A stretch of 64,000 bases of DNA from Vicinamibacteria bacterium (lineage in GTDB: Bacteria; Acidobacteriota; Vicinamibacteria; Vicinamibacterales; JAENWD01), in contig CAVRDA010000021.1 of assembly GCA_963719755.1 (NCBI GenBank), positions 431,403 through 495,402 of the forward strand. Reading direction: 5' to 3'. Of this stretch, positions 1 to 64,000 are shown piece after piece. The notes beneath the pieces were generated by a model. The model saw only the letters and a list, made by a program, of their open reading frames with translations. It was not told the origin of the DNA and searched no databases. Every line of letters begins with the position of its first letter. Positions within the stretch are counted from its first letter, which is position 1. The position numbers and the translations under genes were made by a program.

Positions 1-327
1 GACGCTTCCGAGAATCAACGCGTCACGCCGATCGACGAGCAGGGCCTCCCACGACACCACGGTGACGACGGCGGCGTTGACCATCGCGAGCATGATCAGC
101 AGGCCCTTGTGCCACCACGATGCGAACTCGACCACCTGATAGCCGTGAACGACCATCAGCCCGAACGGCACGATGAGCTTCGCGCTCCAGAGAAACCCGG
201 GGGTCGCAAGCGCCGTCAGCAGCCAGATCGCGGTTGGCCGCAGGTCGATGTCGGGCGCGAGCAGGTCGTTCTCGAAGAACCGCCGCGTGAACAGCGACAC
301 GAGCAGATGCAGGCGCTGTCCTCTCAT
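1..327 (-). CDS. membrane protein, N-terminal part only (gene runs off window start); likely permease partner of the adjacent ABC ATPase
   Basis: ATG at 327 on the minus strand, open to the window edge. My translation MRGQRLHLLVSLFTRRFFENDLLAPDIDLRPTAIWLLTALATPGFLWSAKLIVPFGLMVVHGY... has TM-like hydrophobic runs. It starts 5 nt after the ATPase stop. Confidence 0.5.
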   Translation of the reverse strand, partial: MRGQRLHLLVSLFTRRFFENDLLAPDIDLRPTAIWLLTALATPGFLWSAKLIVPFGLMVVHGYQVVEFASWWHKGLLIMLAMVNAAVVTVVSWEALLVDRRDALILGSV

Positions 328-332
328 CGCGC

Positions 333-1098
333 TCACGCCCGCATCGTCGCGACGAGCTGATCGGCGATGGCCGTGACGTCGTCTTCGACGGTCAGCTCCG
401 CGAAGACCGCCTCGAGCGACGGCAGGCTGAGCAGGTCGCGGAGAGCGCCGACCGAGTTGTCGGCGACGACGCGGCTGCGGTGGACGATCAGCACGCGCGA
501 GGAGACCTTCTCCACCATGTCCATCACGTGCGAGCTGTAGACGATGATCTTGCCGGCGGCGCTCAGCTGCTGAATCATCTCGCGCAGCACCAGCGTCGTG
601 GAGACGTCGAGCCCCGAGCACGGCTCGTCGAGCACGACGATGTCCGGGTCGTGAATGAGCGCGGCCGAGATCAGCACTTTCTGCCGCATGCCCTTGGAGC
701 AGGCCGGTGATCGGCTGGTAGCGGGCGGACTCGAGGTTGAAGAGCCGGAGGAACTCGTCGATCCGCCGCTCGAGCCGCGGCCCGTCGAGCCCGCGCAGCC
801 GGCCGACGAACTCGAGATACTCCGGCGGCGTGAAGAACGTGTAGAGGTGCGCCTCTTCCGGCACGTAGCCGATGCGCGCCTTGAACGCCTGCAGATCGTC
901 GTCGACGTCCCGCCCGTCGTGCAGGATCTTGCCCGAGGTGGGCGAGAGCAGTCCCACCAGCATCTTCACCGTCGTCGATTTGCCCGAGCCATTCGGCCCG
1001 AGCAACCCGAGCACGTCGCCCGGCCCGAGCGACGCGCTGACGTCGCGAATCGCCGGCAGCACGCCGTAGAACTTCGTCAACCCCCGGAGCTCGAGCAT
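333..1098 (-). CDS. ABC transporter ATP-binding protein (frame broken near 700 in this sequence)
   Basis: Walker A GPNGSGKST, signature LSKGMRQKV, Walker B IVVLDEP. The N-terminal two thirds (from ATG 1098, SD CAGGAG upstream) and ORF 333..689 are in different frames. The span is 766 nt, not a multiple of 3. Confidence 0.8.
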
Positions 1099-1151
1099 GG
1101 ACAACTCCTGATGGCGGACTTAGACACCGTCACGATGTGAAAGTCTCACGT

Positions 1152-1249
1152 CCAACCAGATCAACCTGACCAACCGGATCAACCTGATCAACCTGATCAA
1201 CCAACCAACCCGACGTAACCTGACGAAACCCGACGTAACCCGACGCAAC
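1152..1249. repeat. tandem array of degenerate 9-10-nt units (GATCAACCT x about 6, then GACGTAACCY x 4) in a divergent promoter region
   Basis: Read directly: GATCAACCT GACCAACCG GATCAACCT GATCAACCT GATCAACCA ACCAACCC GACGTAACCT GACGAAACCC GACGTAACCC GACGCAAC. No complementary arm is present. Confidence 0.8.
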
Positions 1250-1258
1250 TCACTGGTA

Positions 1259-1264
1259 TATATT
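1259..1264 (+). promoter_or_regulatory. -10-like hexamer TATATT, 7 nt upstream of GTG 1272 (candidate leaderless promoter)
   Basis: The sequence reads tggTATATATTcctccccGTG. There is no purine-rich SD between the hexamer and the start. Confidence 0.35.
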
Positions 1265-1271
1265 CCTCCCC

Positions 1272-2121
1272 GTGCCTCGCTTCCCTCTCTCTTTCTCCAC
1301 GCTCGGCTGCCCGAAGTGGCCGTGGCGCAACGTGCTCGATCAGGCATCGCGCCTCGGCTATGCGGGCATCGAGCTCCGGGGCCTCGAAGGCGAGATCGAC
1401 CTGCTCAAGCGCCCGGAGTTCAGCGCGCGGTCCATCGCCACGTCGCTGAAGGACCTGGCCGCGCTCGATCTCGTCATCACCGATCTTGGAGCGTCGGCGC
1501 GGCTGCACGAGCCCGTTGCGACAGGTACTGGCCGCGCAGATGGATGAAGCGCGGCGGTACATCGATCTCGCGCATCGGCTCGGGGCACCCTGGGTGCGGG
1601 TCTTCCCGGACCGCTTCGTGCCGGGCGAGCCGCGAGAGGCGACCATCGCGCGCGTCGGGGCGAACCTCGCGCAGCTCGGCTGGTTTGCGAAGGGCAGCGG
1701 CGTCGGGGTGCTCGTCGAGTCTCACGGCGAGTTCACGGATTCGCCGAGCCTCGAGGCGATGATGAAGGCCGCCGGCGACGCGCCAGGCGTCGGCCTGCTG
1801 TGGGACACCCATCACACCGTCTCCGCGGGCAAGGAGAAGCCGGGGGACACCTGGGCGCGGCTGGGGCGATGGGTGCATCACACCCACATCAAGGACTCGA
1901 AGCCCGGCGAGAAGGAAGTCCACTACGTGCTCACCGGTGAAGGCACCATCGGCGTCCGCGACGTCGTCCGTGCGCTGGCCGCCGGCGGCTATTCGGGCTT
2001 CTACGGCTTCGAATGGGAGAAGCAGTGGCACCCCGAGATCGCCGAGCCCGAGGTCGCGTTTCCGCAGTACGCCGAGGTGATGCGCACGTGGCTCGCCGAG
2101 GCGGGAGTCCGCGCCAAGTAG
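1272..2121 (+). CDS. sugar phosphate isomerase/epimerase (xylose isomerase-like TIM barrel); frame broken near 1513
   Basis: ORFs 1272..1547 and 1486..2121 join into one protein (LGYAGIELR..., WVRVFP, VLVESHGEF, HTHIKD, GFEWEK). Confidence 0.75.
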
Positions 2122-2174
2122 GACCGCAGCGCCCGGTCAGTGGCTCTGAGCAACGGCTGCGGAGAGACGGCTGA

Positions 2175-2951
2175 TCAGGCCGCTCGCCGTGCCCGGGTGA
2201 AGAGCGGCGCGACCAGTGAGACCACTTCAGCGGCCGTCGAGACGTCTGCCTGCAGGAATCGGACGCTGCGGCGGCCGATCGTGGCAAGGTCCAGCGGCGC
2301 CGACGGGCGCTCGGCCAGCGGCACGTCCAGCAGCATCGCGCCGATCGTGCGTCCGGCGATGCCTCCCATCATGAAGACGTAGAGCAGCGTGATCAGCGCG
2401 AGCACGGTGAAGACCGCGATGCCCGACTCGCTCACGAGCTCCCGGATCGTCAGGCCGCAGGAGAACGCCGTCATCACCAGCACGCCGACATAGAGCGCCG
2501 CCAGCATCAGTCCGTCGATCGAGGCGGCAGCCAGCCTGCGGCCGCTGCGATCGGAGGCGCCGCGCGCGATCGTCTCGGGGCGGTTCGTGTCCTTCACCAG
2601 CGAGTTGTGGCGGTCGAGAATCTGCTTCAGCAGGTGCATCCGCGCATCAGGAATGAGCTGCGCCGATGCAACCCGCGCCGCGCCATTCGCGGCGTCCGGA
2701 TGCGGCGCGCCAGCGGCCTGCGCCGACGGCAACTCGTCGGCCAGCGTGCCGAGGACGACGTCCGCGTCGACGCCGATGGCCTCCGCGTACGCACGCACGA
2801 AGGCACGCGTATAGAAGCCCGGCGGAAGCCCGCTCCATTCGCCTTCCTCGATCTTCCTGAGGTAGCCGACGCCAATCCTGGTTCGACGGCTGATCTCGGT
2901 GAGACTCAGCCCCTTTGCCATCCGGATTCGCCGCAGCTCTGCAATGGTCAT
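2175..2951 (-). CDS. RodZ/XRE-like HTH domain protein with C-terminal RDD-type membrane domain
   Basis: MTIAELRRIRMAKGLSLTEISRRTRIGVGYLRKIEEG is followed by hydrophobic segments. An AAGGAG SD precedes ATG 2951. The 434-aa track ORF is an Arg-rich upstream extension. Confidence 0.7.
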   Translation of the reverse strand: MTIAELRRIRMAKGLSLTEISRRTRIGVGYLRKIEEGEWSGLPPGFYTRAFVRAYAEAIGVDADVVLGTLADELPSAQAAGAPHPDAANGAARVASAQLIPDARMHLLKQILDRHNSLVKDTNRPETIARGASDRSGRRLAAASIDGLMLAALYVGVLVMTAFSCGLTIRELVSESGIAVFTVLALITLLYVFMMGGIAGRTIGAMLLDVPLAERPSAPLDLATIGRRSVRFLQADVSTAAEVVSLVAPLFTRARRAA

Positions 2952-3027
2952 GGCCCTCGGACACTCCTTGATTTGAGACCTATCGGCTGCGACGTGCCGG
3001 AACATTACACTGTGCGCAACAGCGTGC

Positions 3028-4576
3028 ATGCCTGCCCCGCTTGCTGCCCTCGTCGCAACCTCCCGCCTGGTGACGGAGACCTCCAGCCGGCTGGGTAAGA
3101 TCCGCCACATCGCCGAATTTCTTTCGCAGGTGCCAGCGGACGAGCTGCCGATCGGCAATCGCGTTTTTGTCCGGCAGCACGCCCCACGGACGCCTCGGCG
3201 TCGGCGGAGCGGCGATCCGCGAAGCACGGGACGTGCCGCCGGCGGAGATCGCGACGCTGACACTTCCGGAGGTGGACGCGACGTTCGGCGCGGTCGCCGG
3301 CGTTTCGGGCGCCGGCGCCGCTCGACGACGAGTCGAGTTGCTGCGGCAGCTCTTCGGCCGAGCGGTCGCCGACGAGCAGACATTCCTGGTCCGGCTGCTC
3401 TTCGGCGAGCTGCGCCAGGGCGCGCTCGAGGGCGTGCTCGTCGACGCGGTCGCGAAGGCGGCGGGCCTTCCGGCCGCACGCGTGCGGCGCGCGGCGATGC
3501 TCGCGGGCGATCTCGCGCCGGTCGCGCGAGCGGCGATCGCCGGCGGCGAAGCCGCGCTCGGCGCGTTCAGCCTGCAGGTGCTGCAGCCGGTGCAGCCGAT
3601 GCTCGCCGACTCGGCGCCCGACGTCGAGGCTGCGCTGGCCGATCTCGGCGACGCCACGATCGAGTACAAGCTCGATGGCGCGCGCATCCAGGTCCACAAG
3701 TCCGGAGACGAGATCGTGGTCTTCTCGCGCGCGCTGCGCCTGGTGACGCCGGCCGTGCCGGAAGTGGTGGAGGCCGTGCGGGCGATGCCGGCGCGATCGG
3801 CGATTCTCGACGGCGAGGTGATCGCGCTTCGTCCCGACGGCACGCCGCGCGCGTTCCAGGACACGATGCGCCGCTTCGGCCGAAGGCTCGACGTCAACGC
3901 GCTCCGCGCCGAGCTGCCGCTCTCGCCGGTGTTCTTCGACCTGCTGCACGTCGACGGCCAGGACATGCTCGACCTGCCGCAGCGCGATCGCTTCGCCGCG
4001 ATGGCATCGCGTCTCCCGTCGTCGTTGGTCATCCCGCACATCGTGTCGCCGACACCCGATCAGGCCGTGGCGTTTGTCGACCGCGCGGCGGCGCAGGGCC
4101 ACGAGGGCGTCATGGCGAAGGCGCGCGAGGCGGCCTACGCCGCGGGCAGCCGCGGCGCGTCGTGGCTGAAGGTGAAGAGCGTGCGCACGCTCGATCTCGT
4201 CGTGCTCGCGGTCGAGTGGGGGTCCGGGCGGCGCCAGGGCTGGCTGAGCAACCTGCATCTCGGCGCGCGCGACCCGATCGGCGGCGGCTTCGTGATGCTG
4301 GGGAAGACGTTCAAGGGCCTCACCGACGCGACGCTCGCGTGGCAGACCGACGCGCTGCTCGCCCTCGAAGTCGCCCGCGACGACTACGTCGTCTACGTGA
4401 AGCCGGAACTGGTGGTGGAAATCGCGTTCAACGACGTGCAGACGAGCCCGCACTACCCGGGCGGGATGGCCCTGCGCTTTGCCCGGGTGAAGCGGTATCG
4501 CCCCGACAAGCGCGCCGCCGAGGCCGATACCATCGATGAGGTGCGCCGCATCCACCGCGAAACGAGCGGCCGGTAG
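3028..4576 (+). CDS. ATP-dependent DNA ligase (LigB-like); frame broken near 3153
   Basis: Adenylation motif IEYKLDGAR, later GHEGVMAK and WLKVK. The N-terminus from ATG 3028 (MPAPLAALVATSRLVTETSSRLGKIRHIAEFL) joins ORF 3167..4576 after a 1-nt indel. Confidence 0.85.
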
Positions 4577-4614
4577 CCGCCGTATACTGGGGGCCTGCTG
4601 ACACGAGGTACGCC

Positions 4615-5826
4615 ATGAGCGACCGAGCGCCCCTTCGACTCCGGGACCGTCCTGTAATCCTCGTCTGCGCGCTCGCCCTGGTGGCGCTGGGCGCCGCGCC
4701 GACCGCACAACAGTCTGCCGGACAGCAGCCCGCTTCAGACGTCGTCCGCCCCTCCGACCAGCCCGTCTTCCGCCTCAGCGTCTCGCTGGTGCAGCTCGAC
4801 GCCGTCGTCACCGACAAGCACGGGCGACACGTGACGACGCTGGGACCGGACGACTTCGACGTGCGTCAGGACGGCCGACCGCAGCCAATCGTCGCCGTGT
4901 CGTACGTGCAGGCGGACGAGCACTGGGTGGACACCTCGGGCCTGCCGCCGCTGCCGGTCGAAGCGTTGAAGCCGGAAGACGCTCGGCGCGTCGTCGTCGT
5001 GGTGGTCGACGACCTGCGCATGTCGTTCAGCAGCATCTACCACGCCCGGCGCGGCCTGACCCGATTCTTCGAGCGCGAGTTCCAGTCCGGCGACATGGGG
5101 ATGATCGTCACCACCAGCGGCGCCGGCACCAGCCGTCTGACCTACAGCCCGCTGGTCCTCAAGGCCGACGCCAGCCGGCTCCGCTTCTCCCTCCAGAGCC
5201 TGGATCGGCCCGATGTGCTCAACGCATTCAACGGGTTCCTGAGCCCGACGATGGACGAGTACTACAACCGCACGTTCGCCGAGAGCTCCATCGGGCGCAT
5301 CGTCGACGCGATTGACGCGGTCCGGAAACTCCCCGGCCGCAAGTCGGTCGTGCTGGTGTCGGAAGGGTTCGAAGTCTACGGTCTCAGCAGCGACAACGCG
5401 TACATCCGCGAGATGCTGCAGCGGCTGGTGGACCGGTCCAACCGAGCCGGCGTCGTCATCTACGCGCTGGATCCTCGAGGCCTCGTCATCACGGGCCCGA
5501 CGGCGGCCGATGCCATGGACTCCGCGCGGCAGGCGACTGCGCTGGCCGTGATGCGCTCCGACGCGCTTCGCAACACGCAGGACGGCCTGCGCTACGTCGC
5601 CGGCGAGACCGGCGGCTTCGCCGTCGTGAACAGCAACGATCTGACTGGCGGCTTCAAGCGCATCATGGCCGACCAGAGCGGCTACTACCTGATCGGCTAT
5701 CAGCCGGAAGCCGGAACGCTCCACGCGAAGAGCGACGTCGAGTTCCGCAAGGTCAAGATCAAGGTGAAGGTGAAGGGCCTCAAGCTCCGCACGCGCTCGG
5801 GCTTCTACGGGAGCGCGACCGAGTAG
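4615..5826 (+). CDS. VWFA-related acidobacterial-domain protein (secreted)
   Basis: Intact 403-aa ORF with a signal peptide. The N-terminal FRLSVSLVQLDAVVTDKHGRHV..DFDVRQDG module and the VWA-like core are typical of the TIGR03436-type family. Confidence 0.8.
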   Translation: MSDRAPLRLRDRPVILVCALALVALGAAPTAQQSAGQQPASDVVRPSDQPVFRLSVSLVQLDAVVTDKHGRHVTTLGPDDFDVRQDGRPQPIVAVSYVQADEHWVDTSGLPPLPVEALKPEDARRVVVVVVDDLRMSFSSIYHARRGLTRFFEREFQSGDMGMIVTTSGAGTSRLTYSPLVLKADASRLRFSLQSLDRPDVLNAFNGFLSPTMDEYYNRTFAESSIGRIVDAIDAVRKLPGRKSVVLVSEGFEVYGLSSDNAYIREMLQRLVDRSNRAGVVIYALDPRGLVITGPTAADAMDSARQATALAVMRSDALRNTQDGLRYVAGETGGFAVVNSNDLTGGFKRIMADQSGYYLIGYQPEAGTLHAKSDVEFRKVKIKVKVKGLKLRTRSGFYGSATE

Positions 5827-5828
5827 AC

Positions 5829-5864
5829 GGCCTTCGGCGTTCAGCCTTCAGCCTTCAGACGGCC
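5829..5864. repeat. heptamer ladder GCCTTCG GCGTTCA GCCTTCA GCCTTCA GACGGCC between two convergent stop codons
   Basis: Read directly. The plus-gene stop is TAG 5824-5826. The minus-gene stop (5855-5857) lies inside the last GCCTTCA unit. Confidence 0.75.
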
Positions 5865-6336
5865 ACGGTCTTCACGGCACCCGCACGCGTCGCGGCTTCC
5901 ACCTCCACCAGCCGTCCGGACGTGACCTCGTACAGATACCCGTAGATCGGAATCGTCGCCGGCACCAGCGGATGCTGCCGGATCCGCGTCACGTCGTCGG
6001 CCACCGCGCCCGCCTGGTCCGCGATCGTGTGCCACTCGATGTCGTCGCCCGCGATCGATCCGGGACCCGTGCCGACATCCTTGAAGCCTTCCGCGGTGAG
6101 CTCCGCCGTCTCGAGGCTGTTGCGCAGCAGGACCCGGATGACGTCGTTGGTGAAGAACTCCATGCCGCAGTTGGTGTGGTGGACGACGAACCATTCGCGG
6201 GTCCCGAGCAGCTTGTATGAGATCACCAGCGATCGGATCGCGTCGTCGGTGGCCCGGCCGCCGGCGTTGACGGATCACATGCGCGTCGCCCTCGCAGGAA
6301 CGGCCTGCGGCTAGTCGTTGCTGTTGGCGCTGCCAT
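5855..6336 (-). pseudogene. beta-class carbonic anhydrase-like gene, N-terminally truncated and frame-broken
   Basis: EGDAHVIR / [36 protein letters not shown] matches the beta-CA core. There is no room for the N-terminal CxDxR zinc-ligand motif before the upstream gene stop at 6311. An extra C near 6275 shifts the frame. Confidence 0.5.
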
Positions 6337-7235
6337 GACCGGCGTACTTCCGCTCGCCGGCGGTGACGGCGATCGGAAGTCTGTTCTGCCGCGGCGGCAG
6401 CGGGCATGTCGTGTGCGGGTTGTAGGCACACGGCGGGTTGTAGGCACGGTTGAAGTCGACGACGACTGCGCCGGACGCATCTGGGGGATCGGTGTAGAGG
6501 AAGCGGATGCGGTAAGTGAGATCGCCTGCCGTCCGATCGCTGAAGATCAGCCACAGCCGCCCGCGCGCCGCTTTCAGCGCTACGAGCCTGACCACCGTGC
6601 CGTTCACGGCAGCCTCGACCTCGCCGGGGCTCTGCATCGTCTCGACGTCGCCGAGGATGTTCTGGATCTCGACGTTGCGCGGTGTGTCGTATGGCACCAG
6701 CCGCCCGGCGATGCGCCACTTCGGGTCGACGGCAAACCAGCGCAGGCCGGTGAATCCGCGGCGGTAGGGGCTCTCGGGATCGCGCAGGCGGACGCCAAGC
6801 CGCCCGCCGCTCGGGTGGAGCTGCAGCGTGATTCGGCCGATCGTCAGCCGATCGGCCGGCGTGTCTGCGGCTGCGTTCGACGGCAGCGAGCGTGACCGGC
6901 CCGCCGACGGCGCGCCCGTTGAGAGAAGTCGCCACACCTGCCGCAGGCTCGAATCGCACGCGGCCGCCCGCGTAGATCATTCGTCCGGCTGCCGCCGGCG
7001 CGGCCTCGTCTGGCAGCACGACGTCCGCCCGGGAATCTGCGCCGACGGTGTTCACGCCGTCGTGCAGGAAGTAGAGCCCGGCAACCGACAGCCAGCCGTC
7101 CTCCTTCTTGAGGTCTGCCTCGCGCGTCTCTCGCCAGCGCTCGACCTCGGCAGCCCAATCCGCGGGCGGTGAATCAGGCAGCGCCGACGTCAGGGCGGAC
7201 AGGAGCAGAGAGAGCAGTGCAAACGTAGGCAACAT
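6311..7235 (-). CDS. DUF1684 domain protein; frame broken near 6895
   Basis: The signal peptide MLPTFALLSLLLSA and the WLSVAGLYFL part (from ATG 7235) are in a different frame from ORF 6311..6937 (RWFAVDPKWRIAGRL, NRAYNPPCAYNPHTTCPLPP). Confidence 0.75.
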
Positions 7236-7557
7236 GGCTGCGACACCTGGCGCGTCCCGGTGCGGTCGCCAATGGCGATCGACGCGCGGAACACGCGATC
7301 AAAGCTCGGTGATGGGGAGGCGCCTCCGGCGGGCGAGCCTTCAGGCCGCCGCGGGAGACTAGCTACAGGTGCAGCGACAACACGCGCAGGACGACAGCAG
7401 CCGTCCTGGGACCAGGCGGGGAGCGGGCAGCAAGGGGCGCGCGCTCGAGGTCATTGAGGCGAGTGTAACACGAGGAAATCCTGCCCGTCACGCTGCGCTT
7501 CGCCTGCCGGAAAGATCCGCAACCCGACGTGCGGCGGCTCTGCAACAGCGACCGGGA

Positions 7558-7580
7558 ATCCGCAGCGTTCATCTGCGGAT
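7558..7580. repeat. hairpin ATCCGCAG-cgttcat-CTGCGGAT (CGCAGAT dialect)
   Basis: Perfect 8-bp stem read directly. The block aatccgcagcgttcatctgcggatcg resembles the right end of the 42723-42929 element. Confidence 0.6.
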
Positions 7581-7604
7581 CGCTGCTGCCGCCGCGGTGA
7601 TGAG

Positions 7605-7612
7605 TCTAGAAT
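7605..7612 (+). promoter_or_regulatory. TCTAGAAT; its -10-like TAGAAT lies 6 nt upstream of ATG 7619
   Basis: The sequence reads gagTCTAGAATttgcggATGact. The same octamer occurs at 14852-14859 (minus strand) and 45752-45759. Confidence 0.4.
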
Positions 7613-7618
7613 TTGCGG

Positions 7619-8508
7619 ATGACTCGGATGTCAGCTGCAGTCGTACTGATAGCGGTGCTCACCGCTGTGAATGTGAGAGCCGATGAGCTCGCAGAACGTG
7701 TCGCAGCGCTGACGAAGCCCTTCAAGGGAACGGTCGCGCTCTACGCGATGAATCTCGACACCGGCCGCGACTTCTCGCTCGATGCGGACGCCAAGGTACG
7801 GACGGCCAGCACGATCAAGCTGCCGATCCTCTGCGCGCTCGAGTCTGCGGTGGCGTCGGGCCGGTTGCGCTGGGACGAACCGGCCGTGGTGCGGAAGGCG
7901 GGGCAGGTATCGGGGTCTGGCGTGCTGGCCGATCTCAGCGACGGCACGACGCTGCCGCTGCGCGACGTCGCCGTCCTGATGATCGTCGTCTCGGACAACA
8001 CGGCGACGAATCTCGTCCTCGATCGCGTGAGCGCCGATGCCGTGAATGACTACCTCGACACGCTCGGCCTGACGCGCGACGAGGGCATTGAGAAAGGTCC
8101 GTGGCGATGGCGCGCCGGCCTAGCGGATGGAGTCGCGCCGGGCGGCTGCCAGAGAACGAGAGATACGGGCTCGGCGTCTCGACGCCGCGCGAGATGGTGC
8201 GCCTCCTGCAGCTTCTCCACCAGGGCAAGGTGGTGAATCAAGACGTCTCGAAGGACGTCCTCGACATCATGAGGCGGCAACAGATCAAGGACGGCATCGG
8301 GCGCCACAACGCCGACGCCGTCGCGAGCAAGAGCGGCGCGCTGGACGCGCTGCGCAGCGACGTCGGCATCGTGGACAGCCCCGGCGGGCGCATCGCCATC
8401 GCCGTGACGGTGGACGGCATGCCGGAGGTCGACTACTCACCCGACAATGCAGGCGATCGCCTGATTTGGGAGCTCTCGAAGGTCCTCGTCGCCGGACTCG
8501 CGCGGTGA
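7619..8508 (+). CDS. class A beta-lactamase-family serine hydrolase; one or two frame breaks at 8070-8125
   Basis: Signal peptide, then SxxK (ASTIK), SDN and KSG motifs. ORFs 7613..8236 and 8101..8508 overlap out of frame. Confidence 0.75.
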
Positions 8509-8512
8509 GCGC

Positions 8513-10543
8513 CTAGCGGAACGAACGTGGCAGCAGCGGCTCCTGCGCAAGCCGGGCGCGCACTTCTTCCGACCACCCCAGCACGACGTCGAGCGCTGTG
8601 GCCGGCCGGTCACGGCGGACGACGAGCACGCGGCCGTCGGGCGCGGTGCCCAGGATCCGCGCGACGCCGTCGGCGACGGGCCGTGCCGGGGCGGCGCCAC
8701 CAGACATCCGATCGACCGCGCTGGCCATCAGCGCGTCGTCATTGAGGAACCACAGGGTCGCGCCGTCGCGCGACCAGGTCGCGGTCGAACCGGCAGCGAC
8801 TATCTGAACCGCGTTGGGGTCGGACAGCCGGCGCACCGGCGCGAGCGCGATCTGCGAGACGCCCGCGCTGGTGGACGTCCACGCAAGCAGGGCGCCATCC
8901 GGCGAGATGGCCGGGTCGGTCTCGTCGGCGGCGGTCGAGACGCGCGCGACCGGCTCCGCAGTCCCAGGTCGCGAGACGACGATGTCGAGGCCGAGCTCCG
9001 GCTGATGCACCACGAGCCGCGACGCGAGGCCGGCCGTCACACGAGGCGGCAGCGCCTGCAGCTTCATCTGCGTCCCGCGCGCGAGGTTGATTCGCCAATA
9101 CTCGAGCGCGCCGGCGGCGGATGTCGACGCGAGCAGGTTCTCGCCGTCGGCCTCGAGAGCAATCGGCGTGCGCTTGTCCGGCGCGGGACCGTCGGCCCGG
9201 CGGCCATCCGGCGTGATCCAGCTGAGGGAGATGCCGTCTGAAGGCGCTGGAACGCTGACGGCGGCGCCGCGCGACGACAACGCGAAGAGCGGCGCGCCGT
9301 CCAGCGAGCGCCGCACCGTGAGCGGCAGCGGCACGTCGCGTTCGGGGATCAGCGTCCGCGGGTCGAAGGGCAGCGCCAGCGGCCGGTCGCCGCGCCAGGC
9401 AATCAGCTCGCCCGTCGGAAGCAGCCACGGAAAGGTCGCGTGCTCGGCGACAGTCGACGTGCGCAGCGTGCTCTGAGACCTGGCCTGCACGCGTACGCCG
9501 CGATCTCCGTCAGCGCGGTCGCTTGCGTACAGCACCAGCCCGGTCGCGTCGACGCGCGGCCAGGCATGCCGTGCGTCCCCGCTGGCGGAATCGAGGGTGG
9601 TCACCGCCCTGACAGGTCCGCCGGCCGCCGGGACGCGGCTGAGCCCTTCGCCCCACCGCGCGGCGAAGACGATCCCGTCGTCTGCCCAGACGCCGCCGCC
9701 CGGCGCCGGTGCATCGGCCAGCGGCACCGGCTCGCCGCCGGCGACTGCGATACGGAGCAGCCGTCCGCCCGCGAAGTAACCGAGCGTTCGCGCATCCGGG
9801 GAGAAGAAGGGCGCCTCGGCTCCCTCGGTGCCGGCAAGTTCGCGCGACGCCGCGTCCGCAAGGCTTCGGACGAACAGCTTCGGCGACTCACGAGGTCGCG
9901 CGGCAACGAACGCGACGGATGAGGAGTCGGGCGCAAACGCCAGCGCCGGCGCGCGGTCGGCGACCTGGTAGCCGTCCGGCAGCGCGAGGGTGAAGCGTGC
10001 GACGGTCTCGCGCGGCGCCGCGGGTTGCTGGCGCAGGCTCCACAGAATCGACGTCCCGAGGATCCCTCCGACGACCGCGAGCACCCACGGCAGCCACGGC
10101 GTCCAGAGCGGCCGGGCGTCCTCAACTGGCGGCTCCAGAACAGGCGGAACGGCCAGGACCTCCGGGCCTTCGATGGACGCCGCGAACCGATAGCCCCGCC
10201 TCGGGATCGTCTGGATGTAGTCGCCGCGCTGCGGATCGTCTCCAAGCGCCTGCCGGAGCAGGCTGACGGCCTCGGCGAGCGACGTGTCCGTGACGTGAGT
10301 GTCCTTCCACACCTCGTCGAGCAGCGCCTGCTTCGACACCACCTGCCCCGGCCGTGCCACCAGCACCGCGAGCACGCCGGTCGCGCGCGGCGGCAGCGCC
10401 AGCCGCACGCCGTTCCGGTAGAGGAATCCGTTGGCGCGGTCGAAGCGAAATGGCCCGAAAACGGCGTCTTGAGGAGAGCTTGACGAAACCTTCAGGCCGC
10501 CTTCAGGACTTCGGGATGCGCCTTCCGCCATGCTGCCCGCCAC
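8513..10543 (-). CDS. CadC-like winged-helix (OmpR/PhoB-type) regulator with a TM segment and a TolB-like beta-propeller sensor domain
   Basis: Intact 676-aa ORF: FGPFRFD...IQTIPRRGYRF DNA-binding domain, one TM helix, then repeated FSPDG/SPDG propeller motifs. The start may be ATG 10531. Confidence 0.8.
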   Translation of the reverse strand: MAGSMAEGASRSPEGGLKVSSSSPQDAVFGPFRFDRANGFLYRNGVRLALPPRATGVLAVLVARPGQVVSKQALLDEVWKDTHVTDTSLAEAVSLLRQALGDDPQRGDYIQTIPRRGYRFAASIEGPEVLAVPPVLEPPVEDARPLWTPWLPWVLAVVGGILGTSILWSLRQQPAAPRETVARFTLALPDGYQVADRAPALAFAPDSSSVAFVAARPRESPKLFVRSLADAASRELAGTEGAEAPFFSPDARTLGYFAGGRLLRIAVAGGEPVPLADAPAPGGGVWADDGIVFAARWGEGLSRVPAAGGPVRAVTTLDSASGDARHAWPRVDATGLVLYASDRADGDRGVRVQARSQSTLRTSTVAEHATFPWLLPTGELIAWRGDRPLALPFDPRTLIPERDVPLPLTVRRSLDGAPLFALSSRGAAVSVPAPSDGISLSWITPDGRRADGPAPDKRTPIALEADGENLLASTSAAGALEYWRINLARGTQMKLQALPPRVTAGLASRLVVHQPELGLDIVVSRPGTAEPVARVSTAADETDPAISPDGALLAWTSTSAGVSQIALAPVRRLSDPNAVQIVAAGSTATWSRDGATLWFLNDDALMASAVDRMSGGAAPARPVADGVARILGTAPDGRVLVVRRDRPATALDVVLGWSEEVRARLAQEPLLPRSFR

Positions 10544-10594
10544 GGGGACAGGGTACCGCAGGGCGCGGGAACGAGGAGCGTGGGAGCGGGAGCA

Positions 10595-12065
10595 GTGTCA
10601 CTGTTTGCGACGAAGTCGATCGACATGTTGAAGGCCGAGGCTGGCGCGCGGCGGTCTTCGCCGGGTGCTGGGCAGGACGGATCTCGTCCTGCTGGGTGTG
10701 GGCGCGGTAATCGGCGCCGGCATCTTCGTGCTCACGGGCCAGGCTGCGGCGGCCAACGCGGGGCCGGCCATTGTCCTTTCCATGCTGCTCGCGGGCCTCG
10801 TCTCGGCGCTGGCCGGGCTCTGCTACGCGGAGTTCGCTTCCACGGTGCCGGTGTCGGGCTCGGCCTACACGTACACCTACGCCACGCTCGGCGAGCTGGT
10901 GGCGTGGATGATCGGCTGGGACCTCGTCCTGGAGTACGCGCTCGGCGCGGCGACCGTGGCGGTGAGCTGGTCCGGGCACTTCGTCGGCTTCGCGCAGCAG
11001 CTGGGCATCCACCTGCCGCCGACCCTGAGCGCGGCGCCCGGCACGCTGGTCGCCGTCGCCGGGGGCGACCCGGTGACCGCGGTCTTCAACCTGCCGGCGG
11101 TGGTGATTACGGCGCTGGTGACAGCACTGCTGGTGGTCGGCATCAGGGAATCGGCCGCCTTCAACGCCGCGATGGTCGTGGTCAAGGTCGGCGTCGTCGC
11201 CATCGTCATCGCCGTGGGCGTGTTCTTCATCGCTCCGGGCAACCTGCACCCGTTCATCCCCGAGAACACCGGCACCTTCGGCGAGTACGGCTGGAGCGGC
11301 ATCGTCCGCGGGGCGGCGGTCATCTTCTTCTCGTTCATCGGCTTCGATGCCGTGTCCACGGCTGCGCAGGAAGCGCGGGCGCCGCAGCGCGACATGCCGG
11401 TGGGCATCCTCGGCTCGCTCGCAATCTGCACGACGCTCTACATGCTGGTGTCATTCGTGATGGTCGGCATGGTGCCCTTCAAGACGATGCTCGGAAGCCC
11501 GGCGCCGATGATCGTCGCGCTCGACGCCGTGCTCGGCCGCGCCGAGGTCGGCTGGACGACCCTGCTCGCGATCGTGAAGGTGCTGGTGGAGATCGGCGCG
11601 CTCGCCGGGCTGACGTCCGTGATGCTCGTGATGATGCTCGCGCAGCCGCGCATCTTCCATTCGATGGCAAAGGACGGACTGCTGCCGGCGTTCGCCGCGC
11701 GCATTCACCCGCGCTGGGGCACGCCGGCGACGATGACCGTCGTCACGGGTGTCGCGGTCGCCCTGGCGGCAGGATTCACGCCGGTCTCCGTGCTCGGGCA
11801 GCTCGTGAGCATCGGGACGCTCTTCGCGTTCGTCGTCGTCGCCATTGGGGTGCTCTTCCTTCGCGCGCGGCGGCCCGATCTCGAGCGTCCCTTCCGCACC
11901 CCGTGGGTGCCCTTCCTGCCCGTGTTGTCCGTGATTGTCAGCTCGATCCTGATGGTCAGCCTGCCGTGGGCGACGTGGGAGCGGCTGCTGATCTGGATGG
12001 CGATCGGCACGGTCATCTACGCCGCGTACGGCTACCGCAACAGCGTGCTGAGGCGGCAGGCGTGA
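10595..12065 (+). CDS. APC-family amino acid permease; frame broken near 10640
   Basis: The N-terminus VSLFATKSIDMLKAEAG (GTG 10595) joins ORF 10665..12065 (GVGAVIGAGIFVLTG, 12 TM-like segments). Confidence 0.8.
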
Positions 12066-12089
12066 GGTCCACGCGATAACATCCGGCCG

Positions 12090-13297
12090 ATGCCCGTCAT
12101 CTGCCGGCACTTCGGCGTCTGCGGCGGCTGCCAGACGCAGGACGTGCCGTACCCGGAGCAGCTGTCGCGGAAGCGGCGCTGGCTCGACGACCTGCTGCGG
12201 GATGCGGTTGGACGGCGCGCACCGCGCGTCGAGCCGGTCACCGCGATGCCGGTGGACGCGACCGGGACGCCGTCCCACTTCAGGCACAAGGCGGCGTTCG
12301 TGTTCGGTCCGGCCGACGCGCACGGACGCGGCCTGGTGATGGGCCACTACGCGCTCAAGTCGAGGCGCGTCGTGCCAGTCGACGAGTGTCCCGTCCACAG
12401 CAGCCGCGCCAACCGGCTCGCCTTCGCGCTGCGCGATCACCTCGCGCGCGCACAGGTCCGCGCGGCCGGCCCGCGGCTCGACGGCATCCTGCGTCACGTC
12501 GTCGTCCGGACGACGAGTGACGATCGCGAGGCGCTGGTGCTGCTCGTCGTGACGCGCAACGACAAGTCGCTCCGCAAGCCGCTGCGCGCCTTCCTGGCCT
12601 CTGCCGATCGGCCCGACGGGCTGTTCGTGACAGACGCACGATCGCGACGACCCGTACCTCGTCGGCGACACGGTGCTTCGGATCGACGGCCGCGGCCAGA
12701 TCAGGGAGCGCGGGCTGGGCCCGACGTTCCTCATCTCGCCGACGGCGTTCTTTCAGACCAATCCTCTTGCGGCGGCGGCGCTCGTGGATGCCGTGGTCGC
12801 CGAGGCGAGCGGGGCCTGGCGGCGATTCGTTGTCGGTGCTGGATCTCTATGCGGGGAGCGGCCTCTTCGCCCTGCCGCTGGCAGTCGCCGGCCACTCCGT
12901 GACAGCCGTCGAAGAGAACCGCGCGGCGGTTGCCGACGGGATCGCCAACGCTCGGCTCAACAGGATTCCCGCGCCGCGGCTGTCGTTCGTCCACGCGAGG
13001 ACGGAGGACTATCTCCGACGGGCCCGCTCGCGCGGCGTGCAGCGCGTGGTGCTCGATCCGCCCCGCCAGGGCGCCGCAGCTGCGGTGATTCAGCGCCTGT
13101 TCCAGGACCTTGCGCCGCCACGCGTCCTCTACGTGTCGTGCAATCCCCAGGCGTTCGCCGGCGAGCTGCCGGTGATGCTCGACGCCGGCTACCGGCTGGC
13201 GCGCGTGCAGCCGGTGGACATGTTTCCGCACACCGACCACGTCGAGCTCGTCGCGACGCTGGATCGGCAGGACTTGCGACTTCGTCAGAACACGTAG
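12090..13297 (+). CDS. RumA/TrmA-family RNA (uracil-5)-methyltransferase; two frame breaks (near 12638 and 12815)
   Basis: N-terminal Cys cluster CRHFGVCGGCQ, FFQTN, VLDLYAGSGLF, DPPRQG and VSCNP motifs are spread over three frames. Confidence 0.75.
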
Positions 13298-13764
13298 GCG
13301 AGCAGCGCGAGTCCGATCAGGAGGAAGCCGAATACCGCCTTCGCGACGACGCCGAGGACAAATCCCAGCAGGGCGCCGGCGCCGGCACCGAGCGCGCGCC
13401 TGGCGTCCGGGTTGCGAAGGTACTCGAAGGCCAGCGCGCCGATAGCCGGGCCGAGAATGATGCCGGGCAGTCCGAGGAACAACCCCGCGAACGCTCCGAC
13501 GCCGGCGCCGAAGACGCCCCAGCCCGAGGCGCCGGCGCGGCGCGCGCCGAACAGGCCGGCGACGTTGTCGGCCACGAGGGCCACGAGCATCAGCGCGAGC
13601 ATCACGAACAGCATCAGCGGGCCGATGCGCGTGAAGTTGTCGGCCCAGGCGACGATCAGGATACCGAGGTAGATGATGGCGACGCCGGGCAGCAGCGGCG
13701 CGACCAGCGCCACTACGCCGGCGACAATCACGACGACGCCGAGCAGCGTGAGCAGGACCGTCAT
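13285..13764 (-). CDS. DUF456 family membrane protein
   Basis: MTVLLTLLGVVVIVAGVVALVAPLLPG... is Gly-rich and polytopic. Its ATG overlaps the stop of the upstream gene (ATGA). Confidence 0.65.
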   Translation of the reverse strand: MTVLLTLLGVVVIVAGVVALVAPLLPGVAIIYLGILIVAWADNFTRIGPLMLFVMLALMLVALVADNVAGLFGARRAGASGWGVFGAGVGAFAGLFLGLPGIILGPAIGALAFEYLRNPDARRALGAGAGALLGFVLGVVAKAVFGFLLIGLALLAYVF

Positions 13765-14844
13765 GCCTTCGTAATCTTCACATCGAACGACGCCGCGGCG
13801 GGATCGGCAAAACGCAGGAGTGCGTGGCCCTCGGCCTCGACCTCCTTGCGCACGGCTGCCGGCCAGGTCCTGAAGCACTCGACCGTGAGCAGCGCCTTCT
13901 TCGCCGTGGCGGTGACTTTCCATGAGCCGGCAGCGAAACCATCCACGAGCACGAGCGCCGCGATGCGCAGCCCCGGAAGGAACACGCGCGGGCGGTCGGC
14001 TTTCGCCACCACGCGTTCGTCGGCGCGGGTGACGACGACGCTGTCCCACTCCGGGATGAAGCGTACCGGCGCCGGCGTATCGCCGTGCGGGGCGCGGCGC
14101 GTCCGGCAGGTCGTACCAGGCCTTGCTTCCCGGCCCCTTCAGTGTCATGACCTTCTTGCCGAGGCGCTCGAACACCGCGTCGAGCCCGGAAAGGCCGAGC
14201 CACGCCTGTGCGTCCCTGGAGGTTGCGGGGCCATACGCCTGCAAGTAGCGCAACACGAGCGAGTCGGGCGACTTGCAGTCGCCGACGCGCTTGCCGATCC
14301 ACGCCTCGGCGTTGACGAAATTGGCCTGCGCGTCAAACGCCCATGGCGCCTCGCTCGGCACCTGCAGCAGCGGCAGGCCCATGCGGGCCACGTACCCAAG
14401 CGCGCGGTCGTCGCCGCCTGGAAACTTCGAGATCAGGTGGTCGCGCACTTCCTCGAAGTTGTGCGGTGTCTCGAGGAACGCTCGCGCATGCGCCAGGACC
14501 TTCGCGATGTCCATCCGCTGCGCGCGCTCCTTGAGGATGGCGTGCATGCCGGCATCGAGGCCCGGCTGCAGGCAGCCGCGAAACTTCAGGAAGTCCGCGG
14601 CGCTCATCAGGTGGATCGTCCCGCGCATCGACGTGCCGCGCACGACCGTGCGCGCGGTGAGCGCCTTGACGAGATCCGCGCGCGTGAAGCCCTCGAGACG
14701 GCACCACAGCCCGGCAAACGGCGGGCGGGGCAGCTGCGCCTGCATCGCCAGCAGCTGCTCGACGGCTCCGACGACCTGCCGGCGCTCGCGTGCCAGCAGC
14801 ATCTGGCGCGCCAGGGTCGCCCGGTTCAGCTCACGCGTAGTCAT
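13761..14844 (-). CDS. YcaQ-like winged-helix DNA glycosylase family protein (DUF1006); frame broken near 14085
   Basis: MTTRELNRATLARQMLL... N-terminus plus C-terminal ORF 13761..14012. The joining segment HGDTPAPVRFIPEWDSVVV is readable after a 1-nt shift. Confidence 0.7.
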
Positions 14845-14851
14845 CCGCCAG

Positions 14852-14859
14852 ATTCTAGA
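14852..14859 (-). promoter_or_regulatory. TCTAGAAT; its TAGAAT lies 7 nt upstream of ATG 14844 (candidate leaderless promoter)
   Basis: The minus strand reads ggtTCTAGAATctggcggATGact. Confidence 0.4.
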
Positions 14860-14975
14860 ACCAGTCGCCCACGCGCAGTATCGGGTGCCTGGCCGCTGCC
14901 CGCAGCCGACACCCGTAACTCCTCACCTGCTACCCGCAGTGCTACACTTCACGGCTTCTGGCGCGGAGATCCCCA

Positions 14976-16328
14976 ATGACCTACCCCCTCGGTCAGCTCT
15001 CAACGCGTTTTACCGGTCTCCTGGTTCAACCCAGCCACGCCGACTTCGACGAACTGCGGCGCGTGCACAACGGACTCGTGGACAAATGGCCGGCGCTCAT
15101 CGCCCAGTGCCGGTCGGCCAACGACGTCGTCGAGATCGTCAACTTCGCGCGCAGCGCCGGAATGCCAATCGCCGTGCGGGGCGGCGGCCACAACGTGGCA
15201 GGCCGTGCCACCTGCGACGCCGGAGTGGTCATCGACCTCTCGCTGATGCGGCAGGTGGTCGTCGATGCCGGCAGCCGGCTGGCGCACGTGCAGGGCGGCG
15301 CGACGTGGCGCGACTTCAACGCCGCGACGCAGACGCATCATCTGGCTGCCACCGGCGGCGTCGTCTCGTCGACCGGCGTGGCCGGACTCACACTTGGCGG
15401 CGGACTCGGCTGGCTGATGGGCGTCTGCGGGCTCGCCGTGGACAACGTGCGATCGATCCAGGTGGTCACGGCCAACGGCCACATCGTGAACGCCAGCGCC
15501 GCCGAGTCGCCGGGCCTGTTCTGGGCGCTGCGCGGCGGCGGCGGCAACTTCGGCGTCGCCACGGCCTTCGAGTTCGGACTCCATCCCATCGGGCCGAAGG
15601 TCACCGGCGGCCTGCTCGCCCATCCCTTTGCGAGCGCCCGCGATCTGCTGCGTCACTATCGCGAGGTCACCGCGGCCGCGCCTGACGCGCTGACCGCGTT
15701 TGCAGGACTGGTGCACTCCCCGGACGGCGCCGCGAAGCTGGCGGCGTTTGTCGCGTGTCACTGCGGGTCGCTGGCCGACGGCGAGCGGGAGACGCAGGCG
15801 CTGAAGACGTTCGGCCAGCCGGTCCTCGACGCGTTCGGGCCGGTGGACTACACGCAGCTCAACACGATGCTCGACGACGGGTACCCGCGCGGCGCGTTGA
15901 ACTACTGGAAGTCGAGCTTCCTGACATCGCTGAGCGACGAGGCCATCGACACCATCGTCGATTGCTACGCGCGGTGTCCCTCGCCCATGAGCCAGGTGCT
16001 GATCGAACATCTCCACGGCGCGGCGACGCGAGTCGGTGCGTCCGAGACGGCATGTCCGCACCGGACGTCCGGCTACAACTTCCTGATCCTGTCCCAGTGG
16101 ACGCAGCCGGCGGATACCGACCGATGCGTCGCGTGGACGCGCGACACGTATCGCGCGATGGCGCCATTCAGGGCCGGAAGCCGCTACGTCAACTACCTCA
16201 ACGACGACGAGGAGGACGAGCCGGCGGCAGCGGCATACGGCCCGAACTACGCCCGGCTGCGAGAGCTCAAGACCCGCTACGACCCGATGAATCTGTTTCA
16301 TTTGAACCAGAACATCCGGCCGCAATGA
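14976..16328 (+). CDS. FAD-binding oxidoreductase (PCMH-type FAD domain plus BBE-like C-terminus)
   Basis: Intact 450-aa ORF with [19 protein letters not shown] and YVNY motifs. Confidence 0.85.
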
Positions 16329-16333
16329 CACCA

Positions 16334-16425
16334 GCCTTCAGCCTTCGGTCCTCAACCTTCGGTCTTCGGCGGATTGCCCGGATTCATGCCGAGTCTGGAA
16401 ATTCCTGAAGGTGACTGGCGAAGGC
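16334..16425. repeat. heptamer-ladder palindrome, GCCTTCR dialect (5 units, about 35-nt spacer, 3 complementary units)
   Basis: GCCTTCA GCCTTCG GTCCTCA ACCTTCG GTCTTCG ... CCTGAAGG TGACTGG CGAAGGC, read directly downstream of TGA 16326-16328. Confidence 0.7.
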
Positions 16426-16506
16426 CATTGGACAGACCTCCTGCAAGCCGTGCTGGCGTCGGGGCGCGAGACGGTGTACTTAGGTGGACTACCCTGTAAC
16501 GACACT

Positions 16507-19153
16507 ATGACTGACCGTGCAACGCCCGCCGATGACACGTTGTGGAGCCTCGATGAGATCACCCGGCTGGTCTCCGAGAGCGGCAACGCGGCTGAAACCC
16601 TCTCCAACGTCGTTCGGCTGATCCAGCAGCGGTTCGGCACCGACGTCTGCTCGGTCTACCTGCTCGAGCCCGACCGATCGACGCTCGTCCTCGCGGCGAC
16701 CATCGGCCTCAGGCCCGAGAGCGTCGGCAAGGTGCGGATGCGGCTGACGGAGGGCCTCGTCGGCCTCGTCGGCGAGAAGATGCAGCCGCAGGTCATCGAG
16801 CACGCGACGACGCATCCGCGCTTCAAGTACTTCCGTGAGGCCGGCGAGGACGCGTACCAGTCGTTCCTCGGCGTGCCGCTCGAGGATCGCGGACTGCTGC
16901 AGGGCGTGCTGGTCGTCCAGACGCTCGAGCCGCGGGCCTTCGGGGCCGACGCCGTGCAGCGGCTCGAAGCGGCCGGCGCGCAGCTGGCTCCGATCGTCAG
17001 CGAGGCGCGGACACTGGGCCTGTTCGTCGCGCCGGCGCACCAGCGCCTGTCGGAGCTGGCGCAGAACCTGTGGTGGAGCTGGGACAAGGACGCGACGAAC
17101 CTGTTCCGCGACCTGGATCCGGTGCTGTGGCGCCAGCTGGCCCACAACCCGGTCGCGCTGCTCCAGCGCATCGACATCGACGACCTGCAGGAGCGCGCAT
17201 CGCAGCTCGCGCTGCACAGCCGGATCAACTACGCCTACCGCCGGATGCAGGAGTACCTGTCGTCGAAGCGGACGTGGGGCGTCCAGCATGCCGGCGTGCT
17301 GTGGGCGCGGCCGGTGGCGTATTTCTCCGCCGAGTTCGGCCTGCACGAGTCGATTCCGATTTACTCCGGCGGCCTGGGGATTCTCGCCGGCGACCACATC
17401 AAGGGCGCCTCCGATCTCGGCGTGCCGCTCGTCGGCGTCGGCCTCTACTACCAGCAGGCGGTACTTCCGGCAGGTGCTGGACAGCGAGTGCTACCAGCAG
17501 GAGGAGTACATCGACGTCGACCGCCGGCTCCTGCCGATGCAGCCGGCCACCGACGCGGCCGGCGAGCCCGTGATCGTGACCATCGACACGCGGTCCGCGT
17601 CCATTGCCGCACGCGTGTGGAAGCTCGCGGTGGGCCGCAACACGCTGCTGCTGCTCGATTCCGACGTCGACGGGAACCGGCCGGAGGATCGCCAGCTCAC
17701 CGCGCGGCTGTATGGCGGCGACGACTGGGTCCGCATCCGCCAGGAGCTGCTGCTGGGCGTCGGCGGCGTGCGCGCGCTCAAGGCACTGGGCATCTCGCCT
17801 GGCGTCGCGCACCTCAACGAGGGGCATAGCGCCTTTGCGGCGCTCGAACTGGTTCGTGATCGGATGACGCTGGAAGGCATCGGGGTGGAGGAGGCGATTC
17901 GCCGCGTCGCCCCGCAGGTCGTCTTCACGACGCACACACCGGTGCCGGCCGGGCACGACCGCTTCACGCCGGAGCTGATCGAGGAGCACCTCGGCCCGCT
18001 GCGCGACCAGCTGGGCATGGCGCCGGACCAGCTGCTGTCACTCGGCCGGGAGAATTCGGGCAATCACAGCGAGACGTTCTGCATGACCGTGCTCGCCCTG
18101 AAGCTTTCGCGCAAGGCGAACGCGGTCTCCTCGCTGCACGGGCAGGTCTCGCGCGCGATGTGGAGCGGGCTCTACGGCGGCGACGACGCGCGCGTGCCGA
18201 TCGGCCACATCACCAACGGCGTGCACGTGCAGACGTGGCTCGCGCCGCAGATGCACGACGTCTACGATCGCCACCTCAAGACGGACTGGCCCGATCGCTG
18301 CGCCGAGCCCGCGTGCTGGGACGACATCGAGCACATCGACGACGGCGAGCTGTGGGAAGTGCACCAGGCGCTGAAGGCCCGGCTGATCGACTTCGTGCGC
18401 CGGCGCACGGCGAACGCGGCGGAACGGCGCGGCGAGTCGGCCGAGAACATCGCGCAGCTGAAGCGCGCGCTGAGCCTGGACGCGCTGACCATCGGCTTCG
18501 CCCGCCGCTTCGCGACCTACAAGCGCGCCAACCTGATCCTGCGCGATCTGGAGGCCGTCGCCGGGCTGGTCAACGACCCGCAGACGCCGATCCAGTTCGT
18601 CTTCGCCGGCAAGGCGCACCCGCGCGATCGCCCGGGCAAGGAGATGCTCCAGCAGATCGCGCGGCTCAACCGCGATCCGCGCTTTGCCGGCAAGGTTCTC
18701 TTCGTCGAGGACTACGACATCAACGTCGGCCGTCACCTGGTGCAGGGCGTGGACGTGTGGCTCAACAACCCGCGACGGCCGCTCGAGGCCTCCGGCACGA
18801 GCGGCCAGAAGGTCGTCCTCAACGGCGGCCTGAACCTCTCGGTGCTCGACGGCTGGTGGGCCGAGGCCTACGACGGGCTCAACGGCTTCGGCATCGGCGC
18901 CGGCGAGACCCACTCGGACCTCGAGGTCCACGATCGCCGCGACGGCGAGGCGCTGCTCCGTGTGCTCCGCGACGAGGTCGTGCCGATCTACTACGACCGC
19001 GACCAGGACGGCCTGCCGCGCGCCTGGATCGCGCGCATGAAGCGCGCGATTCGGACGCTTGGCTGGCGCTTCAGCGCCGGCCGCATGGTCGCCGACTACG
19101 CGCTCGGCTCGTACATCCCTGCCGCCGGGGGAACGAGCAGGGATAACAGATAG
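16507..19153 (+). CDS. glgP: alpha-glucan phosphorylase (GT35) with an N-terminal GAF-like domain; frame broken near 17459
   Basis: A GAF-like segment ([22 protein letters not shown]...GLVGLVGE) is followed by [31 protein letters not shown] and EASGTSGQK. ORFs 16411..17829 and 16835..19153 join here. ATG 16507 is preferred over GTG 16411, which lies inside the repeat. Confidence 0.85.
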
Positions 19154-19162
19154 CGCCACGGA

Positions 19163-19284
19163 GTGTCCATGCTGGGTGCTGGGTGCTGGGTGCTGCGTGC
19201 GGTGCTGAGTGCCGAGTGCCGAGTGCTGAGTGAGTGCTGAGTTTGCGTGCCCTGGCACGTAGCACGCAGCACGCAGCACTCACT
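19163..19284. repeat. heptamer-ladder palindrome, GTGCTGA dialect (about 12 units left arm, 4 units right arm)
   Basis: ATGCTGG GTGCTGG GTGCTGG GTGCTGC GTGCG GTGCTGA GTGCCGA GTGCCGA GTGCTGA GTGA GTGCTGA GTTTGC GTGCC ctg GGCAC GTAGCAC GCAGCAC GCAGCAC TCAC. It lies between the glgP stop (19153) and the TetR stop (19280). Confidence 0.85.
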
Positions 19285-19868
19285 TGAGATGCGGTTTCAA
19301 CACCGCGTCCAGATCTGAGAGCATCCACTTCGCGGCGCTGCCCTCCCGGTAGATCGCCCACGTCATCATCGAGCCGCTGACCGCGACCTCGATGAGGCGC
19401 GCCAGCTGGCCTGGCCGCACGCCGCGCGCCAGCTCTCCTTCTTCCACCGCAGCCTTGACGAGCGCCGCCAGCTGGCGGCGCGTCGCCTTCGCATGCGTCA
19501 GCAGCGCCTGATACAGCGCGGGATCGGTCAGGTCGAGCTGCAGGTAGGCCAGGTTGCGCGCGAGGGCCTCGGGCGATTCGGCCAGCCGCGCGTGGCAGCG
19601 CACGTACTCGCGCAAGGCCGAGAGCGGCGAGGGATGCGCGCGCCGCAGCGCGGCGAACATCTCGTCGGCCGAGCCGGCAAACCGCGACGACATCGCCCGC
19701 AGCAGCTGCTGCTTCGACCCGAAGCGCTGCACCAAGCGCGCCGGCCGTGAGGCCCGCCTCCTGGGCAATCGCCGCCAGCGTCAGCTCCGCCGGACCCACC
19801 CGCGACATCACCCGCGTCGCTGCGCCAAACACCTCGTCGTCTGAAGCCTTGCGGGGTCGTGGACTCAT
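19280..19868 (-). CDS. TetR/AcrR family transcriptional regulator; frame broken near 19745
   Basis: The HTH segment VGPAELTLAAIAQEAGLTAGAL (from ATG 19868) joins ORF 19280..19768 (VQRFGSKQQLL...). Confidence 0.8.
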
Positions 19869-19874
19869 GGCCGG

Positions 19875-19928
19875 TTGACAGTTTCTAAAGACACGTTTAG
19901 TATCGATAACTATACGGACGTTTAGTAT
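19875..19928 (+). promoter_or_regulatory. sigma70-like promoter TTGACA-17 nt-TAGTAT plus an 11-nt direct repeat ACGTTTAGTAT (x2); candidate TetR operator region
   Basis: TTGACA 19875-19880 and TAGTAT 19898-19903. ACGTTTAGTAT occurs at 19893-19903 and 19918-19928. The near-palindrome TAGTATCGATAACTA lies between the two copies. Confidence 0.45.
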
Positions 19929-20014
19929 ATGCCGCTGGCCTTCCGAAATGTCGCAGATGCGGAGCCAATCCGCGCAATCCCTGAAGACCGAAGGCCGAGG
20001 ACTGAGGGGCGATC

Positions 20015-20923
20015 ATGGGCAGCTTGAACGGACGCGTCGCCGTGGTCGCCGGTGCCAGCCGCGGCGCGGGACGGGGCATCGCTCTCGCGCTCGGCGCCGC
20101 CGGGTGCACGGTCTACGCCGTGGGCCGCACCAGGCGCGGCGGCCCGCCGCCGCCCGACGGGGCGCCGGGGACAATCGACGAGACCGCCGAGGAGATTTCC
20201 GCCCGCGGCGGCCAGGGCATCGCGAGCCGGGCGGACTGCACCGACGCCGAACAGGCGGCCGAGGTCTTCGCACAGGTGCGTCGCGATCATGGCCGGCTCG
20301 ACGTGCTGGCCAACGCCGTCTGGGGCATGAGCGACGCGATGGCGTCGCCCGAGGATCTGCAGGCCGCCTGGAGCCGGCCGTTCTGGGAGCCGTCGCCGGG
20401 GCCGGAGTGGCGGTCGATGATGATGGCCGGGCCGGGCGCGTATTACCTTATGAGCACGTTCGCCGTGCCGCTCATGATCGAGACCCGCGGCGGGCTCATC
20501 GTCGGCGTCACCGACGGCATCGTCGACAACGGCAAGGGCGAGGACGCCGGGCAGATCGCCGCGCAGCCCGGCTACGGCGGCCAACTGGTGTGGGATCTCG
20601 CGCACCACTGCATCAATCGGCTGATGTATGCGATGAGCGTCGAAGCCAGGAAGAAGAAGATCGCCGTCGTGACGCTGATGCCCGGGTTCATGCAGACCGA
20701 GCGCGTGATGCGCCACCTGACGACCGACGAGTTGAAGCGTGCGTTCCGGTTCGACCTCAGCGAGTCGACGGAGTATATCGGGCGCGCGGTCGCGGCACTG
20801 GCCGCCGATCGCAAGGTGATGCGCCACAGCGGCAAGATCCATTTCGTCGCCGATCTTGCGCGGGAGTACGGGTTCACCGATGTCGATGGACGACAGATCC
20901 CGCGCTTCAAGCCGTTCGGCTGA
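20015..20923 (+). CDS. SDR family oxidoreductase
   Basis: Intact 302-aa ORF with GASRGAGRGIA (TGxxxGxG-type motif). It is divergent from the TetR gene. Confidence 0.8.
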   Translation: MGSLNGRVAVVAGASRGAGRGIALALGAAGCTVYAVGRTRRGGPPPPDGAPGTIDETAEEISARGGQGIASRADCTDAEQAAEVFAQVRRDHGRLDVLANAVWGMSDAMASPEDLQAAWSRPFWEPSPGPEWRSMMMAGPGAYYLMSTFAVPLMIETRGGLIVGVTDGIVDNGKGEDAGQIAAQPGYGGQLVWDLAHHCINRLMYAMSVEARKKKIAVVTLMPGFMQTERVMRHLTTDELKRAFRFDLSESTEYIGRAVAALAADRKVMRHSGKIHFVADLAREYGFTDVDGRQIPRFKPFG

Positions 20924-21032
20924 CGGCCGGGCCCGGCATGCTCGCGCGCCTGCGATTGCTGCTGGCTGTGCGGCCGTCGCGCTGGCAGGGCTGGCGGCCG
21001 CGACCCACTCGGCCTGGCTCGCCATCGCCGCC

Positions 21033-21726
21033 GTGATGGCGCTGGTGCTCGCGGTTCGACTGACGCTGCGAGTTCGCGCCCTGGGGGATCCGGTAATCTC
21101 CGCGTCGCCGTTTCTCGCGGCACAGTTGGCGGTATCCGGCTTTTACGCCACGCTGGCCTTCGGCACGTGCTGCTCGCCGGTGTCGATCGGATCGGCGCTT
21201 GCCGCGGCGGCGATGCTCTTCGTCGCGGCGGGCCTCTGGTTCTCCAGTCTCCGCCCGTTTGCCCTTGTCGTCGCGACCGCCGGTCATGCGGCGGCGCTCG
21301 TGGTGTGGCCGTCGTGGCCGCTGGCGTTCACGTCGCTGCTGGTGCTCGGCTCTTCGATCCTCTTCCTCGACGATCGGCCCGGGTCTCGGCTCGTGGTGTG
21401 GGATGACACCTGCGGCTTCTGCCGGTCGAGCGTGACGCTGCTGCGGCGGCTCGACTGGCTGCACGTGCATCGCTTCGCTGGGATCGAGCGACGAGCGAGT
21501 GCTTGCCGAGGCGGGAGTGACGCGCGAAGAGGCGGAAGAGGAATTGAAGCTCAGTGTCGGCCGACGCACGCTTGGCGGCTTCGACGCGATCCGCGGCATC
21601 CTCGAGTCGCTGCCGGTGGGCTATCTGTGGGCGAGGATCCTGATGTGCCCGCCGCTCGATGCCATCGGGCGCGCCGCGTACCGCCGCATCGCGGCGAAGC
21701 GGCACTGCGTGTTGCCACAGCAGTGA
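21033..21726 (+). CDS. membrane-anchored DCC1-like thiol-disulfide oxidoreductase (DUF393); frame broken near 21490; start uncertain
   Basis: Hydrophobic N-terminal half, then VVWDDTCGFCRSSV (CxxC). The C-terminus continues in ORF 21499..21726. Confidence 0.6.
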
Positions 21727-21919
21727 GTGATCGCTGCTGGTTACGAACCCGGCGGCTGCGCTTCGCTTTACTCGACCTGCACTCTGAGCGCGAAGCAGCG
21801 CAGCGCCGCGGCGAGCAGGATGCCCGCAGACGGCAGCCACGAGGCGCCGCCGCCCGACAGGCGCAGGAAGAGCGCGCAAAGATCGCGGCCAGCAGTATGG
21901 TGAGGCTATGGGCCACCAT

Positions 21920-22024
21920 CGTCAGCCGTCAGCCCAGCAGCCATGAGCCTTCAGGTGTTGCGCAGAGTGATGCGCGCATCTGCGCAGAAGGCTGAAGGCC
22001 GGGGACTGACGGCAGGCGAAGGCC
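21920..22024. repeat. nested imperfect palindrome mixing CGTCAGC, GCCTTCAG and TGCGCAGA units
   Basis: Pairs: CGTCAG (21920, 21927) with CTGACG (22006); GCCTTCAG (21947) with CTGAAGGC (21992); TGCGCAGA (21959) with TCTGCGCA (21979). Central palindrome GATGCGCGCATC at 21969-21980. Confidence 0.75.
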
Positions 22025-22051
22025 GTGATGTGGAGGGGGTAGTCGCGATTG

Positions 22052-22257
22052 TTAGGCGAGTGCGACGTTTTCGGCGCGCGGACCCTTCGGGCCCTGACCC
22101 TTGTCGAACGTGACCGACTGTCCCTCGCGAAGCGAGTCGAATGCGACGCCGACGCACGCGGACTGGTGGAAGAAGTATCCGTGCCGTCCTGAGCCGCGAC
22201 GAATCCGAAACCCTTGTCGCTAACGAGCCGCTTGATCTTGCCGTTGACCGATCCCAT
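22052..22257 (-). CDS. cold-shock protein (CspA family); 1-nt deletion near 22176
   Basis: MGSVNGKIKRLVSDKGFGFVAAQDGTD then, after a shift, YFFHQSACVGVAFDSLREGQSVTFDKGQGPKGPRAENVALA. The span is 206 nt. SD GAGGAG upstream. Confidence 0.85.
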
Positions 22258-22528
22258 GGCGAAAACTCCTCTTCGTGTCGAAACGAGCCGACCACGCCAG
22301 ATGCGCGGCCGTTGGCTTTGATGAGTAGCTGGAGCGGTCAGCCGGCGGATGCCGGCCGTGCGACAGGGCCCAGGAAAGCGCGGCGGGCATGATAACACGC
22401 GGGAAGCTCGGCGGCACCCCTGCCACAACCTCAGCCATTCACCTCCGGCACCGGCCGCCAGGGGCTGTTCTGAATCGTTTCTGACTTGCCGCCGGGCCTG
22501 CCGCGTCCCCTTCCGGCCCGTCGATACA

Positions 22529-24761
22529 ATGGCCGTCGTGCCGGAGCAGCCTCGAGGCCGATCGCTCGCGTTCCATCCCAGCGCGCCGGCGGTCGTCCGG
22601 TTCGATCCCTTCCGCTTCGACCTGGTCGACGGATCGCTCTGGCGCGGCTCCGAGGAGATCCGCCTCCCGCCGCGCGCGCTGGTCATCCTCCAGCACCTCG
22701 TCGAGCGCGCCGGCCGCATCGTCGCCAAGCAGGCGCTGATGGAAGCGGCCTGGAAGGACGCGTTCGTCAACGAGGCGTCGCTCACCGAGGCGATCGGCAT
22801 CATCCGGCAGGCACTGGGCGACGATCCGCAGCAGCCGACCTACATCCAGACCGTCCACCGGCGCGGCTATCGCTTCATCGCGCCACTCGCGGTCGACGCG
22901 GCCGCGGCGGCTCCGTCGCCCGTGGAAGCCGAGCCGGCGGCCCAGCCCGTGAGTCCTGCGCCGACCGGCGAGTGCGGAGGCGGCCTCTCTCGCACAGACG
23001 ACGGCCGACAGGCTGGTGCGGCCCGTCGTGCTCGTTGTCGCGACGGCCCTCGTGGCTGCGGCAACGACCGCGATGGCGATGCTTTTGTGGTCGCGGCCAG
23101 GGGCGTCTTCCGCCACTGCCTCCACGACGCGGCTCAGCCTCACGCTCCCTGCCGATCAAGCGCCGGCGCCTGGCCTCAGCGCGCATCCGGTGGTGGCGCT
23201 CACACCCGACGGCACTCGCGTCGTCTACGCAGGCGGCCAGCCGGGCGCGTCGCGCCTGTTCGTGCGCCGGATGGACCAGTTCGCCGCGACGCCCATCCCC
23301 GGCACCGAAGGGGGACACGGGCCCTTCGTGTCGCCGGACGGCGACTGGGTCGCGTTCTTCTCGAGAGGCGCGCTGCGAAAGGTGCGTCTCGACGGCGGCC
23401 AGCCCAGGGTGGTCTGCGAGACGCCGACCGGTGTCGGCGGCGTGTGGCTGTCGAATCGAGGAGATCGTGTTCGTCCCGGACTGGACGAGCCCGCTGATGC
23501 GCGTCAGCGCTGATGGCGGCGCGCCCGTCGTCGCGGCGGCCGCGGCGCCAGGCGTCGGGTACCGGTGGCCCGACCGCGTTGACGAGCGCACCGTGCTGGT
23601 GACGCGCTGGCGATCGTCGGCGCGGTCGGCGGCCGTCGTCGCCATCGACCTCGTGAGCGGAGAAGAGCACGTGGTCGCCAGAGGCGGCCGCGTTCGGCCG
23701 CTTCGCGCCGAGCGGACACGTCCTCTTCGTGCGCGACGGCGCGATCTTCGCCGTCAGGTACGACCACGCCCGTCGCCGGGCGGCAAGCGCGCCGATCCGC
23801 GTCGTCGACGCCGTGCTCACCGGCATGACCGGGTCGGCCCAGCTCGCGATCGCGCCTACCGGCACGATGCTCTACATCGCCGACGCTCCCGGAACGATCG
23901 CGGCGCGTGCTCGCGCGAGTGGACCAGCGCGGGTCGCGTCGTCCCGCTGCCCGCCGAGCCGCGCGTGTTCCGTGCCTTCTCGGTCTGCGGCGATCGACTG
24001 GCGGTGACGATCCACGATCGCGGTCAATCGGATCTGTGGGTGGGGCATCTCGACCGCGCCGCCCTGACCCGGGTGACATCCGAGGGCACCGCCTTCGAGC
24101 CGGCGTGGTCGCCCGATTGCGGCACGCTCGCCTTCGGGTGGAACCGCGAGGAGGGCTACGCGATGTACGCGGTCCGCCCGGGCGCCGGCGATCCACCCGG
24201 GCGGCTGACGAAATCCACGGCGCACGCAGCTACCCGGATCCTGGTCCGGCGACGGGCGGACGCTGGCCTTCGTCGAGCAGCATCCGGACACGAAGACGGA
24301 CATCTGGCTGCTCGAGCCTTCGACGGCCAAAGCAAGGCCGTTCCTGACGACGCCGGCCGAGGAGATTCTGCCGCGCCTTTCGCCCGACGGCCGTTGGCTC
24401 GCCTACGAGTCCGATGCTTCGGGCCGGTTCGAGGTCGAGATCGCCTCGGTCGCCACCGGCGCCCGAACGCAGGTGTCGGGACGGGGCGGGACGTGGCCGG
24501 CATGGTCAGCCGATGGCCGCCAGCTCTTCTACCTCGACGAGGGGACCATCTACCGGGTGGCGTTCGACGAGCGAGAGGGCGAGTCGAGGGCCTCCGATCC
24601 GGTGGCCGTCTACACCAATCCCGACCTTCTACTCTTCAGGCCCGTCGGGCGACGGCTTCGTGATTCTTCGCCGGACCTCCGAGCACCTCCCGTTGACGCG
24701 GGTGGACGTCGTCTTGAACGAGTCGGGGGAGCTGGAACGTCAGTTCGCGGGAAAACCCTAG
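22529..24761 (+). pseudogene. CadC-like winged-helix regulator with TolB-like propeller, interrupted by at least 7 frame changes
   Basis: The VVRFDPFRFD...IQTVHRRGYRF domain, a TM helix and FVSPDG/WSPDC/LSPDGRW propeller motifs can be followed only by hopping among ORFs 22349, 23016, 22486, 23729, 23907, 24473 and 24414. Confidence 0.65.
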
Positions 24762-24838
24762 AAAACTGGCGAGACCTTCGGGGAAACCTCAGGACTTCGG
24801 ATCATCTTGCGAGCATCCTCTGCTGCAGGAGGATCCAG

Positions 24839-25613
24839 ATGGCGGTCTATCGGTTCCTGGGTTTCGATCTCGACACACGCACCGGCGAGCTGCGCCGGGA
24901 GCAGGATCTGGTGCGCCTGCGCCCTCAACCGTCCGCGGTGCTCTCGTGCCTCGTCGAACGGCATGGCCGCTTCGTCAGCCGGCAGGAGCTGCACCGGGTG
25001 GTGTGGCCGGACGGCACGTTCGTGCGGTTCGAGGACGGATTGAACTCCTGCATGAAGCAGGTACGGGCGGCACTTGGCGATTCGCGGACGGCGCCGCGCT
25101 TCATCGAGACGCTGACACGCCGCGGCTACCGGTTCATCGCGCCCGTCGTCGCGATGTCCAATGACGGGCTGGTGTCCGGGGACGAGCCGCGCGCGCGTCC
25201 GGTTGCTGCCCGTGCGCGACCTCGACGTGCCCGGACACGGCCCGCTGGCCGACGGGCTCGGGGAGGAGCTGATGGCGCAGCTGGCGACTGCGGCGCCGGC
25301 CGATCTCGCGGTCGTCGGCGACTGGCGCTCGGCGGCGGAGCCCGGCGCGCCGCGGGAAGTGGCCGCAGACTACGTGCTGGCGACGAGCGTGCGCGGCGCC
25401 GGGGCACGTCTCAGGGCGACAGCGCAGCTCATCGAGACGAGGTCACAGCAGCACGTGTGGGCCGTGCGGGTGGATCGGTCGCTCGATCACGCGCTCGACA
25501 CGCAGGCGGCAGTGGCCGAACAGATCGTGGCGGGCGTCGTGTCGGCGATTCGCGACGCCAATGACGAGGACTCGCATGACGCAGTTGACGCAGGCATCGG
25601 ATCCCGCGCATAG
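24839..25613 (+). CDS. CadC-like winged-helix regulator with TolB-N-terminal-like domain; frame broken near 25185
   Basis: MAVYRFLGFDLD...IETLTRRGYRF, then VRLLPVRDL...ADGLGEELMAQL...DYVLATSVRGAGARLRATAQLIE. SD GGAGGA upstream. Confidence 0.7.
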
Positions 25614-26127
25614 CGACTCGCGTTCGTCGTGGGGGCGAGACCAGGCGCTCACCCTCTCGAGGCGGAACCTCGGGAGGGCCATCCTGTGGGGCGGCCTCGT
25701 GGCGGGCGTGCTCGACATCTCGGACGCGCTCATCTACGCAGCCGTTCGCGGCGTCTCGCCGACGCGCGTGCTCCAGGCCATTGCCAGCGGCGTGCTGGGC
25801 CGAGAGTCGTTCGCCGGGGGCCCGCCGACGGCAGCGCTCGGGCTGCTGCTGCATTTCGTCATCGCGTTCGGCGCCGCGACGGCCTTTGCCCTGGCGAGCC
25901 TGGGGCTGCCGATGCTCGTGCGCCGGCCGTGGATCTCGGGGCCGATTTTCGGCATCTGCGTTCACCTGGTGATGAAGTACATCGTCCTGCCGCTCTCGCT
26001 GTATCGGGGGCGGGCGGCGGCGACCAGCTGGCTCGATCCGGGATTCATCAACATCGTGCTGGCGCACATCTTCTGCGTCGGCATTCCGATTGCCCTGGCT
26101 GCGCGGCGCGCGGCGCGGCGGGGGTAG
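25561..26127 (+). CDS. hypothetical polytopic membrane protein
   Basis: Intact 188-aa ORF with 4 hydrophobic segments. I recognise no family. Confidence 0.5.
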   Translation: MTRTRMTQLTQASDPAHSDSRSSWGRDQALTLSRRNLGRAILWGGLVAGVLDISDALIYAAVRGVSPTRVLQAIASGVLGRESFAGGPPTAALGLLLHFVIAFGAATAFALASLGLPMLVRRPWISGPIFGICVHLVMKYIVLPLSLYRGRAAATSWLDPGFINIVLAHIFCVGIPIALAARRAARRG

Positions 26128-26169
26128 ACCGGCGGGGACGGAGGTTTCGATGTTCTTTCGTGCAGGAAG

Positions 26170-27292
26170 ATGCGCGAAACTGAGGGCAGTTCCGTTATGA
26201 TGGGGAGGCTACGCCGAGCTCATCCTGACAATGCGCCGTTTTCTCGTTGCCTGACGATCGCCGCCGCGCTGCCGCTGGCCGCCCTGTCGGCCGCGCCGGA
26301 CGACCTCCTGTACGCGAGATTCGAGAAATATCTCGAGGCGCTGCGCGCCCAGGCCGGCATCCCGGGAATGGCTGTCGCGGTCGTCGGCGAAAGCGACATC
26401 GTCTGGGAGCGCCCGTTCGGTTGGCAGGACGTCGAACGATCGATTCCGACCCGGATGGACACGCCGTTTCACCTCGACGGCCTCGGGCAGATCGTCACGG
26501 CCGCCGTCGCCCTCAACTGCGTGGAGCAGGGGAGCCTCCAGCTCGACGACCCGATTTCGAAGCACGATTCGGGAAGCCCGGAACCGAACGCGACGCTGCG
26601 GCAGATTCTGAGTCACACGACGCCGACGCTCACCGGCCTGTCGTACAGCCTATCGTCCGGAGCGCTACGACTATCTCCAGAAGGCGATTCGCGACTGCAC
26701 CGGCGACTCGTACCGCGAGACCATCGCGAACCTGCTGCTGCAGAACGCGATGATGGACTCGGTGCCGGGACGCGACGTCGTGGCACTCCAGGCGCCCGAA
26801 GAAGGCGTGCCCGACCAGCAGACCACCGTGCGCTACGCGGCGGTGCTGGCGCGGCTGACGACGTCGTACTCGCTGTTCAACGGCAGGCGCCCCACACCCG
26901 CGGCTCACGTGGCGACGACCCTGACGCCGTCCTCCGGGCTGATCTCCACGGTGCGCGATCTGGCAAAGCTCGACGTCGCGTTGAAACAGTACCTCCTGCT
27001 GGAGCCCGAAATGCTGGCGCTGGCATGGAGCACGCCATCGGGAGCTACGACGACGCAGCCGGCGCCGCACGGTCTGGGGTGGTTCGTGCAGCTGTATGAC
27101 GGCGAGCCGGTGGTCTGGCAGTTCGGCGTCAGCGAGTCGTCGTCCTCGTTCGTGATGACGCTGCCGGCGCGGAAGCTGACGATGATTCTGCTGGCGAACA
27201 GCGACGGGCTGGTCAAGCCCTTCGTGCTGACGCCAGGCGTAGTGACAGCGTCGCCGTTTGCGCGCGTGTTCCTCGGCCTCGTGGCGCCTTGA
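26170..27292 (+). CDS. beta-lactamase/serine-hydrolase-fold protein lacking the SxxK nucleophile motif; frame broken near 26650
   Basis: GIPGMAVAVV..PFHLDGLGQIVTAAVAL aligns with the class C-type F-x-x-x-S-x-S-K-x-F-T-A block, but with Gly and Gln at the Ser and Lys positions. Confidence 0.6.
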
Positions 27293-27901
27293 CGTTTTCG
27301 GCCCTGCGCCTGTGGCTCCTGGTGTGCCGCGCTGCTGCTGCTGCGGCCGGTGACGGCGGCGGCGGAATGGCAGTTCAAGCCGTTCGTCGGTATCACGTTC
27401 GGAGGGACGTATACGTTTCTTCAATTGGATCAGGTCGGAGAAGGGCAAGAAGTTCACGGCTGGCGGCAGCGCGACATGGCTCGGCAATTTCATCGGCGTT
27501 GAGGGCGACTACGGGTACATCCCGGGTTACTTCGAGACCGACGAGCGTCGCTCGTGCTCGGCAGTTCGGTGTCGACGCTGACAGGGAACGTCGTCCTGAC
27601 GTTGCCGCGGAAGATGACGAGGTACACGCTGCGCCCCTATTTCGTCGGCGGCGGCGGGCTCGTACGGGTGGCGTATACCGAAGAGCTGGGAACCTTGGGG
27701 ACGAGCCGGTCCCTCAGCGCCTTCGACCTTGGAGGTGGGGTGACGGGATTCGTCAACGACCGCGTCGGCCTCAACTGGGACCTGCGCTACTACCGCAGCT
27801 TTGGTGGGGCCGAAGGCACTGGGCTGTCATTCGGCAGGGAACAGATCTCGTTCTGGCGCGCTACGATGGGCGTGGCCATTCGCGTCGGGAGTGTTGAATG
27901 A
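27289..27901 (+). CDS. outer-membrane beta-barrel protein; three frame breaks (near 27325, 27415, 27550)
   Basis: Signal peptide, then alternating beta-strand-like segments (EWQFKPFVGITFGG, YFVGGGGLVRV, GLNWDLRYYRSF) and a C-terminal aromatic-rich strand. Confidence 0.55.
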
Positions 27902-28431
27902 ACCGACGGCAATTCGTGCTTGCGAGTCTTGGCGCCGTCGCCGCGATCGGCGTCGTCGGCGCCGCTGAGAGCCTGCGGATCGTGCCCCTGGTGCACGAGA
28001 AGCAGATGGTCGTGTCGCTGGAGATCGCCGACGCGTACACCAATGACGTGCGCGAGGCCATCGCCAGCGGACTCCGCACGACGTTCACCTACGACGTCGA
28101 GCTGCGGATGCTGGTGGCCGGCTGGGTGGATCGCACCATCGCGACCTCGGTCGTCAGCATCTCCGATCAGTACGACAACCTGACGCGCCGCCACAGCCTG
28201 TCGCGCACGGTGGACGGGCGCATCGACGAGGCCGTGGTAACGGAGGACGAAGAGGTCGTCCGCAAGTGGCTGACCTCGGTCGAGCGCCTGCCGCTCTGCG
28301 CCACGACCAAGCTCGAACGCCACCGCGAATACTACGTACGCGTCAACGCCCGCAAGCGCCCGCAGCGCACGTTCCCGTTCGCCTGGACGGGGCCGACGAG
28401 CGGACAGGCGAAGTTCACGTTCATTCCCTGA
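27898..28431 (+). CDS. DUF4390-like secreted protein
   Basis: Intact 177-aa ORF with a Tat-like N-terminus MNRRQFVLASLGAVAA. ATGA overlap with the upstream OMP gene. Confidence 0.5.
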   Translation: MNRRQFVLASLGAVAAIGVVGAAESLRIVPLVHEKQMVVSLEIADAYTNDVREAIASGLRTTFTYDVELRMLVAGWVDRTIATSVVSISDQYDNLTRRHSLSRTVDGRIDEAVVTEDEEVVRKWLTSVERLPLCATTKLERHREYYVRVNARKRPQRTFPFAWTGPTSGQAKFTFIP

Positions 28432-28500
28432 CCCCCGCGAGCGAAAGCGCGAGCGCCCCCCGCGGCGAGCGCCGCGTGAGGGAGCGCGAGGCGCCCCCCG

Positions 28501-29703
28501 TCAGCGAGCGCCCTTCTCCAGGTCCACCGCTCTCCACAAATACCAGCTCGCCACGGTTCGATAGGGTCCCCATCTCGCGCCGTATTTCGCCAGCGCCTTC
28601 GGCAAGGGCGGTGCCTTCTTCCTGAAGGCGATCGCGAAACCGCTGCGCACGCCGTAGTCGTCAACCGGCAGCACATCCGGCCGGCCGAGGCGGAACATCA
28701 GCAGCATCTCCACCGTCCACCGGCCGATGCCGCGCACCGCGGTCAGCCGCTCGACGATCGCCTCGTCGTCCATGCGATGGGCCTCGGCAAGCGTCGGGAT
28801 CTCGCCGTCGAGCGTCCGCCGCGCGAGGTCACGCAATGCCAGCAGCTTGGCTTGTGACAGCCCGGCGCCGCGAAGCCGGTCGTCGCCGGCGCGCAGAATC
28901 TGCTCCGGCGTGAAGCCCTGATGCGCGCGGGGAAAGAGCGCCCGCAGCCGCGCGAAGATCGTCGCCGCCGCCTTGCCCGTCAGCTGCTGGTAGACGATGG
29001 ACTCCGCCAGCGCGAGGAAGATGCTGGGCGTCGTCTTCAGCTGCATGCGAAAGGGCCCGACGGTTTCGATCAGCCGCGCCATTGCCTGGTCCGACTCACT
29101 CACGTGGGCGGTGGCGACCTCGCTGTCGAAGGGAAAAGTGCCGTCGCCGTCGAAGAGCGACGGCGTCTGCGGCGACTGCCGGCCTTCGATGGCCAGCAGG
29201 TTCAACTTCGTCGTGATGCCGCCGGCCGCAGAGAAGCCGCCGACGCGGCCGCCGGCGGCGAGCACGCGGTGGCACGGCACCACGATCGGAAACGGGTTTC
29301 GTCCGAGCGCCTGTCCCACGGCACGCGACAGCCCGCGCGATCCGAGGCGCTGGGCGATCTCGCCGTAGGAAAGGGTCGCGCCTGCGGGGATCGTGCGCGC
29401 GACGTCGTACACGCGCCGATGGAACGGCGGGACCCTCGCCATGTCCAGCGGGATCGCGGACAGGTCGATGGGCTCGCCGCGGAGCAGCGCGGCAACCTGC
29501 TCAAGGGCACGCTCGACCTCGGGCGGCGGCGTCGCTTCGAGGGCGTCTGGATGCAGCCGGGCCAGCCGCGCGCGCGTCTGGCTGTCGCGCCCTTCGGGCA
29601 GGTGCATGCCGACGATGCCGCCGGGACCCCAGGCGACGCCGCACTGGCCAATGGCGGTGGCGAACAGCGCGAATCCACGTCTGACACGACGAAATCGTAG
29701 CAC
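28501..29703 (-). CDS. fusion protein: methylated-DNA-protein-cysteine methyltransferase (Ogt) plus DNA-3-methyladenine glycosylase II (AlkA, HhH-GPD)
   Basis: Intact 400-aa ORF. N-terminal half carries PCHRV. C-terminal half carries an HhH-GPD-like segment (LTAVRGIGRWTVEMLLMF...VLPVDD). Confidence 0.8.
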   Translation of the reverse strand: MLRFRRVRRGFALFATAIGQCGVAWGPGGIVGMHLPEGRDSQTRARLARLHPDALEATPPPEVERALEQVAALLRGEPIDLSAIPLDMARVPPFHRRVYDVARTIPAGATLSYGEIAQRLGSRGLSRAVGQALGRNPFPIVVPCHRVLAAGGRVGGFSAAGGITTKLNLLAIEGRQSPQTPSLFDGDGTFPFDSEVATAHVSESDQAMARLIETVGPFRMQLKTTPSIFLALAESIVYQQLTGKAAATIFARLRALFPRAHQGFTPEQILRAGDDRLRGAGLSQAKLLALRDLARRTLDGEIPTLAEAHRMDDEAIVERLTAVRGIGRWTVEMLLMFRLGRPDVLPVDDYGVRSGFAIAFRKKAPPLPKALAKYGARWGPYRTVASWYLWRAVDLEKGAR

Positions 29704-29855
29704 CCGCCTCGACAGCGATGACTTGCAGGATCTTGCGATCGAATCGGGCGCGAGCCGAGATATGGTGTTCGCATTTCGTCACACCGTCGTCATTCGTGCT
29801 GTTGCGCGGCGTTGGTACAAGTGCTCGCGCCGCCTCGACTGCGGCGGGAGGACAC

Positions 29856-31474
29856 ATGAGAAAGACGGTTCGTGCAGGGATTGGCGGCGCGGCGCTTCTG
29901 GCGACGCTTGCGGGATGGAGTCAATGGGTCATCGGCGAGCCGCCGGCCAAGGGCATCGCGCTCTCGCCGATCGGCGTCTACGCAGACCGGACTTTCGACG
30001 AGGGCGCGGTCGAGATCTCCGCGTTCGACCCGGAGAGCAAGCGCGCGTTCCTGACGTTCGCGGGGCAGCCCCGCCTCGATGTCGTGGACCTGTCCGATCC
30101 GACCAATCCGGCCCCGGCCGGGACTATCGACCTCACGCCCTGGGGCGCCGGCGCGCACGCCACGAGCGTGGCGGTGTACGACGGCGTGGTGGCGGTCGCG
30201 GTGCCGCAGGGCGAAGACGACACGGCACCAGGCAAGGTGCTCTTCTTCGACACCGACGGCGTGCTTCTGAGCGAGGTGACCGTCGGCGCGCTGCCCGACA
30301 TGATCACGTTCTCTCCCGAACGGCGAACTCGTGCTCACCGCCAACGAAGGGCAGCCGAATCAGTCGTACACGTTCGACCCGGAAGGCAGCGTCAGCGTGA
30401 TTGACGTCAGCGGGGGAGCGGCGACGCTCACCGACGCCGACGTCACCGACGTGGGATTCTCGGCGTTCAACGGCGCGGCGCTGGACCCGTCCATCCGGAT
30501 CTTCGGTCCTGGCGCCACGGTCGCGGAAGACCTCGAGCCGGAGTACATCGCGATCTCGCACGACTCGAAAACGGCGTGGGTGACGCTGCAGGAGAACAAC
30601 GCCATCGCGACAATCGACCTCAAGTCGAAGACCGTGACCCGACTGGCCGGCCTCGGCTTCAAGGACCACTCGAAGGCTGGCAACGGCCTCGACGGCAGCC
30701 GCGACGACAAGCAGATCGAGATCGTGCCGCAGCCGGTGTGGGGCATGTATCAGCCCGATGCGATCGCGGCGTTCCGGTCGCGCGACACCACCTATCTCGT
30801 GACCGCCAACGAGGGCGACGTGCGCGAGTACGACGGGACTCGAATGCCGCGGGCGAGGAGTCGGTGGAGATCGAGGACATCGCGCTCGACCCGGTGGCGT
30901 TCCCCGAGCGATGCCGCGACAATGAAGCATCGCACGAACGGCGTCGGCCGGCTGAAGGTCACCGCGTTCAACGGCGACACCGACGGCGATGGCGACTTCG
31001 ACCGCCTCTTCACGTTCGGCGGGCGTTCGTTCTCGGTCTGGTCGACGGAAGGGGCGCTGCTCTTCGACAGCGCCGACTCGCTCGAGCAGCTGACGGCCGC
31101 GGCGTTCCCGGCCAACTTCAACGCCAGCAACGACGAACAACACGATGGACGATCGCAGCGACGACAAGGGACCCGAACCCGAGGGCGTGACGGTCGCCTC
31201 GCTCTTCGGGCGCACGTACCTGTTCGTCATGCTCGAGCGCATCGGCGGCGTCGTCGTCTACGACATCGAGAATCCGGCCAAGCCCGAGCTCGTGCAGTAC
31301 ATCAACACGCGAGACTTCTCGGCGGATACCGAAACGGCGGCAGCCGGAGACCTCGGGCCGGAGGCGGCGCGCGTGGTTCCGGCTGAGCTGAGCCCGAACG
31401 GCAAAGCGCTGCTGTTGGTGTCGAACGAAGCCAGCGGCAGCTTCCGGGTGTTCGAGATTGCGCAGGCGAAGTAG
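29856..31474 (+). CDS. choice-of-anchor I / phytase-like beta-propeller secreted protein; four frame breaks (near 30315, 30838, 30905, 31140)
   Basis: Signal peptide, PDMITFSP, LTANEGQP, EPEYIAIS, LQENNAIA, VTANEGD, DDKGPEPEG and LLVSNEASGS are spread over ORFs 29718, 30331, 30576 and 31145. Confidence 0.6.
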
Positions 31475-31554
31475 CTCGGCGGCGGCGCGCAAGATTCTCC
31501 AAGCGCCGCCGCGCGCCGCCGTCCTACGATGGCCTCAGAGCACAGGAGGCAATC

Positions 31555-32034
31555 ATGGCGACTGCGACTGCGAAGACGATGGGCGAGGTGGACGCGCGGG
31601 TGCTGGGGCGGGTTCTCGACGAAGGCTACGGGCCTGGCGCCTGGCACGGCGCGGACATGAAGGCGGCGATTGCCGATGTGACGCCGGAACTGGCGTTCTG
31701 GCGTCCATCCGCGGAGCGACACAACATCGCCGAGATCGCGCTGCATCACGCGTTCTACATCCACTCGGTCCGCGAGAAGCTCTCAGGCGCGACCGCCGAG
31801 CCGTTCGTGCTCGAGGGCGACGACTGGTTTGCGCTCGAGCCGAACGGGCCGCTCGGCTGGCCGGAGATTCTCGAGGTGGTCGAACGCGAGCAGGCCGCGC
31901 TCGTCGCGGCTGCCGCCGGCGATCGGCCCAAGGGCCAGTCAGCCGACGAGCGCTTCGGATCGGTGCTCGGCATCACCTGCCACGCGGTCTATCATGCGGG
32001 GCAAATCCAGCTGCTGAAGAAGCTGCATGGGTAG
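31555..32034 (+). CDS. DinB family protein
   Basis: Intact 159-aa ORF with His-containing helices (IALHHAFY, HAVYHAGQI). SD AGGAGG upstream. Confidence 0.7.
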   Translation: MATATAKTMGEVDARVLGRVLDEGYGPGAWHGADMKAAIADVTPELAFWRPSAERHNIAEIALHHAFYIHSVREKLSGATAEPFVLEGDDWFALEPNGPLGWPEILEVVEREQAALVAAAAGDRPKGQSADERFGSVLGITCHAVYHAGQIQLLKKLHG

Positions 32035-32051
32035 GTCCCTGCCGCGTCTCA

Positions 32052-32092
32052 AGCGATCTGCGAATGCGCAGAGGACGCAGATTCTCTTGCGG
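32052..32092. repeat. CGCAGAT-dialect hairpin between convergent genes
   Basis: ATCTGCG (32056-32062) pairs with CGCAGAT (32076-32082). GCGCAGA lies in the loop. Confidence 0.55.
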
Positions 32093-32116
32093 TGAGTTGC
32101 CCGCCGCTGACGCGAA

Positions 32117-33181
<1,065 letters not shown>

Positions 33182-33218
33182 AACTAGAGAAGATACTGTG
33201 ATCGGGAGGAGAGCGGAA

Positions 33219-33794
33219 ATGGCGGGACTGCTGGAAGCCATCGAGATCAAGCGGAAGATGTATTTCGAGTTCGAGGACGCGCCCTATCACTGCCTCGACG
33301 TGGAGGTATCCAAGCCCACGGCGCGGGGCGGCCAGACGCTGGTCCGGCTGAAGATGCGCAATCTGTTGACCCGGGCGGTGTTCGACCGGACCTTCAAGGC
33401 CGGGGAGAAGTTCCGCGAGCCGGACCTGGAGATGCTTCCGGCGTCGTACCTCTATGCCGACGGCGACGGCCACCATTTCATGGACCAGTCGAGCTTCGAG
33501 ACGCTCACCCTCGGCCCGGAGGCCCTGGGCGACGACCAGCAGCTGCTCTCGGACAACGTCCTCGTGCAGATCCAGACTTACAACGGCCGCCCTATCGGGG
33601 TGCAGCTCCCGGCCGTGGTCGAGCTCGCCGTACGGTCGACGGAGCCCGGCGTCCGCGGCGATACGGCCAGCGGCGGGGTCACCAAGCCGGCCATCCTCGA
33701 GACCGGCCTGGAGATCCGGGTGCCGCTCTTCATCAAGGAAGGCGAGAAGGTGAAGGTCCACACCGAAACCCGGGAATTCGCGGGCCGGGCCTGA
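33219..33794 (+). CDS. efpL: elongation factor P-like protein (EfpL/YeiP type)
   Basis: Intact 191-aa ORF. The loop SKPTARGGQTL resembles the E. coli YeiP loop QSPTARGAATL rather than the EF-P loop KPGKGQA. The C-terminus GEKVKVHTETREFAGRA is YeiP-like. SD GGGAGGAG upstream. Confidence 0.8.
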   Translation: MAGLLEAIEIKRKMYFEFEDAPYHCLDVEVSKPTARGGQTLVRLKMRNLLTRAVFDRTFKAGEKFREPDLEMLPASYLYADGDGHHFMDQSSFETLTLGPEALGDDQQLLSDNVLVQIQTYNGRPIGVQLPAVVELAVRSTEPGVRGDTASGGVTKPAILETGLEIRVPLFIKEGEKVKVHTETREFAGRA

Positions 33795-33815
33795 TAACGT
33801 GGGCAGCCAACCTGC

Positions 33816-34250
33816 ATGAGCCCAGGCATGGACCCTTCACTCGCCGACCTGTGGCGTCAGGTGGCCTGGCTGCTGATCCTGCCTATTCCCATTGCCTCCA
33901 TCAGCTGGACGGTGACCCACGAGGAGATCTTCCGCGAGCTGCGCGAGTACTGCAGCAATCGGAGCCAGCAGTGCAAACGGCTCATGGAGCGGAAGCTCTT
34001 CTACGTGATGACGTGCGAGTACTGCTTCAGCCACTGGGTGGCGCTGGGCGCGGTGCTGCTGACCGGCTACCGGCTGCTGCTTCCCGATTGGCGCGGCGCG
34101 CTCATCGGCTATTTCGCGCTGACGGCCATCGCCAACCTTTACCTGAGCCTGTACGGCCGGCTGCGCGTGGACATCAAGGCGGAACGCGTCCAGATCGCAG
34201 CGGTCGAGGACCAGATCTCGTCGTCGCGCGATGATTTTCGGACAGCTAGG
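33816..34250 (+). CDS. hypothetical membrane protein (3-prime end uncertain; the ORF reads into the next gene without a stop)
   Basis: MSPGMDPSLADLWRQVAWLLILPIPIASISW... contains two CxxC-like pairs (CSNRSQQC, CEYC). Confidence 0.4.
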
Positions 34251-34274
34251 CCATCGTCGGCCGGCGTTCACGTG

Positions 34275-35174
34275 ATGCGTGCGCTGAAGACGATCCTCGA
34301 GCTCTCGAAGCAGGCCCTCCTCGCGGGATGGGAGGACAACGTCCCGCGGATGGGCGCGTCGGTCGCCTACTACACGCTGTTCGCGATCGCGCCGGTGCTG
34401 CTCGTCGCGATCGCGATCGCCGGGACGATCTTCGGACCCGAAGCGGTACGCGGCGAGATCGTCGGTCAACTCGACGGGCTGCTGGGGCGCGACGGCGCCG
34501 CCGCGGTGCAGGCACTGCTCGAGGGGGCGCGCCCGCCGGCAGGGAGGAACCCTGGCCACGGTCGTCGGCACGGTGACCTTCGTGCTCGCGGCGACCGGCG
34601 CGTTCCTCGAACTGCAGGCGGCACTCGACAAGATCTGGCGCGTCGAGCCCGATCCCGGCGCGAACGTCTCGGCGTTCCTCAAGGCCCGCGCTCAATCCTT
34701 CGGACTGGTGGTCGGCATCGGCTTCCTGCTGCTGGTGTCGCTGGCGGTGAACGCGGCGCTCGCCGCGGCCAGCACAGTGGGTCGGTCAGCACGCGACCGC
34801 CCTTCCCATCCTCTGGAACGCCCTCAACATCGTCGTGTCGCTGATCGTCGTCACGCTGCTCTTCGCGATGCTCTTCAAGTTCCTGCCTGACGTCCGCCTG
34901 CACTGGCGCCACGTGCTGGTCGGGGCGCTGGTGACGGCGGTCCTGTTCACCATCGGCAAGCAGGTGATCGGCCTCTATCTCGGCCAGAGCGCCACCGCGT
35001 CCTCGTACGGCGCCGCCGGGTCGGTCATCGTGCTGCTGCATCTGGGTCTACTACTCCGCCCAGATCGTGCTGCTCGGCGCGGAGTTCACGCGGGCCTACA
35101 CGAAGTACCTCGGCTCGCGGCCGAAACCCGAGTCTTTCGCCAAGCGCGACCCGCACGCGGCCGCGAAGCCGTAG
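34275..35174 (+). CDS. YihY/BrkB family membrane protein; three frame breaks (near 34535, 34775, 35040)
   Basis: MRALKTILELSKQALLAGWEDNVPRMGASVAYYTLFAIAPVLL..., continued in ORFs 34573 and 34835 and in a third frame ending WVYYSAQIVLLGAEFTRAY. Confidence 0.7.
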
Positions 35175-35224
35175 CCAGCTCATCAATACGCTTCGGAACC
35201 GTCGCGAGACTGGCTGCGTATACT

Positions 35225-35258
35225 ATCTTGCGTGACAAGATATCTTGTGATATATCAC
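35225..35258 (+). promoter_or_regulatory. two perfect palindromes (ATCTTGcgtgaCAAGAT; GTGATATATCAC) overlapping a -10-like TATATC 6 nt upstream of the padR ATG
   Basis: The sequence reads tatactATCTTGCGTGACAAGATatcttGTGATATATCACtgacATG. Candidate PadR auto-operator and leaderless promoter. Confidence 0.45.
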
Positions 35259-35262
35259 TGAC

Positions 35263-35622
35263 ATGGCGGTTTCCCCGGGACGAGACGACGAGAGGCGAGG
35301 CATCGAGCGGGAGCTCAAGCGCGGGTCGCTGGAGCTGATCGTCCTGCACCTGCTGTCGCCGGGAGAGGCCTACGGCTACGAGATCGTCTCGAAGCTGACC
35401 TCCCAGACCAACGGCGCGCTGGAAGTGACCGACGGAACGCTCTACCCGGTGCTGTACCGGCTCGAGCGCGCCGGCTTCGTGGAAGTCCGGTGGGAGACAC
35501 CGGAGCGCGGCGTGCCGCGCAAGTACTACAGCCTCACGGCGTCCGGCCGCGAAGAGCTGGCACGGCTGACCGGGGAGTGGACGGCCTTTGCAAAGGCAAT
35601 GGCCAAGCTGCTGCGAAGTTGA
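35263..35622 (+). CDS. PadR family transcriptional regulator
   Basis: Intact 119-aa ORF with GYEIVSKL...TDGTLYPVLYRLERAGFV. Confidence 0.85.
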   Translation: MAVSPGRDDERRGIERELKRGSLELIVLHLLSPGEAYGYEIVSKLTSQTNGALEVTDGTLYPVLYRLERAGFVEVRWETPERGVPRKYYSLTASGREELARLTGEWTAFAKAMAKLLRS

Positions 35623-35631
35623 GAGGAGACC

Positions 35632-36228
35632 ATGACGACCACCGCTGATTTCTTCATCAACCGGGTACTGGACGCGATGCCTTCGTCGACGCCGCGGCGT
35701 CAGCAGATTGCGCTGGAGCTGCGCGGCCACATCGAGGAGCGCCTGGCCGCCGGCCTGCCGCTCGACGAGGTCCTGCACCAGTTGGGCGATCCGCGGTCGC
35801 TGGCCGAGTCGTACCTGTCGGCCGTCCCGCTGGTGGCCGGGTCTTTCTGGGCGCGCGCCGTGGCGCGCGTCGTCGACTACGCCGTATCGGTCGCCGTAGT
35901 GGCGCCGTTCGGGGTCGCAGTCTGGCTGACGAGCGACTCGAAGCTCTTTCCCCTCTGGCTCTTCGCGTACATCTTCACCGCCAGCCTGATGATCGCCGCG
36001 TATCCAATCGTCGCCGAATATCGGTACGGCAAGACCTGGGGCAAGCACCTGATGGGCCTGCGCGTCGTCCGCGAATCGGGCGCGAGGATCAGCCTCGGGC
36101 AGTCGATCGTCCGGCAGCTGCCGGTGTTCCTGCAGGTGATCTGGATCGACGCGCTGTTCGCGCTCTTCACCGACAAGAGCCAGCGCGCGTTCGAGCTGCT
36201 GTCGAAAACGCGGGTGGTGAGGGTGTAG
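35632..36228 (+). CDS. PadR-associated membrane protein with a C-terminal RDD domain
   Basis: Intact 198-aa ORF. N-terminal cytoplasmic helix region (IALELRGHIEERLAAG), then RDD-type TM segments (YRYGKTWGKHLMGLRVV). Confidence 0.65.
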   Translation: MTTTADFFINRVLDAMPSSTPRRQQIALELRGHIEERLAAGLPLDEVLHQLGDPRSLAESYLSAVPLVAGSFWARAVARVVDYAVSVAVVAPFGVAVWLTSDSKLFPLWLFAYIFTASLMIAAYPIVAEYRYGKTWGKHLMGLRVVRESGARISLGQSIVRQLPVFLQVIWIDALFALFTDKSQRAFELLSKTRVVRV

Positions 36229-36342
36229 GGTTGTGGGGTTGTAGGGTTGTAGGGTTGTAGGGTTGTAGGTTGTAGGGTTGTAAGGTCGTCAGGGCGCGAA
36301 ATCCACGCCCCTACAACCCCACAACCCAACAACCCACGACCC
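36222..36342. repeat. heptamer/octamer-ladder palindrome, GGGTTGTA dialect, G-quadruplex-capable on both strands
   Basis: GGGTTGT GGGGTTGTA (GGGTTGTA)x3 GGTTGTA GGGTTGTA AGG...GGGCG cgaaatcca CGCCC CTACAACCCC ACAACCC AACAACCC ACGACCC. It lies between TAG 36226-36228 and the minus-gene stop at 36343. Confidence 0.85.
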
Positions 36343-38872
36343 TTATTCGTACCGCAGCGCCATGATCGGGTTGATCTGGCTGGCGCGGCGCGCCGGGATC
36401 AAGCCGGCCGCGGTCGAGACCAGCGTCAGGAGCACGACCGTCGCGATGGCGATGCCCGGATCGTGGGCCTCGATGCCGTAGAGCTGAGACGCGACGTAGC
36501 GGCCAAGTCCCAGGGCAGCCGGGATACCGACTGCGAGGCCGATGACCAGCAGCAGCAGCACCTCCCGCATCACCATCCAGGTCAACTGCGACGGCTGCGC
36601 GCCGAGCGCGAGGCGGATCCCAAGCTCCTTCCGGCGCCGCGCGACGACGAACGCCATCACGCCATAGAGGCCAATCGACGCCAGCAGCGTCGCCAGCAGG
36701 CCGAAGCCGGCCGACAGCAGCGCCACCAGCCGATCGCTCAGCAGCGTCTCGTCCAACTGCCCCTGCAGCGTCTTCAGGCTGTAGACGGGCATTGCCGGAT
36801 CGAGCCGGCGCACCTCGTTGCGAATGAGGCTGTAGGCGCCTGCCGACGACGTCGCAGTGCGCATGTAGATGGCGCTGCTGCCGCGGCCCCAGGCGGGAAT
36901 GAACACCTGGCGGCGGACGCCTTCGCGCGGCCCCTCGTAGAGCGAGTCGGCCACCATCCCGATGATCTCGATGTTCATCTTCGTGTCGGGCCCGTCGCCC
37001 CAGCCAAGCCGCTTGCCGATGGGGCTGGCGCCCTTGAAGAAGTGCCGCGCGAATTTCTGGTTCACGATCGCCACGCGCGATGCAGGTCAGGTTTCGTGTC
37101 GTCGAACTGGTCCCGTCCTTCCGAATCGCGGAAGTCGCGCCCCTCGAGGATGGGGATCTGCATCGTCTTGAAGTAGCCCGGCGACAGGGCGTTCATGAAC
37201 GCCTGCATGTCCTCGCCGTCGCCGGCCTTGTGACCCTCGACCGACATCGTGCTGTCCCATTCGTCGCCGCTCAGGATCGAGACAGAGGCCTGGCCCGCCG
37301 ACTTCACGCCCGGCGCCGACCGGAGGTTCTGGAGCAGGTCGCGATAGAACAGCGCGCCGCGCTCGTCGGTGTAGCCGTTCAGCGCCGGCGAGAGCTGGAA
37401 GGTCACGAGGTTGTCGAGGTCGACGCCCGGATCCGTGGTCCGCAGGTTCTGCAGGCTTCGGACGAACAGGCCGGCGCCGAAGAGCAGGAGGAAGCTGAGC
37501 GCGACTTGCGCGGTGACCAGCCCCTTGCGAAGGAACAGCGACCCGCCGGCTCCCGCGATGGAACCGACCGTGTCCTTCAGCGTCGTCCAGGGGTCGGGCC
37601 GGCTCGCGCGCAACGCCGGCAACAGGCCGAAGACGACGCCGGTCGCCAGGGTGAGAGCGAACGTGAAGCCCGAGGATCCGCAGGTCCGGCTCGGCCTGGA
37701 TCTGCAGCGGGTTGCTCTCTGACGGGATGAGCGCCAGCAGGCCGCGCGTGAGCGCGACGGCGACGAACACGCCGAGCACTCCGCCAATGGCCGAGAGCAG
37801 CAGGCTTTCGACCAGCAGCTGCCGCACCAGGCGGCCCCTGGTCGCGCCGAGCGACAGCCGGACCGCGATCTCGCGCTGGCGCATGAACCCTCGGGCGATG
37901 AGCAGGTTGGCGACGTTGGCGCAGGCGATGAGCAGCACCAGGCCGACCATGCACATCAGGACGACGAGCGCGGTGGAGAAGTCGTTGCGCAGGCTGGAAT
38001 AGCCGATGTCCGCCTTCTCGACGTGCAGCGTCCCCTTCAGGAACTGCTCCTTCGAGTAGGCAGACCAATCCTTGGCCGCCGGCAGCGTCGCTTCGTACTT
38101 CCGGATTTGCGTGAACAGGCCCTGCATCGGCGGCTGAGCGCTTTCCACGGTCTGACCCGGCTTCAGCCGCGCGAACACCTGCACCCAGCGCGAGCGCCGA
38201 TCGTCGGCCCGCATCCAGGTCCATTCGGGCAGCACCACCGGCTTCATCAGGATCGGCACGCGGATCTGCGGCGACCGCGCCGGGTCGAGGCCGTCGAATC
38301 CGGCCGCCGAGACCCCGACGATGGTCATCGGGTAGTTGTTGATCTGCACTTTCTTGCCGATGACGCCGGGGTCGCGGGCGAAGCGCGACACCCAGTAGTC
38401 GTACGAGAGGACAGCGACGGGGTGGCCGTTGTAGACCTGGTCGTCTTCCTTCGAGCTGAGCACGCGCCCGATGGCGGGCCTGACGCCCAGCATCGAGAAG
38501 TAGTTGCCCGACACCATCTCGGCATCGAGCCGCTCGGTCTGGTTGTCGACCGCAAACGACACCGAGACCAGCCGGCGGGCGATGACCTGCGAGAGCGGCG
38601 CCGCCTTCTGCTGGTAGTCCTGGTAGATGGGATACGAGTGCATCCGCGATCCCATGTTGCTGCCGTTGTGGTTGCCGCGCTGGATGAGCATCACCAGCTC
38701 TTCCGGGGCGCGCACGGGCAGCTTCCTCAGCAGGATCTGGTCGATCAGCGTGAAGATCGCCGTATTGGCGCCGATGCCGAGTCCCAGCGACAGCGTCGCG
38801 ACGATGGCAAAGAGCGGGCTGCGATCGCAGGCCGCGGAGCGCGAAGCGGAGGTCGGCCAGAAGGGAAGTCAT
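36343..38872 (-). CDS. ADOP-family duplicated MacB/FtsX-type permease (no adjacent padR); three frame breaks (near 38815, 37690, 37080)
   Basis: MTSLLADLRFALRGLRSQP..GIGANTAIF N-terminus and two FtsX-type modules (ACANVANLLIARG...; ...GIRLALGAQ...). ORFs 37577, 37087, 37062 and 36343 join here. Confidence 0.8.
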
Positions 38873-39084
38873 AGGTGTATTGGACGAAAGCCGCGCGACA
38901 GACGTTGGCTGGCCCGGCAATGGGTCGGTGGTGCCACGCTCGAAGGAACGAAGGCTGGCGCCACGGAACGAGTTCCGATCTCTCCGGCAGGGTAGTGCTA
39001 AATTTTCAGCATGTCAACCTGACGCACGCGTCAGACCCCTTGGGCCCCGCCTGTCCGGCGGGCGGGTGATAATACGGGACAGGC

Positions 39085-40351
39085 ATGTCATTCGATTCAA
39101 AGGGATCTGCCCGACGCGAGCCGCGCAGGGTCGTCGTCACGGGCGTGGGCTTGGTGTCTCCGGTCGGCATCGGCACGGAGGAGACCTGGCAGGCCGTGCT
39201 TGCCGGCCGATCGGGCATCGCGCCGCATCACGTTGTTTGACGCCTCGCGCCACAACGCGCGCTTTGCCGGCGAGGTGAAGGACTTCGACCCGACGAGGTG
39301 GATCGACCGCAAGGACGTCAAGAAGTGCGGCCGCTTCATCCAGTTCGCCATTGCGGCGACGTCGATGGCGGTGGAGGCAAGCGGGCTCAAGGTCGAACCA
39401 GCGAACGCGGCCCGGGTCGGGGTGATCATCGGCAGCGGCATCGGCGGGTTCGAGGTCATCGAACGCGAGCACCGCGTCCTGCTGGAACGCGGCCCCGACC
39501 GCGTCTCGCCGTTTTTCATCCTGTCGTCGATCGTGAACCTGGCTGCCGGGCAGGTGTCGGTCCGCCTGGGTGCCAAAGGACCGAACTCCGCGGTGGCCAC
39601 GGCCTGCACGACCGGGGCCCATGCCATCGGCGATGCGTACCGGCTCATCCAGGGAGGCTGGGCGGACGCGATGGTCTGCGGCGGCACCGAGGCCAGCATC
39701 ACGCCGCTCGGCATTGCCGGCTTCGCCTCGATGCGGGCGCTTTCGACGCGCAACGACGATCCGGCTCGCGCCAGCCGCCCGTGGGACCAGGATCGCGACG
39801 GCTTCGTCGTCGGGGAAGGTGCGGGCATCCTGATTCTCGAGGCCCGCGACCACGCCGAAGAACGCGGCGCCACCGTGCTCGCGGAGCTGATCGGCTACGG
39901 CATGAGCGCGGACGCGCACCACCTCACCGCGCCCCCCGAGGATGGCGACGGGGTCGGCCGCGTGATGGCGGCGACGCTCGAAGACGCCGGGCTCTCGCCC
40001 GGCGACGTGCAATACGTCAACGCGCACGCCACCTCGACGCCGCTCGGCGACAAGGCGGAAGCCACCGCGATTTGCCGTGTGTTCGGCAGCCACGCCGCAG
40101 GCATGCTCGTCAGCTCGACCAAGTCGATGACGGGCCACCTGCTCGGCGGCGCCGGCGCGCTCGAAGCTGGCCTGACCGTGCTGTCGCTCCGCGATCAGAT
40201 CGCGCCGCCGACGATCAACCTCGATCGGCAGGACGCCGACAACACGCTGGACCTCGTGCCGCACACCGCCAGGCCGCTCGCGATCACGCACGCGATGACC
40301 AACTCGTTCGGGTTCGGCGGCACCAACGCGAGTTTGATCTTCAAGCGCTGA
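39085..40351 (+). CDS. fabF: beta-ketoacyl-ACP synthase II; 1-nt insertion near 39222
   Basis: RRVVVTGVGLVSPVG N-terminus from ATG 39085, then ORF 39200..40351 with ATACTTGAH, HGTSTP-like HATSTPLGD and GFGGTNASL. Confidence 0.9.
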
Positions 40352-40354
40352 AAC

Positions 40355-40519
40355 GTGCTGCGTGCTTTGTGCACCGTGCCACGTGCGGTGCTGCGTGCTT
40401 CGTGCTTCGTGCACGTGCGTTCTCCGTGCAGTGCCCGTGCGGTGCTGCGGGCACGAAGCACCGCACGCGGCACGTGGCACCAGCACCGCACGCGCACGCA
40501 GCACCGCACGCAGCACGTG
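40355..40519. repeat. heptamer-ladder palindrome, GTGCTGC dialect (about 95-nt left arm, about 70-nt right arm) with nested perfect stems
   Basis: cgtgcggtgct (40436-40446) pairs with agcaccgcacg (40457-40467). cgtgcggtgctgcg (40382-40395) pairs with cgcagcaccgcacg (40497-40510). It lies between the fabF stop and the convergent stop at 40529. Confidence 0.9.
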
Positions 40520-40528
40520 GCGAACGCC

Positions 40529-41095
40529 TTACGTGCGCAACGCCGCCAGCGCGCCGGTCCACCGGCGCAGCTCGTCCAGCATCACGATGGCGGACTTCTC
40601 CTGGGCCGCGGTCGCCTTGAACGCGCCGGAGGCTTTGTCGATCTGCTGGCTGAACATCGGCAGCGCCACCGCTTCGACGATCGGCACGATCTTCACCGCG
40701 GCAAGCAGCGTCTTGGTCATCTGCGCCGCGCGCAAGCCGCCGGAGATGCCGCCGTAGCTCACCAGCCCCGCGGCCTTGTAGTTCCACTCGGTGTACAGGT
40801 GGTCGATCGCGTTCACCAGCGCCGGCGGCGAGCTGTAGTTGTATTCCGGCGTGACGATGGCGAATGCGTCGAGCGCCGAGATCGCGGCGCTCCATTGCCT
40901 GGTCTTCTCGCTCTCGGTACTGATGCAGCCGCGGGTGCACCGGCTCCTCGAGCAGCGGGAGCGCCCACTCCTTGAGATCGACCCTTCGACCTCGAAGCCG
41001 CCGTGCGTTCGCGCGACTTCGATGAACCAGTCGGCGACCGGCCCGCCGGCGCGGCCCTTACGGACGCTGGCGATGATGACTCCAAGACGGGGCAT
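40529..41095 (-). CDS. NADPH-dependent FMN reductase family protein; two compensating frame shifts (near 40983 and 40917)
   Basis: MPRLGVIIASVRKGR...; TPEYNYSSPPALVNAIDHLY. The segment VDLKEWALPLLEEPVHPRLHQY is readable only in another frame. SD AAGGAG upstream. Confidence 0.75.
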   Translation of the reverse strand: MPRLGVIIASVRKGRAGGPVADWFIEVARTHGGFEVEGSISRSGRSRCSRSRCTRGCISTESEKTRQWSAAISALDAFAIVTPEYNYSSPPALVNAIDHLYTEWNYKAAGLVSYGGISGGLRAAQMTKTLLAAVKIVPIVEAVALPMFSQQIDKASGAFKATAAQEKSAIVMLDELRRWTGALAALRT

Positions 41096-41114
41096 GCAGA
41101 CTCCTTCGATGCGC

Positions 41115-42605
<1,491 letters not shown>

Positions 42606-42722
42606 CTGGTCTCTCCTCGCGATTGATCGTTTGAAGAGTCTACAGGTTCGAGCCCGTACGCGCCGCCACACCTTCAGGGCGGATATCGGTTCGCTGTCAC
42701 GCTGCGCTTCGCGTGTCCTCAA

Positions 42723-42929
42723 GGGATCCGCAGATGACGCCGATTGCGCAGATTTCTTGCTGGAGATTGCTCGATCAGGTACCTCGCGGCGGCTCGGAAA
42801 CAGCGAACCCGGGCGACACCGGCCGCGAATGCGGCCGGTCGGCGAGACGGGCCGAGGCGTGCGCCGCGGGGTCGCCCGGGTTCTGGCGCCCAGGGAATCT
42901 GCGTTCATCCGCGTAATCTGCGGATCGAT
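42723..42929. repeat. about 207-bp nested inverted-repeat element (MITE-like or structured RNA), CGCAGAT dialect at both ends
   Basis: Ends: GATCCGCAGAT (42725-42735) pairs with ATCTGCGGATC (42916-42926), and CGCAGATT (42747) with AATCTGCG (42896). Inner perfect 13-bp IR GAACCCGGGCGAC (42805-42817) / GTCGCCCGGGTTC (42871-42883). Core hairpin CCGGCCGC-gaat-GCGGCCGG (42819-42838). Confidence 0.75.
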
Positions 42930-42972
42930 TCGCCGCCGCACACCGACGCAGTGCCGGAACTGAAGTTCCGGC

Positions 42973-45424
42973 CTACTCCGACCGCAGCGCCTGAATCACG
43001 TCGACCCGCGAGGCGCGCGCCGCCGGCATCAGCGACGCGACGACCGCGGCGGACACGAGCACGAGCGCCGCGCCGATGACCGGCATCATCCCGGGCAGCC
43101 GGACGTCGGTGATGTAGGCGCCGACGAGCCGCGCCAGCAAGACACCGCCCAGGACGCCAGCGACGATGCCGATGCCGGCGATGACCACGCCTTCGCCGAG
43201 GACTCGCGTCAGCAGATGGCGCGGCTCCGACCCGATCGCCAGGCGCACGCCGAACTCGCGGGTGCGCGCGCTCACCGAGAACGCCAGGACGCCGGCGACG
43301 CCGACCACGGCGATGAGCAGCGCGACGCCGGCGAAGACGCCGAACACCAGCGCGTTGAGGCGGTCGGGCGCGAGCACCTCGGCGCGCACGTCCTCGAGCG
43401 TCGCCGCCTGTTCCACGGGCTGATCGGCCGACAGGTCGCGGATGACGCGCGTGATCGGCCGCACGAGCGAGTACGGGTCGGTCCGGGTGTGCACGAACAG
43501 CCGGCCGCCGCCGATTTCCTGCTCGAATGGGTGATAGACGCTCATCGCCGGTCCAGGCACGACGTTCTCGTCGTCCACGTCGGCGACGACGCCGATGATG
43601 CGCCGCGGCCCCGTGCTGACGTCGATGAACTTCATCACCGGGTCGGTCCACATGAAGTTGCGGTTCAGCGCGTCCTGGGTGGCGAACATCCGCTGCGCCA
43701 GGCTCTGGCTGACGATGACGACCTTCTCGGCGTCGCGGCGATCCGCGTCGGTGAAGTCGCGGCCCGCGATGATCGGCACGCCGAGCGAGGCGAAGAACCC
43801 TGGCGACACCGTGCGGAAGCGCGCGCGGGGATCCTCTTCGCCGCCCGCCTTGGCGTAGCCCTCGGCGGAAAACTGGAATCCCGGTCCGAACGTGCCCGCG
43901 TCGCGCCACGGCACGACGGTGCCGACGGCCACCCGCTCCACGCCCGGCAGCTCGCCGATCCGCCGCAGGATCTCGCGATAGAAAGCGGCGGTCTGCTCCG
44001 GCGGTCGCGAGTACGACACGATCGGCACGTTGATCGCGAGGACGTTCTGCGTGTCGAAGCCGGTTGGCGCCGACTGCAGCGCCAGCAGCGTCGTCAGCAG
44101 CATCCCCGCGCCGGCGAGCAGGACGAACGACGCCGCGATCTGCGTGACCGCGAAGACGCGCAGCCGCCGGTTGGTGCCCGAGGTGAGCCGCACGCTGCCG
44201 TTCGACAGGCTGATGCCGCTCGACGCGTCGGCGTTCGGCAGCCGCGGCACGAACGCCAGCAGCACCGACGCCGTCAAAGCCAGGGCGACGCCGACCCACA
44301 GCAGCGTCGAATCCACCGTGAGGTCGAGCGCTCGCACCGAGAATCGCGAGGCGTACTGCGCCAGGATCGCGACCATCGGCCGCGCGATGAGCACGCCGAG
44401 GACGGCCCCGGCGCCGCAGAGCAGGAGGCTTTCCGCCAGCAGCGTCCGGCGCAGCGCGCCGGTGCTCGCGCCCAGCGCCGCACGCACGGCCAGCTCGCCC
44501 TCGCGCCGGACCGAGCGCGCCAGGATCAGGTTCGCGACGTTCGAGCAGGCGATGACGAACACCAGCGCCGACGCCGCCAGCAGCACGAGCAGCACGGTTC
44601 GCGCTGGCGAGATGATCTGGTCGCGGAGCCGGGTCACGTCGATAGCGAAGTTGGCGTCCTTCGGGTACGACTCGCGGTGCTGCGGCGACGATCGAGGAGT
44701 GGATCGTCCGCAGCTCGGCGCGCGCGGCCTCGATGTCCGCGCCGGGAGCCAGCCGGCCGAAGAGCTCCGTCATCCGGTGCACGCGCCCGTGCACCATCGT
44801 CGCGTCCAGGTGGTGCGGGCTGGTGACGACGTTGGAGATGATCTCGGTCTGCGACGGATATGGCACCGACGGCTCGAGGACGCCGACGATCGTCGCGGAC
44901 CGATCGCCGAGGCGGATGTTCCTGCCGATCAGGCTCGCGTCGCTGGCCAGGGTCGTGGACCAGAAGCGATGCGTCAGGACCACGGCGCCGGCGGCCTGCG
45001 CGCCGTCGTCTCTGGGGCCGAGCAGGCGGCCGAGCACCGGCTTGAGGCCCATCACGTCGAAGTACGAGCCGCCGACGACGCCGGCCCTGACGACGCGCGG
45101 CTCGCCCAGGCCCACCATCGTGAAGTCGATGGTCGAGAAGTCGCCGAAGGCCGCAAGCGTCCGGGCGCGCGAGCGCAGGTCGTTGAGCTCGGGCACCGAG
45201 AACGCGGCGTTGTCGGCGCCGATGCCGCGCGCGCTCTGGCGGATGTAGACCAGGCGGTCCTCGTCCTCGTTGACCAGCGGCCGCAGCAGCACGCCGCGGA
45301 CGACGCTGAAGATGGCCGCGTTGGCGCCGATGCCGAGCGCGAGCGTCACGATGACCGTGATGGCCAGACCCTTGACGCGGGCCAGGGACCGGAGGGCGAA
45401 GCGGAAGTCGGTCAGTATCGTCAT
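42973..45424 (-). CDS. ADOP-family duplicated MacB/FtsX-type permease (no adjacent padR); frame broken near 44680
   Basis: [40 protein letters not shown]-terminus from ATG 45424, then ORF 42973..44637. The span is 2452 nt. Confidence 0.85.
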
Positions 45425-45435
45425 ACGACTCTCAT

Positions 45436-45463
45436 TACCCGTCAACGCGGGTATTAGTACCCG
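45436..45463 (-). promoter_or_regulatory. three hexamer half-sites TACCCG-N6-CGGGTA-N4-TACCCG in the ADOP leader/promoter
   Basis: The minus strand reads CGGGTActaaTACCCGcgttgaCGGGTAatgagagtcgtATG. It could be alternative 6-bp hairpins or an operator. Confidence 0.35.
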
Positions 45464-45476
45464 AAAAATTATGTCA

Positions 45477-45670
45477 GTGCCGCGTGCTTCGTGCCATGTG
45501 CCTCGTCCGTGCTTCGTGCCTCGTGCCGCGTCCGGTGCTTCGTGCCTGGTCCCTTCGTGCAGAGCCGCCGCCCCGGGGACCGCAGCCGGCACGCGGCCCG
45601 CACCCAGCACCCGGCCCATGACACCGCACGCGGCACCGCACCCAGCACGCGGCACCAAGCACTCAGCACC
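45477..45670. repeat. heptamer-ladder palindrome, GTGCTTC dialect (about 85-nt arms) in a divergent intergenic region
   Basis: GTGCCGC GTGCTTC GTGCCAT GTGCCTC GTCC GTGCTTC GTGCCTC GTGCCGC ... then GCAC GCGGCCC GCAC CCAGCAC ... GCGGCAC CGCAC CCAGCAC GCGGCAC CAAGCAC TCAGCAC. Confidence 0.85.
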
Positions 45671-45751
45671 TGCCAGGGTGCTCCCTCTACTTGTGTTGTC
45701 GAATGGCACCCGCCCGAATCGACACCGCCAGACGCCGGTCGCAAAGATTTC

Positions 45752-45759
45752 TCTAGAAT
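45752..45759 (+). promoter_or_regulatory. TCTAGAAT -10-like element upstream of the PQQ dehydrogenase gene (with GGAGG SD downstream)
   Basis: The sequence reads gatttcTCTAGAATggcgggcGGAGGcgcacgccgggATG. Confidence 0.35.
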
Positions 45760-45782
45760 GGCGGGCGGAGGCGCACGCCGGG

Positions 45783-47748
45783 ATGCGGAGCAGCGTTCGA
45801 GTCGCGTTGGTGCTGGTGGCCCTGTCAGCGGCCAGCTCTGCTTTTGCCCAGGCGCCAGCGGCGGGCAAACGGGTCTTCGAGACGGTGTGCGCCCGTTGCC
45901 ATGGGGCCGACGGCAAGGGCGGCGACATGGGACCGCCCATCGCCCTTCGCCTGGCCAACCTCGACGACAAGCAGCTCGCGGCGCTGATCCGGGACGGCCG
46001 GCCGACCAAGGGCATGCCGCCGACGCCCCTGACGCCGGTCCGTTCGCGCGGCCTCGTCTCCCACCTCCGCGACCTCCAGCGGCGGGCCGAGTTCGTTCCG
46101 CCGAGACGGCTCGAGGCACAGCTGACCGACGGCACGGCACTCGCCGGCATCGTCCTCAACGAGGGCTACTCCGACGTGCAGGTGCGCACCGACGACAACC
46201 ACGTGCGGCTGCTCCGTCGCGACGGCGAGCGGTTCAGGCCCGTGACCTCGAGCACCGACTGGCCGACGTACAACGGCGACCCGGGCGGCAACCGGCACAC
46301 CGCGCTGACCCAGATCGACAAGCAGACGGTCGCGCGGCTGGCGCCGCGGTGGATGTATTCGCTCGACGACACCGGCTTGCTGCAGGTGACGCCAGTGGTG
46401 GTCGGCGGAATCATGTATGTGACGGCGGCCAACGAGTGCGTCGCGCTCGACGCCGGCACGGGACGCCGGATCTGGCAGTACAAGCGGCCGCGGACCAAGG
46501 GCGTGGCCGGCGGCGGCGCCAACCGCGGCGTCGCCGTGGCCGGCGATCGCGTGTTCATGGTCACCGACCACGCGCATCTCGTGGCGCTGAATCGCTTCAC
46601 CGGCGAGGTGCTCTGGGACGTCGTGATGGACGACTGGCGGAAGAACTACGCTGCCTCGTCGGCCCCGTTGGTCGCCGGAGACCTCGTGCTGTCCGGCGTC
46701 TCGGGCGGCGAGCACGGCGCGAACGGGTTCCTCGCCGCGTTCGACCAGGAGACGGGCCGCGAGGTGTGGCGCTTCTGGACGGTGCCGAAGCCTGGCGAGC
46801 CGGGCTCGGAGACGTGGGCCGGCAAGGACATCTACCACGGCGGCGCTCCCACCTGGTTCACCGGCAGCTACGACGCCGGGCTCGACACGGTGTACTGGCC
46901 GACCGGCAATCCGGCGAAGGAGTACAACGGCGACGATCGCCAGGGCGACAATCTCTACGCCAGCTGCATCCTCGCCCTCGATCGGAAGACCGGCCGGCTC
47001 AAATGGCATTACCAGTTCACGCCGCACGATCTGTGGGACTGGGACGCGACGCAGACCTCCGTCGTCGTGGACGCGGAGTGGGACGGGCAGACGCGTCCGC
47101 TGCTGCTCCACGCCAATCGCAACGGCTTCTTCTACGTGTTCGACCGGCGTGACGGGACGCGGCTCCTCACACGCCCCTTCGTGAAGAACCTGACGTGGGC
47201 CACCGGCGTCGGCGACGATGGGCGCCCGGTGAGGGTGGCGGGCCAGGAGCCGTCGCCGGAAGGCACGAAGGTCTGCCCGTCGCAGGACGGCGCGACGAAC
47301 TGGTTCTCGCCGTCGTTCAATCCGGCCACCGGCCTCTACTACGTGCAGACGTTCGAGAAGTGCAGCATCTACACGAAGCGCTCTGGGGATGTCTGGCAGC
47401 CGGGCAAGCCCTACCTCGGCGGATCGCAGCGGACCGCGCCAGAGCCCGGTGCCGCAGCGCATCCTGCGCGCCATCGACATCAGGACGGGCGCGATCACCT
47501 GGGAACTGCCGCAGCCCGGCCCGGCGTACTCCTGGGGCGGAACGCTCAGCACCGCGAGCGGCCTGGTGATCGTCGCGGAGGAAGGCGGCGCGCTGATGGC
47601 GGCCGACGCCTCCACCGGCACGCCGCTCTGGAGCTTTCAGACGAATCAGGTCTGGCGCGCGTCGCCGATGACCTACATGTTCGACGGCCGGCAGTTCATC
47701 GCCATCGCGTCCGGCAGCAACATCCTCGCGTTCGCCCTTCAGGACTGA
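45783..47748 (+). CDS. PQQ-dependent dehydrogenase with an N-terminal cytochrome c domain; frame broken near 47445
   Basis: Signal peptide, CARCHG heme motif, DWPTYNGDPGGNRHTAL and repeated propeller W-motifs. The C-terminus is in ORF 47389..47748. Confidence 0.8.
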
Positions 47749-47761
47749 ACGCGGGACCGCG

Positions 47762-48502
47762 CTAGAAATTCACGCGGACCCCGAACGAGATCGGCAGCGT
47801 CCAGCGCGAGCTCTTCGAGTTGATGTCCTCGAGACCGGTGTCCCTGAAGGCGTCGATCGTCGACAGGCCGCTGTTGTAGCGAACGCCGATCTGCCCGTTC
47901 ACGTCGACCTTGTCGGTCAAGGCGTAGAGGGCGCCGCCGCCGAAACCCAGCGTCAACGCTGCCGTGCCATCGTAGAAGTCGGTCTGGTGACGGACGACGC
48001 CGGCGTTCGGCGCGGCGAACACGGCTTGGATTTCGTCGATGATCGCGACGCCGAACGTGCCAGAGGCATACGGCCGCAGCTTCTCGCGGCGTGGCGCGAA
48101 GTAGTGGCGGTAGACGCCTTCGATGTTGAACGCGTTGTAATCATCAAAGGTCCCGACCAGCTCGGTCCCGGCCACTGTTCCGACTTCGACGACGTCCGAG
48201 CCAACTTTCTGGTAGCTGAACTGGGCGCGGATCTCGTTGATCTCGTCGATCATGTAGCCGGCGCTGAACGACCACACCACGCCGGTGCCGTAGACCTCGT
48301 CGAAAGGCTGCGGCAGCACGATGGTCGGGAGCCCGTCGAGCGTCCCGATTGCGCCGGTCAGGAAGTCGCCGCTGAGGCTCACGTCGAAGCCGACCGAGGC
48401 TTCCGCGTTCCACGAGGAGTCGTTGGTCTGGGCAAGGGCCGAAGGCGCCGCGGCGAGCCAGACGACGATGGCCGCCGCGGCGGTCCAGTACCTACCGCGC
48501 AC
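47762..48502 (-). CDS. outer-membrane beta-barrel protein
   Basis: Intact 246-aa ORF with signal peptide ...APSALAQ, alternating strands and C-terminal ...GVRVNF. Confidence 0.65.
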   Translation of the reverse strand: MRGRYWTAAAAIVVWLAAAPSALAQTNDSSWNAEASVGFDVSLSGDFLTGAIGTLDGLPTIVLPQPFDEVYGTGVVWSFSAGYMIDEINEIRAQFSYQKVGSDVVEVGTVAGTELVGTFDDYNAFNIEGVYRHYFAPRREKLRPYASGTFGVAIIDEIQAVFAAPNAGVVRHQTDFYDGTAALTLGFGGGALYALTDKVDVNGQIGVRYNSGLSTIDAFRDTGLEDINSKSSRWTLPISFGVRVNF

Positions 48503-49059
48503 CGGATGCTTCCTCGAACGACACCAGCATGGCTTCCGTCCACGTGATGTCGACCTTGTCGCCGACCTTCACCTTCTCCAGCGCCTTCTTGTCTTCCACC
48601 TTCGAGCTGTACTTCCAGCCGTTCGGGCCTTCGAAGCTGATCGATGGCGTCTTGAGGTTGATGTCGGTGATGGTCGCCGTGATCGTGCGCTGTTCGGATA
48701 CGGTGCCCGCCGGCCGCGATCCCGGGGCCTTCTCCGACTCCGGCGGCGGCGCTGTCCTGGGGCTTGTCGCCAGGCGCCTGGACGCGGAGCACGACCGTCT
48801 CGTAGTAGCGCGCCTTCAGCTTGTCGCCGACCTTGATGCTCGAGAACCGCTCGGCGGCCGTCGGCACGTACATGCGTTCGTAGGTCCCGTCAGGCTTCTT
48901 CAGCACGAGGACACGGCTTGCGGATTCGATGGCTTCGACCGTCGCCTCCACTGTCTTCACTTCGCCGGTCAACGTCTTGCTCTGCGCCGCGGCCGGGGTG
49001 CTGGTCATTGCCGCCAGCCCGGCCGCCGCAGCCAGACTCGCCAGGAACATCTGTCTCAT
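48492..49059 (-). CDS. hypothetical secreted protein with an internally duplicated domain; frame broken at about 48710-48760
   Basis: Signal peptide MRQMFLASLAAAAGLAAMTSTPAAAQ. Two similar halves end in KVGDKLKARYYE and KVGDKVDITWTE. SD GGAGGA upstream. An 11-nt overlap with the downstream OMP gene. Confidence 0.5.
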
Positions 49060-49193
49060 CGCATCCTCCAGTGATCGTTGCATCTCATTGTGGCCAGCCC
49101 AGCCTCTCGCGAACATTAGACCTTGGTCCAACGGCCGCTGAGGCTGAGTTTGCACCTGCGTCTGCCACAATGTGCGTTGCGAGAGGATAGCGC

Positions 49194-50438
49194 ATGGAGG
49201 GGTCGATGGCGCAACGGTCACGGACGGGTTCATGGCATCTGGCGATGGCGCTGGCGGCGATCGCCGTGACTGCAGCCGGCGCGCAGCAGGGCGACGAGCC
49301 GCCGCCGAAGCTCACCGCATCAGCGATTCTTCCGGCAGCCACGATCAATGGGCCGCACTACACGGTCGATCCGCCCGTCAAGGCCGAAGGGTATCTGTAC
49401 GAGTTCACGCTGACGTCCGACTTCGGGCCGTTCACCGCGAACGGCCGTTCCCAGCTTGCGACGCGCATCGAGGAGATCCGTGCCATTGCCGCGCTGCAGG
49501 ACGTGTCGAAGAGCGAGGTGTTCCTGAAGTCGGCCGGCGGCGCCATCGTCAACATCGGCAAGGGCGCGGCGAGCGCCGTCACGAACCCGACAGAGACGGC
49601 GAAGGGCATCGGCGCCGGCGTGAAGCGGTTCGGGGTGAATCTCGGACGCGCGAGCAAGCGGGCGGTCACGAGCGAAGGCGGCGCGGACACCGGCGAGTCG
49701 GGCGCGGAAAGCGCGGCGTCGACGGTGCTCGGCGTCTCGTCGGCCATGCGCCGGTGGGCGCAGAAGGTCGGCGCGGACCCGTACACCACCAACATCACGC
49801 TCCGGGAGGCGTTGAAGAGCATTGCCGAGGTAGATGCCGCGGGTTCGATCGTGACGAAGGTCGTCGTTCCCATACCGCAGGTCATCGGCGCGGTCGCGAC
49901 CGTCGGCGACCTGGTGTGGTCGAAGGACCCCGAAGAGCTGAGGAAGCTGAACGAGCAGCGTGCCGCCGGCCTCGGCGTCTCGAAGCAGTCTTCTGACGCC
50001 TTCTTCCGGAACGGCTGGTACACCCTCACGCTGCAGACCAGGTTCGTCGCCGCGCTGGACGCGGTGAAGGCGCCCGGTGCCGCCGACTACCTCGAGACGG
50101 CAACCGCCGCCGACACCGAGGGCGAAGCGCATTTCTTCGTCGAGAGCGCCGAGATGCTTCGGCTGTTCCACACGAAGCACGGTGTGGAGCGTCTGCTGCC
50201 CGATTCGCGGGCCGTCGTCGCGGCGTCGAAGGGGCGCGCCGCGCTGCTGGCGCCGCTCGACTACGTCCGGGCCACGCGGGCGTCGACGGAGGTGCTGGAA
50301 GAGATTGCCGCACGGTCCCGGAAGGAGCTTGGCGCGACGCGCCTGGAGCTGGTGCTGACCGGTCGCGCGACCGAGCGGGCAAAGAAAGAGGCGAAGGCCA
50401 TCGGCTGGACCGTCGTCGAGTCGCAGCCGGCGCGCTGA
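49194..50438 (+). CDS. hypothetical secreted protein (no family recognised)
   Basis: Intact 414-aa ORF with a signal-like N-terminus WHLAMALAAIAVTAAGAQQ. Confidence 0.55.
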   Translation: MEGSMAQRSRTGSWHLAMALAAIAVTAAGAQQGDEPPPKLTASAILPAATINGPHYTVDPPVKAEGYLYEFTLTSDFGPFTANGRSQLATRIEEIRAIAALQDVSKSEVFLKSAGGAIVNIGKGAASAVTNPTETAKGIGAGVKRFGVNLGRASKRAVTSEGGADTGESGAESAASTVLGVSSAMRRWAQKVGADPYTTNITLREALKSIAEVDAAGSIVTKVVVPIPQVIGAVATVGDLVWSKDPEELRKLNEQRAAGLGVSKQSSDAFFRNGWYTLTLQTRFVAALDAVKAPGAADYLETATAADTEGEAHFFVESAEMLRLFHTKHGVERLLPDSRAVVAASKGRAALLAPLDYVRATRASTEVLEEIAARSRKELGATRLELVLTGRATERAKKEAKAIGWTVVESQPAR

Positions 50439-50475
50439 GCCGCCGAATCGGCGGTTGTCGACAAAATCACCACGG

Positions 50476-50481
50476 TAAAGT
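50476..50481 (+). promoter_or_regulatory. -10-like TAAAGT, 6 nt upstream of GTG 50488
   Basis: The sequence reads cacggTAAAGTagcagcGTG, preceded by the small hairpin CCGCCGAaTCGGCGG (50440-50454) after the upstream stop. Confidence 0.3.
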
Positions 50482-50487
50482 AGCAGC

Positions 50488-51621
50488 GTGCGAGGCCTCC
50501 TGATCGGATTGGCGTGGCTCCTCGTCTTCGGCCTCGGCGTCCAGACGCCGCCGCCGCGCCCCGGCCGGCCGTGATCGGATATCTGTTCCCGCAGGAGACG
50601 CTGCTCGATCCGGCCGCCATCGCCGCGGACAAGCTCACCCACATCAACTACGCCTTTGCCAACATCCGAAACGGGGTCGTCGTCGAGGGCTTCTCGCGGG
50701 ACGCCGAGAACTTCAAGGTGCTCGCCGGGCTGCGTCGCGCGCATCCGCACCTGAAGGTGCTGGTGTCGGTGGGCGGCTGGACCTGGTCTGGCGGCTTCTC
50801 GGATGCGGCGCTCACGCCGGCGTCGCGCGCGGCGTTCGTGTCGAGCGCGGTGGACTTCGTCCGGCGTCACGATCTCGACGGCTTCGACGTGGACTGGGAG
50901 TATCCGGGCCTCCCCGGAAACGGCAACACGCACCGGCCCGAGGACAAGCCGAACTTCACGGCGTTGATGGCCGAGCTGCGCATGGCGCTGGACAAGGACG
51001 GGCGCGAGCGCAGCCGGTCGTACCTGCTCACGCTCGCTGTCGGCGCCTTCCCGCGGTTCCTCGAGCACACCGAGATGGCGAAGGTGCAGGCGTCGGCCGA
51101 CTTCGTGAACCTGATGACCTACGACTTCCGGGTCGCCTCGGTCGATCGCATCGCCGGCCATCACGCCAACCTGTTCGATTCCCCGGCCGACGACGAAGGG
51201 GCGGTCGGCCGACCGCGCGGTGCGCGAGTTCCTGGCCGCCGGGGTGCCGGCGCAGAAGCTGGTGCTCGGCGTGCCGTTCTACGGGCGGGCATGGACGGAC
51301 GTCGCGCCGCAGAACAACGGCCTCTATCAGCCGGGTGTCGCGCCTCGCGAGCGCATGGATCTGGCGTACGGGCGGCTGTCGACGGAAGTCGTCGGACGCG
51401 ACGGCTTCGTGCGGTTCTGGGACGCGACCGCGAACGCGCCCTATCTCTGGAACGCGGAACGGCGGACGTTCATCGCCTACGACGACCCGGAGTCGCTCGG
51501 CCTCAAGACCCAGTACGTGCTCACCCACGGTCTCGGCGGCGTGATGTTCTGGCAGTACGGCGAAGACCCGACCGGCGCGCTGCTGAACGCGCTCGATGCC
51601 GGCCTGCGACGCCGGCCCTGA
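50488..51621 (+). CDS. GH18 chitinase-like glycoside hydrolase; two frame breaks (near 50560 and 51200)
   Basis: Signal peptide VRGLLIGLAWLLVFGLG, catalytic DGFDVDWEYP, LMTYDF and GGVMFWQYGED. Confidence 0.8.
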
Positions 51622-51684
51622 GTTCACTCGGGCCGAGGCTTGTCGGCGAGGGGGTCGCGCGACCAGGGCGTGCGCACAGCGCGG

Positions 51685-54345
51685 CTACTGATCGCGCAAG
51701 ACGACGAGCGGATCGACGCCCATCGCCCGCCGCGTCGGCACGTAGCAGGCGGTGAGCGTGACGAGCGAGACGACAAACGCGACGGCCGCGTAGGTGGCGG
51801 GATCGGTCGGGCTGATGCCGTAGAGCTCGCTGGCCAGCAACCTCGTGACCGCCAGCGCGCCGGCGACGCCAATCGCGATGCCGGCGGCGCAGAGCATCGC
51901 GCCTTCCTTGATGACCAGCCAGAACACGTCGCGCCGCTGGGCGCCGAGCGCGAACCTGATGCCGAGGTCGCGGGTCTGCCTGGACACGAGGAACGAGAGC
52001 ACGCCGTAGACGCCGGTGCAGCCGAGCACCAGCGCCAGGCCTGCCATCGTGACGAGCAGCGACGTCGTCGCGGCCGGCGCGGCGACCGCGTCGGCAAACA
52101 CCGCGCGCATCGGCTTGACGTCGTCCACCACCACGTCGCCGCTGATGTCAGCGGCGGCCCGGCGGAGCATCGTCGCCGTCTGCTCGCTGGACAGCGACGT
52201 GCGGAGCGTCAGCGTCATGTCCGCGGCGATGCGCCCGTCCTCCATCGTCGCGTTTGGCCCATGAGGCACGTAGAGCGTGCCGACAATCCAGTCCGGCACG
52301 TTGCGGGTGGGGTCGAACGCGCGCACGTCCGCCGACGACGCCGACGACGGTGTGCCAGTGGTCTTCGCCGACGAAGCGCACGTGCCGGCCGATGGGATTC
52401 TGGTCCGTTCCAGAACTGCTTCGCCGCCGACGCGGTCACGATGGCGACGGGCGGACCAGCGAGGTCCTCGGCGCGAACGGCGCGGCCCGATTCGAGGCGG
52501 ATGCCCATGACGCCGGAAGTAGTCCGGCGTGATCACGTTCATCCAGAAGAGCGGCGCGCTCTTCGATGCCGGCACCGTGTAGCCCTCGATGTCGAGCGAC
52601 CGCTTCGCGACGGCGCCGCTCAGCGGCAGCGTGTTCACGAACGCAGCGCCGGTCACGCCGGGCATCGCCTGCACGCTCGTCGTCGAGCGTGCGGTAGAAG
52701 GCGAGGCACCGTTCCGCCGTGTCGCACAGCGACTCGGTCGGCGAGATGCGCGCAGTGATCACCTGATCGGGCCGGAAGCCGAGGTCGGCGCGCGAGAGAG
52801 ACCACATGCTGCGGACGAGCAGACCGGCGGTGATGACGAGCAGTACCGCGCAGGCAATCTGCGCCACCGCCAGCGCGGTCCTGAACGGCCGCGCGATCGA
52901 CCGGCCGCCGGAACGGCCGCCGGATTCAAGTGTCGTGCGCAGCTTGATGCGCAGCGCCTGCAGGACCGGGGCCAGGCCGAACGCGCAGCCAGTCAGGATC
53001 GCCAGGGCGCCGGTGAACGCCAGCACGCGCCAGTTCAGGTGCACCTCGTCGAGGCGCGGCGTATCGGCGGGCAGCACGAGCTTCAGAATCGACAGCGCCT
53101 GCGACGCCAGCAGCAGGCCGGCGGCCGCGCGCCAGGCGAGGCCAGCACGACGCTCTCGGTCAGCAGCTGCCGCGCGATGCGCCACGGCCCTGCGCCCATC
53201 GCGGAACGGATCCCGATTTCACGCTGGCGGGAGATGGCCCTCGAGAGACTGAGGTTGGCGACGTTCGCGCACGCGATGACGAGCACGAGCGCGACGGCGG
53301 CGATGAGGATCAACAGCCGCGTGCGGACGCCGCCGACGAGCGCGTCCTGAAGCGGCATCACCGCCAGGTTCTCGTTCCAGTCGTCGGGCATCCGCCACGG
53401 GAACCGCGCGCGGACCCGCGACTGAAAGAGCTGCAGCTCCGACTGCGCCTGCGACATCTGCGCGCCCGGACGAAGCCGGCCGACGACCGGCATGAAGTCG
53501 CCCGCCCAGTAGTGCGTGGTGTTCGCGGGATCGAGACCGAGCGGCACCCACACCTGCGTTCTCGCCGAGGGGAACTGGAACGACGCCGGCATGACGGCGA
53601 CGACCTCGCGCGGCACGCCGTCGAGCTCGATGAACCGGCCGACGATGCCGGGGTCCTGATGAAAGCGTGTGGCCCAGATGGCGTGGCTGAGGATCACGGA
53701 CCGGTCGCGCGGCGCGTGGTCCTCTCCAGGGCGAAGCCATCGGCCGAGCGCCGGCTTCACTCCGAGCACCGAGAAGAGCTCGGCGGAGACGCGAGTGCCG
53801 GAGATCCGTGCCGGGTCGCCGGCGCCGGTGAGCGTGAACGACTTGCCTTCGGCGTAGACGCCGACGTCGAGGCTTCGCACTTCGTCGCGCATCGCGGCGA
53901 ACGCGCCGTTCGGGTACGAGGCCTTGACGCTGACGAGCCTGTCGGACGCCGGATAGGGAAGACGCGCGAGCAGGATGCCGTCGACCAGGCTGAAGACGGC
54001 GGTGTTGACGCCGCTGCCGAGCGCGAGCGTGAGAACGGCGACGGCGGTGTAGCCCGGGCTGCGCAGCAGGGTACGCAGCGCGTATCGCACGTCCTGCAGG
54101 CCGCTGACGATCAGATCGACGCGGCGCTCGTCGCGGCAGCGCTCCTTTGACTGGTCGACGCCGCCGAAGTCCCGCACGACCACCCGCCAGGCTTCGTCGC
54201 GATCCATGCCGGCAGCCACCCGCTCTTCGACCTGGCGCTCCAGGTGGTACTGGATCTCGTCGTCCAGGTCCTGGTCGACCTGGCGGCGGCGGACGATCGA
54301 CCGCCACCTGAGGGGCAGGGCGTACAGCCAGTGTTCGAGCCGCAT
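51685..54345 (-). CDS. ADOP-family duplicated MacB/FtsX-type permease (padR-coupled); about five frame breaks (near 53140, 52685, 52505, 52395, 52330)
   Basis: MRLEHWLYALPLRWRSIVRRRQVDQDLDDEIQYHLE... N-terminus and ACANVANLSLSR. The C-terminal FtsX module is in ORF 51685..52674. The pieces lie in ORFs 53083, 52436, 52215 and 52148. Confidence 0.75.
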
Positions 54346-54360
54346 GGCTTACCTTCGGCG

Positions 54361-54696
54361 TTATGCGCGATTGAGGTTCACGACGTGGGTGATCGCAGCC
54401 GAGAGCCGCGCCCAGTTCTCCGTTTCCTTCGCGAGGTGGCGGTGCCCGAGGCGGCTGAGCGCGTAGAACTTCGCGCGGCGGTTGTTCTCGGTGACGCGCC
54501 ACGTCGCGGTCACCCAGCCTTCCTGTTCCAGCTTGTGCAGGGCCGGGTAGAGCGACCCGTCGCTCACCTGCAGCGTGTTGCCCGACACCTGCTTCAGCCG
54601 CTGGCTGATGGCATGGCCGTTCAGCGGCTCGAGCGCGAGTATCTTCAGCAGCAGCAGGTCCAGCGTGCCCTGGACGAGATCCTGGGGTTTGCTCAT
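54361..54696 (-). CDS. PadR family transcriptional regulator (acidobacterial type, upstream of ADOP)
   Basis: MSKPQDLVQGTLDLLLLKILALEPLNGHAISQRL...SDGSLYPALHKLEQEGWV. The stop lies 15 nt upstream of the ADOP start. Confidence 0.85.
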   Translation of the reverse strand: MSKPQDLVQGTLDLLLLKILALEPLNGHAISQRLKQVSGNTLQVSDGSLYPALHKLEQEGWVTATWRVTENNRRAKFYALSRLGHRHLAKETENWARLSAAITHVVNLNRA

Positions 54697-54701
54697 GTGC
54701 C

Positions 54702-54743
54702 CTCGGTTACCGAGAGGAGCATACCAGACGCTCCGCTCGGTAA
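54702..54743 (-). promoter_or_regulatory. perfect palindrome CTCGGT-A-ACCGAG next to the padR ATG plus an upstream complementary copy (8-bp inverted repeat TTACCGAG/CTCGGTAA); candidate PadR operator
   Basis: The minus strand reads cTTACCGAGcggagcgtctggtatgctcctCTCGGTAACCGAGggcacATG. Confidence 0.45.
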
Positions 54744-54757
54744 GCAAGGGGAGGACG

Positions 54758-54879
54758 TGTAGGGATTGTAGGGTTGTAGGTTGTGAGGTTGTAGGGTGGC
54801 CGTTGTAGGGTTGTGCCGTAGGTAGGGAGATACCCCAGTCCTCCCTACAACCCCACGACCCTCACAACCCCACAACCCT
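54758..54879. repeat. heptamer/octamer-ladder palindrome, GGGTTGTA dialect
   Basis: TGTAGGGAT TGTAGGGT TGTAGGT TGTGAGGT TGTAGGG..TTGTAGGGT... with core GTAGGGAG (54822-54829) pairing CTCCCTAC (54841-54848), then ACAACCCCACGACCCTCACAACCCCACAACCC. Confidence 0.85.
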
Positions 54880-54884
54880 CTTCC

Positions 54885-55688
54885 TTACTGCGGCATCGGG
54901 ATCACGCCGAAGGCCTGATACAGCTTCTCCATGTTGGCGCGGAGCGGGCCGAACGCGGACAGCGTCGTCGGCGACGCACCGGCGGCGGTGGTGTCCTTGC
55001 TGAGCTTTCCGGCGCTGTCGAACATCAGCCGCGCCTCGGCGGTCGCAGGCTTGTCGTCGTCGATGCGCGACTTGACGGTCTTGCACGCCTTGGACAGATC
55101 GTCGGCCTGCTTCTTCAGCGCGTCGCGCTGCGGTTGCGCGATGGCCTGATCGCGCTCGATCGCGTTCTTGACATCGTCAGCCTGCTTGGCCGCCAGCTCC
55201 GCCGCCTCCGCGGTTTCGTTGTCGTTCATGCGGCGCGCAGCGCCATCGGCGGGCATCGGAAAGGTCGTGCCGTACGCCGAGGCGAGCGTGCCCATCAGGC
55301 CGGCGAGACGATCCCATTCGCTCGAGCCCTTCATGGTGTTGGGCTGCCCCTTCATGTAGCCGTTGATGTCAGTCCCCTGCCTCAGCACTGTCAGCGCTTC
55401 GCTGCTCGCCGAGTAGTCGGACGAAAAGCGCTCCTTGAGGCGATTCACGTTCTCCTGCAAGTCGTCGAGGTACTGGTCGACTTTCACCTCGCCGCGCGGC
55501 CCTCGCACGATCGAGTTCTTGAAATCATTGTCGAGGGCATCCTCGAACCGATCGCGGCCTTGGTGGACGTCTTCGATCAGCTTCTTCAGGTCGTTGTCGT
55601 TCAGCCGCGGAACGTCCTGGGCGCCGACGATGCCGGCGACGAGGATTGCCGCGGCGACGAGAAGACCGTTTCGGTGGAATCTGGACAT
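54885..55688 (-). CDS. hypothetical secreted protein
   Basis: Intact from ATG 55688 (MSRFHRNGLLVAAAILVAGIVGAQD signal peptide). Helical, charge-rich. No family recognised. Confidence 0.55.
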   Translation of the reverse strand: MSRFHRNGLLVAAAILVAGIVGAQDVPRLNDNDLKKLIEDVHQGRDRFEDALDNDFKNSIVRGPRGEVKVDQYLDDLQENVNRLKERFSSDYSASSEALTVLRQGTDINGYMKGQPNTMKGSSEWDRLAGLMGTLASAYGTTFPMPADGAARRMNDNETAEAAELAAKQADDVKNAIERDQAIAQPQRDALKKQADDLSKACKTVKSRIDDDKPATAEARLMFDSAGKLSKDTTAAGASPTTLSAFGPLRANMEKLYQAFGVIPMPQ

Positions 55689-55804
55689 GTGCTTACCCCC
55701 CACGCCCTGTGCCTCTAACCGCTGCGCCTCTCGGCGCATCGGCGCAGCATACGCCCGCGGGAGCTTCGGAGGAGTGAGACCTTGGTCCTATTTCCGGGAG
55801 TGCG

Positions 55805-56578
55805 TCAGCGCTTCCGGGCCCGTCCGGGTGCCGCAAACCGTCGCTGGACGGCAGGACTGCCGAGCTCGCGCAGCGCGTCCTTTCCGATCCAGCGGGACGC
55901 GGCGTTCGGGGATTCGGCAAGCCGGCCAGCCACCTCGAGCGCGGCCGCGTTCAGCGCGGCGTTCCGCCACCCGACGCGCCGCAGGGCCCAGCTCACCCCT
56001 TTCTTGACGAAGTTGCGCTCGTCGCCGGCGGCGCGCTCCACGTAGCCGAGGCCTTCGAGGAACCGGTCGTCGCCGGCGGTCTTGTCGTGTCCGGCAAGAC
56101 TTGCCAGCAGCGCAAACGACGCGCGCTTGACGTACTCGTCGCGATGGCCGTGCCACTTGGCGACCTTGTCCCAGGCGTACGGCGTGCGGTCGAAGAGGCA
56201 GAAGCAGAGGGTGTCGCAGATGCCCCAGTTGTCGAAGTCCCGACACCAGCGATCCATCTGCGCCGACGTCACCTGCTCAGGCTCATCCACGTACGCCGTC
56301 AGCAGCCGCGCCTCGTACACGCCGGTGTCCCACAGCGCGGCGGCAAGCTCATGGCTCCGTCCGAGGCGCTTGGCCAGCTTCTGGATGTTGGCGATCGAGA
56401 CGCCGTACGCCTTGCTGGCGGTGATGCCGAACCGCGCGAGGTTCTCGCGGTCGCGCACGGTGCTCATTCGCTCCAGCGCGGCCAGGGCATCCTTCACCTG
56501 CGCGCGCAGATCGGCGGCGCTGGCGACAGGCCGCGTCTCGACCTTCTTCCGCGGCTTCTTCACGGCGTTCGATGGCAT
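55805..56578 (-). CDS. DNA alkylation repair protein (AlkD-like HEAT-repeat family)
   Basis: Intact 257-aa ORF with ...LWDTGVYEARLLTAYVDEP...WCRDFDNWGICDTLC...RNFVKKGVSWALR. Confidence 0.75.
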   Translation of the reverse strand: MPSNAVKKPRKKVETRPVASAADLRAQVKDALAALERMSTVRDRENLARFGITASKAYGVSIANIQKLAKRLGRSHELAAALWDTGVYEARLLTAYVDEPEQVTSAQMDRWCRDFDNWGICDTLCFCLFDRTPYAWDKVAKWHGHRDEYVKRASFALLASLAGHDKTAGDDRFLEGLGYVERAAGDERNFVKKGVSWALRRVGWRNAALNAAALEVAGRLAESPNAASRWIGKDALRELGSPAVQRRFAAPGRARKR

Positions 56579-56599
56579 CTGGTTCGCTCCGTTGGCGGC

Positions 56600-57853
56600 C
56601 TACAGCATCCGCAGCCAGGAGTTCGGCGGCCGCCGGCGCTTGAACCTGCCGTACCAGAGGCACGGCACGTACAGCAGCGCGAGTCCCAGCATCCAATACG
56701 CGTACATCCGTGGAATCGGCATGCCGGCCGGGAAGTGCCGGCCGATGGCGGCATACAGCCACAGGTGGGTGATGAAGAAGAAGAGCGGCACGGATCCGAA
56801 CACGCGCAGCGGCGTCAGCCAGCTCGATTCCCCCACACCGCCCCGCTCGATCGCCCACAGCAGCACGAAGTTGGTGCCGAGCGTCAGCAGCAGGAACGTC
56901 AGGCTGGGCGGGTACTTCGTCACGTTCAGGAAGCCGATCCAGCCGCCGGCTGGCGGCTGAAAGCTGCCGATGCCGCCGGTGGCGCGAAGGACGACGAAGC
57001 CGACCAGGAAAACAAGGCCCGCGATTGCGATCTCGACGAACGCGCGGCGGCGATCCTCCTCGAGCCGCCGGCCGAACGCCACGCCGACGAGCGTCGGCGC
57101 CAGCCACGGAATCGTCGGATAGACGGCCAGCAGCGGGCTGGCAATTCCCGGCACGAGCAGCAGCCCCGCCAGCGGCGAGATCGGATCGCCGACGTGCGCG
57201 GGACCGGGAATGAGCCAGGCTGTCAGCAGCACGCAGACGCCAGCAAGGCCGACGAGCGCCATCGACGGCAGCCTGATGAGCAGCGCCGTCACCGCGAGCG
57301 CCGAACCCAGCCCGTAGAGCACGCCGAGGCTGATCACCACGGGGCCGGGCGCGCCCGGCACGCGCAGGCCGTAGGTCTCGACGCGAGTCGCGCCGGCAAA
57401 GGCAAACGGCGATGCCAGGTTCTCGAAGACCTGGCCCAGCGCGATCAGCACAATCCCGCGCACGGCCAGATTCACGACGATGCGCCGTGGACTCCAGCCG
57501 GCACGCGCGCGCGATGCCGCGAAGAGCGCGGCCCCGGCGCCCATCAGGAACATGAAGCCTGGCGCGCAGAGGTGCGTGACCAGCCGCGTCACGAATGCCA
57601 CCCAGTCGCCGTGGTAGTCGGGCAGGCTCGATCCCCAGAACTCACCTGGATGGCTCTTGGCAATGAACCCTCGCGCGTGGTCGATCGCCATCAGGACGAT
57701 GATCAGGCCGCGCAGGACGTCGAGGGACGCAAGACGGGACGCGCTCGCCCGGTCGGGTTTGTCGGGCACGCGCGCGGCGGTTGCTGTCGGGGCTGATGCC
57801 ACACTGGCCTCCAGGCCCGCAGTATGCCCCGCTGCCCGCGGACCGGCCGTCAA
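56600..57853 (-). CDS. DUF1624 / heparan-alpha-glucosaminide N-acetyltransferase-like membrane protein (start uncertain)
   Basis: RLASLDVLRGLIIVLMAIDHAR followed by about 10 TM-like segments. Intact. Confidence 0.7.
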   Translation of the reverse strand: MTAGPRAAGHTAGLEASVASAPTATAARVPDKPDRASASRLASLDVLRGLIIVLMAIDHARGFIAKSHPGEFWGSSLPDYHGDWVAFVTRLVTHLCAPGFMFLMGAGAALFAASRARAGWSPRRIVVNLAVRGIVLIALGQVFENLASPFAFAGATRVETYGLRVPGAPGPVVISLGVLYGLGSALAVTALLIRLPSMALVGLAGVCVLLTAWLIPGPAHVGDPISPLAGLLLVPGIASPLLAVYPTIPWLAPTLVGVAFGRRLEEDRRRAFVEIAIAGLVFLVGFVVLRATGGIGSFQPPAGGWIGFLNVTKYPPSLTFLLLTLGTNFVLLWAIERGGVGESSWLTPLRVFGSVPLFFFITHLWLYAAIGRHFPAGMPIPRMYAYWMLGLALLYVPCLWYGRFKRRRPPNSWLRML

Positions 57854-57922
57854 GATTCCCTTAAGAAAGGTTGAAGGTGCCCGTCAGTGTCGTGCGTTCG
57901 GGCACGGAGATAAAGGGATCTT

Positions 57923-59300
57923 CTACTGACTTTTCTGCAGTCGCTTGATCCGGATGCGCCGGTACTCCATCTGCCCGCGGTCTCCTTCGACGCCAATCGG
58001 CCCAATCGCCGGCACCTTCAGCTCGCCTTCCAGCAGCTCGCCGTTGCAGGTCGCGCGAGCGACGCCGCCGGTCACCGTGATCTCCAGCTCGTTCCAGTCC
58101 TGCGGCTTGTAGCGCTTCAGGTCCTTGTAGGGGCCGGCCAGCGCGTAGTCGCGGCACTGGAGCTGCGGGCCGCGCACGTAGACGCCGCTGTCGGCGTTCG
58201 GCGTCGCCCGGAACTCCATCCGCAGCACGAAGTCGTCGCCGAACTCGCGCGTGGTGTGGAGCTGCTGGATCCGCCGGCCCGCCGGCGGCGTCGTCACTAC
58301 GAGCCGCCCGTTGATCACGACGAAGCGGCCGTCCGGGGTGGACGACAGGCCGTCGAAGGCGACCGGCTCGGTGACAAAGGGCCATTCGGCGGCGTTGGGG
58401 TCGCTGGCCTGCCATCGCTTCGCGCTCGTCTTGTCGGCCTCCGACGTCGCGCGGTAACCCCAGCCCGTCAGCGTGCGTCCGTCGAACAGGCTCTCGAACC
58501 CTTCCTCGAGCGCGAAAGTGTCCGGCGCCGTGTCCATCAGGCGAAGCGTCGCGAAGATCGGGCGCAGCGCCGCGGCCCACTTCGCGTACCCGATCAGGTT
58601 CGGATGGAGCAGGTCCGGGAACTCGGCCGACCGGCGCGTCGCCATTCGCGTCCGCGAACAGCAGCCACGTGTCGATCGGAATCACCTGCGCGTCGTTCTT
58701 CACGGCCGCCAGGTACAGCGCGTTGACCGCCTTGATCTGATCGGCCGGCCGCTTCATCGACGCCGCGCTCGGGAAGACCTGGCACAGGATCACCGGCGTG
58801 CGCGCGTTGTGCGCCTTCACGGCGGCGAGAATCAGCTTCAGGTTGCCGGCGATGGTGTCTGGCGTGGCCCGTTCCTCGAGATCGTTGGTGCCGATGAGCA
58901 GCACCACCGCCGCAGGATCCAGCGCGAGCACGTCATCCTGCAGCCTGATGAGGACACCGCGCGTCGTGTCGCCGTTGATGCCGCGATTGGCGACCTTGAC
59001 GCCGGGGAACGCGAACTGAAGGCCCACGTTCCAGCCTTGAGTGATCGAGTCGCCGAGGAAGACCACGGCGCCCCGATCCTTCTCGCGCTCGGCCGCCCAC
59101 TTCGATCGCCGCTCCCGCCAGGCCTGCTGGAACCAGTCGTAGCGGCGAATCGGGCCTGCACCGGGCAGGCCGTCGTCTGTGGCGGGAAGGGCGAAGCGGT
59201 CGGGCTTGGCGGTCTGCCCGTCAGCCGCGGACGTGCCGACGACGGACAGGGCCGCGATCAGGACGGCTGTCGCGAGGCGGAGTCGAGCGATGAACCACAT
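57923..59300 (-). CDS. secreted SGNH/GDSL hydrolase fused to a DUF1080 (3-keto-disaccharide hydrolase-like) domain; frame broken near 58640
   Basis: The VVFLGDSITQGW, GINGDTT and IGTNDL blocks, then LHPNLIGY. The C-terminal ORF 57923..58645 carries FDGRTLTGW...GPIGVEGDRGQMEYRRIRIK. Confidence 0.75.
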
Positions 59301-59358
59301 GCGCGAGAGGATACCCGACGCGGGCGGGTTTATAGTTACCCGTTCACGGGTGCCACCG

Positions 59359-59931
59359 ATGCCCAGCCGACAGTGTTACCACTGCAAGCAGTGGATCGAG
59401 GAAGGCGAAGCGCACGACTGCTGGACGACGACGGAGGCGGCGCTGACGAGCGAGCTTTCCGAGGACCTGCGCGACGCGTACGCGCGCCTGCGCGAGACGG
59501 CGCTCGCCTTCGGCGACCAGCGGGTCTACGCGTCGCACAAGTCGATCATGTTCTCGCGGGCGTCGTGCTACTTCTTCGTCCGCCCGAAGCGCAGCTTCCT
59601 CGAGGTCTGCGTGTTCCTGGGCCGCACGGTGAGAGCGCCGCAGGTGAGGCGCGTCGATCCGGCGTCGCGGTCCAAGATGGTCCACTTCCTCCGGATCACG
59701 CACCGCGACGAAGTCGAGCCGCCGGTCACCGGCTGGCTCCAGGAAGCCTACGAGTTGTCCGACGTCCTCGCGACGAAGCCGGCGCCGCGCCCGAAGGTGA
59801 CGACGGCGTCGAAGCGTCCCCGGGCGAAGGCTCGGGCCGCCAGGAAGAAGCCACGACCGCCAACCAGGAGAGCCGGCGCGGCAAAAGCGACGAAGGCCAG
59901 CGCCGCAAGGAAGAAGGCAAAGCGGCGCTAG
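59359..59931 (+). CDS. DUF5655-like protein with an N-terminal Cys/His cluster and a Lys/Arg/Ala-rich C-terminal tail
   Basis: MPSRQCYHCKQWIEEGEAHDC..., FFVRPKRSFLEVCVFLGR, and the tail KPAPRPKVTTASKRPRAKARAARKKPRPPTRRAGAAKATKASAARKKAKRR. Confidence 0.6.
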   Translation: MPSRQCYHCKQWIEEGEAHDCWTTTEAALTSELSEDLRDAYARLRETALAFGDQRVYASHKSIMFSRASCYFFVRPKRSFLEVCVFLGRTVRAPQVRRVDPASRSKMVHFLRITHRDEVEPPVTGWLQEAYELSDVLATKPAPRPKVTTASKRPRAKARAARKKPRPPTRRAGAAKATKASAARKKAKRR

Positions 59932-59949
59932 CCGGGCTCCTTCCCGCGA

Positions 59950-60405
59950 CTACTGCCCGTCGTACGCCTTCTGCAGCACCGCGATGTCGAGCTTCGTCAT
60001 CTGCAGCATGGCCTGCATGGCGCGCGACGAACGTGCGCCGTCGGGATCGCCCAGCATGCGGCCGAGGGCATTGGGGACGATCTGCCACGACAGCCCGAAC
60101 TTGTCCTTGAGCCAGCCGCAGCGGCTGGGCTCTCCGCCGTCGGCGAGGAGCTTCGTCCACAGCTCGTCGATTTCCGCCTGCGTCTCGCAGCCGACGAAGA
60201 ACGAGATGGCCTCGGTGAACTTGAACTGCGGGCCGGCGTTCAGGGCCATGAACTCCTGCCCCTCGAGCTCGAACTGCACGGACATCACCCGGCCGCCGGC
60301 GCGGTTGACGGAGATGACCTTCGAGCGCTTGAAGATCGAGGCATAGAAGTTCATCGCGTCTTCAGCCTCGGTGTCGAACCACAAGAACGGCGTAATCTTC
60401 GGCAT
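59950..60405 (-). CDS. VOC family protein (PhnB/YjdN-like)
   Basis: Intact 151-aa ORF with MPKITPFLWFDTEAEDAMNFYASIF...DKFGLSWQIVP. SD GAGGAG upstream. Confidence 0.8.
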   Translation of the reverse strand: MPKITPFLWFDTEAEDAMNFYASIFKRSKVISVNRAGGRVMSVQFELEGQEFMALNAGPQFKFTEAISFFVGCETQAEIDELWTKLLADGGEPSRCGWLKDKFGLSWQIVPNALGRMLGDPDGARSSRAMQAMLQMTKLDIAVLQKAYDGQ

Positions 60406-60502
60406 CGTCCTGACTCCTCAATGATCTGACGCGGCTCTTCCGCGTTCACAGGTCAGTCGGAGCCGATCGCCGCTTCTCGACATCGGCGCGCGCGGGGCGC
60501 GC

Positions 60503-60569
60503 GATTACGCCGATTGAAACTGGATTACGCGGAGGATCTATCCGCAGATTTCGCAGATTTCCCAGATTT
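60503..60569. repeat. CGCAGAT-dialect tandem units (GATTACGC x2; CGCAGATTT x3) overlapping the 3-prime end of the TetR gene
   Basis: The sequence reads GATTACGCcgattgaaactgGATTACGCggaggatctatcCGCAGATTTCGCAGATTTCCCAGATTTt. On the minus strand the 9-mers encode ...KSGKSAKSA.... Confidence 0.7.
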
Positions 60570-61360
60570 TCTTGGTTCGACGACGGCTTCGACGCCGTCG
60601 AGGATCCGCTCGAGGCCGAAGTCGAAGTCGGGGTCGGCCTGCGTGAGTCCTGCCGTGCCGGCGGCCGTTCGAACAATCCGGACGCCAGCAGCTTCGCCGT
60701 CTCGGGATAGCGTCCGGCGTCGACCAGCGCGGCCATCGTCCTGCCGTAGTGCCGCTCGGCCGCCTCGCTGGCGCGGCGCGAGCGCTCGCGCCCTCCGCCC
60801 AAATCCAGTGCCAGCAGCGTCGAGTGTCTGACGTAGCCGCTGAGCAGCGTGAGCACGCCGATCTTCTCCGGCCAGCGGAGCTTCGTCTGCGCCAGCGCCC
60901 TCAGGCCGGACTCCATCCACGCGATCTGTCGGGGGCCGGCCGGGGGGCCCGAGACGGCGAGCCGCGCGATCCACGGACGCTGCCGCAGCAGGTCGCGCTG
61001 AGCGACGGCCCACGTGCGGAGCAACGGGCGCCAGGGACCGGTCGCGCCCGGGGGCGGCTCGCCGGCCGCGTGGTCCTGCATCAGGACGAGCAGCTCGTCC
61101 TTTGACCCGACGTGCCGGTAAAGCGCCATGGTGCTGTAGCCGAGTTCCCGGGCGACTCGCGGCAGGCTGACGGCGTCGAGGCCCTCGCTGTCGGCCAGAT
61201 CGACGGCCTGCTCGACGACTTTCCGGACGTCCAGCTCTGCCGGACGGCCGAGCGGGGATGGCGCGCCGAGTCCCCACAGCCGGCGCAGGACCGGCGGCAC
61301 CCGGGTCAAAGGCTCCTTGGATGGACGGCGGGCGGCCATGACCGACGCATCATCGCCCAC
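60525..61360 (-). CDS. TetR family transcriptional regulator; frame broken at about 60650-60680; start GTG 61360 or ATG 61339
   Basis: The HTH LDAVSLPRVARELGYSTMALYRHVGSKDELL is in ORF 60446..61360. The C-terminus DPDFDFGLERILDGVEAVV is in ORF 60525..61277. Confidence 0.8.
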
Positions 61361-61374
61361 GGTCCCTGCGTATT

Positions 61375-61389
61375 CAATATAGTATATTG
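61375..61389. promoter_or_regulatory. perfect 15-nt palindrome CAATATAgTATATTG in the tetR / DUF418 divergent region (candidate TetR operator)
   Basis: Read directly. AT-rich island ttcaatatagtatattgcttatactaatt. Confidence 0.5.
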
Positions 61390-61416
61390 CTTATACTAAT
61401 TCCCGTGGCCGGACTG

Positions 61417-61422
61417 GAGAAT
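61417..61422 (+). promoter_or_regulatory. -10-like GAGAAT, 6 nt upstream of ATG 61429
   Basis: The sequence reads ggactgGAGAATgccgtcATGacc. Confidence 0.3.
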
Positions 61423-61428
61423 GCCGTC

Positions 61429-62646
61429 ATGACCTGCGCACCCGTGGCAAGAGCCGAAGAGTCGATCAGGCCGGTCCGCGCGGCGGACCGCGCGCTGGCG
61501 CCCGACCTGGCGCGCGGCGCGATGCTGCTGTTCATCGCGCTCGCGAACGCGGCCGGCGTCGTGTTCGGCGGGCAGCCGGGATTCGAGCCGGCGCCGGAGG
61601 GCATCGAGCGCGGCCTCAACCTGGCCATGTTCGCCTTTGTACATAGCCGGGCGTATCCGGTCTTCGCAATCATGTTCGGCTACGGCCTGGCGCAACTGGC
61701 TGCGCGTCAGCGCGACGCGGGGGCATCGGTCCACCAGGTGCGCGGCCTGTTGCTGCGGAGGAACGCGTGGCTCGCCGCTCTCGGCGTGCTCCACGGCACG
61801 CTGTTGTACTTCGGCGACTTCCTCGGCGCTTATGGCCTGGTCGGCATGGCTGCCGCCATCCTCCTCGTCAATCGCAGCGCGCGCGTGCTGCGTGCGGCGC
61901 TCTGGATCTGGGGCGCGTCGCTCGTTCAGCTGCTCGTGCTGACCGTGGTGGCAATCGCCGGCCTGCTGACGAGCGCCGGACCACCGGCCGCGGTGCCGTT
62001 CGAGCCGGTGGCTTCGCTGACCGCCACCAGCTTCGCCTCGTCTGTCGTTCTGCGGCTTCACGAGTGGCCCCGACACACGCTTACGGTGCTGCCGTTCATC
62101 ATGATCGTGTGGCTCGGCATCTGGGCCGCCAGCCAGCGCATCCTCGAAACGCCGGCGGCGCATCGCCGAATGCTGGCCCTGATCGCGACTGGCGGGCTCG
62201 GCATTGCAGTGGCGGGCGGCGTGCCGCTCGGGCTCGTCAGCGCCGGGTGGCTGGCGGTTGACGCGGAAGCGGTCGGGCGTCTGTTCTACCTGCACCAGGT
62301 GAGCGGGATGTTCGCCGGAGCGGGTTACGCGGCGATTGTCGGTCTCGTCGCGTCATATGTCCGTGAACCTCGCCGGCCGGCGACAGGGGTCATCGGTGCG
62401 GTCGCCGCGCTGGGCCAGCGCTCGTTGTCAGCGTACCTGCTGCAGTCGGTGGTCTGGGTCGTGTGCCTGTCGCCGTTTACGCTCGCGCTGGGGCAACGCG
62501 GTCCGAGCCCGCTCTCGATGGCGTTGCTCGTCGCGACGCTGACGTGGCTGGGGTCGCTCGCACTCGCGGCTGCCCTTCGCGATCGAGGAAAGACAGGGCC
62601 AGCGGAGGCGTGGCTGCGCCGGCGCACCTACGGCGCAGCGCGATAA
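61429..62646 (+). CDS. DUF418 (YeiB-like) membrane protein
   Basis: Intact: ...ALAPDLARGAMLLFIALANA... with multiple TM segments, ending ...GPAEAWLRRRTYG. Confidence 0.7.
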   Translation: MTCAPVARAEESIRPVRAADRALAPDLARGAMLLFIALANAAGVVFGGQPGFEPAPEGIERGLNLAMFAFVHSRAYPVFAIMFGYGLAQLAARQRDAGASVHQVRGLLLRRNAWLAALGVLHGTLLYFGDFLGAYGLVGMAAAILLVNRSARVLRAALWIWGASLVQLLVLTVVAIAGLLTSAGPPAAVPFEPVASLTATSFASSVVLRLHEWPRHTLTVLPFIMIVWLGIWAASQRILETPAAHRRMLALIATGGLGIAVAGGVPLGLVSAGWLAVDAEAVGRLFYLHQVSGMFAGAGYAAIVGLVASYVREPRRPATGVIGAVAALGQRSLSAYLLQSVVWVVCLSPFTLALGQRGPSPLSMALLVATLTWLGSLALAAALRDRGKTGPAEAWLRRRTYGAAR

Positions 62647-62655
62647 GCTGTCGGG

Positions 62656-63003
62656 ATGAAGCTCAATCACCTCAACCTCACGGTCACCGACCCGATGGCG
62701 GCGCGCGAGTTTCTCGAACGCTACTTCGGCCTGTGCGCCAAGGACGGCGGCAACCGCGGATTCCAGGTGCTGACCGACGACAACGGCATGATCCTGACGC
62801 TGATCAAGGGCCGTGCGGAGCACGTGAAATACCCGTCGACGTTCCACGTCGGGTTCATCCAGGAGTCCGAGCAGCGCGTCGACGACATCAACCGGCAACT
62901 GCGGCAGGACGGGTTCGAGGTGGATGCGCCGGCGCGGCTGCACGGCGCGTGGACGTTCTACTTCACGGCGCCGGGCGGATACACCGTCGAAGTGCTCGCC
63001 TGA
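62656..63003 (+). CDS. VOC/glyoxalase family protein
   Basis: Intact 115-aa ORF with MKLNHLNLTVTDPMAAREFLERYFG...HVGF... Confidence 0.75.
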   Translation: MKLNHLNLTVTDPMAAREFLERYFGLCAKDGGNRGFQVLTDDNGMILTLIKGRAEHVKYPSTFHVGFIQESEQRVDDINRQLRQDGFEVDAPARLHGAWTFYFTAPGGYTVEVLA

Positions 63004-63040
63004 TCTTGCAGCTTCCGCAACGCGGGGCGGCGAGTCCGGC

Positions 63041-63046
63041 TATATT
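63041..63046 (+). promoter_or_regulatory. -10-like TATATT, 6 nt upstream of ATG 63053
   Basis: The sequence reads ccggcTATATTcaccggATGaac. Confidence 0.35.
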
Positions 63047-63052
63047 CACCGG

Positions 63053-64000
63053 ATGAACATCGGTCGCTTCGCCGCAGGCCTCTCGGCCGGCTTCGCGATC
63101 GGCCTCGCGGTGCTGCACTCGCAGGGCGCGCCGGGGCAGAAGCCGGACTACCCGATTCAACCCGTGCCCTTCACCGACGTCCACCTGACGGACGTCTTCT
63201 GGGCGCCACGCATCGAGATCAACCGGACCGCGAGCATCCCCTCCGCCTTCGAGCAATGCGAGCTCACCGGACGCGTGAAGCTGTTCGAGCGCGCGGCGAC
63301 GGTGCTTCGTGGCGGCACGCTCGAAGACACGCGGCCGCCGGGCTATCCGTTCGACGACACGGATCTCTACAAGGTGATCGAGGGCGCGTCCTATTCGCTC
63401 AGCGTCGTCCCCGACCCGAAACTCGACGCGTATCTCGACAGCCTCATCGCGAAGATCGCCGCGGCGCAGGAGCCAGACGGCTACATCTACACGACGCGGA
63501 CGATCAACCCGAAGAAGCCGCATGAATGGGCTGGCGCCAGCCGGTGGGTCCTCGAACGCGACGACAGTCACGAACTCTATGACGTCGGCCACCTGATCGA
63601 GGCCGCTGTCGCGCATCACCTGGCGACGGGCAAGCGCACGCTCCTCGAGGTCGCCATCAGGGCCGCCGACCTGCTGGTCGCGACCTTCGGCCCCGGCAAG
63701 CGGACGACGTGGCCGGGCCATCAGATCACGGAGATGGCGCTGGTGAAGCTGTATCGCGTCACCGGCAGGGAGCCCTATCTCGATCTCGCGAAGTTCTTCC
63801 TCGACGAGCGCGGCCCCGGACCGCTGCCCGCAGGCGAGCGCGCGAACCCGCGCGGCCTCGCCTACAACCAGGCGCACCTGAAGGTCATCGAGCAGAGCGA
63901 GCCGGTGGGCCACGCGGTGCGCGCGGTCTACATGTACTCCGGCATGGCCGACGTCGCCGCGGTCACCGGCGACGAGGCGCTCCGCGCCGCCGGCCGCCGC
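63053..64000 (+). CDS. glycoside hydrolase family 127 (DUF1680, beta-L-arabinofuranosidase-like), 5-prime part; continues past the window end
   Basis: Open frame from ATG 63053 to the window edge (316 codons, my translation): MNIGRFAAGLSAGFAIGLAVL..., HELYDVGHLIEAAVAHHLATG, GHQITEMALVKLYRVTG. Confidence 0.75.
   Translation, partial: MNIGRFAAGLSAGFAIGLAVLHSQGAPGQKPDYPIQPVPFTDVHLTDVFWAPRIEINRTASIPSAFEQCELTGRVKLFERAATVLRGGTLEDTRPPGYPFDDTDLYKVIEGASYSLSVVPDPKLDAYLDSLIAKIAAAQEPDGYIYTTRTINPKKPHEWAGASRWVLERDDSHELYDVGHLIEAAVAHHLATGKRTLLEVAIRAADLLVATFGPGKRTTWPGHQITEMALVKLYRVTGREPYLDLAKFFLDERGPGPLPAGERANPRGLAYNQAHLKVIEQSEPVGHAVRAVYMYSGMADVAAVTGDEALRAAGRR

Follow-up and report, generated by a model that had tools for sequence, protein, structure and literature searches.

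Intergenic palindromes with tandem-heptamer arms in a soil acidobacterium and their variation between related strains

The STRR heptamer repeats of heterocystous cyanobacteria were reportedly described by Mazel et al. in 1990, and BIMEs account for much of the intergenic polymorphism seen when strains are compared. Heptamer repeats are over-represented in bacterial intergenic DNA, an observation that PMC4692102 credits to its reference 33. In Xanthomonas, inverted pairs of heptameric SSRs (GGGAATC) number 70-75 per genome (Rehm et al. 2015, PLoS One, PMC4692102); the arrays hold 2-26 units in Xcc, from one related genome to another they change in length and sequence but not in site, and polymerase slippage has been proposed as their origin (PMC4692102). 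TAACTGA direct repeats are found in Beggiatoaceae and cyanobacteria (PMC4679880). The window studied here, a stretch of 64,000 nucleotides, comes from a Vicinamibacteria bacterium, a soil acidobacterium whose genome has 69% GC.

The architecture in this window is a tandem array of 7-nt (sometimes 8-10-nt) units that is inverted to a complementary array and occupies intergenic space. As in Xanthomonas, the tandem units are non-coding, many loci consist of two convergent arrays on opposite strands that could form a stem-loop or cruciform, unit number varies widely, and the site is kept while length and sequence differ between related genomes. A sequence-only reading of the window had found no known match for this layout, yet inverted heptamer-array pairs were already on record for Xanthomonas (PMC4692102). 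Xanthomonas, however, has a single G-rich unit, interpreted as G-quadruplex-forming, whereas five or more unrelated units are found together in the window (at least eight unit families in the lineage) and a G-quadruplex is possible only for GGGTTGTA. Periods of 7, 8, 9 and 10 nt also stand side by side here, one unit type, or dialect, can be replaced outright by another at the same site between strains, and divergent intergenic regions are not avoided (5/19). With the REP, BIME and REPIN elements of Enterobacteria and Pseudomonas (PMC3116915, PMC3733652) these loci share being multi-copy extragenic palindromes of several families per genome, often paired into long hairpins, with a proposed role in termination and mRNA stabilisation. 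REPs, in contrast, are single imperfect palindromes of 20-40 nt with a conserved sequence, a GTAG or CGTC head and no 7-nt arrays, whereas here termini are not conserved and no RAYT was seen. STRR and TAACTGA repeats are likewise dispersed intergenic tandem heptamers with several unit types per genome, but they form mainly direct arrays (one inverted case is reported), TAACTGA lies upstream of start codons, and the host genomes are low in GC. The elements resemble MITEs in their length of 100-330 nt, inverted ends, intergenic position and presence/absence polymorphism and, for the composite type called class II below, in a conserved core; unlike for MITEs, neither a target-site duplication nor a related full-length insertion sequence was found, and in place of fixed terminal inverted repeats the elements have arms made of variable tandem arrays.

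Tandem arrays of period 7 (TRF) number seven in the window against 0.18 in 100 block shuffles, and those of period 8 four against 0.24. Autocorrelation of the window's intergenic regions reaches z 11.6 at lag 7, bearing out the heptamer periodicity of the sequence-only reading, and z 5.1 at lag 14, while the coding DNA is autocorrelated at period 3 only; across 50 intergenic regions of relatives, with many unrelated units, the lag-7 z is 11.7. Reverse-complement partner scores are 13-24.5 at seven ladder palindromes (listed below, the fifth scored over 40355-40519) versus 7-17 in controls. RNA folding, expressed as a z-score against dinucleotide shuffles, is far stronger than in shuffles at seven loci (z -3.2 to -6.8). 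The ladder hairpins have low MFE ensemble frequencies (0.04-0.09), in agreement with the earlier proposal of many pairing registers. The ladder palindromes are as follows:

16334..16425, GCCTTCR/YGAAGGC ladder palindrome that follows the FAD/BBE genes and precedes the phosphorylase gene; fold z -2.45
19163..19284, GTGCNNN/NNNGCAC ladder palindrome filling the gap from phosphorylase stop (19153) to TetR stop (19280), the long left arm pairing only partially; TRF; fold z -3.2/-2.2
21920..22024, CGTCAGC/GCCTTCAG palindrome directly 3' of a cold-shock-protein gene; fold z -5.9
36212..36342, GGGTTGTA x9 / TACAACCC x4 ladder palindrome from RDD/HAAS stop (36228) to FtsX permease stop (36343); TRF; fold z -5.8/-6.6
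40352..40519, near-perfect 165-nt GTGCNNN ladder palindrome from KAS II stop (40351) to FMN-reductase stop (40529); fold z -6.8
45477..45670, GTGCNNN ladder palindrome separating two divergent genes, for a MacB/FtsX permease (-) and a PQQ dehydrogenase (+); fold z -3.6
54758..54879, GGGTTGTA/TACAACCC ladder palindrome flanked by two (-) genes, one encoding 284 aa (stop 54885) and the other PadR; fold z -5.2/-6.0

The remaining repeat loci are weaker, and several lack one arm:

1152..1260, solo arm of direct 9-mer (CCAACCNGAT) then 10-mer (AACCCGACGN) arrays, located between the divergent genes for an ABC ATPase (-) and AP-endonuclease-2 (+); TRF; fold z -2.2, inverted-partner score 7 versus 6 in the control
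5829..5864, direct GCCTTCA x4 array with no inverted arm, between convergent stop codons; TRF; fold z -1.3
7490..7590, internally deleted remnant of a class II nested-palindrome element (by alignment), with 237 nt more at this site in sister strain L001; fold z -2.1
19935..20012, GCCTTCR palindrome of reduced length between the divergent TetR and adh_short genes, the window copy folding at chance level (z +0.8)
28432..28500, repeat of the GCGAGCG(AA) family, flanked by convergent genes; fold z -1.2
32040..32116, short CGCAGA-type sequence between convergent genes; fold z -1.2
60503..60569, direct arrays only (GATTACGC x2 and CGCAGATTT x3), no palindrome, downstream of a TetR gene; TRF; fold z -0.3

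The sequence-only reading had counted at least 12 ladder palindromes; about seven or eight are genuine, and about half of its 17 listed loci are direct arrays, remnants or chance. The loci at 1152-1260, 5829-5864 and 60503-60569 are direct arrays from which the inverted arm is absent (z -2.2, -1.3 and -0.3). Folding exceeds dinucleotide shuffles strongly at the large ladders and at 42723-42929 (z -5.9), but it is no better than shuffles (z +1.1 to -2.1) at 10489-10530, 19979-20009, 24774-24800, 32052-32092 and 7558-7580, and 7338-7350 is the edge of a conserved non-coding block unrelated to the ladders. The four dialects then proposed pooled unlike things: ATCTGCG belongs to a nested-palindrome element, GCCTTCR comprises mostly weak or non-folding fragments, and at least four further families occur in the lineage. 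The GCGAGCG family at 28432-28500, which had been overlooked, is present in L125 and L126 as well, at the KAS/FMN-reductase site.

The so-called ATCTGCG dialect is a separate element, class II, and not a ladder dialect:

42690..42935, class II composite element in which a nested palindrome, GAACCCGGGCGAC...GTCGCCCGGGTTC, containing inner hairpins, is flanked by 7-9-nt ladder arms of the CGCAGAT type; fold z -5.9

Class II elements are about 250-330 nt long with a conserved core, and this copy has no Rfam match; L001 has paralogues at two further sites and L003 at one. Modules are nested and exchanged within the element, and the window copy is without one inner hairpin. In one inner hairpin 28 of 80 nt differ between orthologues whose flanks are 97% identical, and five pairs are altered on both sides with pairing retained.

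In a comparison of three related strains with flanks 95-98% identical, almost all structural differences fall within these elements, as unit-number changes, central deletions, presence/absence and, at one and the same site, full replacement of the dialect. The 16334 ladder is 88 nt long in the window and 43 nt in L001; the L001 copy at 19163 is 50 nt shorter, and in L003 the orthologous site is occupied by a GGGGCATA ladder; the 45477 element lacks its central ~73 nt in L125 and is 26 nt longer in L126. At 19935..20012 (the 19979 locus) the two arms are extended by further units in L001 (+15 and +6 nt). The 21920 palindrome is kept between strains. The dialect at a given site differs between strains at 32039 (in sister strain L125, an AACTCCC/GGGAGTT ladder palindrome of 169 nt), 36230 (a GGTTTCGTCR/AACCCGACGY palindrome in L125 in place of the GGGTTGTA/TACAACCC ladder) and 40352 (116 nt of GCGAGCG repeats in L125). 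Presence/absence or replacement polymorphism, which the sequence-only reading had proposed to look for in relatives, is found at 13278, 14868, 32039, 36230, 40352, 51622 and 54758. The 54758 element is present with 10- and 6-nt indels in L145 and absent from L147, where 12 unrelated nt stand instead. Elements fill the convergent stop-to-stop gap, the three largest convergent cases spanning stop codon to stop codon as had been noticed, whereas strains without them have 0-25 nt; such hairpin-free gaps are found at 13278 in the window, at the KAS/FMN-reductase site in L126 (~25 nt; stop-to-stop gap 23 nt by gene calls) and at 54758 in L147. Empty sites carry unrelated short sequence with no clean excision scar, and at three readable empty-versus-filled sites there is no target-site duplication. 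Alleles are shared between assemblies in a mosaic fashion.

The claim that these loci are not independent terminator hairpins holds, since arm order, a junction and arrays are shared across unlinked sites. The order of arrays at 1152-1260, (CAACCNGAT)n then (AACCCGACGN)n, recurs in L125, where it forms the right arm of a palindrome at the RDD/FtsX site; in the GGGAGTT family a 19-nt junction, CAACTCCCAAGGCGCCAGC, is common to non-orthologous sites in two genomes; and within the window two unlinked sites carry GGGTTGTA arrays. Such recurrent sequences show that some of the unit families are dispersed. The shared 11-13-mers first cited for dispersal do lie at the positions given, but alone they prove nothing, because shuffled versions of the window contain 1,664 distinct 12-mers that are repeated by chance. 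Termini are not conserved within a family, unit numbers vary, and no core motif is conserved across dialects. In L059, two copies have a common conserved core between ladder arms. A genome scan found inverted heptamer-array pairs in Acidobacteriota, cyanobacteria, Bacteroidota and Planctomycetota; Calothrix and Nostoc have GAGTGCT/AGCACTC ladder palindromes, whose unit is also found in Acidobacteriota.

It is about an even bet that these are palindromes with microsatellite arms which evolve by slippage, arm-to-arm templated copying and inter-locus exchange, with no need of a transposase. Replication slippage would gain or lose units within one arm, and variation of this type is shown by orthologues that differ by whole units at 94-98% flank identity (19163, 16334, 45477, 54758). 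As the arms are complementary, changes could be copied from arm to arm by intramolecular template switching at the hairpin, so that the arms would evolve in concert and the palindrome might grow without selection; concerted change is shown by the 19979 locus in L001 and by the class II inner hairpin. Long palindromes, being unstable, would lose their centres, and such deletions are shown by 45477 in L125 and by class II in the window. Arms or modules may also be copied between loci, through recombination or template switching on low-complexity arms, which would yield dispersed dialect families and dialect replacement at one site; replacement and dispersal are shown by the swaps at three sites and by the shared arm order and junctions. 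Elements would persist where extra DNA is tolerated, above all between convergent stops; they are enriched between convergent genes and are present in divergent regions too. Set against slippage is the recurrence of identical units, junctions and two-part arm orders at unlinked loci, for which slippage alone is insufficient, so that some copying route is needed. Nor does it account for the preference for exactly 7 nt, and one family in relatives, GTAGCGCAGG...CCTGCGCTAC, has a REP-like GTAG head. The outright swap of a 165-nt element where flanks diverge by <4% is more suggestive of insertion or allelic recombination than of stepwise change, and arms are frequently unequal (9 versus 4 units at 36212), which implies that arm-to-arm copying is inefficient.

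A rival reading takes the elements for non-autonomous REP/REPIN- or MITE-like mobile DNA, each dialect being mobilised by a transposase encoded elsewhere, such as a tyrosine transposase (RAYT/TIRYT) that acts on single-stranded DNA hairpins, with the tandem units as multiple binding or cleavage sites or as post-insertion expansions. We regard this as possible but doubtful. It would fit the dispersed families with composite arms and junctions in common, the presence/absence and replacement at seven sites, the module swapping within class II, the conserved core in L059, and the GTAG in every GGGTTGTA unit, the CGTC in CGTCAGC/AACCCGACG arrays and the GTAG-headed family of relatives; TIR-associated tyrosine transposases are moreover reported in Acidobacteria (PMC3733652). 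Yet transposase Pfam families are absent from ~30 window ORFs, as the sequence-only reading had noted for the window, and from the annotated sister-strain loci (~150 kb of related loci), the lineage DNA so examined amounting to ~200 kb; a transposase may lie elsewhere in the genome. Target-site duplications, excision scars and conserved termini are wanting, a cognate recognition system would be required for every one of the eight or more unrelated unit families, and the same architecture recurs in several phyla with unrelated units. That the blocks are artefacts of error-prone long-read metagenome assembly is scarcely credible: the window does have many frameshifts (six frame changes in 22.5-24.7 kb, and a phosphorylase gene called as 559 instead of 881 aa), but elements or same-site alleles recur, with the mosaic sharing, in independent assemblies from other samples, including JGI contigs (L003, L126/L145) and many k-mer (MEGAHIT-style) short-read MAGs.

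Selection for RNA hairpins, as bidirectional intrinsic terminators lacking a U-tract and as stabilisers of mRNA 3' ends, seems rather improbable as the explanation. Such hairpins would be needed in a 69% GC genome without canonical terminators, the ladder arms giving robust multi-register folding. Across 30-50 kb, canonical hairpin-plus-T terminators are not enriched (4 versus 8.4±3.0 in shuffles) and none lies at a gene end; inspection of the window sequences confirmed that no T-tract follows the element copies. Strong palindromes occupy 8/15 convergent, 5/19 divergent and 5/26 co-directional regions in the relatives' intergenic DNA (convergent versus all others 8/15 versus 10/45, Fisher p=0.048), and the filling of convergent gaps by the largest copies, the very strong folding energies, the pairing kept through two-sided changes and the conserved copy 3' of the cold-shock gene point the same way. 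However, sister strains have 0-25-nt gaps and no hairpin at the same sites, a quarter of divergent (promoter) regions carry elements, including 45477, solo and very unequal arms exist, and 120-200 nt is far above what termination needs. Very unlikely, too, is the phased protein-binding array suggested by the sequence-only reading, on DNA or RNA, be it for a nucleoid protein or a cold-shock-type OB-fold protein on each heptamer. The strong period-7 signal, the conserved element adjoining a cold-shock gene and the reported binding of B. subtilis CspB to heptamer repeats, one protein per unit (PMC4679880), would suit it, but units are unrelated across at least eight families with no common core motif, periods of 7-10 nt coexist, and neither the inverted layout nor the rapid replacement is expected.

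Under the microsatellite-armed reading, transcripts of the elements would form very stable hairpins that plausibly serve as U-tract-less terminators or 3'-end protectors, a role that is incidental because close strains have no element, or an unrelated one, at the same site. The repeat type is one already known from Xanthomonas and cyanobacteria and little studied, rather than a new kind of element.

Ladder palindromes, that is, intergenic arrays of 7-10-nt units with an array of complementary units nearby, are a real and striking feature of the window. The sequence-only reading had claimed at least 12 such loci in four unit families, or dialects; its core (arrays, inverted arms and folding) stands and about half of the loci that it listed do not, so the observation is partly confirmed and its interpretation partly supported. 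TRF placed arrays whose period is not a multiple of 3 at 1207, 5830, 16332, 19170/19255, 36220/36309, 40354/40458, 45477/45638 and 54758/54843, those of period 7 having 3.6-12.6 copies and lying, without exception, outside coding frames. The window holds seven period-7 and four period-8 arrays, against 0.18 and 0.24, respectively, in 100 block-wise dinucleotide shuffles. The period-7 autocorrelation that the same reading had proposed to calculate reached z=11.6 across 19 window intergenic regions, and z=11.7 across 50 intergenic regions from relatives, which had been retrieved by way of proteins and not of repeats. Intergenic DNA also gave a lag-14 harmonic (z≈5), while coding DNA showed period 3 only. 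Reverse-complement partners of the arms at 19163, 36212, 40355, 45477 and 54758 scored 13-24.5 (controls, 7-17); the same scoring found no inverted partner array at 1152-1260, 5829-5864 or 60503-60569, which are direct arrays only. Folding against shuffles, likewise proposed beforehand, singled out eight loci at z from -2.45 to -6.8.

RNA folding energy relative to dinucleotide shuffles (negative z, more stable)
40355: z=-6.8
36212: z=-5.8 / -6.6
54758: z=-5.2 / -6.0
21920: z=-5.9
42723: z=-5.9
45477: z=-3.6
19163: z=-3.2
16334: z=-2.45

A scan of unadjusted MFE along the entire window was dominated by GC, with only 40355 standing out, and gave way to these per-sequence shuffles. The sequences at 10489, 19979, 24774, 32052 and 7558 folded no better than shuffles, and 7338-7350 is the margin of an unrelated conserved non-coding block.

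The dialects differ in nature. The GTGCNNN loci (19163, 40355 and 45477) and the GGGTTGTA loci (36212 and 54758) are true ladder palindromes, and the GCCTTCR group consists of two real palindromes (16334 and 21920) and fragments. ATCTGCG/CGCAGAT, which had been ranked as a fourth dialect like the others, turned out to be different in kind: it belongs to a composite element of 250-330 nt, here called class II, in which short 7-9-nt ladder arms surround a nested palindrome, GAACCCGGGCGAC...GTCGCCCGGGTTC, with two or three inner hairpins.

Class II elements in the window
~42690-42935: one copy
7490-7590: deleted remnant

Paralogous class II copies occupy two other sites in sister-strain locus L001 and one in L003, a locus of a more distant relative. 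The region 42580-42980 matched nothing in Rfam at E<=1, and a 20-mer of the left end (GTCACGCTGCGCTKCGCGTG) gave 18 matches in one metagenome scan, none with the element and most of them in unrelated efflux-pump-like coding sequence. The relatives carry further families.

Additional unit families found in relatives
GGGAGTT/AACTCCC
CACAGAG/CTCTGTG
CGAGTGA/TCACTCG
GGGGCATA
GCGAGCG, present in the window too (28432-28500)
GTAG-headed palindrome, GTAGCGCAGG...CCTGCGCTAC

The last of these, a REP-like family, lies between convergent genes (L001 6426-6533; L126 822-881, which is the same as L145 14923-14982) and is missing from the orthologous sites of the window (13278 and 51622-51682).

The 11-13-mers that had been offered as proof of dispersal do occur at the loci reported to share them, yet shuffling the window yields some 1,660 distinct 12-mers that recur by chance, so that such matches alone are no evidence. 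The claim of dispersed families is nevertheless borne out by composite arm order, junctions and core sequences. The solo array at 1152-1260 runs (CAACCNGAT)n and then (AACCCGACGN)n, an order also found in sister-strain locus L125, where a complete palindrome at the RDD/FtsX site has it in its right arm. Similarly, the junction CAACTCCCAAGGCGCCAGC of the GGGAGTT family is common to non-orthologous sites in L001 and L003, and a pair of GTGCTGA palindromes separated by 2 kb in L059, an unrelated acidobacterial MAG, has the central core GTTCAAGCTTTTAGCTTGC in common.

Exact look-ups of proteins of the window matched nothing, and the comparison used contigs of sister strains. Four loci of three related genomes were aligned: L001 and L125 share a contig, L126 and L145 belong to a JGI contig, and L147 is from a third sample. 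Between them they covered window positions 5955-29195, 31217-52460 and 45684-63051. The alignments were 93-98% identical (95-98% in long blocks), and nearly all breaks of >20 nt fell inside intergenic repeats, the chief source of structural variation among these strains. One break against L147, at 62126-62214, leaves ~88 nt within a DUF418 gene without a counterpart, perhaps because L147 has a deletion there or was misassembled. Several elements differ in length within one dialect: that at 16334 spans 88 nt in the window and 43 nt in L001, that at 19163 is 50 nt shorter in L001, that at 19979 is longer there in both arms, and that at 45477 has 26 nt more in L126 and lacks its central ~73 nt in L125. 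Presence/absence polymorphism, which the sequence-only reading had suggested looking for, was seen at 13278, where overlapping stop codons in the window correspond to a 104-nt palindrome in L001; at 14868, where a 330-nt class II copy of L001 is absent from the window; and at 54758, where L145 shows indels and L147 has 12 other nucleotides in place of the element. The site at 51622 measures 60, 143 and 16 nt in three strains. Elsewhere one dialect has been replaced outright by another: GGGTTGTA of the window by a GGTTTCGTCR/AACCCGACGY palindrome in L125 at 36230, and a short CGCAGA-type sequence in the window versus a 169-nt AACTCCC/GGGAGTT palindrome at 32039. At 40352, where the window has its 165-nt GTGC palindrome, L125 carries 116 nt of GCGAGCG repeats and L126 ~25 nt. 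In L003, a relative at 87% amino-acid identity, a GGGGCATA ladder takes the place of GTGC 3' of the phosphorylase. The window has lost the inner hairpin of class II. The L125 and L126 orthologues of this hairpin are unlike at 28 of their 80 nt (12 of the 14 loop positions among them), and five pairs are altered on both sides with pairing kept. Such change at 3% flank divergence is beyond point mutation and implies module replacement or arm-to-arm copying. Elements conserved between strains are those at 21920 and 24774. The former (21920-22250; L001 15386-15721), directly 3' of a cold-shock-protein gene, is alone among the large ladder palindromes in being well conserved. A segment absent in L001 (10665-12065) was considered as a transposon and ruled out, being an amino-acid permease gene (10555-12059); L001 has 80 nt with a GGGAGTT ladder at that site, and in L002, another locus, the permease gene is present in fragments.

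The gene set of the window (66-72% GC) fits Acidobacteriota, with PadR plus MacB/FtsX permease pairs, HAAS/RDD and Trans_reg_C-PD40, and the closest named homologues are from Luteitalea, Blastocatellia and 'Acidobacteria bacterium' MAGs. Frameshifts are numerous, including those at 16411-19153 and 22486-24700; in the Trans_reg_C/PD40 genes at 22.5-24.7 kb the frame of high third-position GC switches six times, and the split phosphorylase gene is called at 559 aa, against 881-887 aa in relatives. These frameshifts point to an error-prone long-read assembly, so exact unit counts are possibly slightly off. Our own codon-bias gene caller missed genes because of them, and gene ends were taken from Pfam matches and annotated relatives. 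An assembly artefact, which such errors might bring to mind, deserves practically no credence as the source of the ladder elements, since the same elements recur in independent assemblies. Searches of the whole window for tRNAs and, at gathering score, for Rfam families gave no match. A non-coding block of ~80-130 nt at 7340-7470 (L001 1550-1690; L003 6560-6660), GGAGACTAGCTACAGRTGCAGSGACAACACG..CAGGACG(N7)CGTCCTGRGACCAGGCGGGRAGC, is conserved down to the relative of 87% amino-acid identity, while neighbouring intergenic DNA is not; a search of 7250-7520 against Rfam returned nothing at E<=1, and the block could be a small RNA or a leader. Between a TetR gene (19280-19868, minus strand) and a short-chain dehydrogenase gene (from 20015, plus strand), two direct copies of ACGTTTAGTAT at 19885-19930 are kept in L001 and look like a TetR operator.

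As had been noted, the largest copies lie between convergent stop codons, and those at 19163, 36212 and 40352 occupy the whole stop-to-stop gap; the element at 45477 lies between divergent starts, and those at 54758 and of class II between co-directional genes. Among the relatives, strong self-complementarity (z≥4) was found in 8/15 convergent, 5/19 divergent and 5/26 co-directional intergenic regions (convergent versus other, p=0.048). A terminator or 3'-end-protecting effect is plausible. However, sister strains lack elements at the same sites, and such an effect cannot be the reason for their existence. A canonical intrinsic terminator has a GC-rich hairpin followed by a U/T tract, whereas inspection found no T run behind any element, in agreement with the original reading, and a consensus scan for the canonical hairpin-plus-T gave 4 sites (8.4 in shuffles), none of them at elements or gene ends. 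Selected terminators fit less well than the reading favoured below, and we consider them improbable as an explanation.

One scan of 185,579 species genomes with five GTGCNNN units yielded at least 119 loci; those listed include 27 from Acidobacteriota (23%), 24 from Actinomycetota, 11 from Bacteroidota, 10 from Gemmatimonadota and 5 from Cyanobacteria, other phyla making up the remainder. Among the matches listed, unseeded arrays had an inverted partner in 19/26 cases in Acidobacteriota, 4/9 in cyanobacteria, 4/12 in Bacteroidota, 0/10 in Actinomycetota and 0/5 in Gemmatimonadota. Clear ladder palindromes with varied units were found in Calothrix, Nostoc, Chitinophagaceae, Hymenobacteraceae and Planctomycetota; a lower-GC acidobacterium (L004) had no arrays in 22 kb. 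In GTGC-type palindromes the G-rich arm comes first in 18 cases versus 6 among the matches listed, and in 21 versus 6 with the window included (p=0.006). For 16 of the at least 119 loci a contig end lies <=200 nt away (L007, L008, L014, L015, L016, L030, L038, L039, L042, L045, L055, L062, L064, L089, L109 and L122), from which it seems that short-read assemblies tend to break at heptamer ladders. GAGTGCT/AGCACTC ladder palindromes are present in Calothrix (L123, 1178-1360 and 2990-3108) and Nostoc (L081, 2164-2209), at 39-42% GC, as well as in Acidobacteriota (L059 and L117), at 55-63% GC. Because the scan fixed only GTGC, the TGA triplet common to these units was not imposed by the search.

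The claim that this architecture matches no known repeat fails for the heptamer repeats of Xanthomonas. Two Xanthomonas genomes contain 186 and 183 GGGAATC heptamer repeats, of which 70-75 cases are inverted pairs able to form stem-loops; at conserved sites, the two species differ in repeat length and sequence (Rehm et al. 2015, PMC4692102). Here, too, arrays of at least two heptamer units lie in non-coding DNA and vary in unit number and sequence at conserved sites between strains; a complementary array is nearby at 19163, 36212, 40355, 45477 and 54758 and missing at 1152, 5829 and 60503. Heptamer repeats are over-represented in many bacteria, with polymerase slippage suggested as the cause, according to work cited in PMC4692102, and direct heptamer repeats have been described from cyanobacteria and Beggiatoaceae (PMC4679880). 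REP/BIME/REPIN elements are likewise extragenic, palindromic and polymorphic, yet each is a single 20-40-nt palindrome of conserved sequence, headed by a conserved GTAG (with a RAYT transposase) or CGTC (PMC3733652), unlike the present elements of 90-200 nt with a variable number of 7-10-nt units. GTAG recurs within GGGTTGTA arrays and CGTC within CGTCAGC arrays, the GTGC and GGGAGTT families have neither, and the GTAG-headed family was found only in relatives. A cognate RAYT flanked by repeats is a mark of REP/REPIN; no transposase family or RAYT was found among ~30 window ORFs, as already reported, or in the annotated or fetched loci of relatives. No flanking direct repeat, the target-site duplication expected of a MITE, was found on comparing filled and empty sites at 14868, 13278 and 54758, the empty sites holding other short sequence. 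A CRISPR array, with 23-50-nt repeats and unique spacers of similar length, was ruled out, as the units here are contiguous 7-10-mers without spacers. By sequence, only the GGGTTGTA dialect has the four or more GGG runs of a potential G-quadruplex; GTGC, GCCTTCR and CGCAGAT do not reach four such runs. Our literature search for heptamer repeats in Acidobacteria found no paper making the link. The elements belong to a repeat type described before, of which they form a fast-replacing variant with several families, rather than to a category of their own.

The reading we favour, to which we would give even chances, is that these are microsatellite-armed palindromes evolving by slippage, concerted change of the arms, centre loss and inter-locus copying. 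Slippage would alter unit number, and whole-unit differences between strains were indeed observed. Paired arm changes and two-sided base-pair changes suggest that the arms evolve in concert via template switching at the hairpin. Palindromes would shed their centres, a loss seen between strains, and would be copied between loci by recombination or template switching, a putative route to the dispersal and replacement seen here, settling where extra DNA is tolerated. The main rival, mobilisation by a transposase encoded elsewhere in the genome, accounts better for dispersal and replacement, but ~200 kb of sequence gave it no direct support, and we regard it as possible and rather doubtful. Phased protein-binding arrays also fit less well than slippage and copying, and we think them very improbable.

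A bolder proposal, which we consider a long shot, is that ladder palindromes are distinct mobile or self-propagating cassettes, their heptamer-armed hairpins being generated, and passed from one gene end to another, by a process guided by structure and not by sequence; a putative enzyme that acts on hairpins, or a template-switching pathway peculiar to element-rich lineages, could be responsible. Recognition of structure would account for the similar behaviour of unrelated unit families, for the replacement of one dialect by another at a single site within <4% divergence, and for the G-rich arm coming first in 21 of 27 GTGC-type elements among the matches listed and the window. In practice, the elements are directly usable as strain markers. 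If the picture holds, they would be the main structural difference between close strains of abundant, poorly studied soil bacteria, and a natural system for the growth, collapse and spread of palindromes and microsatellites where no transposase is obvious. The way in which high-GC bacteria terminate transcription without U-tracts could also come to light from them, and the long-noted excess of heptamers in bacterial intergenic DNA would become more tractable in a lineage in which many unit types coexist.

Follow-up and report, generated by a model that had tools for sequence, protein, structure and literature searches.

The stretch of DNA that we analysed, hereafter the window, covers 64,000 nucleotides from a Vicinamibacteria bacterium. 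Between the facing stop codons of a glgP-like gene and a tetR gene lies an intergenic element of 126 nt, which consists of two facing runs of a 7-base unit, GTGCYGN. Its parts and its two flanking genes are listed here; L081 and L082 are relatives of the same species.

16411 to 19153, + strand: glgP, a GAF-domain alpha-glucan phosphorylase gene (Pfam Phosphorylase), split by one extra base at 17460
19151-19153, + strand: TAG stop codon of the glgP-like gene
19154 to 19168, + strand: non-repeat spacer of 15 nt from the glgP stop to the first unit; L081 and L082 have it in partly conserved form
19169 to 19251, + strand: left array of 13 head-to-tail GTGCYGN units, with the G/T-rich strand in the glgP sense
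19247 to 19258: apex of the palindrome, GTGCC-CT-GGCAC, with GCCCTGGCAC common to the window and the L082 allele
19254 to 19283, - strand: right array of 4-5 inverted units, GGCAC GTAGCAC GCAGCAC GCAGCAC TCAC
19280 to 19868, - strand: TetR-family regulator gene (TetR_N domain), with its TGA stop at 19280-19282

Read from the sequence, the first half of the left array is ATGCTGG GTGCTGG GTGCTGG GTGCTGC GTGCG GTGCTGA GTGCCGA, and the remainder, to 19251, is GTGCCGA GTGCTGA GTGA GTGCTGA GTTTGC GTGCC. This makes nine full heptamers and four truncated or variant units (GTGCG, GTGA, GTTTGC and GTGCC). The right array, read on the - strand as TGA GTGCTGC GTGCTGC GTGCTAC GTGCC, begins directly at the tetR stop. 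An earlier note on this DNA had described an asymmetric ladder palindrome between the glgP and tetR stops, with the TetR stop inside the last right-arm unit. The ladder is real, with 13 left units against 4-5 right units, and the stop of the tetR frame can be read within the last right-array unit as TCA on the + strand at 19280-19282. Tandem Repeats Finder reported a period of 7 in both arms, counting 9.3 copies in the left (19170-19232) and 3.6 in the right (19255-19279). Several registers of the left arm have 76-93% complementarity to the right arm. Three successive GTGCYKN units, with at most one mismatch, were matched 14 times in the window, compared with 0.01 matches expected from shuffles.

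Several other identities were considered and set aside. The period of 7 nt and the lack of spacers rule out a CRISPR-like array. No tRNA, tmRNA or known RNA family was found at the element; Rfam gave zero matches in the whole window at gathering thresholds, and below threshold only eukaryotic miRNA or snoRNA matches (E 0.07-0.7). No tRNAs were found in the window. A minus-strand open reading frame of 265 aa (19071-19868) runs through the array and might suggest a coding repeat; it is an artefact of a frameshift in tetR.

This frameshift is one of two in the flanking genes. The tetR frame is broken by an extra base at 19734, which places the helix-turn-helix part and the C-terminal part in different frames; the gene is intact in L081, where it encodes 195 aa. 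Relatives of the glgP product, 99% identical over the matched part, have 881 aa with DUF3417, GAF and Phosphorylase domains. The window thus has one additional base compared with both relatives in each flanking gene, at 17460 in the phosphorylase and at 19734 in tetR, so small assembly errors are likely. Because of these indels, the exact number of units in the window may likewise be an assembly artefact. We also observed that a protein of 559 aa, P0002, is 100% identical to the glgP open reading frame of the window.

Folding and alleles of the element

The + strand RNA of the window allele folded at -70.8 kcal/mol (z -2.68), and two of 200 shuffles were equally stable. For the - strand RNA the corresponding values were -52.4 kcal/mol, z -2.03 and five of 200. 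On both strands the margin over shuffled controls was small (z -2.7 and -2.0, respectively). When the order of the units was shuffled instead, the window allele was no more stable than the shuffles (z -0.5), with no mirror signal in its right arm. G-U wobble lets the G/U-rich left arm pair with itself, so that the minimum-energy fold of the + strand comprises two hairpins.

The earlier note had also foreseen alternative hairpin registers, and the partition function supports them, as the partner of the right arm shifts with the strand and with the type of molecule. The main partners of the 28-nt right arm are the proximal left units in + RNA and the distal GTGCTGG units in - RNA and in + DNA. 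As only four units have partners on the - strand, its C-rich arm is left with about 50-60 unpaired nt. Thus, the window element is non-random as a repeat, but as a structure it is only marginally better than base composition predicts.

A scan of GTDB genomes with glgP placed the window phosphorylase closest to Vicinamibacteria (Acidobacteriota) genomes and gave only relatives of at most 76% identity; the closer relatives were reached through a protein search. A metagenome scan with a conserved 21-mer of the glgP 3' end gave zero matches. L081 is an ENA assembly, whereas L082 and L083 come from two JGI metagenomes, which are independent and carry an identical allele. The DNA flanks of these relatives are about 96-97% identical to the window, and a third metagenome sample has the same gene layout and spacing as L082 and L083.

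From stop to stop, L081 has 77 nt, the window has 126 nt, and L082 and L083 have 165 nt each. This is the kind of length polymorphism between related strains for which the earlier note had suggested looking. The 165-nt allele forms one long, near-symmetric hairpin (-103.8 kcal/mol; z -6.2 on the + strand and -3.7 on the - strand). Its arms mirror each other's irregularities; for instance, both have a rare truncated unit, GTCA, in the third place counted from the loop. When the order of its right-arm units was shuffled, the fold was weaker (z -1.9), and 13 of 300 shuffles were as stable. In L081 the apex and almost the entire right arm are gone, and the fold is no better than shuffles (z about -1.2). 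As this decayed allele persists, strains can do without the hairpin, at least for a time.

The left arms are homologous and similar in length, with 13 units in the window and 11 in L082, and the right arm has four units in the window against nine in L082. The asymmetry thus stems mainly from a shorter right arm, and it looks like a loss there and not like the expansion of the left arm that the earlier note had offered as one possibility. We infer that the unequal arms of the window are a strain-specific, partly decayed state and not a design. Nothing indicates a function for the asymmetry itself.

Ladder palindromes in the window and at phosphorylase gene ends

The window contains four other large palindromes and three smaller hairpins built from short repeated units:

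16329 to 16425: small AGCCTTC/GAAGGCT hairpin, C-rich arm first (RNA z -2.4), between the stop of a BBE oxidase gene and the glgP start; longer in L082 (9812-9921)
about 19935-20010: small hairpin with AGCCTTC/GAAGGCT arms
21915 to 22012: hairpin of the CGTCAGC/AGCCTTC type with an apical TGCGCAGA..TCTGCGCA stem (RNA z -4.0); conserved in L081 (15386-15478)
36212 to 36345: palindrome of about nine GGGTTGTA units facing about four ACAACCC units (RNA z -5.2); fills the gap between the convergent stops of an RDD-family gene and an FtsX-permease gene
40352 to 40520: palindrome of GTGCTGC/GTGCTTC facing GCACGCA, the unit type of the element (RNA -119.9 kcal/mol, z -6.4); between the convergent stops of a ketoacyl synthase gene and an FMN reductase gene
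45474 to 45672: palindrome of GTGCYTC facing GCACCCA (RNA z -3.9); flanked by an FtsX/MacB permease gene and a PQQ dehydrogenase gene, in a region that is apparently divergent
54755 to 54882: palindrome of TGTAGGGT facing CCCCACAA (RNA z -6.3); upstream of a PadR gene, with co-directional minus-strand genes on either side

Three of the five large palindromes, including the 19-kb element, exactly fill convergent stop-to-stop gaps; of the remaining two, one lies between co-directional genes and one in the apparently divergent region. A unit of the GTGCYKN type occurs at three loci of the window. The element at 19169-19283 has the weakest fold of the five. It is one weak member of a dispersed set of ladder palindromes with heptamer or octamer units, a set common in this genome of the Vicinamibacteria type. 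Hairpins followed by a T-run, as in conventional terminators, were not enriched in the window (16 found, about 22 expected).

A hairpin-forming repeat is present at the 3' end of the phosphorylase gene in all relatives of the same species and also in a more distant lineage, L086. In L086, whose protein is 82% identical, a compact symmetric GTGCTGA/GTGCCGA hairpin (z -6.7 and -4.7) directly adjoins the orthologous stop; the next gene downstream is not tetR but another one, which is co-directional. A stable G+C-rich hairpin after the stop is thus strong in L082 and L086 and marginal in the window allele. Other lineages carry hairpins of other units directly after the orthologous phosphorylase stop, namely GGGGCATA in L085, CGAGGCTA in L011 and GGGATCC/GGGGCTC in L002. 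Altogether, a hairpin element was found at this gene end in five of nine lineages, and none was found in L084, L001, L004 and L074. That a single gene end carries different units in different lineages argues for a site-specific need or propensity.

Distribution of the unit and its resemblance to known repeats

At least 120 metagenome contigs contain the 17-mer GTGCTGAGTGCCGAGTG. Our locus statistics are drawn from 80 metagenome loci among the matches listed, with 39-74% GC; a search with this 17-mer favours the longer arm, so any tendency of the G-rich arm to be the longer one would be biased. The paired arrangement with the G-rich arm first, in which inverted (TCAGCAC)n lies downstream, was present in 22-23 of these 80 loci, and the opposite order in two. 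About two thirds of the listed loci are one-armed and unable to form the hairpin. Loops and flanks are unrelated among the 80 listed loci, as they are among the three window loci.

The arrays are concentrated at gene ends, according to rough calls of open reading frames with a length and GC3 filter. In 29 of the 80 listed loci the G-rich array starts between -21 and +20 nt from the stop of the sense gene, and in 16 it lies upstream of the start of an antisense gene. The stop is often the array's own TGA, with a distance from the end of the open reading frame to the array of -7, -14 or -21 in several loci; the 7-nt period of the unit places TGA in all three frames. Where both flanks could be classified from these calls, the two-armed loci among those listed were convergent in seven cases, co-directional in eight and divergent in none, and the one-armed loci were convergent in seven, co-directional in 13 and divergent in one. 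With both types taken together, only one of 36 listed loci is divergent. Thus, nearly every element adjoins at least one gene 3' end. We also considered whether each arm might be an independent array belonging to its own gene. This was rejected, as two-armed loci are as common between co-directional genes (eight) as between convergent genes (seven) and the arms of L082 are mirrored.

The unit is found far beyond Acidobacteriota. L154, a contig of 44% GC whose arginine decarboxylase shares 94% identity with the Nostoc sp. protein, belongs to a Nostocales cyanobacterium and carries a two-armed element of the GTGCTGA unit between co-directional genes. Among IMG/VR viral contigs, (GTGCTGA)3 was found in 27 and the 17-mer in 10 (37 in total; GC 30-69%). 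No GTGCYGA dimer was found in 1.6 Mb of Terriglobia and Planctomycetota loci. Our literature search found no description of a GTGCTGA unit, nor of such repeats in Acidobacteria.

The closest known system is the GGGNATC heptamer repeats of Xanthomonas and Nostoc, which are intergenic and depleted between divergent genes (Rehm et al., 2015; PMC4692102). Sense-strand copies lie near stop codons and antisense-strand copies upstream of genes, and in Xanthomonas GGGAATC forms 70-75 convergent inverted pairs per genome that could form stem-loops; the length of the Xanthomonas repeats varies between species, but the single or paired type is kept (PMC4692102). The GTGCYGN arrays share with them imperfect 7-nt head-to-tail repetition, many loci per genome, convergent pairs and an occurrence in distant phyla, as well as repeat numbers that differ between related genomes while the type is kept. 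A further link is provided by related GGGATYC arrays in the acidobacterial loci L002 and L004. The element is of the same kind as the Xanthomonas/Nostoc-type heptamer arrays, as all five features tested were found in it. It differs in its unit and in its host, a Vicinamibacteria-type acidobacterium, and the GTGCYGN arrays are longer with clearly unequal arms. Additionally, a run of four G3 tracts is not conserved in it, so that the G-quadruplex property is lacking. A G-quadruplex at the 19-kb locus was rejected as G3 tracts are not conserved among the alleles, with three GGG runs in the window allele, one in L081 and one in L082, and four or more consecutive tracts do not occur. As a separate observation, the GGGTTGTA members elsewhere in the window would have the four-tract feature.

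Cyanobacteria also have STRR (short tandemly repeated repetitive) sequences, in which several families of heptamers per genome form tandem arrays between genes. Those with the units CCCCAGT, TTGGTCA and CAACAGT were reportedly described by Mazel et al. in 1990. The GTGCTGA unit in the Nostocales contig L154 is a point of likeness, but STRR sequences are classically direct arrays and not paired hairpins.

The third heptamer system is the TAACTGA direct repeats of Beggiatoaceae, Cyanobacteria and Bacteroidetes, which provide stops in the three forward frames (MacGregor, 2015; PMC4679880). They are mostly intergenic, sometimes lie over the end of an upstream open reading frame and are patchily distributed across phyla with no known route of spread; the sets contain 2-6 copies, are almost never inverted (one case) and lie mostly just upstream of start codons (PMC4679880). 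The GTGCTGA unit likewise is a heptamer that ends in CTGA, gives stops in three frames, is intergenic or overlaps the ends of open reading frames and is scattered over phyla. By contrast, the GTGCYGN family is found mostly at 3' ends and is often paired.

An argument like one made for TAACTGA (PMC4679880) would hold that our element is a neutral or selfish simple-sequence repeat, produced by slippage or another repeat-generating process and of no benefit to the cell. Accumulation at 3' ends would then reflect tolerance only, as GTGCTGA stops in three frames would exclude it from genes and promoters are sensitive to insertion, and the hairpin potential would be a by-product of two facing arrays. 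We regard this as a substantial possibility, though not a probable one. It fits the hypervariable locus, where decayed alleles persist in L081 and the window, the absence of a mirror signal in the window right arm, the two thirds of listed loci that have one arm, and the stop codons that are often supplied by the array (-7, -14 and -21). It does not readily fit a hairpin, of like or unlike unit, that is kept at the phosphorylase gene end in five of nine lineages, the irregular units that are mirrored in the L082 arms or the strong z-scores of most paired members. Moreover, a unit of 64% GC is maintained at 30-44% GC, for which drift alone is insufficient.

The same conservation of the unit, irrespective of genome GC, would fit an array that serves as a repeated binding platform, with heptamers read singly by a protein on RNA or DNA. 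For instance, the unpaired, C-rich and G-poor (UCAGCAC)n of the tetR transcript could be a Rho loading site, or the array could be bound by a protein of the S1, Csp or CsrA type. The 50-60 nt of unpaired C-rich arm on the - strand and the frequency of one-armed arrays are in keeping with this, and an RNA-binding protein was proposed by MacGregor for TAACTGA (PMC4679880). However, one-armed arrays are sense to the upstream gene in eight cases and antisense in five, which gives no consistent RNA sequence; the asymmetry is not conserved among alleles, and no candidate binding protein was identified. We therefore consider a binding platform quite improbable.

The last comparison is with REP, BIME and REPIN sequences, which are fixed-length imperfect palindromes of conserved sequence with a 5' GTAG, mobilised by RAYT (PMC3116915, PMC3333891). 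Like REP, the element is intergenic, hairpin-forming, highly repeated and often placed between convergent genes, and roles in termination or mRNA stabilisation have been proposed. Unlike REP, which has a fixed length of about 20-40 nt, the GTGCYGN arms have a variable number of 7-nt units and no known link to RAYT. The earlier note had pointed to a GTAG in the right arm as a possible REP hallmark. This hint was not supported: GTAG is a C-to-T variant of the unit, and its position differs in the three alleles (19259-19262 in the window right arm, the arm junction in L081 and both arms in L082).

The differing position of GTAG also counts against the idea that the element is mobile and REP/REPIN- or MITE-like, moved by, for example, a Y1 transposase of the RAYT type. 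Mobility would explain why unit types recur at several loci of the genome, why the unit appears in distant phyla and viral contigs, and why polarity is fixed, with the G-rich arm first for GTGCTGA and GGGTTGTA and the C-rich arm first for AGCCTTC and CCAACTC. It would also suit the AGCCTTC family, which has a TGCGCAGA..TCTGCGCA-like apical stem at different loci. On the other hand, the GTGCTGA loci have no conserved non-repeat core, loop or terminus, and their unit number is variable, as opposed to a fixed palindrome of 20-40 nt. Neither a target-site duplication nor an empty-site allele was present among the compared alleles, and the neighbouring proteins that were scanned or called contain no Y1-transposase domain. 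We give a mobile element of this type very little credence.

A model for the gene-end hairpin

We lean, with no great confidence, towards a model in which the element is a slippage-prone heptamer-repeat hairpin within both 3' UTRs that acts as a terminator without a U-tract or as a protector of 3' ends. The role in termination or stabilisation is predicted from position and fold. In this model, both convergent genes would be transcribed into the element, which would become part of the 3' UTR of each. The two arrays would then pair to form a long imperfect RNA hairpin, and on the glgP strand the G/U-rich arm could fold alternatively on itself by G-U pairs. Even without a U-tract, the hairpin may stop or pause transcription from either side, and it may shield the 3' ends from exonucleases. 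Finally, the number of units would shift through replication slippage and through deletions inside the palindrome, and these two processes would give rise to the unequal arms and the degenerate registers.

Hairpins without U-tracts are reported for high-GC bacteria. The element resembles an intrinsic terminator in being a G+C-rich hairpin just after stop codons, placed for both convergent transcripts, and differs in the lack of a U-tract and in a stem of tens of base pairs made from tandem units. No terminator-like site was found in 18500-20000, and a U-tract is absent 3' of either arm; the tails of the element are CTTGAGATG on the + strand and TGGACACTCC on the - strand, neither of which is a U-tract. 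Some findings run counter to a function of the hairpin, namely the window member at 45474-45672 that lies in an apparently divergent region, the one-armed state of about two thirds of the listed loci and the marginal fold of the window allele.

Two features of the family lie outside the hairpin model. One is the preference for the G-rich arm first (22-23 against two among the loci listed), which the model leaves out; the other, for which it does not account, is that the unit is conserved in genomes that range from 30 to 74% GC.

A bolder hypothesis is that GTGCYGA arrays are a sequence-specific element found across bacteria, which is actively made and spread or is read by conserved machinery, and whose paired form is the main two-way terminator, lacking a U-tract, in high-GC Vicinamibacteria. 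We consider this unlikely. The arrays are found at gene ends in Acidobacteriota of 69% GC, in Nostocales of 44%, in metagenome loci of 39-74% and in viral contigs down to 30%. A unit that is kept regardless of genome composition would point either to active spread, by a mobile agent or by templated synthesis, or to recognition, by RNA polymerase, Rho or an RNase. If the hypothesis is true, the paired form in high-GC Vicinamibacteria would be rebuilt time and again at given gene ends, from units that can replace one another.

The first heptamer arrays known from the ends of bacterial genes were the STRR sequences of cyanobacteria, and those of Xanthomonas and Beggiatoaceae followed later. What is new here is the GTGCYGN unit, previously undescribed in the literature that we searched, in a little-studied soil phylum. 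Additionally, an allelic series within one species (symmetric, unequal-armed and apex-deleted) shows the speed at which such a locus changes, and the unit is common to cyanobacteria and to viral contigs that differ widely in base composition. For practical purposes, these loci are hypervariable strain markers in which assembly errors readily arise. If the paired form is a terminator without a U-tract, it would help to explain how high-GC Acidobacteria, in which conventional terminators are not seen, end transcription.

Integrity of the genes flanking the ladder hairpin

Both genes that face the unequal-armed hairpin carry an extra base in the window, compared with both L081 and L082, two relatives of the same species. 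The extra base at 17460 splits the GAF-phosphorylase gene, which otherwise encodes an 881-aa protein, into two ORFs (16411-17829 and 16835-19153), and the one at 19734 breaks the reading frame of tetR. Either the extra bases are assembly indel errors, or two fresh pseudogenes lie within 2.3 kb. L081 has an intact tetR, which encodes 195 aa. In L082 and L083, most of tetR is deleted together with the start of the adjacent short-chain dehydrogenase gene (L082 12793-12942; window 19412-20546), leaving a remnant of 29 aa. The tetR regulator appears to be decaying within the species.

Between tetR and the dehydrogenase gene, window 19875-20012 contains a sigma-70-like site (TTGACA-17-TAGTAT), which overlaps a repeated operator-like sequence of the ACGTTTAGTAT type. 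It is followed, in the dehydrogenase leader, by a small AGCCTTC/GAAGGCT ladder hairpin, of which L081 has a longer copy (13370-13470).

Terminators and other repeat families

Terminator-like sites, consisting of a hairpin plus a T-run, were not enriched in window 1-60000 (16, compared with about 22 expected from shuffles), and none of the 16 lay at an obvious gene end. Because of this, the genome seems to be without canonical intrinsic terminators.

A second repeat family accompanies the GTGCYGN family. It is built of AGCCTTC/CGTCAGC units, with the C-rich arm first, and was found at these positions:

Window 16329-16425, member of the family
Window 21915-22012, member of the family
L081 13377-13462, member of the family
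L081 15386-15478, member of the family
L082 9812-9921, member of the family

The length of these elements differs from strain to strain, and several of the loci share a similar apical stem resembling TGCGCAGA..TCTGCGCA. This family looks more REPIN- or MITE-like than the GTGCYGN family.

Further arrays are present in the window and in the acidobacterial relatives L002 and L004:

Window 36212-36345, telomere-like GGGTTGTA octamer arrays facing ACAACCC arrays
Window 54755-54882, telomere-like GGGTTGTA octamer arrays facing ACAACCC arrays
Window 1152-1249, one-armed array in a divergent region, made of CCAACCTGA and AACCCGACGT units and lying upstream of a gene starting near 1272
Window 5830-5858, one-armed array of GCCTTCA x4, between convergent stops
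L002 12327-12497, long GGGATYC/GGGATTC heptamer arrays
L004 6229-6464 and 13288-13331, long GGGATYC/GGGATTC heptamer arrays

The two GGGTTGTA/ACAACCC elements have strong hairpin potential, with z-scores against shuffles of -5.2 (36212-36345) and -6.3 (54755-54882). Their GGGTTGTA arrays, of up to about nine units, place a G3 tract every 8 nt, and the elements also have G-quadruplex potential. The GGGATYC/GGGATTC unit family has been described before, in Xanthomonas and Nostoc. One of the L004 arrays has about 20 units, and AGCTGGA and CTGACAG arrays come after it.

GTGCTGA arrays in viral and metagenome contigs

(GTGCTGA)n arrays were also found in predicted viral contigs from IMG/VR (L207-L242), which range from 30% to 69% GC. 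One of the predicted viral contigs, 3300005578_000008 (40.8 kb), contains at least seven GTGCTGA arrays, some of them paired with GACTCAG-type arms.

In L143, a metagenome contig of 39% GC, a five-unit GTGCTGA/GTGCCGA array (1212-1246) lies inside a 920-aa minus-strand ORF. Read in the orientation of the ORF, as TCAGCAC, it contains no stop codon, and it looks like a rare in-gene copy. In a second metagenome contig, L152 (about 340-450, with the 17-mer query on the + strand), a GTGCTGA array begins 8 nt past the 3' end of what looks like a tRNA gene, ending in ..GGTTCAAATCCCGCCGCCCCGACCA. Given this placement, the GTGCTGA family probably follows RNA genes as well.

Follow-up and report, generated by a model that had tools for sequence, protein, structure and literature searches.

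The 64-kb window (the whole stretch of DNA analysed here) contains an RDD-family gene and an ADOP-family gene that converge on a gap of 114 nt, and from stop codon to stop codon this gap is repeat element throughout. The original prediction described a ladder palindrome with G-quadruplex (G4) spacing on both strands, in which each convergent transcript would set a G4 against a long hairpin. The locus raises the question of which of the two structures, if either, matters for the genes on its sides, and how a gap filled with short repeats came to lie there.

A paired array of octamers between converging genes

The element is an inverted pair in which GGGTTGTA, a unit of 8 nt, is tandemly repeated and a shorter run of the complementary unit comes after it (Table 1). 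TRF reported AGGGTTGT at 36220-36286 (score 106, period 8, 8.6 copies), and at 36303-36342 it reported arrays of the same period that are C-rich. In a search that tolerated at most 3 mismatches, GGGTTGTAGGGTTGT matched the window 17 times against 0.30 expected, a count reached in 0 of 100 shuffles, and all of the matches lie in this element (copy 1) and in a second one (copy 2). The array is longer than composition predicts, which places the element among the long simple-sequence repeats. The arms are unequal, with ~9 units on the left and ~4.5 on the right; segments 36220-36254 and 36309-36343 are 86% complementary over 35 nt (inverted repeat I1).

A ladder palindrome had been foreseen at 36222-36342, and we found it there, with the G ladder at 36220-36290 and the C ladder at 36308-36342. 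Six G3-4 tracts had been counted in 36228-36262. Five are present (starting at 36228, 36235, 36244, 36252 and 36260), and a sixth is obtained only by counting 36221-36223, which belongs to the coding end of the RDD gene; the further tract at 36275-36277 does exist. The C3-4 tracts expected at 36308-36342 number five.

Table 1. Positions of the repeat elements and of the neighbouring genes in the window.
Feature	Position	Strand or setting	Description and evidence
Single C/A-rich ladder arm	1149..1249		CAACCnGAT block, then AACCCGACGT block; homologous to both arms of the L051 RDD/ADOP-gap palindrome
Heptamer ladder palindrome	19170..19279	convergent gap, glucan phosphorylase (+) / TetR-like (-)	GTGCTGG/GTGCTGA heptamers, then GCACGCA; z = -3.1
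RDD-family membrane protein gene	35632..36228	+	Pfam PF06271 (E = 5e-17), plus HAAS
Copy 1, left arm	36220..36290	G/T-rich on +	~9 tandem 8-nt units: AGGGTGTA, GGGTTGTG, GGGTTGTA x4, two 7/8-nt variants, GGTCGTCA (TRF, unit parse, pattern count)
Copy 1, centre	36291..36307		Non-repetitive; GGGCG and CGCCC can make a small apical stem (sequence, minimum-energy structures)
Copy 1, right arm	36308..36342		~4.5 complementary units CCCCTACAACCCCACAACCCAACAACCCACGACCC; base-pairs with the left arm's outermost 35 nt
ADOP-family duplicated permease gene	36343..38715	-	Pfam FtsX, MacB_PCD; TIGR03434 (E = 1e-80, 4e-98)
GTGCNNN heptamer ladder palindrome	40354..40521	convergent gap, fabF (+) / FMN reductase (-)	-124.9 kcal/mol, z = -5.8
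GTGCNNN-family ladder palindrome	45477..45670	divergent gap	Upstream of PQQ dehydrogenase gene
PadR regulator gene, acidobacterial type	54361..54696	-	TIGR03433 padR_acidobact (E = 2e-40); downstream of copy 2 on -
Copy 2, G/T-rich arm	54755..54827		GGGTTGTA units degenerate; no canonical four-tract run on + (sequence, TRF, tracts)
Copy 2, C-rich arm	54833..54880		Canonical G4 run on -; starts 4 nt past the stop of the (-) gene 54885-55739

The RDD stop codon (TAG, 36226-36228) and the last codons of the gene fall in the first, degenerate repeat unit, and the ADOP stop codon (36343-36345, on the minus strand) directly adjoins the last unit of the right arm. The convergent arrangement that had been assumed, RDD from the left and ADOP from the right, was confirmed by the ORFs, and the two gene families by matches to PF06271 and TIGR03434. 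The ADOP gene is broken into two ORFs near 37074-37087, by a frameshift or an assembly error. Acidobacterial signature genes are present in the host (ADOP, acidobacterial-type PadR).

The second copy, announced at 54758-54879, is real; it spans 54755-54880 and is ~82% alignable to copy 1. The two lie 18 kb apart and have units in common, and their centres are unrelated. Since the PadR gene, which begins ~58 nt downstream of copy 2, follows another minus-strand gene on the minus strand, the gap that copy 2 occupies is co-directional and not convergent.

An assembly artefact is ruled out by the like architecture of independent short-read metagenome contigs and of isolate genomes. CRISPR arrays, integron attC sites and dif sites are ruled out by the contiguity of the units, which have no spacers, and a telomere-like origin by the internal position of the element and its pairing with its own complement; the resemblance to telomeric repeats that had been pointed out holds in form, and nothing beyond form was found. 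Rfam 15, applied to the whole window at gathering thresholds, gave no match, and a literature search with the unit string returned primer matches only.

Rehm et al. (2015) described G-rich heptamers (GGGAATC, GGGGA(C/T)T) of Xanthomonas and Nostoc that lie at most 50 bp from stop codons and form 70-75 convergent (G-first) inverted pairs in each Xanthomonas genome. A possible competition between stem-loop and G4 in inverted pairs was already raised there; the number of repeats varies between relatives, and no function was assigned (PMC4692102). The GGGTTGTA element is of the same kind and belongs to a different family. Its 8-nt unit contains a G3 tract and, at 8.6 copies, lies within the range of that class (6-9 nt, at least 4 units); it is intergenic, at or overlapping stop codons, and each arm is G-rich on the sense strand of its gene. 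The second array is on the other strand and converges on the first, and the G-rich arm comes first on both strands. Unlike those pairs, the element is built from an octamer and not from GGGNATC or GGGGA(C/T)T, its host is by signature genes neither Xanthomonas nor Nostoc, its G-rich family belongs to a set of at least five ladder families that are mostly incapable of forming a G4, and its filler is swapped for that of another family in a ~95% identical relative. The element adds an acidobacterial-type octamer family to the known class of G-rich repeat pairs.

A wider comparison is offered by the long 5-11-nt repeats of Mrazek, Guo and Shah (2007), including the cyanobacterial STRR heptamers, and by the TAACTGA repeats (MacGregor 2015, PMC4679880). 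These too are short-unit arrays over-represented in the non-coding DNA of scattered lineages, with slippage presumed as their cause, their period is not a multiple of three, and they adjoin start or stop codons. They are described as direct arrays, whereas here an array and its complement make a long hairpin, and this pairing is conserved across families.

The hairpin and its proposed role at the 3' ends of converging transcripts

RNA of copy 1 folds into a hairpin of -85.7 kcal/mol on the plus strand (z = -7.9) and of -69.7 kcal/mol on the minus strand (z = -6.0), and in both cases 0 of 200 shuffles did as well. The stem is imperfect, with ~35 paired positions, and encloses a 54-nt internal region. 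Copy 2 reaches -73.8 kcal/mol (z = -4.3). The most structured intergenic gaps of the window are ladder palindromes (z = -6.8, -7.5, -5.6 and -3.1), and such a palindrome fills each of the three long convergent gaps (114, 126 and 177 nt). Although at least five unit families exist, both arms at any one locus are of a single family, and variant units are mirrored across the arms (I9, 92% complementary over 26 nt; I13, 92% over 24 nt). The G/T-rich arm comes first in 6 of 7 independent palindromes, a small sample. When arms were swapped among nine GGGTTGTN palindromes, the mean energy was -46.9 kcal/mol (sd 8.7), compared with -51.0 kcal/mol for the palindromes with their own arms, a difference that does not separate own from foreign arms because the units are too similar. 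Across the ladder families the evidence points to the pairing of the arms, that is the hairpin, and not to the G4 as the conserved property.

We propose, with a probability of about one half, that the element is a hairpin-forming simple-sequence repeat pair in a 3'-3' gap, which probably serves the transcripts of both directions as an RNA 3'-end or termination hairpin and turns over fast. We infer both the termination or 3'-end role and an origin by slippage. The operative property would be the long imperfect hairpin formed in transcripts from either side. It would mark and protect the RNA 3' ends of the RDD and ADOP genes, and it could help to stop or insulate the converging transcriptions. 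Slippage within the arms during replication, combined with the copying of sequence from arm to arm and from locus to locus, would build the repeats, and as a consequence the filler would turn over far faster than the flanking genes. Against this proposal, the ~35-bp stem greatly exceeds those of known intrinsic terminators in length and would probably serve RNase III as a substrate.

Bidirectional intrinsic terminators (Ju, Li and Liu 2019, PMC6814526) are similar in serving two convergent transcripts with one palindrome, in which, read in either direction, G predominates in the 5' arm and C in the 3' arm; the canonical ones have short stems and flanking A/T tracts, whereas the stem here is built from repeats over ~35 bp and no U-tract flanks it. 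A scan for the intrinsic terminator consensus, a GC-rich stem of about 5-14 bp with a 3-8-nt loop and a U-tract immediately after it, gave no match at the element. The plus-strand RNA has the tail UUAUUCGU, and the minus-strand RNA has GUUUUC ~20 nt past the stem, neither being a proper U-tract. Canonical hairpin-plus-T-tract terminators are not enriched in the window (16 versus ~22 expected), and the window scan placed none at ladder-flanked gene ends. Given the lack of an excess, termination, if it occurs here, would have to do without a U-tract or be assisted by Rho. Also against the terminator reading, the gap around copy 2 is co-directional and that of the element at 45477-45670 divergent, so the architecture is not limited to 3'-3' junctions.

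Turnover of convergent gaps and the possible origin of their filler

In L051, a relative with ~95% identical DNA and identical flanks, the RDD/ADOP gap holds a different ladder palindrome, made of 10-mers (-91.3 kcal/mol, z = -4.9). This palindrome has no canonical G4 run, and G4Hunter gave 0.72 on its G strand and 1.08 on its C strand. At the orthologous site the hairpin has thus been retained and the G4 motif lost, and turnover of the filler is rapid. The element is in this respect a natural control for the G4 idea, which is its main value, and since the L051 site keeps the one and not the other, the comparison points to the hairpin as what is maintained. In the more distant L055 (RDD protein 69% identical) only 11 nt lie between the RDD and ADOP genes, so the element is dispensable.

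Comparison of the window with L051 showed that 4 of 4 convergent gaps have been replaced or rearranged, as against 0 of 13 other gaps. Fillers are exchanged wholesale at orthologous sites, and at three sites the boundaries of the exchange are the stop codons on both sides. A composite arm of CAACCnGAT plus AACCCGACGT occurs at two unrelated loci, window 1149-1249 and L051 10601-10778; the window arm is 80-82% identical to the arms of the L051 RDD/ADOP-gap palindrome (blastn, E = 9e-15 and 3e-8). The element at 45477-45670 is kept, with indels, in L051. Mini-ladders are also seen in tiny gaps (window 5830-5858, L054 2076-2100).

The pattern of convergent-gap turnover is more useful than the element itself, the other gaps being conserved at ~95% identity. 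If it proves to be genome-wide, it would offer a tractable case for the birth and replacement of terminator-like hairpins, and for how transcription ends in high-GC bacteria that lack classical terminators.

It is possible, at odds well short of even, that the element has no function and arose as a by-product. Unconstrained DNA, for instance a 3'-3' gap that lacks promoter and ribosome-binding site, would then be filled and refilled with ladder palindromes as units of 7-10 nt slip and the template switches from one inverted arm to the other, and both the hairpin and the G4 would be incidental. The confinement of change to convergent gaps, the short L055 gap, the several unit families side by side and the mini-ladders in tiny gaps are all consistent with such an origin, as are the unequal arms, since ~9 against ~4.5 units fit ongoing slippage better than a tuned structure. 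Repeats of 5-11 nt, heptamers being the commonest, are moreover described as slippage-prone in scattered bacteria (Mrazek 2007, as given in PMC4679880). However, the arms of the long elements are complementary even to mirrored variant units (down to -124.9 kcal/mol), and the preference for placing the G/T-rich arm first would be unexpected under pure drift, small as the sample is. In Xanthomonas the repeat-bearing loci are more conserved than controls, and 83% of Xcc repeats are retained in Xac (PMC4692102). Slippage also accounts for the origin of the element and not for its effect: so stable a stem (-86 kcal/mol) must have some consequence for an mRNA.

It is unlikely that an active process in this acidobacterial lineage rewrites 3'-3' gaps time and again with tandem-unit hairpins, a small set of unit families being copied between loci. 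Were this true, it would imply non-autonomous elements of a new kind, or a generator of repeat palindromes linked to repair or replication, and not ordinary slippage; the GGGTTGTA element would then be one allele of that system.

GTAG, a tetranucleotide characteristic of REPs, is found in every GGGTTGTA unit. This would suit a non-autonomous mobile element of the REPIN/MITE kind, in which a trans-acting enzyme copies ladder palindromes that land where they are harmless. The presence of the composite arm at unrelated loci of two related genomes, the two GGGTTGTA copies with their ~82% alignable sequence, the three GTGCNNN copies in the window and the wholesale filler swaps could be explained in the same way. 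REPs and REPINs (Bertels and Rainey 2011, PMC3116915) and BIMEs are likewise extragenic hairpin-forming doublets of ~100 nt, with several families per genome and with GTAG, and they often lie at gene 3' ends and in convergent gaps. We nevertheless regard a mobile element as distinctly unlikely. Neither target-site duplications nor defined ends are present, and at three sites the boundaries are stop codons. A MITE, with terminal inverted repeats and a target-site duplication, would differ from its empty site by a clean insertion, whereas the relatives carry other filler or an 11-nt gap. The two copies have unrelated centres and are not near-identical, whereas REPINs are near-identical, fixed palindromes of 20-40 nt; here there are tandem 8-mers, and the two copies in 64 kb share units only, to which their ~82% alignment is due. 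REPINs also depend on a RAYT transposase, and a scan of ~20 flanking ORFs against Pfam and NCBIfam found no transposase, RAYT or reverse transcriptase among them. The repeats of Rehm et al. were not associated with mobile elements either (PMC4692102).

The G-quadruplex motif

The original prediction held that a G4, in RNA or in non-template DNA, competes with the hairpin and in this way modulates pausing, termination or the stability of the mRNA of both genes. Its motif was confirmed. Copy 1 follows the G3+N1-7 x4 rule with one canonical run on each strand, and the proposed G4Hunter check gave peaks of 1.76 and -1.88, beyond the cut-off of 1.5 that we used. CD showed G4 formation by related heptamer repeats in vitro, and Xanthomonas arrays favour four units (PMC4692102).

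Folding gave a different picture. When the full RNA was folded with G4-aware ViennaRNA, the minimum-energy structure contained no G4 on either strand of either copy, and the best G4-containing fold of the copy 1 plus-strand RNA reached -67.1 kcal/mol versus -85.7 kcal/mol for the hairpin, which is ahead by ~19 kcal/mol. When the nascent RDD (plus-strand) transcript was folded at lengths of 80-140 nt, before the C arm had been transcribed, the minimum-energy structure did include a G4; in these equilibrium folds it was lost on emergence of the C arm. Apart from the nascent G arm, the RNA folds showed a G4 only for the G arm in isolation. The nascent ADOP (minus-strand) transcript yielded no G4 at any length folded. 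In favour of the G4, the minimum for the plus strand under DNA parameters combined a G4 with a shorter hairpin (-38.7 versus -35.9 kcal/mol). The full stem leaves no room for a G4, because the surplus inner G units of copy 1 hold just three GGG tracts, with loops of 12 and 14 nt.

A competition between G4 and hairpin is thus conceivable as a transient event on the nascent RDD transcript, where the folds show a G4 before the C arm; it is absent from the ADOP transcript, and the full hairpin wins. The claim that the minus strand is equally G4-capable holds for the canonical run and fails for the folds of the ADOP transcript. At most, the G4 would exist briefly while the RDD transcript is being made.

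The motif is, moreover, poorly represented in comparable elements. It is missing at the orthologous site in L051 and from the plus strand of copy 2, and the other ladder palindromes have it weakly or not at all: those at 19170-19279 and 40354-40521 have no canonical run and peak |G4Hunter| values of 1.12 and 0.48, under 1.5, and the one at 45477-45670 has a single run, on the minus strand only (C tracts), with a peak of 1.24. These results suggest that the G4 motif is a by-product of the GGG in the GGGTTGTA unit, and we consider regulation of both genes by a competing G4 very improbable.

Hardly credible is a periodic protein-binding array, with units 7-10 nt apart as iterated sites for Rho on the C-rich arm, for example, or for a Csp-, S1- or CsrA-like protein: the minus-strand transcripts of both GGGTTGTA copies do end with surplus C-rich, G-poor units (~9 C versus 4.5 G), so that ~35 nt of CAACCCUA repeats would stay unpaired, and a post-transcriptional regulator acting on intergenic heptamers was proposed for the TAACTGA repeats (MacGregor 2015, PMC4679880), but the unit differs across families and at the orthologous site, so that no single specificity fits, most units are locked in the stem, and no candidate protein was found.

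We also considered a three-frame stop rule, since an 8-nt unit supplies TAG in all frames, and among 50 arrays from other genomes 23 begin at the end of a sense ORF that is 80 aa or longer. As a general rule it was rejected, because several ladder families (GTGCTTC, GGTTTCGTCA) contain no stop codon and high-GC DNA is rich in long spurious ORFs.

Anatomy of the ladder palindromes

The whole 114-nt gap between the convergent RDD-family and ADOP-family permease genes is taken up by a ladder palindrome, a tandem array of a short unit followed by an array of its complement. At 36220-36286 Tandem Repeats Finder detected 8.6 copies of AGGGTTGT (score 106), with C-rich arrays of period 8 at 36303-36342; complementarity between the outermost 35 nt of the left arm (36220-36254) and 36309-36343 is 86%. 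The RDD stop codon, TAG, lies inside the first repeat unit, and the ADOP stop codon adjoins the last one. A two-unit pattern, searched with up to three mismatches, matched 17 times in the window against 0.30 expected, a count reached by none of 100 dinucleotide-preserving shuffles. All of the matches fall within 36220-36335 and 54763-54878, the latter belonging to a second, related palindrome located between two minus-strand genes, ~58 nt upstream of an acidobacterial-type PadR gene.

The original prediction described this sequence correctly, as well as the families and convergent orientation of the flanking genes, except that six G3-4 tracts had been claimed in 36228-36262, where we count five, with another further on. 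Canonical quadruplex (G4) spacing, G3N1-7 x4, had been proposed for both strands; this holds for the RDD/ADOP palindrome, with one run per strand, while the second palindrome has a run on the minus strand only.

Positions of ladder palindromes, convergent gaps and associated features
Feature	Window	L051 (relative)	Remarks
RDD/ADOP palindrome	36220-36342		
G3-4 tracts of the RDD/ADOP palindrome	starts 36228, 36235, 36244, 36252, 36260, 36275		
C tracts of the RDD/ADOP palindrome	36308-36342		n=5
Second palindrome	54755-54880		
GTGCNNN heptamer palindrome	19170-19279		architecture as RDD/ADOP palindrome
GTGCNNN heptamer palindrome	40354-40521		architecture as RDD/ADOP palindrome
GTGCNNN heptamer palindrome	45477-45670		architecture as RDD/ADOP palindrome
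Single C/A-rich arm	1149-1249		CAACCnGAT block, then AACCCGACGT block
Convergent gap	28432-28500	2715-2785	
Convergent gap	32035-32116	6312-6484	
Convergent gap (RDD/ADOP)	36229-36342	10601-10778	
Convergent gap	40352-40528	14783-14906	

When intergenic gaps were ranked on a rough gene map, the ladder elements proved to be the most structured in the window (z = -6.8, -7.5, -5.6, -3.1), and one ladder palindrome is present in every long convergent gap (three gaps, of 114, 126 and 177 nt). The architecture is not confined to such gaps, since the second palindrome lies between minus-strand genes and the element at 45477-45670 in a divergent gap. No canonical G4 run was found in the GTGCNNN palindromes at 19170-19279 and 40354-40521, and in that at 45477-45670 the only one is a C-tract run on the minus strand; G4Hunter peaks are below 1.5 in absolute value in all three. 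The segment 40345-40535 folds at -124.9 kcal/mol (z = -5.8). The feature common to all the ladder palindromes is the hairpin.

In the GTGCNNN palindromes GTGC is constant and the next three nucleotides vary, the variable triplets of one arm being mirrored in the other. Heptamer runs resembling these are present in other genomes, at loci L006 (Acidobacteriota) and L012 (Bacteroidales). A mini-ladder of three to four heptamer units (GCCTTCA) is present at 5830-5858, in a very short gap directly after a stop codon.

Turnover of convergent gaps

A 98%-identical RDD protein homologue led to the relative L051 (ena:ERZ25039541:contig_44731), which is collinear with window positions 25715-46232 at 92-96% nucleotide identity (~95% overall). 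The 20.6 kb common to both contain 17 gaps, 4 convergent and 13 co-directional or divergent. All 13 of the latter align contiguously with their flanks (85-97%). All four convergent gaps, from stop codon to stop codon, have been replaced or heavily rearranged: two are unalignable, one aligns by low-complexity similarity only, and one retains 65% identity, with indels. By our own calculation, changes falling at random on four of the 17 gaps would hit exactly the four convergent gaps with a probability of 1 in 2380, in what is a small sample. Such selective and complete turnover between near-identical genomes was the unexpected part of the analysis.

At the RDD/ADOP site, the L051 flanks are identical to the window up to both stop codons, and between them lies another palindrome, 178 nt long, in which GGTTTCGTCA-type 10-mers precede CAACCCGATC and AACCCGACGT units. 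Its predicted folding energy is -91.3 kcal/mol (z = -4.9); it contains no canonical G4 run and has G4Hunter peaks of 0.72 (G strand) and 1.08 (C strand). Both of its arms are matched, at 80-82% identity and with sub-blocks in the same order, by the single arm at 1149-1249 of the window, an unrelated locus; the CAACCnGAT/AACCCGACGT family is thus dispersed between loci, which implies that it has been copied from one to another. In more distant relatives the same convergent pair is separated by 11 nt (L055), a 25-nt gap holds a mini-ladder of three GTTACGA units directly after a stop codon (L054, 2076-2100), or the genes overlap (L052, L056), which indicates that the filler is dispensable.

L051 also carries, at 6313-6461, a palindrome of TCCCAAC and then TTGGGAG units, with the C/A-rich arm first, the only exception to the G/T-first orientation of the other six of seven palindromes; the matching window site holds an unrelated 82-nt filler. 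A very GC-rich (0.86) filler family of GCGAGCG and GAGGCGCC motifs occupies convergent gaps in both genomes but at different loci (window 28432-28500, L051 14783-14906).

Hairpin, quadruplex and the ends of converging transcripts

RNA of the RDD/ADOP palindrome is predicted to fold at -85.7 kcal/mol (z = -7.9) from the plus strand and -69.7 kcal/mol (z = -6.0) from the minus strand, and that of the second palindrome at -73.8 kcal/mol. With the G-quadruplex option of ViennaRNA, no G4 appeared in the minimum-energy fold of the complete RNA of either copy on either strand. For an isolated arm the G4 gains only 4-6 kcal/mol, and a G4 forced on the outer G tracts together with a shorter hairpin reaches -67.1 kcal/mol at best, 19 kcal/mol worse than the full hairpin. 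With DNA parameters, G4 plus hairpin is marginally best on the plus strand (-38.7 vs -35.9). When the growing RDD transcript was folded as a series of equilibrium snapshots, under an approximate G4 energy model, a G4 formed at nascent lengths of 80-140 nt, when only the G arm is present, and was gone once the C arm emerged; in the snapshots of the ADOP transcript none formed at any length folded. The proposed competition between G4 and hairpin is thus conceivable in these models for one transcript, where it would be a kinetic transient and not the stable state, and support for the original interpretation is partial. The motif itself is probably incidental and, among the readings considered, a G4 function is the least supported.

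We regard the hairpin as the operative feature of the RDD/ADOP palindrome. As had been anticipated, both converging transcripts carry the G/U-rich arm first and the C/A-rich arm next, an order from which a long stem would arise just past each stop codon. Within window positions 1-60000, consensus hairpin-plus-T-tract terminators number 16 against ~22 expected from shuffled sequence (counts of 3, 6 and 7 against 6.5, 8.2 and 7.4), and none of them was found at gene ends. A recent survey reports that terminators of high-GC species have longer stems with shorter U tracts, and that stem-loops occur at 3′ ends in both intrinsic and Rho-dependent termination (PMC13613805). Given this survey and the lack of an excess of classical terminators, it is reasonable to infer that the ladder stems would fix the position of 3′ ends, protect them, and reduce transcription running on into the opposing gene.

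The main rival to this 3′-end role is a purely neutral origin without function; we consider an origin from a mobile element, or a protein-binding array, less probable. Unequal arms, many unit families and wholesale turnover are best explained by slippage of short units, which would build the arrays, and by copying between arms, which would keep them complementary, with some additional copying between loci. Quasipalindromes are known sites of mutation by template switching. The mini-ladders of the window and L054 may represent early stages of such ladder building.

Related repeats and neighboring genes

Xanthomonas and Nostoc carry G-rich heptamer repeats that form G4 in vitro by CD, differ in number between relatives and are of unknown function according to the authors; in Xanthomonas they make 70-75 convergently oriented inverted-repeat pairs per genome, in which stem-loop and G4 may compete (Rehm et al. 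2015, PMC4692102). The RDD/ADOP palindrome shares all structural features of this class, from which its unit sequence and its host set it apart. For such a class it is an ordinary element, and the idea of G4/hairpin competition had already been published for those repeats. No Rfam family matched it. It does not fit an intrinsic terminator (no U-tract, stem far too long), a REPIN (no near-identical copies) or a MITE (no target duplication). The cyanobacterial STRR heptamers, reportedly described by Mazel et al. in 1990, are said to fall within the simple-sequence class with 5-11-nt units. This broader class of long repeats, that of Mrazek et al. 2007, includes the TAACTGA repeats of Beggiatoaceae (PMC4679880).

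In a scan with this one unit, three exact copies of GGGTTGTA occur at 50 loci (L001-L050, for example L007, L023, L038 and L044) of a species-representative genome collection, in phyla including Armatimonadota, Cyanobacteria, Bacteroidota, Acidobacteriota, Chloroflexota and Proteobacteria; one Armatimonadota MAG has such arrays on at least nine contigs. The arrays are usually intergenic and mixed with variants such as GGGTTGAA, GGGTTTTA, GGGTGGTA and GGGTCGTA, and some are followed by a complementary ladder. A palindromic pattern matched ten loci in soil metagenomes, where arms of GGGTTGTT, GGGTTGTC or GGGTTGTA adjoin start or stop codons. At 23 of the 50 loci the array begins at the end of a sense ORF of 80 aa or more. 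Three units of an 8-nt repeat suffice to place TAG in each of the three frames.

A 725-aa ORF at 22486-24663, the longest in a 2-kb stretch left empty by the composition-based gene map, has no Pfam match and may be spurious in high-GC DNA. The BrkB-like gene (33816-35338) and the ADOP permease gene (36343-38715) are broken in the window into two adjacent ORFs apiece, with longer calls in L051; these are likely frameshift errors of long-read assembly, or pseudogenes.

Follow-up and report, generated by a model that had tools for sequence, protein, structure and literature searches.

A GTGC heptamer-repeat palindrome at a convergent fabF/reductase junction and its variable relatives in Acidobacteriota and other bacteria

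The fabF/reductase junction and the ladders of the window

In the 64,000-nt stretch of Vicinamibacteria DNA analysed here (the window), a fabF-like gene and an NADPH-dependent FMN reductase gene converge on a stop-to-stop gap of 177 nt. As the first-pass annotation had described, this gap is filled by a ladder of GTGC(N3) units on the left and (N3)GCAC units on the right, the latter being the reverse complement of the left-arm unit type. We refer to the whole palindrome as E2. The features of the junction are as follows.

39200-40351, plus strand: fabF-like beta-ketoacyl-ACP synthase II (PF00109, PF02801), with its TGA stop at 40349-40351
40353-40518, no strand assigned: E2, the whole GTGC ladder palindrome, 74 predicted pairs
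40355-40449, plus strand: left arm of E2, 14 GTGC-cored units of the form GTGC(N3)
40451-40519, plus strand: right arm of E2, 11 GCAC-cored units of the form (N3)GCAC
40519-40528, no strand assigned: remnant GGCGAACGCC, a GCGAGCG-type repeat (compared by eye) just before the reductase stop
40529-41095, minus strand: convergent NADPH-dependent FMN reductase gene (PF03358, E 1.3e-26), with its TAA stop at 40529-40531

E2 comprises 25 units over about 165 nt, beginning 1 nt past the fabF stop and ending 10 nt short of the reductase stop. The GTGC cores of the left arm span 40355-40445 in runs of 10 and 4 units, and the GCAC cores of the right arm span 40451-40516. Units are mostly spaced at 7 nt, with some spacings of 5-6 nt. 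The core is invariant (GTGC in 14 of 14 left units, GCAC in 11 of 11 right units) and the spacer bases vary. Tandem Repeats Finder (TRF) returned a period of 7 for both arms, with 8.7 copies on the left and 9.8 on the right. The left arm is additionally built as a duplicated block of about 33 nt (TRF period 33, 2.0 copies, 87%), and the right arm contains higher-order repeats of 25 and 43 nt. An irregular 12-mer, CGTGCGGTGCTG, occurs five times in E2 and is found again in two further GTGC ladders, namely E1 of the window and E3 of the sister strain L171 (both described below). The two arms differ in strand composition, G minus C being +6 on the left and -9 on the right. First-order Markov simulations of the window predict 0.02 runs of at least four units; the E2 ladder is far beyond chance.

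Database searches gave little further annotation of the region. Exact protein look-up returned no record for the reductase ORF or for protein P0124, and a tRNA/tmRNA search found none. No Rfam family matched within the window at gathering score, and relaxing the cutoff to E values up to 1 gave only sub-threshold chance matches to generic miRNA-precursor hairpins.

E2 is one of several ladders in the window. A density scan for GTGC ladders located E1 and E3, and TRF combined with an inverted-repeat search located two palindromes built on a different unit, GGGTTGTA.

19170-19283, no strand assigned: E1, second GTGC ladder, asymmetric, with about 10 left and 4 right units
45477-45672, no strand assigned: E3, third GTGC ladder, 196 nt
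36212-36343, no strand assigned: ladder palindrome, (GGGTTGTA)n then (TACAACCC)n, filling a convergent gap, fold z of -6.4
54758-54880, no strand assigned: second GGGTTGTA-type ladder palindrome, (GGGTTGTA)n then (TACAACCC)n, fold z of -5.6

E1 lies where a phosphorylase-like gene and a TetR gene converge. E3 separates a MacB-type permease gene (minus) from a PQQ-dehydrogenase gene (plus) in a divergent gap, an arrangement taken from gene calls on a sister contig. E2 had been called the largest GTGC ladder, which holds for the number of units but not for length, since E3 is longer.

Several additional features of these repeats were recorded. The GGGTTGTA/TACAACCC ladders have a unit of 8 nt, and their G-rich arms have G-quadruplex potential (GGG every 8 nt). 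At the first of them, the TAG stop of the upstream plus-strand gene (36226-36228) falls within the first GGGTTGTA unit. One-armed arrays also occur, with (CCAACCTGA)n and (AACCCGACGT)n at 1152-1249, downstream of a plus-strand gene, and (GCCTTCA)4 at 5830-5858, read as TGAAGGC on the minus strand, where it overlaps the end of ORF 5841-7235. A sigma-70-like promoter match on the minus strand at 45468-45497 (ATGGCA, an 18-nt spacer and TG-CATAAT) lies upstream of the MacB-type permease gene, and a GTGCCAT unit of the E3 left arm supplies its -35 hexamer. Finally, a dispersed GC-rich family of the GCGAGCG type (CCCCGCGAGCGAAAGCG..GAGCGCC..) occupies convergent gaps at window positions 28432-28500, at 2571-2593 of the sister contig L120 and at 11267-11390 of L171.

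Predicted folding of E2

As RNA, E2 is predicted to fold with -124.9 kcal/mol on the plus strand and -122.3 kcal/mol on the minus strand; as DNA, the value is -80.5 kcal/mol. Dinucleotide shuffles of E2 give approximately -99 +/- 4.4 kcal/mol, corresponding to z values of -5.8 (plus) and -5.2 (minus), and 0/200 shuffles folded as well as E2. The dominant predicted fold consists of three nested perfect stems.

40353-40365 with 40506-40518: outer stem, 13 bp, perfect
40382-40393 with 40481-40492: middle stem, formed by CGTGCGGTGCTG, 12 bp, ensemble probability of about 1
40431-40473: inner hairpin, pairing 40431-40446 with 40457-40473 at a pair probability of 0.81 and containing a perfect 11-bp stem

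Two levels of exact complementarity had been reported from the letters of the sequence, and both were reproduced: 40436-40446 is the exact reverse complement of 40457-40467, and 40382-40395 that of 40497-40510, with the same 14-mer directly repeated at 40436-40449. The outer 14-bp pairing is nonetheless predicted to have an ensemble probability of about 0, the partner being 40481-40492 instead. The suggestion of at least two mutually exclusive long hairpins is therefore correct as a description of complementarity, but energetically one fold dominates. Alternative registers, when forced, cost +17 to +34 kcal/mol and have an ensemble probability of about 0, so a structural switch between two hairpins is not supported and was rejected.

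E2 shares with intrinsic terminators a GC-rich stem-loop, and it lies directly downstream of two convergent stops. It differs in having approximately 74 pairs with many internal loops, compared with the 5-14 bp stem of a terminator, and in lacking a U/T-tract. The flanking sequence (downstream GCGAACGCCTTACG on the plus strand, GTTTCAGCGCTTGAAG on the minus strand) contains no T-run after E2 on either strand, in agreement with the first-pass annotation. E2 is not a canonical intrinsic terminator, and a terminator scan reported nothing at E2. Between positions 30001 and 50000, that scan found 4 hairpin-plus-T sites versus 8.4 expected. This lineage may rely on signals other than canonical terminators, a possibility that does not by itself show E2 to be such a signal.

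In such a lineage, E2 could be a dedicated and selected bidirectional terminator that serves fabF and the reductase gene without a U-tract. We regard this as doubtful. In its favour, E2 occupies the whole convergent gap between the two stops, its folding is equally good on either strand, hairpin-plus-T sites of the canonical kind show no enrichment, and the three largest convergent gaps of the window all contain ladders. However, five of the roughly 11 convergent junctions of the window have gaps of at most 28 nt and no hairpin, from which it follows that a hairpin is not needed at such junctions; many are too tight for any hairpin. E3 lies in a divergent promoter region, and most other ladders lie in co-directional gaps, where a strong terminator would be harmful. 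The arms are also often very unequal (10 versus 4 units in E1, 8 versus 2 in its counterpart on the sister contig L173), which argues against selection for the full hairpin.

Turnover of repeats among sister strains

Two close relatives allow a direct comparison of the junction. The fabF product is 99% identical to protein P0001, which is carried by L120, a 41-kb JGI contig that aligns to window positions 37779-50438 at approximately 97.4% identity. The second sister genome is represented by L171 and L173 (ENA ERZ25039541 contig_44731), reached via a cluster member, and E1 is covered by L172, a Logan contig. In 12.1 kb of shared coding sequence, identity is 98.0% between the window and L120, 97.7% between the window and L171, and 96.5% between L120 and L171. 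In the same DNA, 44 substitutions are private to the window, 187 to L120 and 230 to L171.

At the fabF/reductase junction, homology among the strains ends exactly at the fabF stop codon. L120 carries a 23-nt GCGAGCG-type spacer, CCCCGCGAGCGAAAGCGAGCGGC, and L171 a 124-nt spacer of GCGAGCG-type motifs; neither contains E2. Immediately before the reductase stop the window reads GGCGAACGCC, L171 reads GCGAGCGCC and L120 reads GCGAGCGGC. The first-pass annotation had implied a special bidirectional terminator here and had named absence of the element from orthologous junctions without any effect among the findings that would speak against it. E2 is absent from both orthologous junctions, and a terminator of this kind is not supported as necessary. 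The replacement spacers do fold as well (-20 and -60 kcal/mol), in keeping with a selected terminator, but the spacer in L120 is only 23 nt long. As E2 is missing at the same spot in two sister strains, it is not a required control element, and from this comparison it is probably dispensable.

The GCGAGCG-type spacer is likely the older state and the GTGC ladder a recent replacement, although with three taxa this is not firm. That the ladder is the derived state is suggested by a three-taxon midpoint argument, the private branch of the window being the shortest of the three, and by the 10-nt remnant before the reductase stop. Among metagenome contigs scanned with the reductase protein, the best relatives were 64% identical and had no synteny, and the fabF relatives L121 and L122 (83-85% identity) lack the reductase neighbour. 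None of these could serve as an outgroup, so gain was judged against loss from the three strains.

Every comparable ladder site varies between strains, whether in unit number, unit type or presence. Relative to the window, E3 is 26 nt longer in L120 and about 72 nt shorter in L171. E1, with orthologues on L172 and L173, has roughly 10/4, 7/5 and 8/2 left/right units in three strains, the last being L173. At the site of the 36.2-kb GGGTTGTA ladder, L171 has a GTTTCGTCAG/AACCCGACGT ladder instead, and a TCCCAAC/TTGGGAG ladder of L171 with a predicted fold of -98 kcal/mol corresponds in position to an unrelated 82-nt spacer of the window. In the alignment of the window with the L171 genome, all breaks fall at intergenic repeat or hairpin sites, with the exception of one 1.5-kb gene indel. 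A 1.5-kb segment of the window (10556-12058) carries one gene (ORF 10665-12065, plus), and in its place the sister genome has about 80 nt ending in TTGGGAG-type units.

The sister genome contains two other kinds of intergenic element. At 205-360 of the reverse complement of L173 lies a MITE-like insertion of 150 nt, bounded by a perfect terminal inverted repeat of 18 bp, CCTGGAAGCGTGATGCGT, and accompanied by a CTAG duplication; its site is a convergent junction orthologous to window 8508/8513, where the gap in the window is 4 nt. The other is a palindromic family whose stems are long and nearly perfect (GAGACGAGCCGTGAAGATGAGA...); it occupies two intergenic sites, L171 13705-13775 and approximately 5530-5620 of the reverse complement of L173, both of which lack it in the window.

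Presence in one strain, absence in others and sharp borders are also what would be expected if E2 were a mobile, non-autonomous element of the MITE or REP type, inserted at the junction by a RAYT-like or other transposase. Genuine MITE-like insertions exist in these genomes (the 150-nt element of L173 with its CTAG duplication), and the 12-mer CGTGCGGTGCTG is common to several ladder loci. E2 also ends in a perfect 13-bp inverted repeat, but such ends follow trivially from a palindrome. The comparison offers no empty-site allele because the sister strains carry another repeat at the junction, and the window and approximately 54 kb of sister-strain DNA contain no near-identical copy of E2. We consider mobility unlikely. 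The flanks of E2 (TGAA and GGCGAACGCC) show no visible target-site duplication, and beyond the GTGC grammar neither the termini nor the internal parts of E1, E2 and E3 are conserved. A GTAG or CGTC tag is lacking in E2. Between copies the differences amount to whole units or blocks, as in simple-sequence repeats, and a non-systematic look identified no transposase near any copy.

The strain comparison also bears on the quality of the source assembly. Relative to L120, the window has single-base indels within otherwise intact genes at 39224, 40917, 40984, 44684, 38825, 38956, 47449, 48735 and other positions, which split fabF, the reductase gene and the MacB-type permease gene into shifted ORFs; the indel at 39224 truncates the 5' end of the fabF ORF by comparison with L120. 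These are probably long-read consensus errors of the source assembly and not pseudogenes. That E2 itself is an artefact, a fold-back or collapsed repeat of a long-read assembly, strikes us as extremely improbable. Errors in a long-read consensus typically look like the many intragenic indels relative to L120 and L171, and the exact numbers of units may therefore be slightly wrong. However, the arms are imperfect, their units are typical of the family, and neither is a perfect copy of flanking DNA. Like elements are present in independent short-read assemblies (E3 in L120, E1 in L172) and in dozens of other genomes.

A wider class of inverted heptamer arrays

The pattern was sought across bacteria with a scan for five GTGC units spaced at period 7, each species being represented by one genome; it gave at least 119 loci. 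Among the 119 matches listed, 13 have a GTGC array followed within 80 nt by a GCAC array, and none has the reverse order. Eight of these 13 inverted loci are from Acidobacteriota, with Pyrinomonadaceae, Thermoanaerobaculia and a gp7 genome among them, and the unit in such loci is often GTGCTGA or GTGCTGG. A unit-agnostic search of all fetched DNA, in which TRF arrays were matched by reverse-complement unit, returned 43 inverted array pairs with many different units, nearly all at period 7, in hosts such as Planctomycetota, Chitinophagaceae, Omnitrophica, Nostoc and Calothrix. The repeat at fabF is thus not the GTGC-specific curiosity that the first-pass annotation presented but an instance of a general class of inverted short-tandem-repeat elements with many units. 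GTGCTGA is identical by rotation to GAGTGCT, and inverted arrays of this unit were seen both in heterocystous cyanobacteria, at 2164-2297 of a Nostoc locus (L076) and 1178-1360 of a Calothrix locus (L118), and in several acidobacterial classes (L045, L054, L068, L101 and L112). Literature searches on GTGCTGA repeats, heptanucleotides in Acidobacteria and Vicinamibacter repeats found no description of such elements.

The orientation of the arms follows a near-invariant rule. The G-richer arm comes first in 42/44 inverted pairs of the window and the fetched loci, and the GTGC arm comes first in all 15 GTGC-type pairs. One idea for this polarity, that of a "universal stop codon", was rejected as a general explanation. 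Stops in all three frames occur in 24/90 entering arms and 7/90 far arms, but 41/90 have none, and neither does E2. Stop codons in all frames account for only part of the polarity rule. A preference for convergent gaps is likewise weak: 8 of 30 ladder loci lie in convergent gaps, about 3 in divergent and about 19 in co-directional ones, against a background of 25 convergent (15%), 25 divergent and 116 co-directional gaps, as assigned by a crude coding-potential gene caller that mislabelled E3. The idea of a convergent-gap specialist was set aside accordingly.

The closest described class for E2 is that of intergenic heptanucleotide simple-sequence repeats, specifically the inverted-pair type, and E2 shows every testable feature of it. 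These are head-to-tail 7-nt units in at least 3-4 copies, a conserved core with a variable remainder, an intergenic position near an ORF end, a complementary second array nearby with the G-richer array first, and length polymorphism among close relatives. For the last feature, E1 and E3 vary by units or blocks and E2 is present in one strain and absent from two. The GGGAATC (GGGANTN) heptamer repeats of Xanthomonas number about 185 per genome, with 4-5 conserved core positions. About 70 of 186 are in inverted pairs "in convergent orientation", their mean distance from the upstream ORF is 28 nt, and their length and sequence vary between close species; no function was found for them (Rehm et al. 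2015, PMC4692102). As summarised in that article, a 2007 survey of simple-sequence repeats in prokaryotes found heptamers to be the over-represented long repeat unit in many bacteria, and polymerase slippage was proposed as the cause of the excess (PMC4692102).

Like E2, Xanthomonas-type repeats have a 7-nt unit with a core of about four bases, run from 2 to 20 or more units and are dispersed. They are almost always intergenic, near the upstream ORF and strongly variable between relatives, and they often consist of a G-rich array followed by its complement, with the capacity to form a stem-loop. E2 differs from them in its core, GTGC, which has no G-run and hence no G-quadruplex potential. It is also unusually large (25 units) with nested higher-order blocks, and its host is a Vicinamibacterales-like acidobacterium, a group for which no description of such repeats was found.

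Heterocystous cyanobacteria such as Calothrix and Nostoc contain short tandemly repeated heptanucleotides (STRR), which resemble E2 in being tandem heptamers in non-coding DNA; the Xanthomonas article refers to those of Calothrix (PMC4692102). Classical STRR units have sequences other than the GTGC type, and inverted pairing is reported to be uncommon for the G-rich Nostoc repeats, unlike E2. In the Nostoc and Calothrix loci matched by our scan, ACTCAGC arrays come after GAGTGCT arrays.

A second point of comparison is the REP/BIME elements of enterobacteria and pseudomonads, with proposed roles in mRNA stabilisation, transcription termination and supercoiling. Palindromic and extragenic, these elements are dispersed over transcribed gaps, frequently at 3' ends, and vary between strains; REPs consist of conserved 20-40 bp units tagged with GTAG or CGTC, and a RAYT transposase often accompanies them (Di Nocera et al. 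2013, PMC3733652). E2 is similar in being a strain-variable extragenic palindrome at 3' ends, but it is tagless, 165 nt long and made of tandem heptamers. None of GTAG, CTAC, CGTC or GACG occurs in 40352-40528, and no conserved 20-40 bp unit was found, as E1, E2 and E3 share only the unit grammar and the 12-mer. REP-mediated mRNA stabilisation and REP effects near stop codons are known.

Conservation of a four-base core alongside three variable spacer bases, as in the GGGANTN repeats of Xanthomonas, could point to the arrays as platforms for a protein or RNA-binding factor that reads GTGC/GUGC every 7 nt, or as non-B DNA, with the hairpin being secondary. One-armed and very unequal arrays would fit, as would the strict orientation of the arms noted above for both the GTGC-type and the G-richer pairs. 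We nonetheless consider this very unlikely. Many unrelated units (GGGTTGTA, TCCCAAC, GTTTCGTCAG) have the same architecture in the same genomes, which no single sequence-specific factor can account for, and no candidate protein is known.

Membership of E2 in a family is plain from the three GTGC copies of the window and from like architecture in many Acidobacteriota and other phyla. The explanation that we regard as somewhat more likely than not is that E2 is one copy of a hypervariable intergenic family of short-tandem-repeat palindromes, remodelled by slippage, tolerated, acting as a REP-like barrier and dispensable. Duplicated blocks, and differences between strains by whole units or blocks, are a signature of slipped-strand mispairing and thereby of a locally generated repeat palindrome. 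Mispairing of slipped strands, between units as well as between blocks, would both create the arrays and remodel them in place. Since an irregular sub-block is common to both arms, the arms are linked by inverted duplication or conversion and did not evolve separately; intrastrand template switching or conversion may keep them related. Whole replacement of one repeat type by another is hard to achieve by simple slippage and hints at insertion or at old alleles imported by recombination.

Persistence of the palindrome would reflect its position, as a 3'-to-3' gap may tolerate it. The transcript 3' end of either convergent gene is predicted to form a hairpin of approximately -125 kcal/mol, 1-10 nt from the stop codon. 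Such a hairpin could act as a REP/BIME-like barrier against 3' exonucleases and against read-through into the opposing gene. With its base within the ribosome footprint of both stops, it may also dampen translation termination at both stop codons. By analogy with REP/BIME elements, E2 probably has a barrier role at the 3' ends of both mRNAs.

A bolder proposal would extend function to the class. Inverted short-tandem-repeat palindromes could be a functional cross-phylum class with fixed polarity, serving as U-tract-free transcription insulators in terminator-poor lineages such as Vicinamibacterales. With this polarity, the G-rich arm would be met first by polymerase arriving from either side. 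RNA polymerase might then stall through an R-loop-prone G-rich non-template arm together with the hairpin, or the C-rich arm might be hidden from Rho inside operons. We put this forward as a speculation that is quite unlikely to be correct. If true, the rapid replacement of repeats between strains would reflect an active generating or targeting mechanism and not passive slippage.

Taken alone, E2 matters little, being probably dispensable and of a class already described elsewhere in bacteria. The interest lies in the behaviour of the class, that is, its period of 7, its near-invariant polarity and the wholesale replacement of repeat types at 2-3% divergence. E2 extends the heptamer-repeat class to Acidobacteriota, an abundant and hard-to-study soil phylum. 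It also provides a natural comparison, in which one fabF/reductase junction carries a 165-nt ladder, 124-nt repeats or 23-nt repeats in three strains that are 96.5-98% identical, a set usable for testing hairpin effects on mRNA ends and expression. Together, the strict placing of the G-richer arm first, the prevalence of period 7 across phyla and the turnover at every comparable ladder site suggest a mechanistic cause, worth testing, for the long-unexplained heptamer excess of bacteria.

Follow-up and report, generated by a model that had tools for sequence, protein, structure and literature searches.

An intergenic palindrome in a Vicinamibacteria chromosome, probably a decayed copy of a MITE/REP-like repeat family also carried by tailed phages

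The 207-bp palindrome that separates two minus-strand genes in this Vicinamibacteria contig (element A) is probably a non-autonomous palindromic repeat of the MITE/REP-like kind, in a copy that is composite and has decayed. Both of its arms are significant members of a repeat family, a shorter paralogue (copy B) lies elsewhere in the window, i.e. the whole 64,000-nt stretch of DNA that was analysed, and an additional palindrome is nested within it. Members of the family are present in many copies, have strict arm polarity, are located at gene junctions, are present or absent in related phages, and are common to tailed-phage contigs and Vicinamibacteria-type chromosomes. The family is apparently undescribed and of a known kind, the selfish intergenic palindrome. 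The positions of element A, its parts, its relatives and its neighbouring genes are summarized in Table 1.

Table 1. Element A, its relatives in the window and its flanking genes (window positions).
Feature	Position	Strand	Remarks
Left extension of the unit, beyond the palindrome	42696..42722	+	contains GTCACGCTGCGCTTCGC
Left arm of A, GGGATCCGCAGATGACGCCGATTGCGCAGATTTCTTG	42723..42759	+	viral-arm profile match 42723-42756, E 5.2e-6
Internal backbone of A	42760..42804	+	42783-42806 agrees with B 7528-7551 at 20/24 positions
Nested second palindrome, 79 nt	42805..42883	.	arms GAACCCGGGCGAC(ACCG) / (CGGG)GTCGCCCGGGTTC; missing in B
Central 8-bp hairpin CCGGCCGC-GAAT-GCGGCCGG	42819..42838	.	off-centre within the nested palindrome
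Right arm of A	42891..42929	-	reverse complement GATCCGCAGATTACGCGGATGAACGCAGATTCCCTG; viral-arm profile match 42930-42895, E 5.6e-7
Right extension common to A and B (…TTCGCCGCCGC)	42930..42939	+	gapped alignment with B
Upstream neighbour, ADOP-type FtsX/MacB permease	42973..45424	-	protein 82% identical to L140 orthologue
Downstream neighbour, secreted polysaccharide-deacetylase-like protein, 492 aa	41115..42593	-	homologue comparison
Copy B, shorter decayed collinear relative	7487..7595	+	without inner left-arm units and without nested palindrome
Copy C, solo arm (GATTACGCC…ATCCGCAGATTTCGCAGATTTCCCAGATTTTCTTGG)	60497..60575	+	viral-arm profile match 60535-60569, E 6.6e-9
Probable relic, GATCTGCGAATGCGCAGAGGACGCAGATTCTCTTG	32056..32095	+	weak profile match, E 0.17; gap between convergent genes

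Structure and gene context of element A

An earlier sequence-only reading had described three concentric inverted-repeat layers at 42723-42929, and all of them are present there. The outer arms, given as about 33 nt with about 26 matches, align at 25 of 29 positions in a gapped arm-to-arm alignment, which is close to that estimate; a repeat finder resolves them into two pairs, 42725-42744 / 42907-42926 (20 nt, 90%) and 42747-42759 / 42891-42903 (13 nt, 85%). The middle layer is a perfect 13-mer pair (42805-42817 / 42871-42883), stretched to 17 nt at 94% by the repeat finder, and the central 8-bp hairpin with its GAAT loop is likewise found. The limits 42723-42929 hold for the palindrome, whereas the unit shared with B reaches about 27 nt further left and 10 nt further right, so that the element measures 207 bp as a palindrome and 244 bp as a shared unit. 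In the left extension, GTCACGCTGCGCTTCGC is identical at 17/17 positions in A and B and sits 10-12 nt outside the left GATCCGCA in both, at equal distance from it. The left arm is built of three 9-10-nt CGCAGAT-type units with the ATCC end outward. No target-site duplication is present at A, as had been reported, and none is present at B.

No relative of the nested palindrome turned up in about 2 Mb of fetched DNA, and since this palindrome has no counterpart in B it reads as a later insertion or a local expansion; the middle layer looks like a second element nested in an older backbone. The window has a G+C content of 68.6%, and a repeat scan gives many short inverted repeats around A. Comparison with shuffled controls, which the earlier reading had named as a check, nevertheless sets the fold of 42715-42935 apart, because it beats 200/200 shuffles on both strands. 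The predicted RNA fold reaches -112 kcal/mol (z -4.22) for the minus strand and -121.1 kcal/mol (z -4.01) for the plus strand, each against 200 shuffles; the plus strand, which is untranscribed, thus folds better than the transcribed minus strand. Element A has no coding capacity, and the sole long ORF that crosses it is the deacetylase frame prolonged upstream into a non-conserved stretch.

The gene context had also been read correctly, with A lying between the ADOP stop codon (TAG at 42973-42975) and the deacetylase-like gene, both on the minus strand, and the 366-nt gap is 366-379 nt depending on the choice of deacetylase start. ATG 42593 is the most likely start of the deacetylase-like gene, and a signal peptide follows it. 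All 25 of the 25 homologues found begin at residues 1-22 of the 492-aa version, and the 608-aa ORF that runs through A to 42995 is therefore an artefact of G+C-rich sequence; this open frame shows no conservation in the deacetylase homologues. The best deacetylase relative in a search of genome contigs is 74% identical and comes from Vicinamibacteria MAGs. Locus L140 holds the only orthologue of both flanking genes, with three additional genes between them and no element A. Its positions 6965-10040, compared with 42519-42972 of the window, encode a DUF1428-like protein, one unassigned protein and one resembling a sugar-phosphate isomerase. Because these three genes are missing from the window, the junction that holds A has been rearranged. 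The filled/empty comparison for A thus meets three other genes in L140, and there is no clean empty site among the deacetylase relatives.

Two side observations concern the same neighbourhood. A separate 8-bp hairpin, GCCGGAACTGAAGTTCCGGC (GCCGGAAC-TGAA-GTTCCGGC, 42953-42972), directly follows the ADOP stop, has no U-tract and is outside the CGCAGAT repeat family. Compared with their homologues, several genes are broken into more than one frame, namely the ADOP gene next to A (frameshift at about 44645-44679), a beta-lactamase-like gene (7613-8508), a TetR gene (60446-61360) and a second ADOP gene (36346-38811). These are either long-read assembly indel errors or real pseudogenes, and they affect ORF-based readings across the whole window.

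A repeat family shared by Vicinamibacteria and tailed phages

The recurrences that the sequence-only reading placed at about 7557-7582 and 60523-60551 are real and larger than it stated. The relation of B to A was found by short-word BLAST and gapped local alignment: B (7487-7595) is collinear with 42696-42939 with a score of 80.9, compared with 33 +/- 6 (maximum 65.8) for shuffles. The two copies agree in an internal block (GCGGCGGCTC.G.AACAGCGA), in the right end (ATCTGCGGATCG) and in a tail (…CGCCGCCGC). Copy B lies about 30 nt upstream of the beta-lactamase-like gene, and A and B have opposite orientations relative to their neighbouring downstream genes. Searching metagenomes with the flank common to A and B (CACGCTGCGCTTCGC..ATCCGCA) gave 74 loci, all of them coding sequences with TLRFA…IR motifs. 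Copy C overlaps the 3' end of the TetR gene. The conserved C-terminal frame of TetR (…DFDFGLERILDGVEAVVEPR) would enter arm C and end in …KSGKSAKSADRSSA*, with the stop codon within the repeat.

Each arm of the family consists of ATCCGCAGAT followed by two further 9-10-nt CGCAGAT-type units. The outer end reads (T)(K)ATCCGCAGAT, later units read CGCAGAT(T)N, and the centre between the arms is variable; the units of both element ends are of the 'CGCAGATT' type, three per end. A motif scan of IMG/VR contigs for ATCCGCAGAT N(1-20) CGCAGATT returned at least 120 stretches, and the consensus among the matches listed is (T-rich)ATCCGCAGATT.CGCAGATT.CGCAGA(T). An HMM profile was built exclusively from the arms in these phage contigs and then run on the window, where it matches copy C most strongly, then the right arm of A and then its left arm (E-values in Table 1). 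The same profile matches two arms in L121, a Vicinamibacteria MAG locus, and no further significant arms in about 430 kb of related Vicinamibacteria loci. The L121 arms are solo arms in direct orientation (18877-18913 and 19532-19567) that flank a small minus-strand gene, which may encode a SpoU-type methyltransferase-like protein, a guess from its sequence. Both have an additional outer GATTACGCSGATGAAT segment, and the same segment is present in copy C.

Within its 64 kb the window holds A, B, C and one probable relic. In 100 sequences, almost all of them viral loci, 204 arms were collected, and a single 36-kb phage contig has up to 14 arm matches among the matches listed. The family is far denser in tailed-phage contigs than in Vicinamibacteria-like chromosomes. 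Their domains (capsid, portal, terminase, baseplate) mark the carrier contigs as genuine tailed phages; one carrier encodes a tyrosine integrase, and element density is high in phage late operons. A typical element has no BLAST match among GenBank phages or PLSDB plasmids, and a literature search for the motif strings returned nothing but primers.

Among the 204 arms in 100 sequences, those lying at most 450 nt apart form 50 inward-facing pairs (61-254 nt), 1 outward pair and 6 direct pairs, and this excess of inward over outward pairs indicates discrete elements with defined ends. The phage elements are flanked as TTT|ATCC…GGAT|AAA, and in 34 elements no target-site duplication of 2-8 bp occurs above shuffled expectation. 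Crude GC3-based gene calls place 37 of 46 placeable elements between co-directional genes, with median distances of about 8-9 nt from the upstream stop and about 20-30 nt to the next start, and some members are found at convergent and divergent junctions. Solo arms abut a gene boundary with their outer end. Copies in one contig are homologous over their full length, including the interior between the arms.

Presence and absence can be seen at phage junctions. A 228-nt element in L076 separates two genes that abut directly in the related L099 (TGAccATG), where the site is empty, and ten relatives of a gene in L016 have gaps of 0-21 nt, all without an element. At one junction with 93-97% identical flanks, L048 carries a CGCAGAT element and L076 an unrelated CGTC-tagged palindrome; the two occupy L048 1778-1976 and L076 2226-2365, so that one palindrome replaces the other at a single phage gene junction. 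GTAG-/CGTC-tagged REP-like palindromes are also nested in CGCAGAT elements, and further such loci are L059 8888-9123, L091 292-360 and L031/L107.

A mobilising enzyme was sought in several ways. Arm pairs 450-4500 nt apart in the fetched loci, i.e. candidate autonomous parents, enclose phage structural genes. A tblastn search for a Y1 transposase with an approximate IS200 TnpA query gave no significant match in 1.45 Mb of loci, and no transposase was among the Pfam families shown for 156 ORFs from loci with many arms.

Weighing the alternative explanations

The sequence-only reading had offered a structured intercistronic RNA as one identity of A, in which case the long hairpin would be under selection to guide processing by RNase III/E, to stabilise a 3' end or to terminate transcription. 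ERIC, REP and Correia elements can affect mRNA processing, stability or termination via hairpins. The fold of A is very stable and better than every shuffle, and A lies between co-directional genes, like most phage members, which stand just after stop codons. The inner spacers of the two arms are identical in 9/33 elements compared with 2.3 expected (p 0.001), and pairing or arm homogenisation therefore has some part; this also fits elements that start as near-perfect palindromes and later decay. However, the signs expected of a conserved RNA fail to appear. At gathering score, Rfam matches neither the window nor 12 element-rich loci, and at E <= 1 it gives no match in 42550-43000. G·U pairs are in no excess on the transcribed strand (sense 36, antisense 31, other mismatches 116). 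Arm identity is 0.860 within elements and 0.848 between elements (p = 0.08), so the complementarity is not specific to the element, and the better fold belongs to the untranscribed strand. There is no terminator-like site in 42300-43300 and no promoter-like site in the region. A and B are oppositely oriented to their downstream genes, and members at convergent and divergent junctions add to the case against an RNA. An RNA identity is therefore unsupported and is considered unlikely. Among specific candidates, Acido-1 (RF01686) and Acido-Lenti-1 (RF01687) are ruled out by the lack of an Rfam match (PMC2864571). An intrinsic terminator was rejected as well, since the family flanks, with a T-run 5' and an A-run 3', are the reverse of that arrangement.

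From these comparisons we conclude that the arms appear to be conserved as sequence and not as base pairs, and as such they are most likely recognition-site arrays for a protein that binds DNA or mobilises the element. In L055 CGCAGAT has become CACAGAT in all units of the two arms, and this joint switch points to recognition of the unit sequence. Such arrays could also be functional protein-binding sites (operators, 'stoperators', centromere or nucleoid-protein sites), which would make the chromosomal copy regulatory and not selfish. The conserved CGCAGAT core with its 9-10-bp periodicity, the coordinated change in L055, the high density in late operons and the failure to find a transposase in the fetched loci all agree with this possibility. 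It is nonetheless improbable, because the sites are wholly missing from related phages, a different palindrome family substitutes at one junction, and homology extends over whole elements, variable interior included. In addition, the window copies are decayed (B and the relic at 32056) with no consistent gene partner or orientation, and no candidate binding protein was identified. A recombination site, either integron attC-like or phage attP-like with arm-type integrase sites around a core, is very improbable. Arm-type layouts are inverted sets of about 10-bp direct repeats around a core, which the inverted sets of three such repeats around a variable core do resemble, and one carrier phage has a tyrosine integrase. 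Against this, up to 14 arm matches in one phage contig are unfit for a single attP, the element ends are without the conserved GTT/AAC core of attC (GTTRRRY), no integrase is found in the ten window ORFs scanned beside the three copies, and elements lie between ordinary structural genes. A palindrome without any family, arisen by chance or purely locally in GC-rich intergenic DNA, finds support in the high G+C content, the many short inverted repeats near A and the inner palindrome without relatives. With a fold z of about -4, independent profile matches to both arms and the collinear paralogue B, this reading is effectively refuted for the outer arms and scarcely credible overall. A DnaA box (TTATCCGCA compared with TTATCCACA), attP arm sites, integron attC, Chi or uptake sequences and intrinsic terminators were dropped because they misfit copy number, flanks or polarity.

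The decayed MITE/REP-like repeat is the reading that we favour. At the family level there are many copies and empty phage junctions, so that the family is not a single-copy one without empty sites. The label 'MITE-like' stands in its broad sense of inward-facing inverted repeats that are non-coding, multi-copy and present or absent at given sites, but two defining features are missing, a target-site duplication and, in the fetched loci, a transposase or parent element. The sparseness of the family in related Vicinamibacteria, with L121 alone in the roughly 430 kb searched, also speaks against a MITE-like reading. Under the favoured reading the arms would be putative recognition arrays for a DNA-binding or mobilising protein, the element would spread without leaving a target-site duplication, and copies would survive solely where they are harmless, in the space from a stop codon to the next ribosome-binding site. 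Once transcribed together with the ADOP and deacetylase genes, A would fold as a long hairpin, which could alter mRNA processing or stability as a side effect and not as a selected function. The RNA hairpin of A is in this model probably a by-product, and any effect of it would be incidental.

Known repeat systems and significance of the family

Bacterial MITEs and vMITEs resemble the family in being short, non-coding, multi-copy and intergenic, with terminal inverted repeats, occurrence in phage and host, and presence/absence polymorphism. At 207 bp, or 244 bp as the shared unit, A is within the size limit for MITEs (<~800 bp). In contrast to MITEs, the family lacks a target-site duplication, the searches gave no cognate IS or transposase, and its arms are three tandem 9-10-nt units and not a simple inverted repeat. 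ERIC/IRU and Correia elements measure about 100-200 nt, lie in intergenic regions that are transcribed and form imperfect palindromes, whose hairpins account for any effect on mRNA; those of the Correia type also have a TA duplication and an IHF site. The size difference between A and B arises by internal insertion/deletion, as in the ERIC/IRU and Correia size variants. However, the family is unrelated in sequence to ERIC and Correia elements and is also phage-borne, and to our knowledge neither ERIC/IRU nor Correia elements have tandem-unit arms. Stoperators and start-associated sequences of mycobacteriophages are single asymmetric sites, belonging to one repressor and one phage cluster. Like the family, both are short conserved sequences repeated in many phage intergenic gaps, whereas the family consists of inverted arrays, occurs in diverse phages and chromosomes and is missing in close relatives. 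REP/BIME elements are likewise extragenic, often in inverted pairs and without target-site duplication. A REP/BIME unit is a 20-40-nt imperfect palindrome with a GTAG/CGTC tag, whereas the family arm is neither palindromic nor tagged and is made of tandem direct units ending in ATCC.

GTAG-/CGTC-tagged palindromes have been linked to RAYT/TIRYT transposases, and Acidobacteria have TIR-flanked Y1 transposases with TIR repeat families (Di Nocera et al., PMC3733652). In phages of Acidobacteriae UBA7540 from IMG/VR, 99 'vMITEs' have been reported in a large survey without a description of them (PMC11602168).

Other repeats are present in the window. Inverted arrays of short tandem repeats also form the arms of five further intergenic hairpins (36212-36342, 54758-54880, 40354-40517, 45477-45670 and 19170-19279), with the 8-nt unit GGGTTGTA at two sites and GTGCNNN-type heptamers at three. 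Their MFE ranges from -70 to -125 kcal/mol, and 3/5 exactly fill gaps between convergent genes. None of the five has an Rfam match. Such hairpins are all but missing from related Vicinamibacteria loci, where the sole example is a heptamer array in L140, upstream of the ADOP orthologue. In viral contigs, three copies of GGGTTGTA gave no matches, and the matches listed for the generic (GTGCNNN)x4 were non-specific. At 1152-1249 a 9-nt unit (CCAACCTGA, about 8 copies) and a 10-nt unit (AACCCGACGT, about 4 copies) are repeated directly in tandem, and neither array has a hairpin partner. The CGCAGAT elements may be related to the window's other inverted tandem-repeat hairpins. A bolder proposal, which we regard as speculative and unlikely, is that the unit arms (CGCAGATT) would be recognition arrays of a new mobilisation or DNA-binding system that leaves no target-site duplication, is common to Acidobacteriota and temperate tailed phages, and sets palindromes exactly into the space that separates a stop codon from the next ribosome-binding site. 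The window's other inverted arrays of 7-9-nt tandem repeats would then be products of the same or a related process.

For annotation, A explains the false 608-aa ORF and arm C explains the odd C-terminal tail of the TetR protein, and A coincides with a junction unlike that of the closest available orthologue (L140). Element A does not point to a new regulatory RNA. Arms built of tandem units are an unusual feature of the family. What emerges is a well-defined sequence family that links Vicinamibacteria-type chromosomes and uncultivated tailed phages, and through this link the family may serve as a host-linkage marker.
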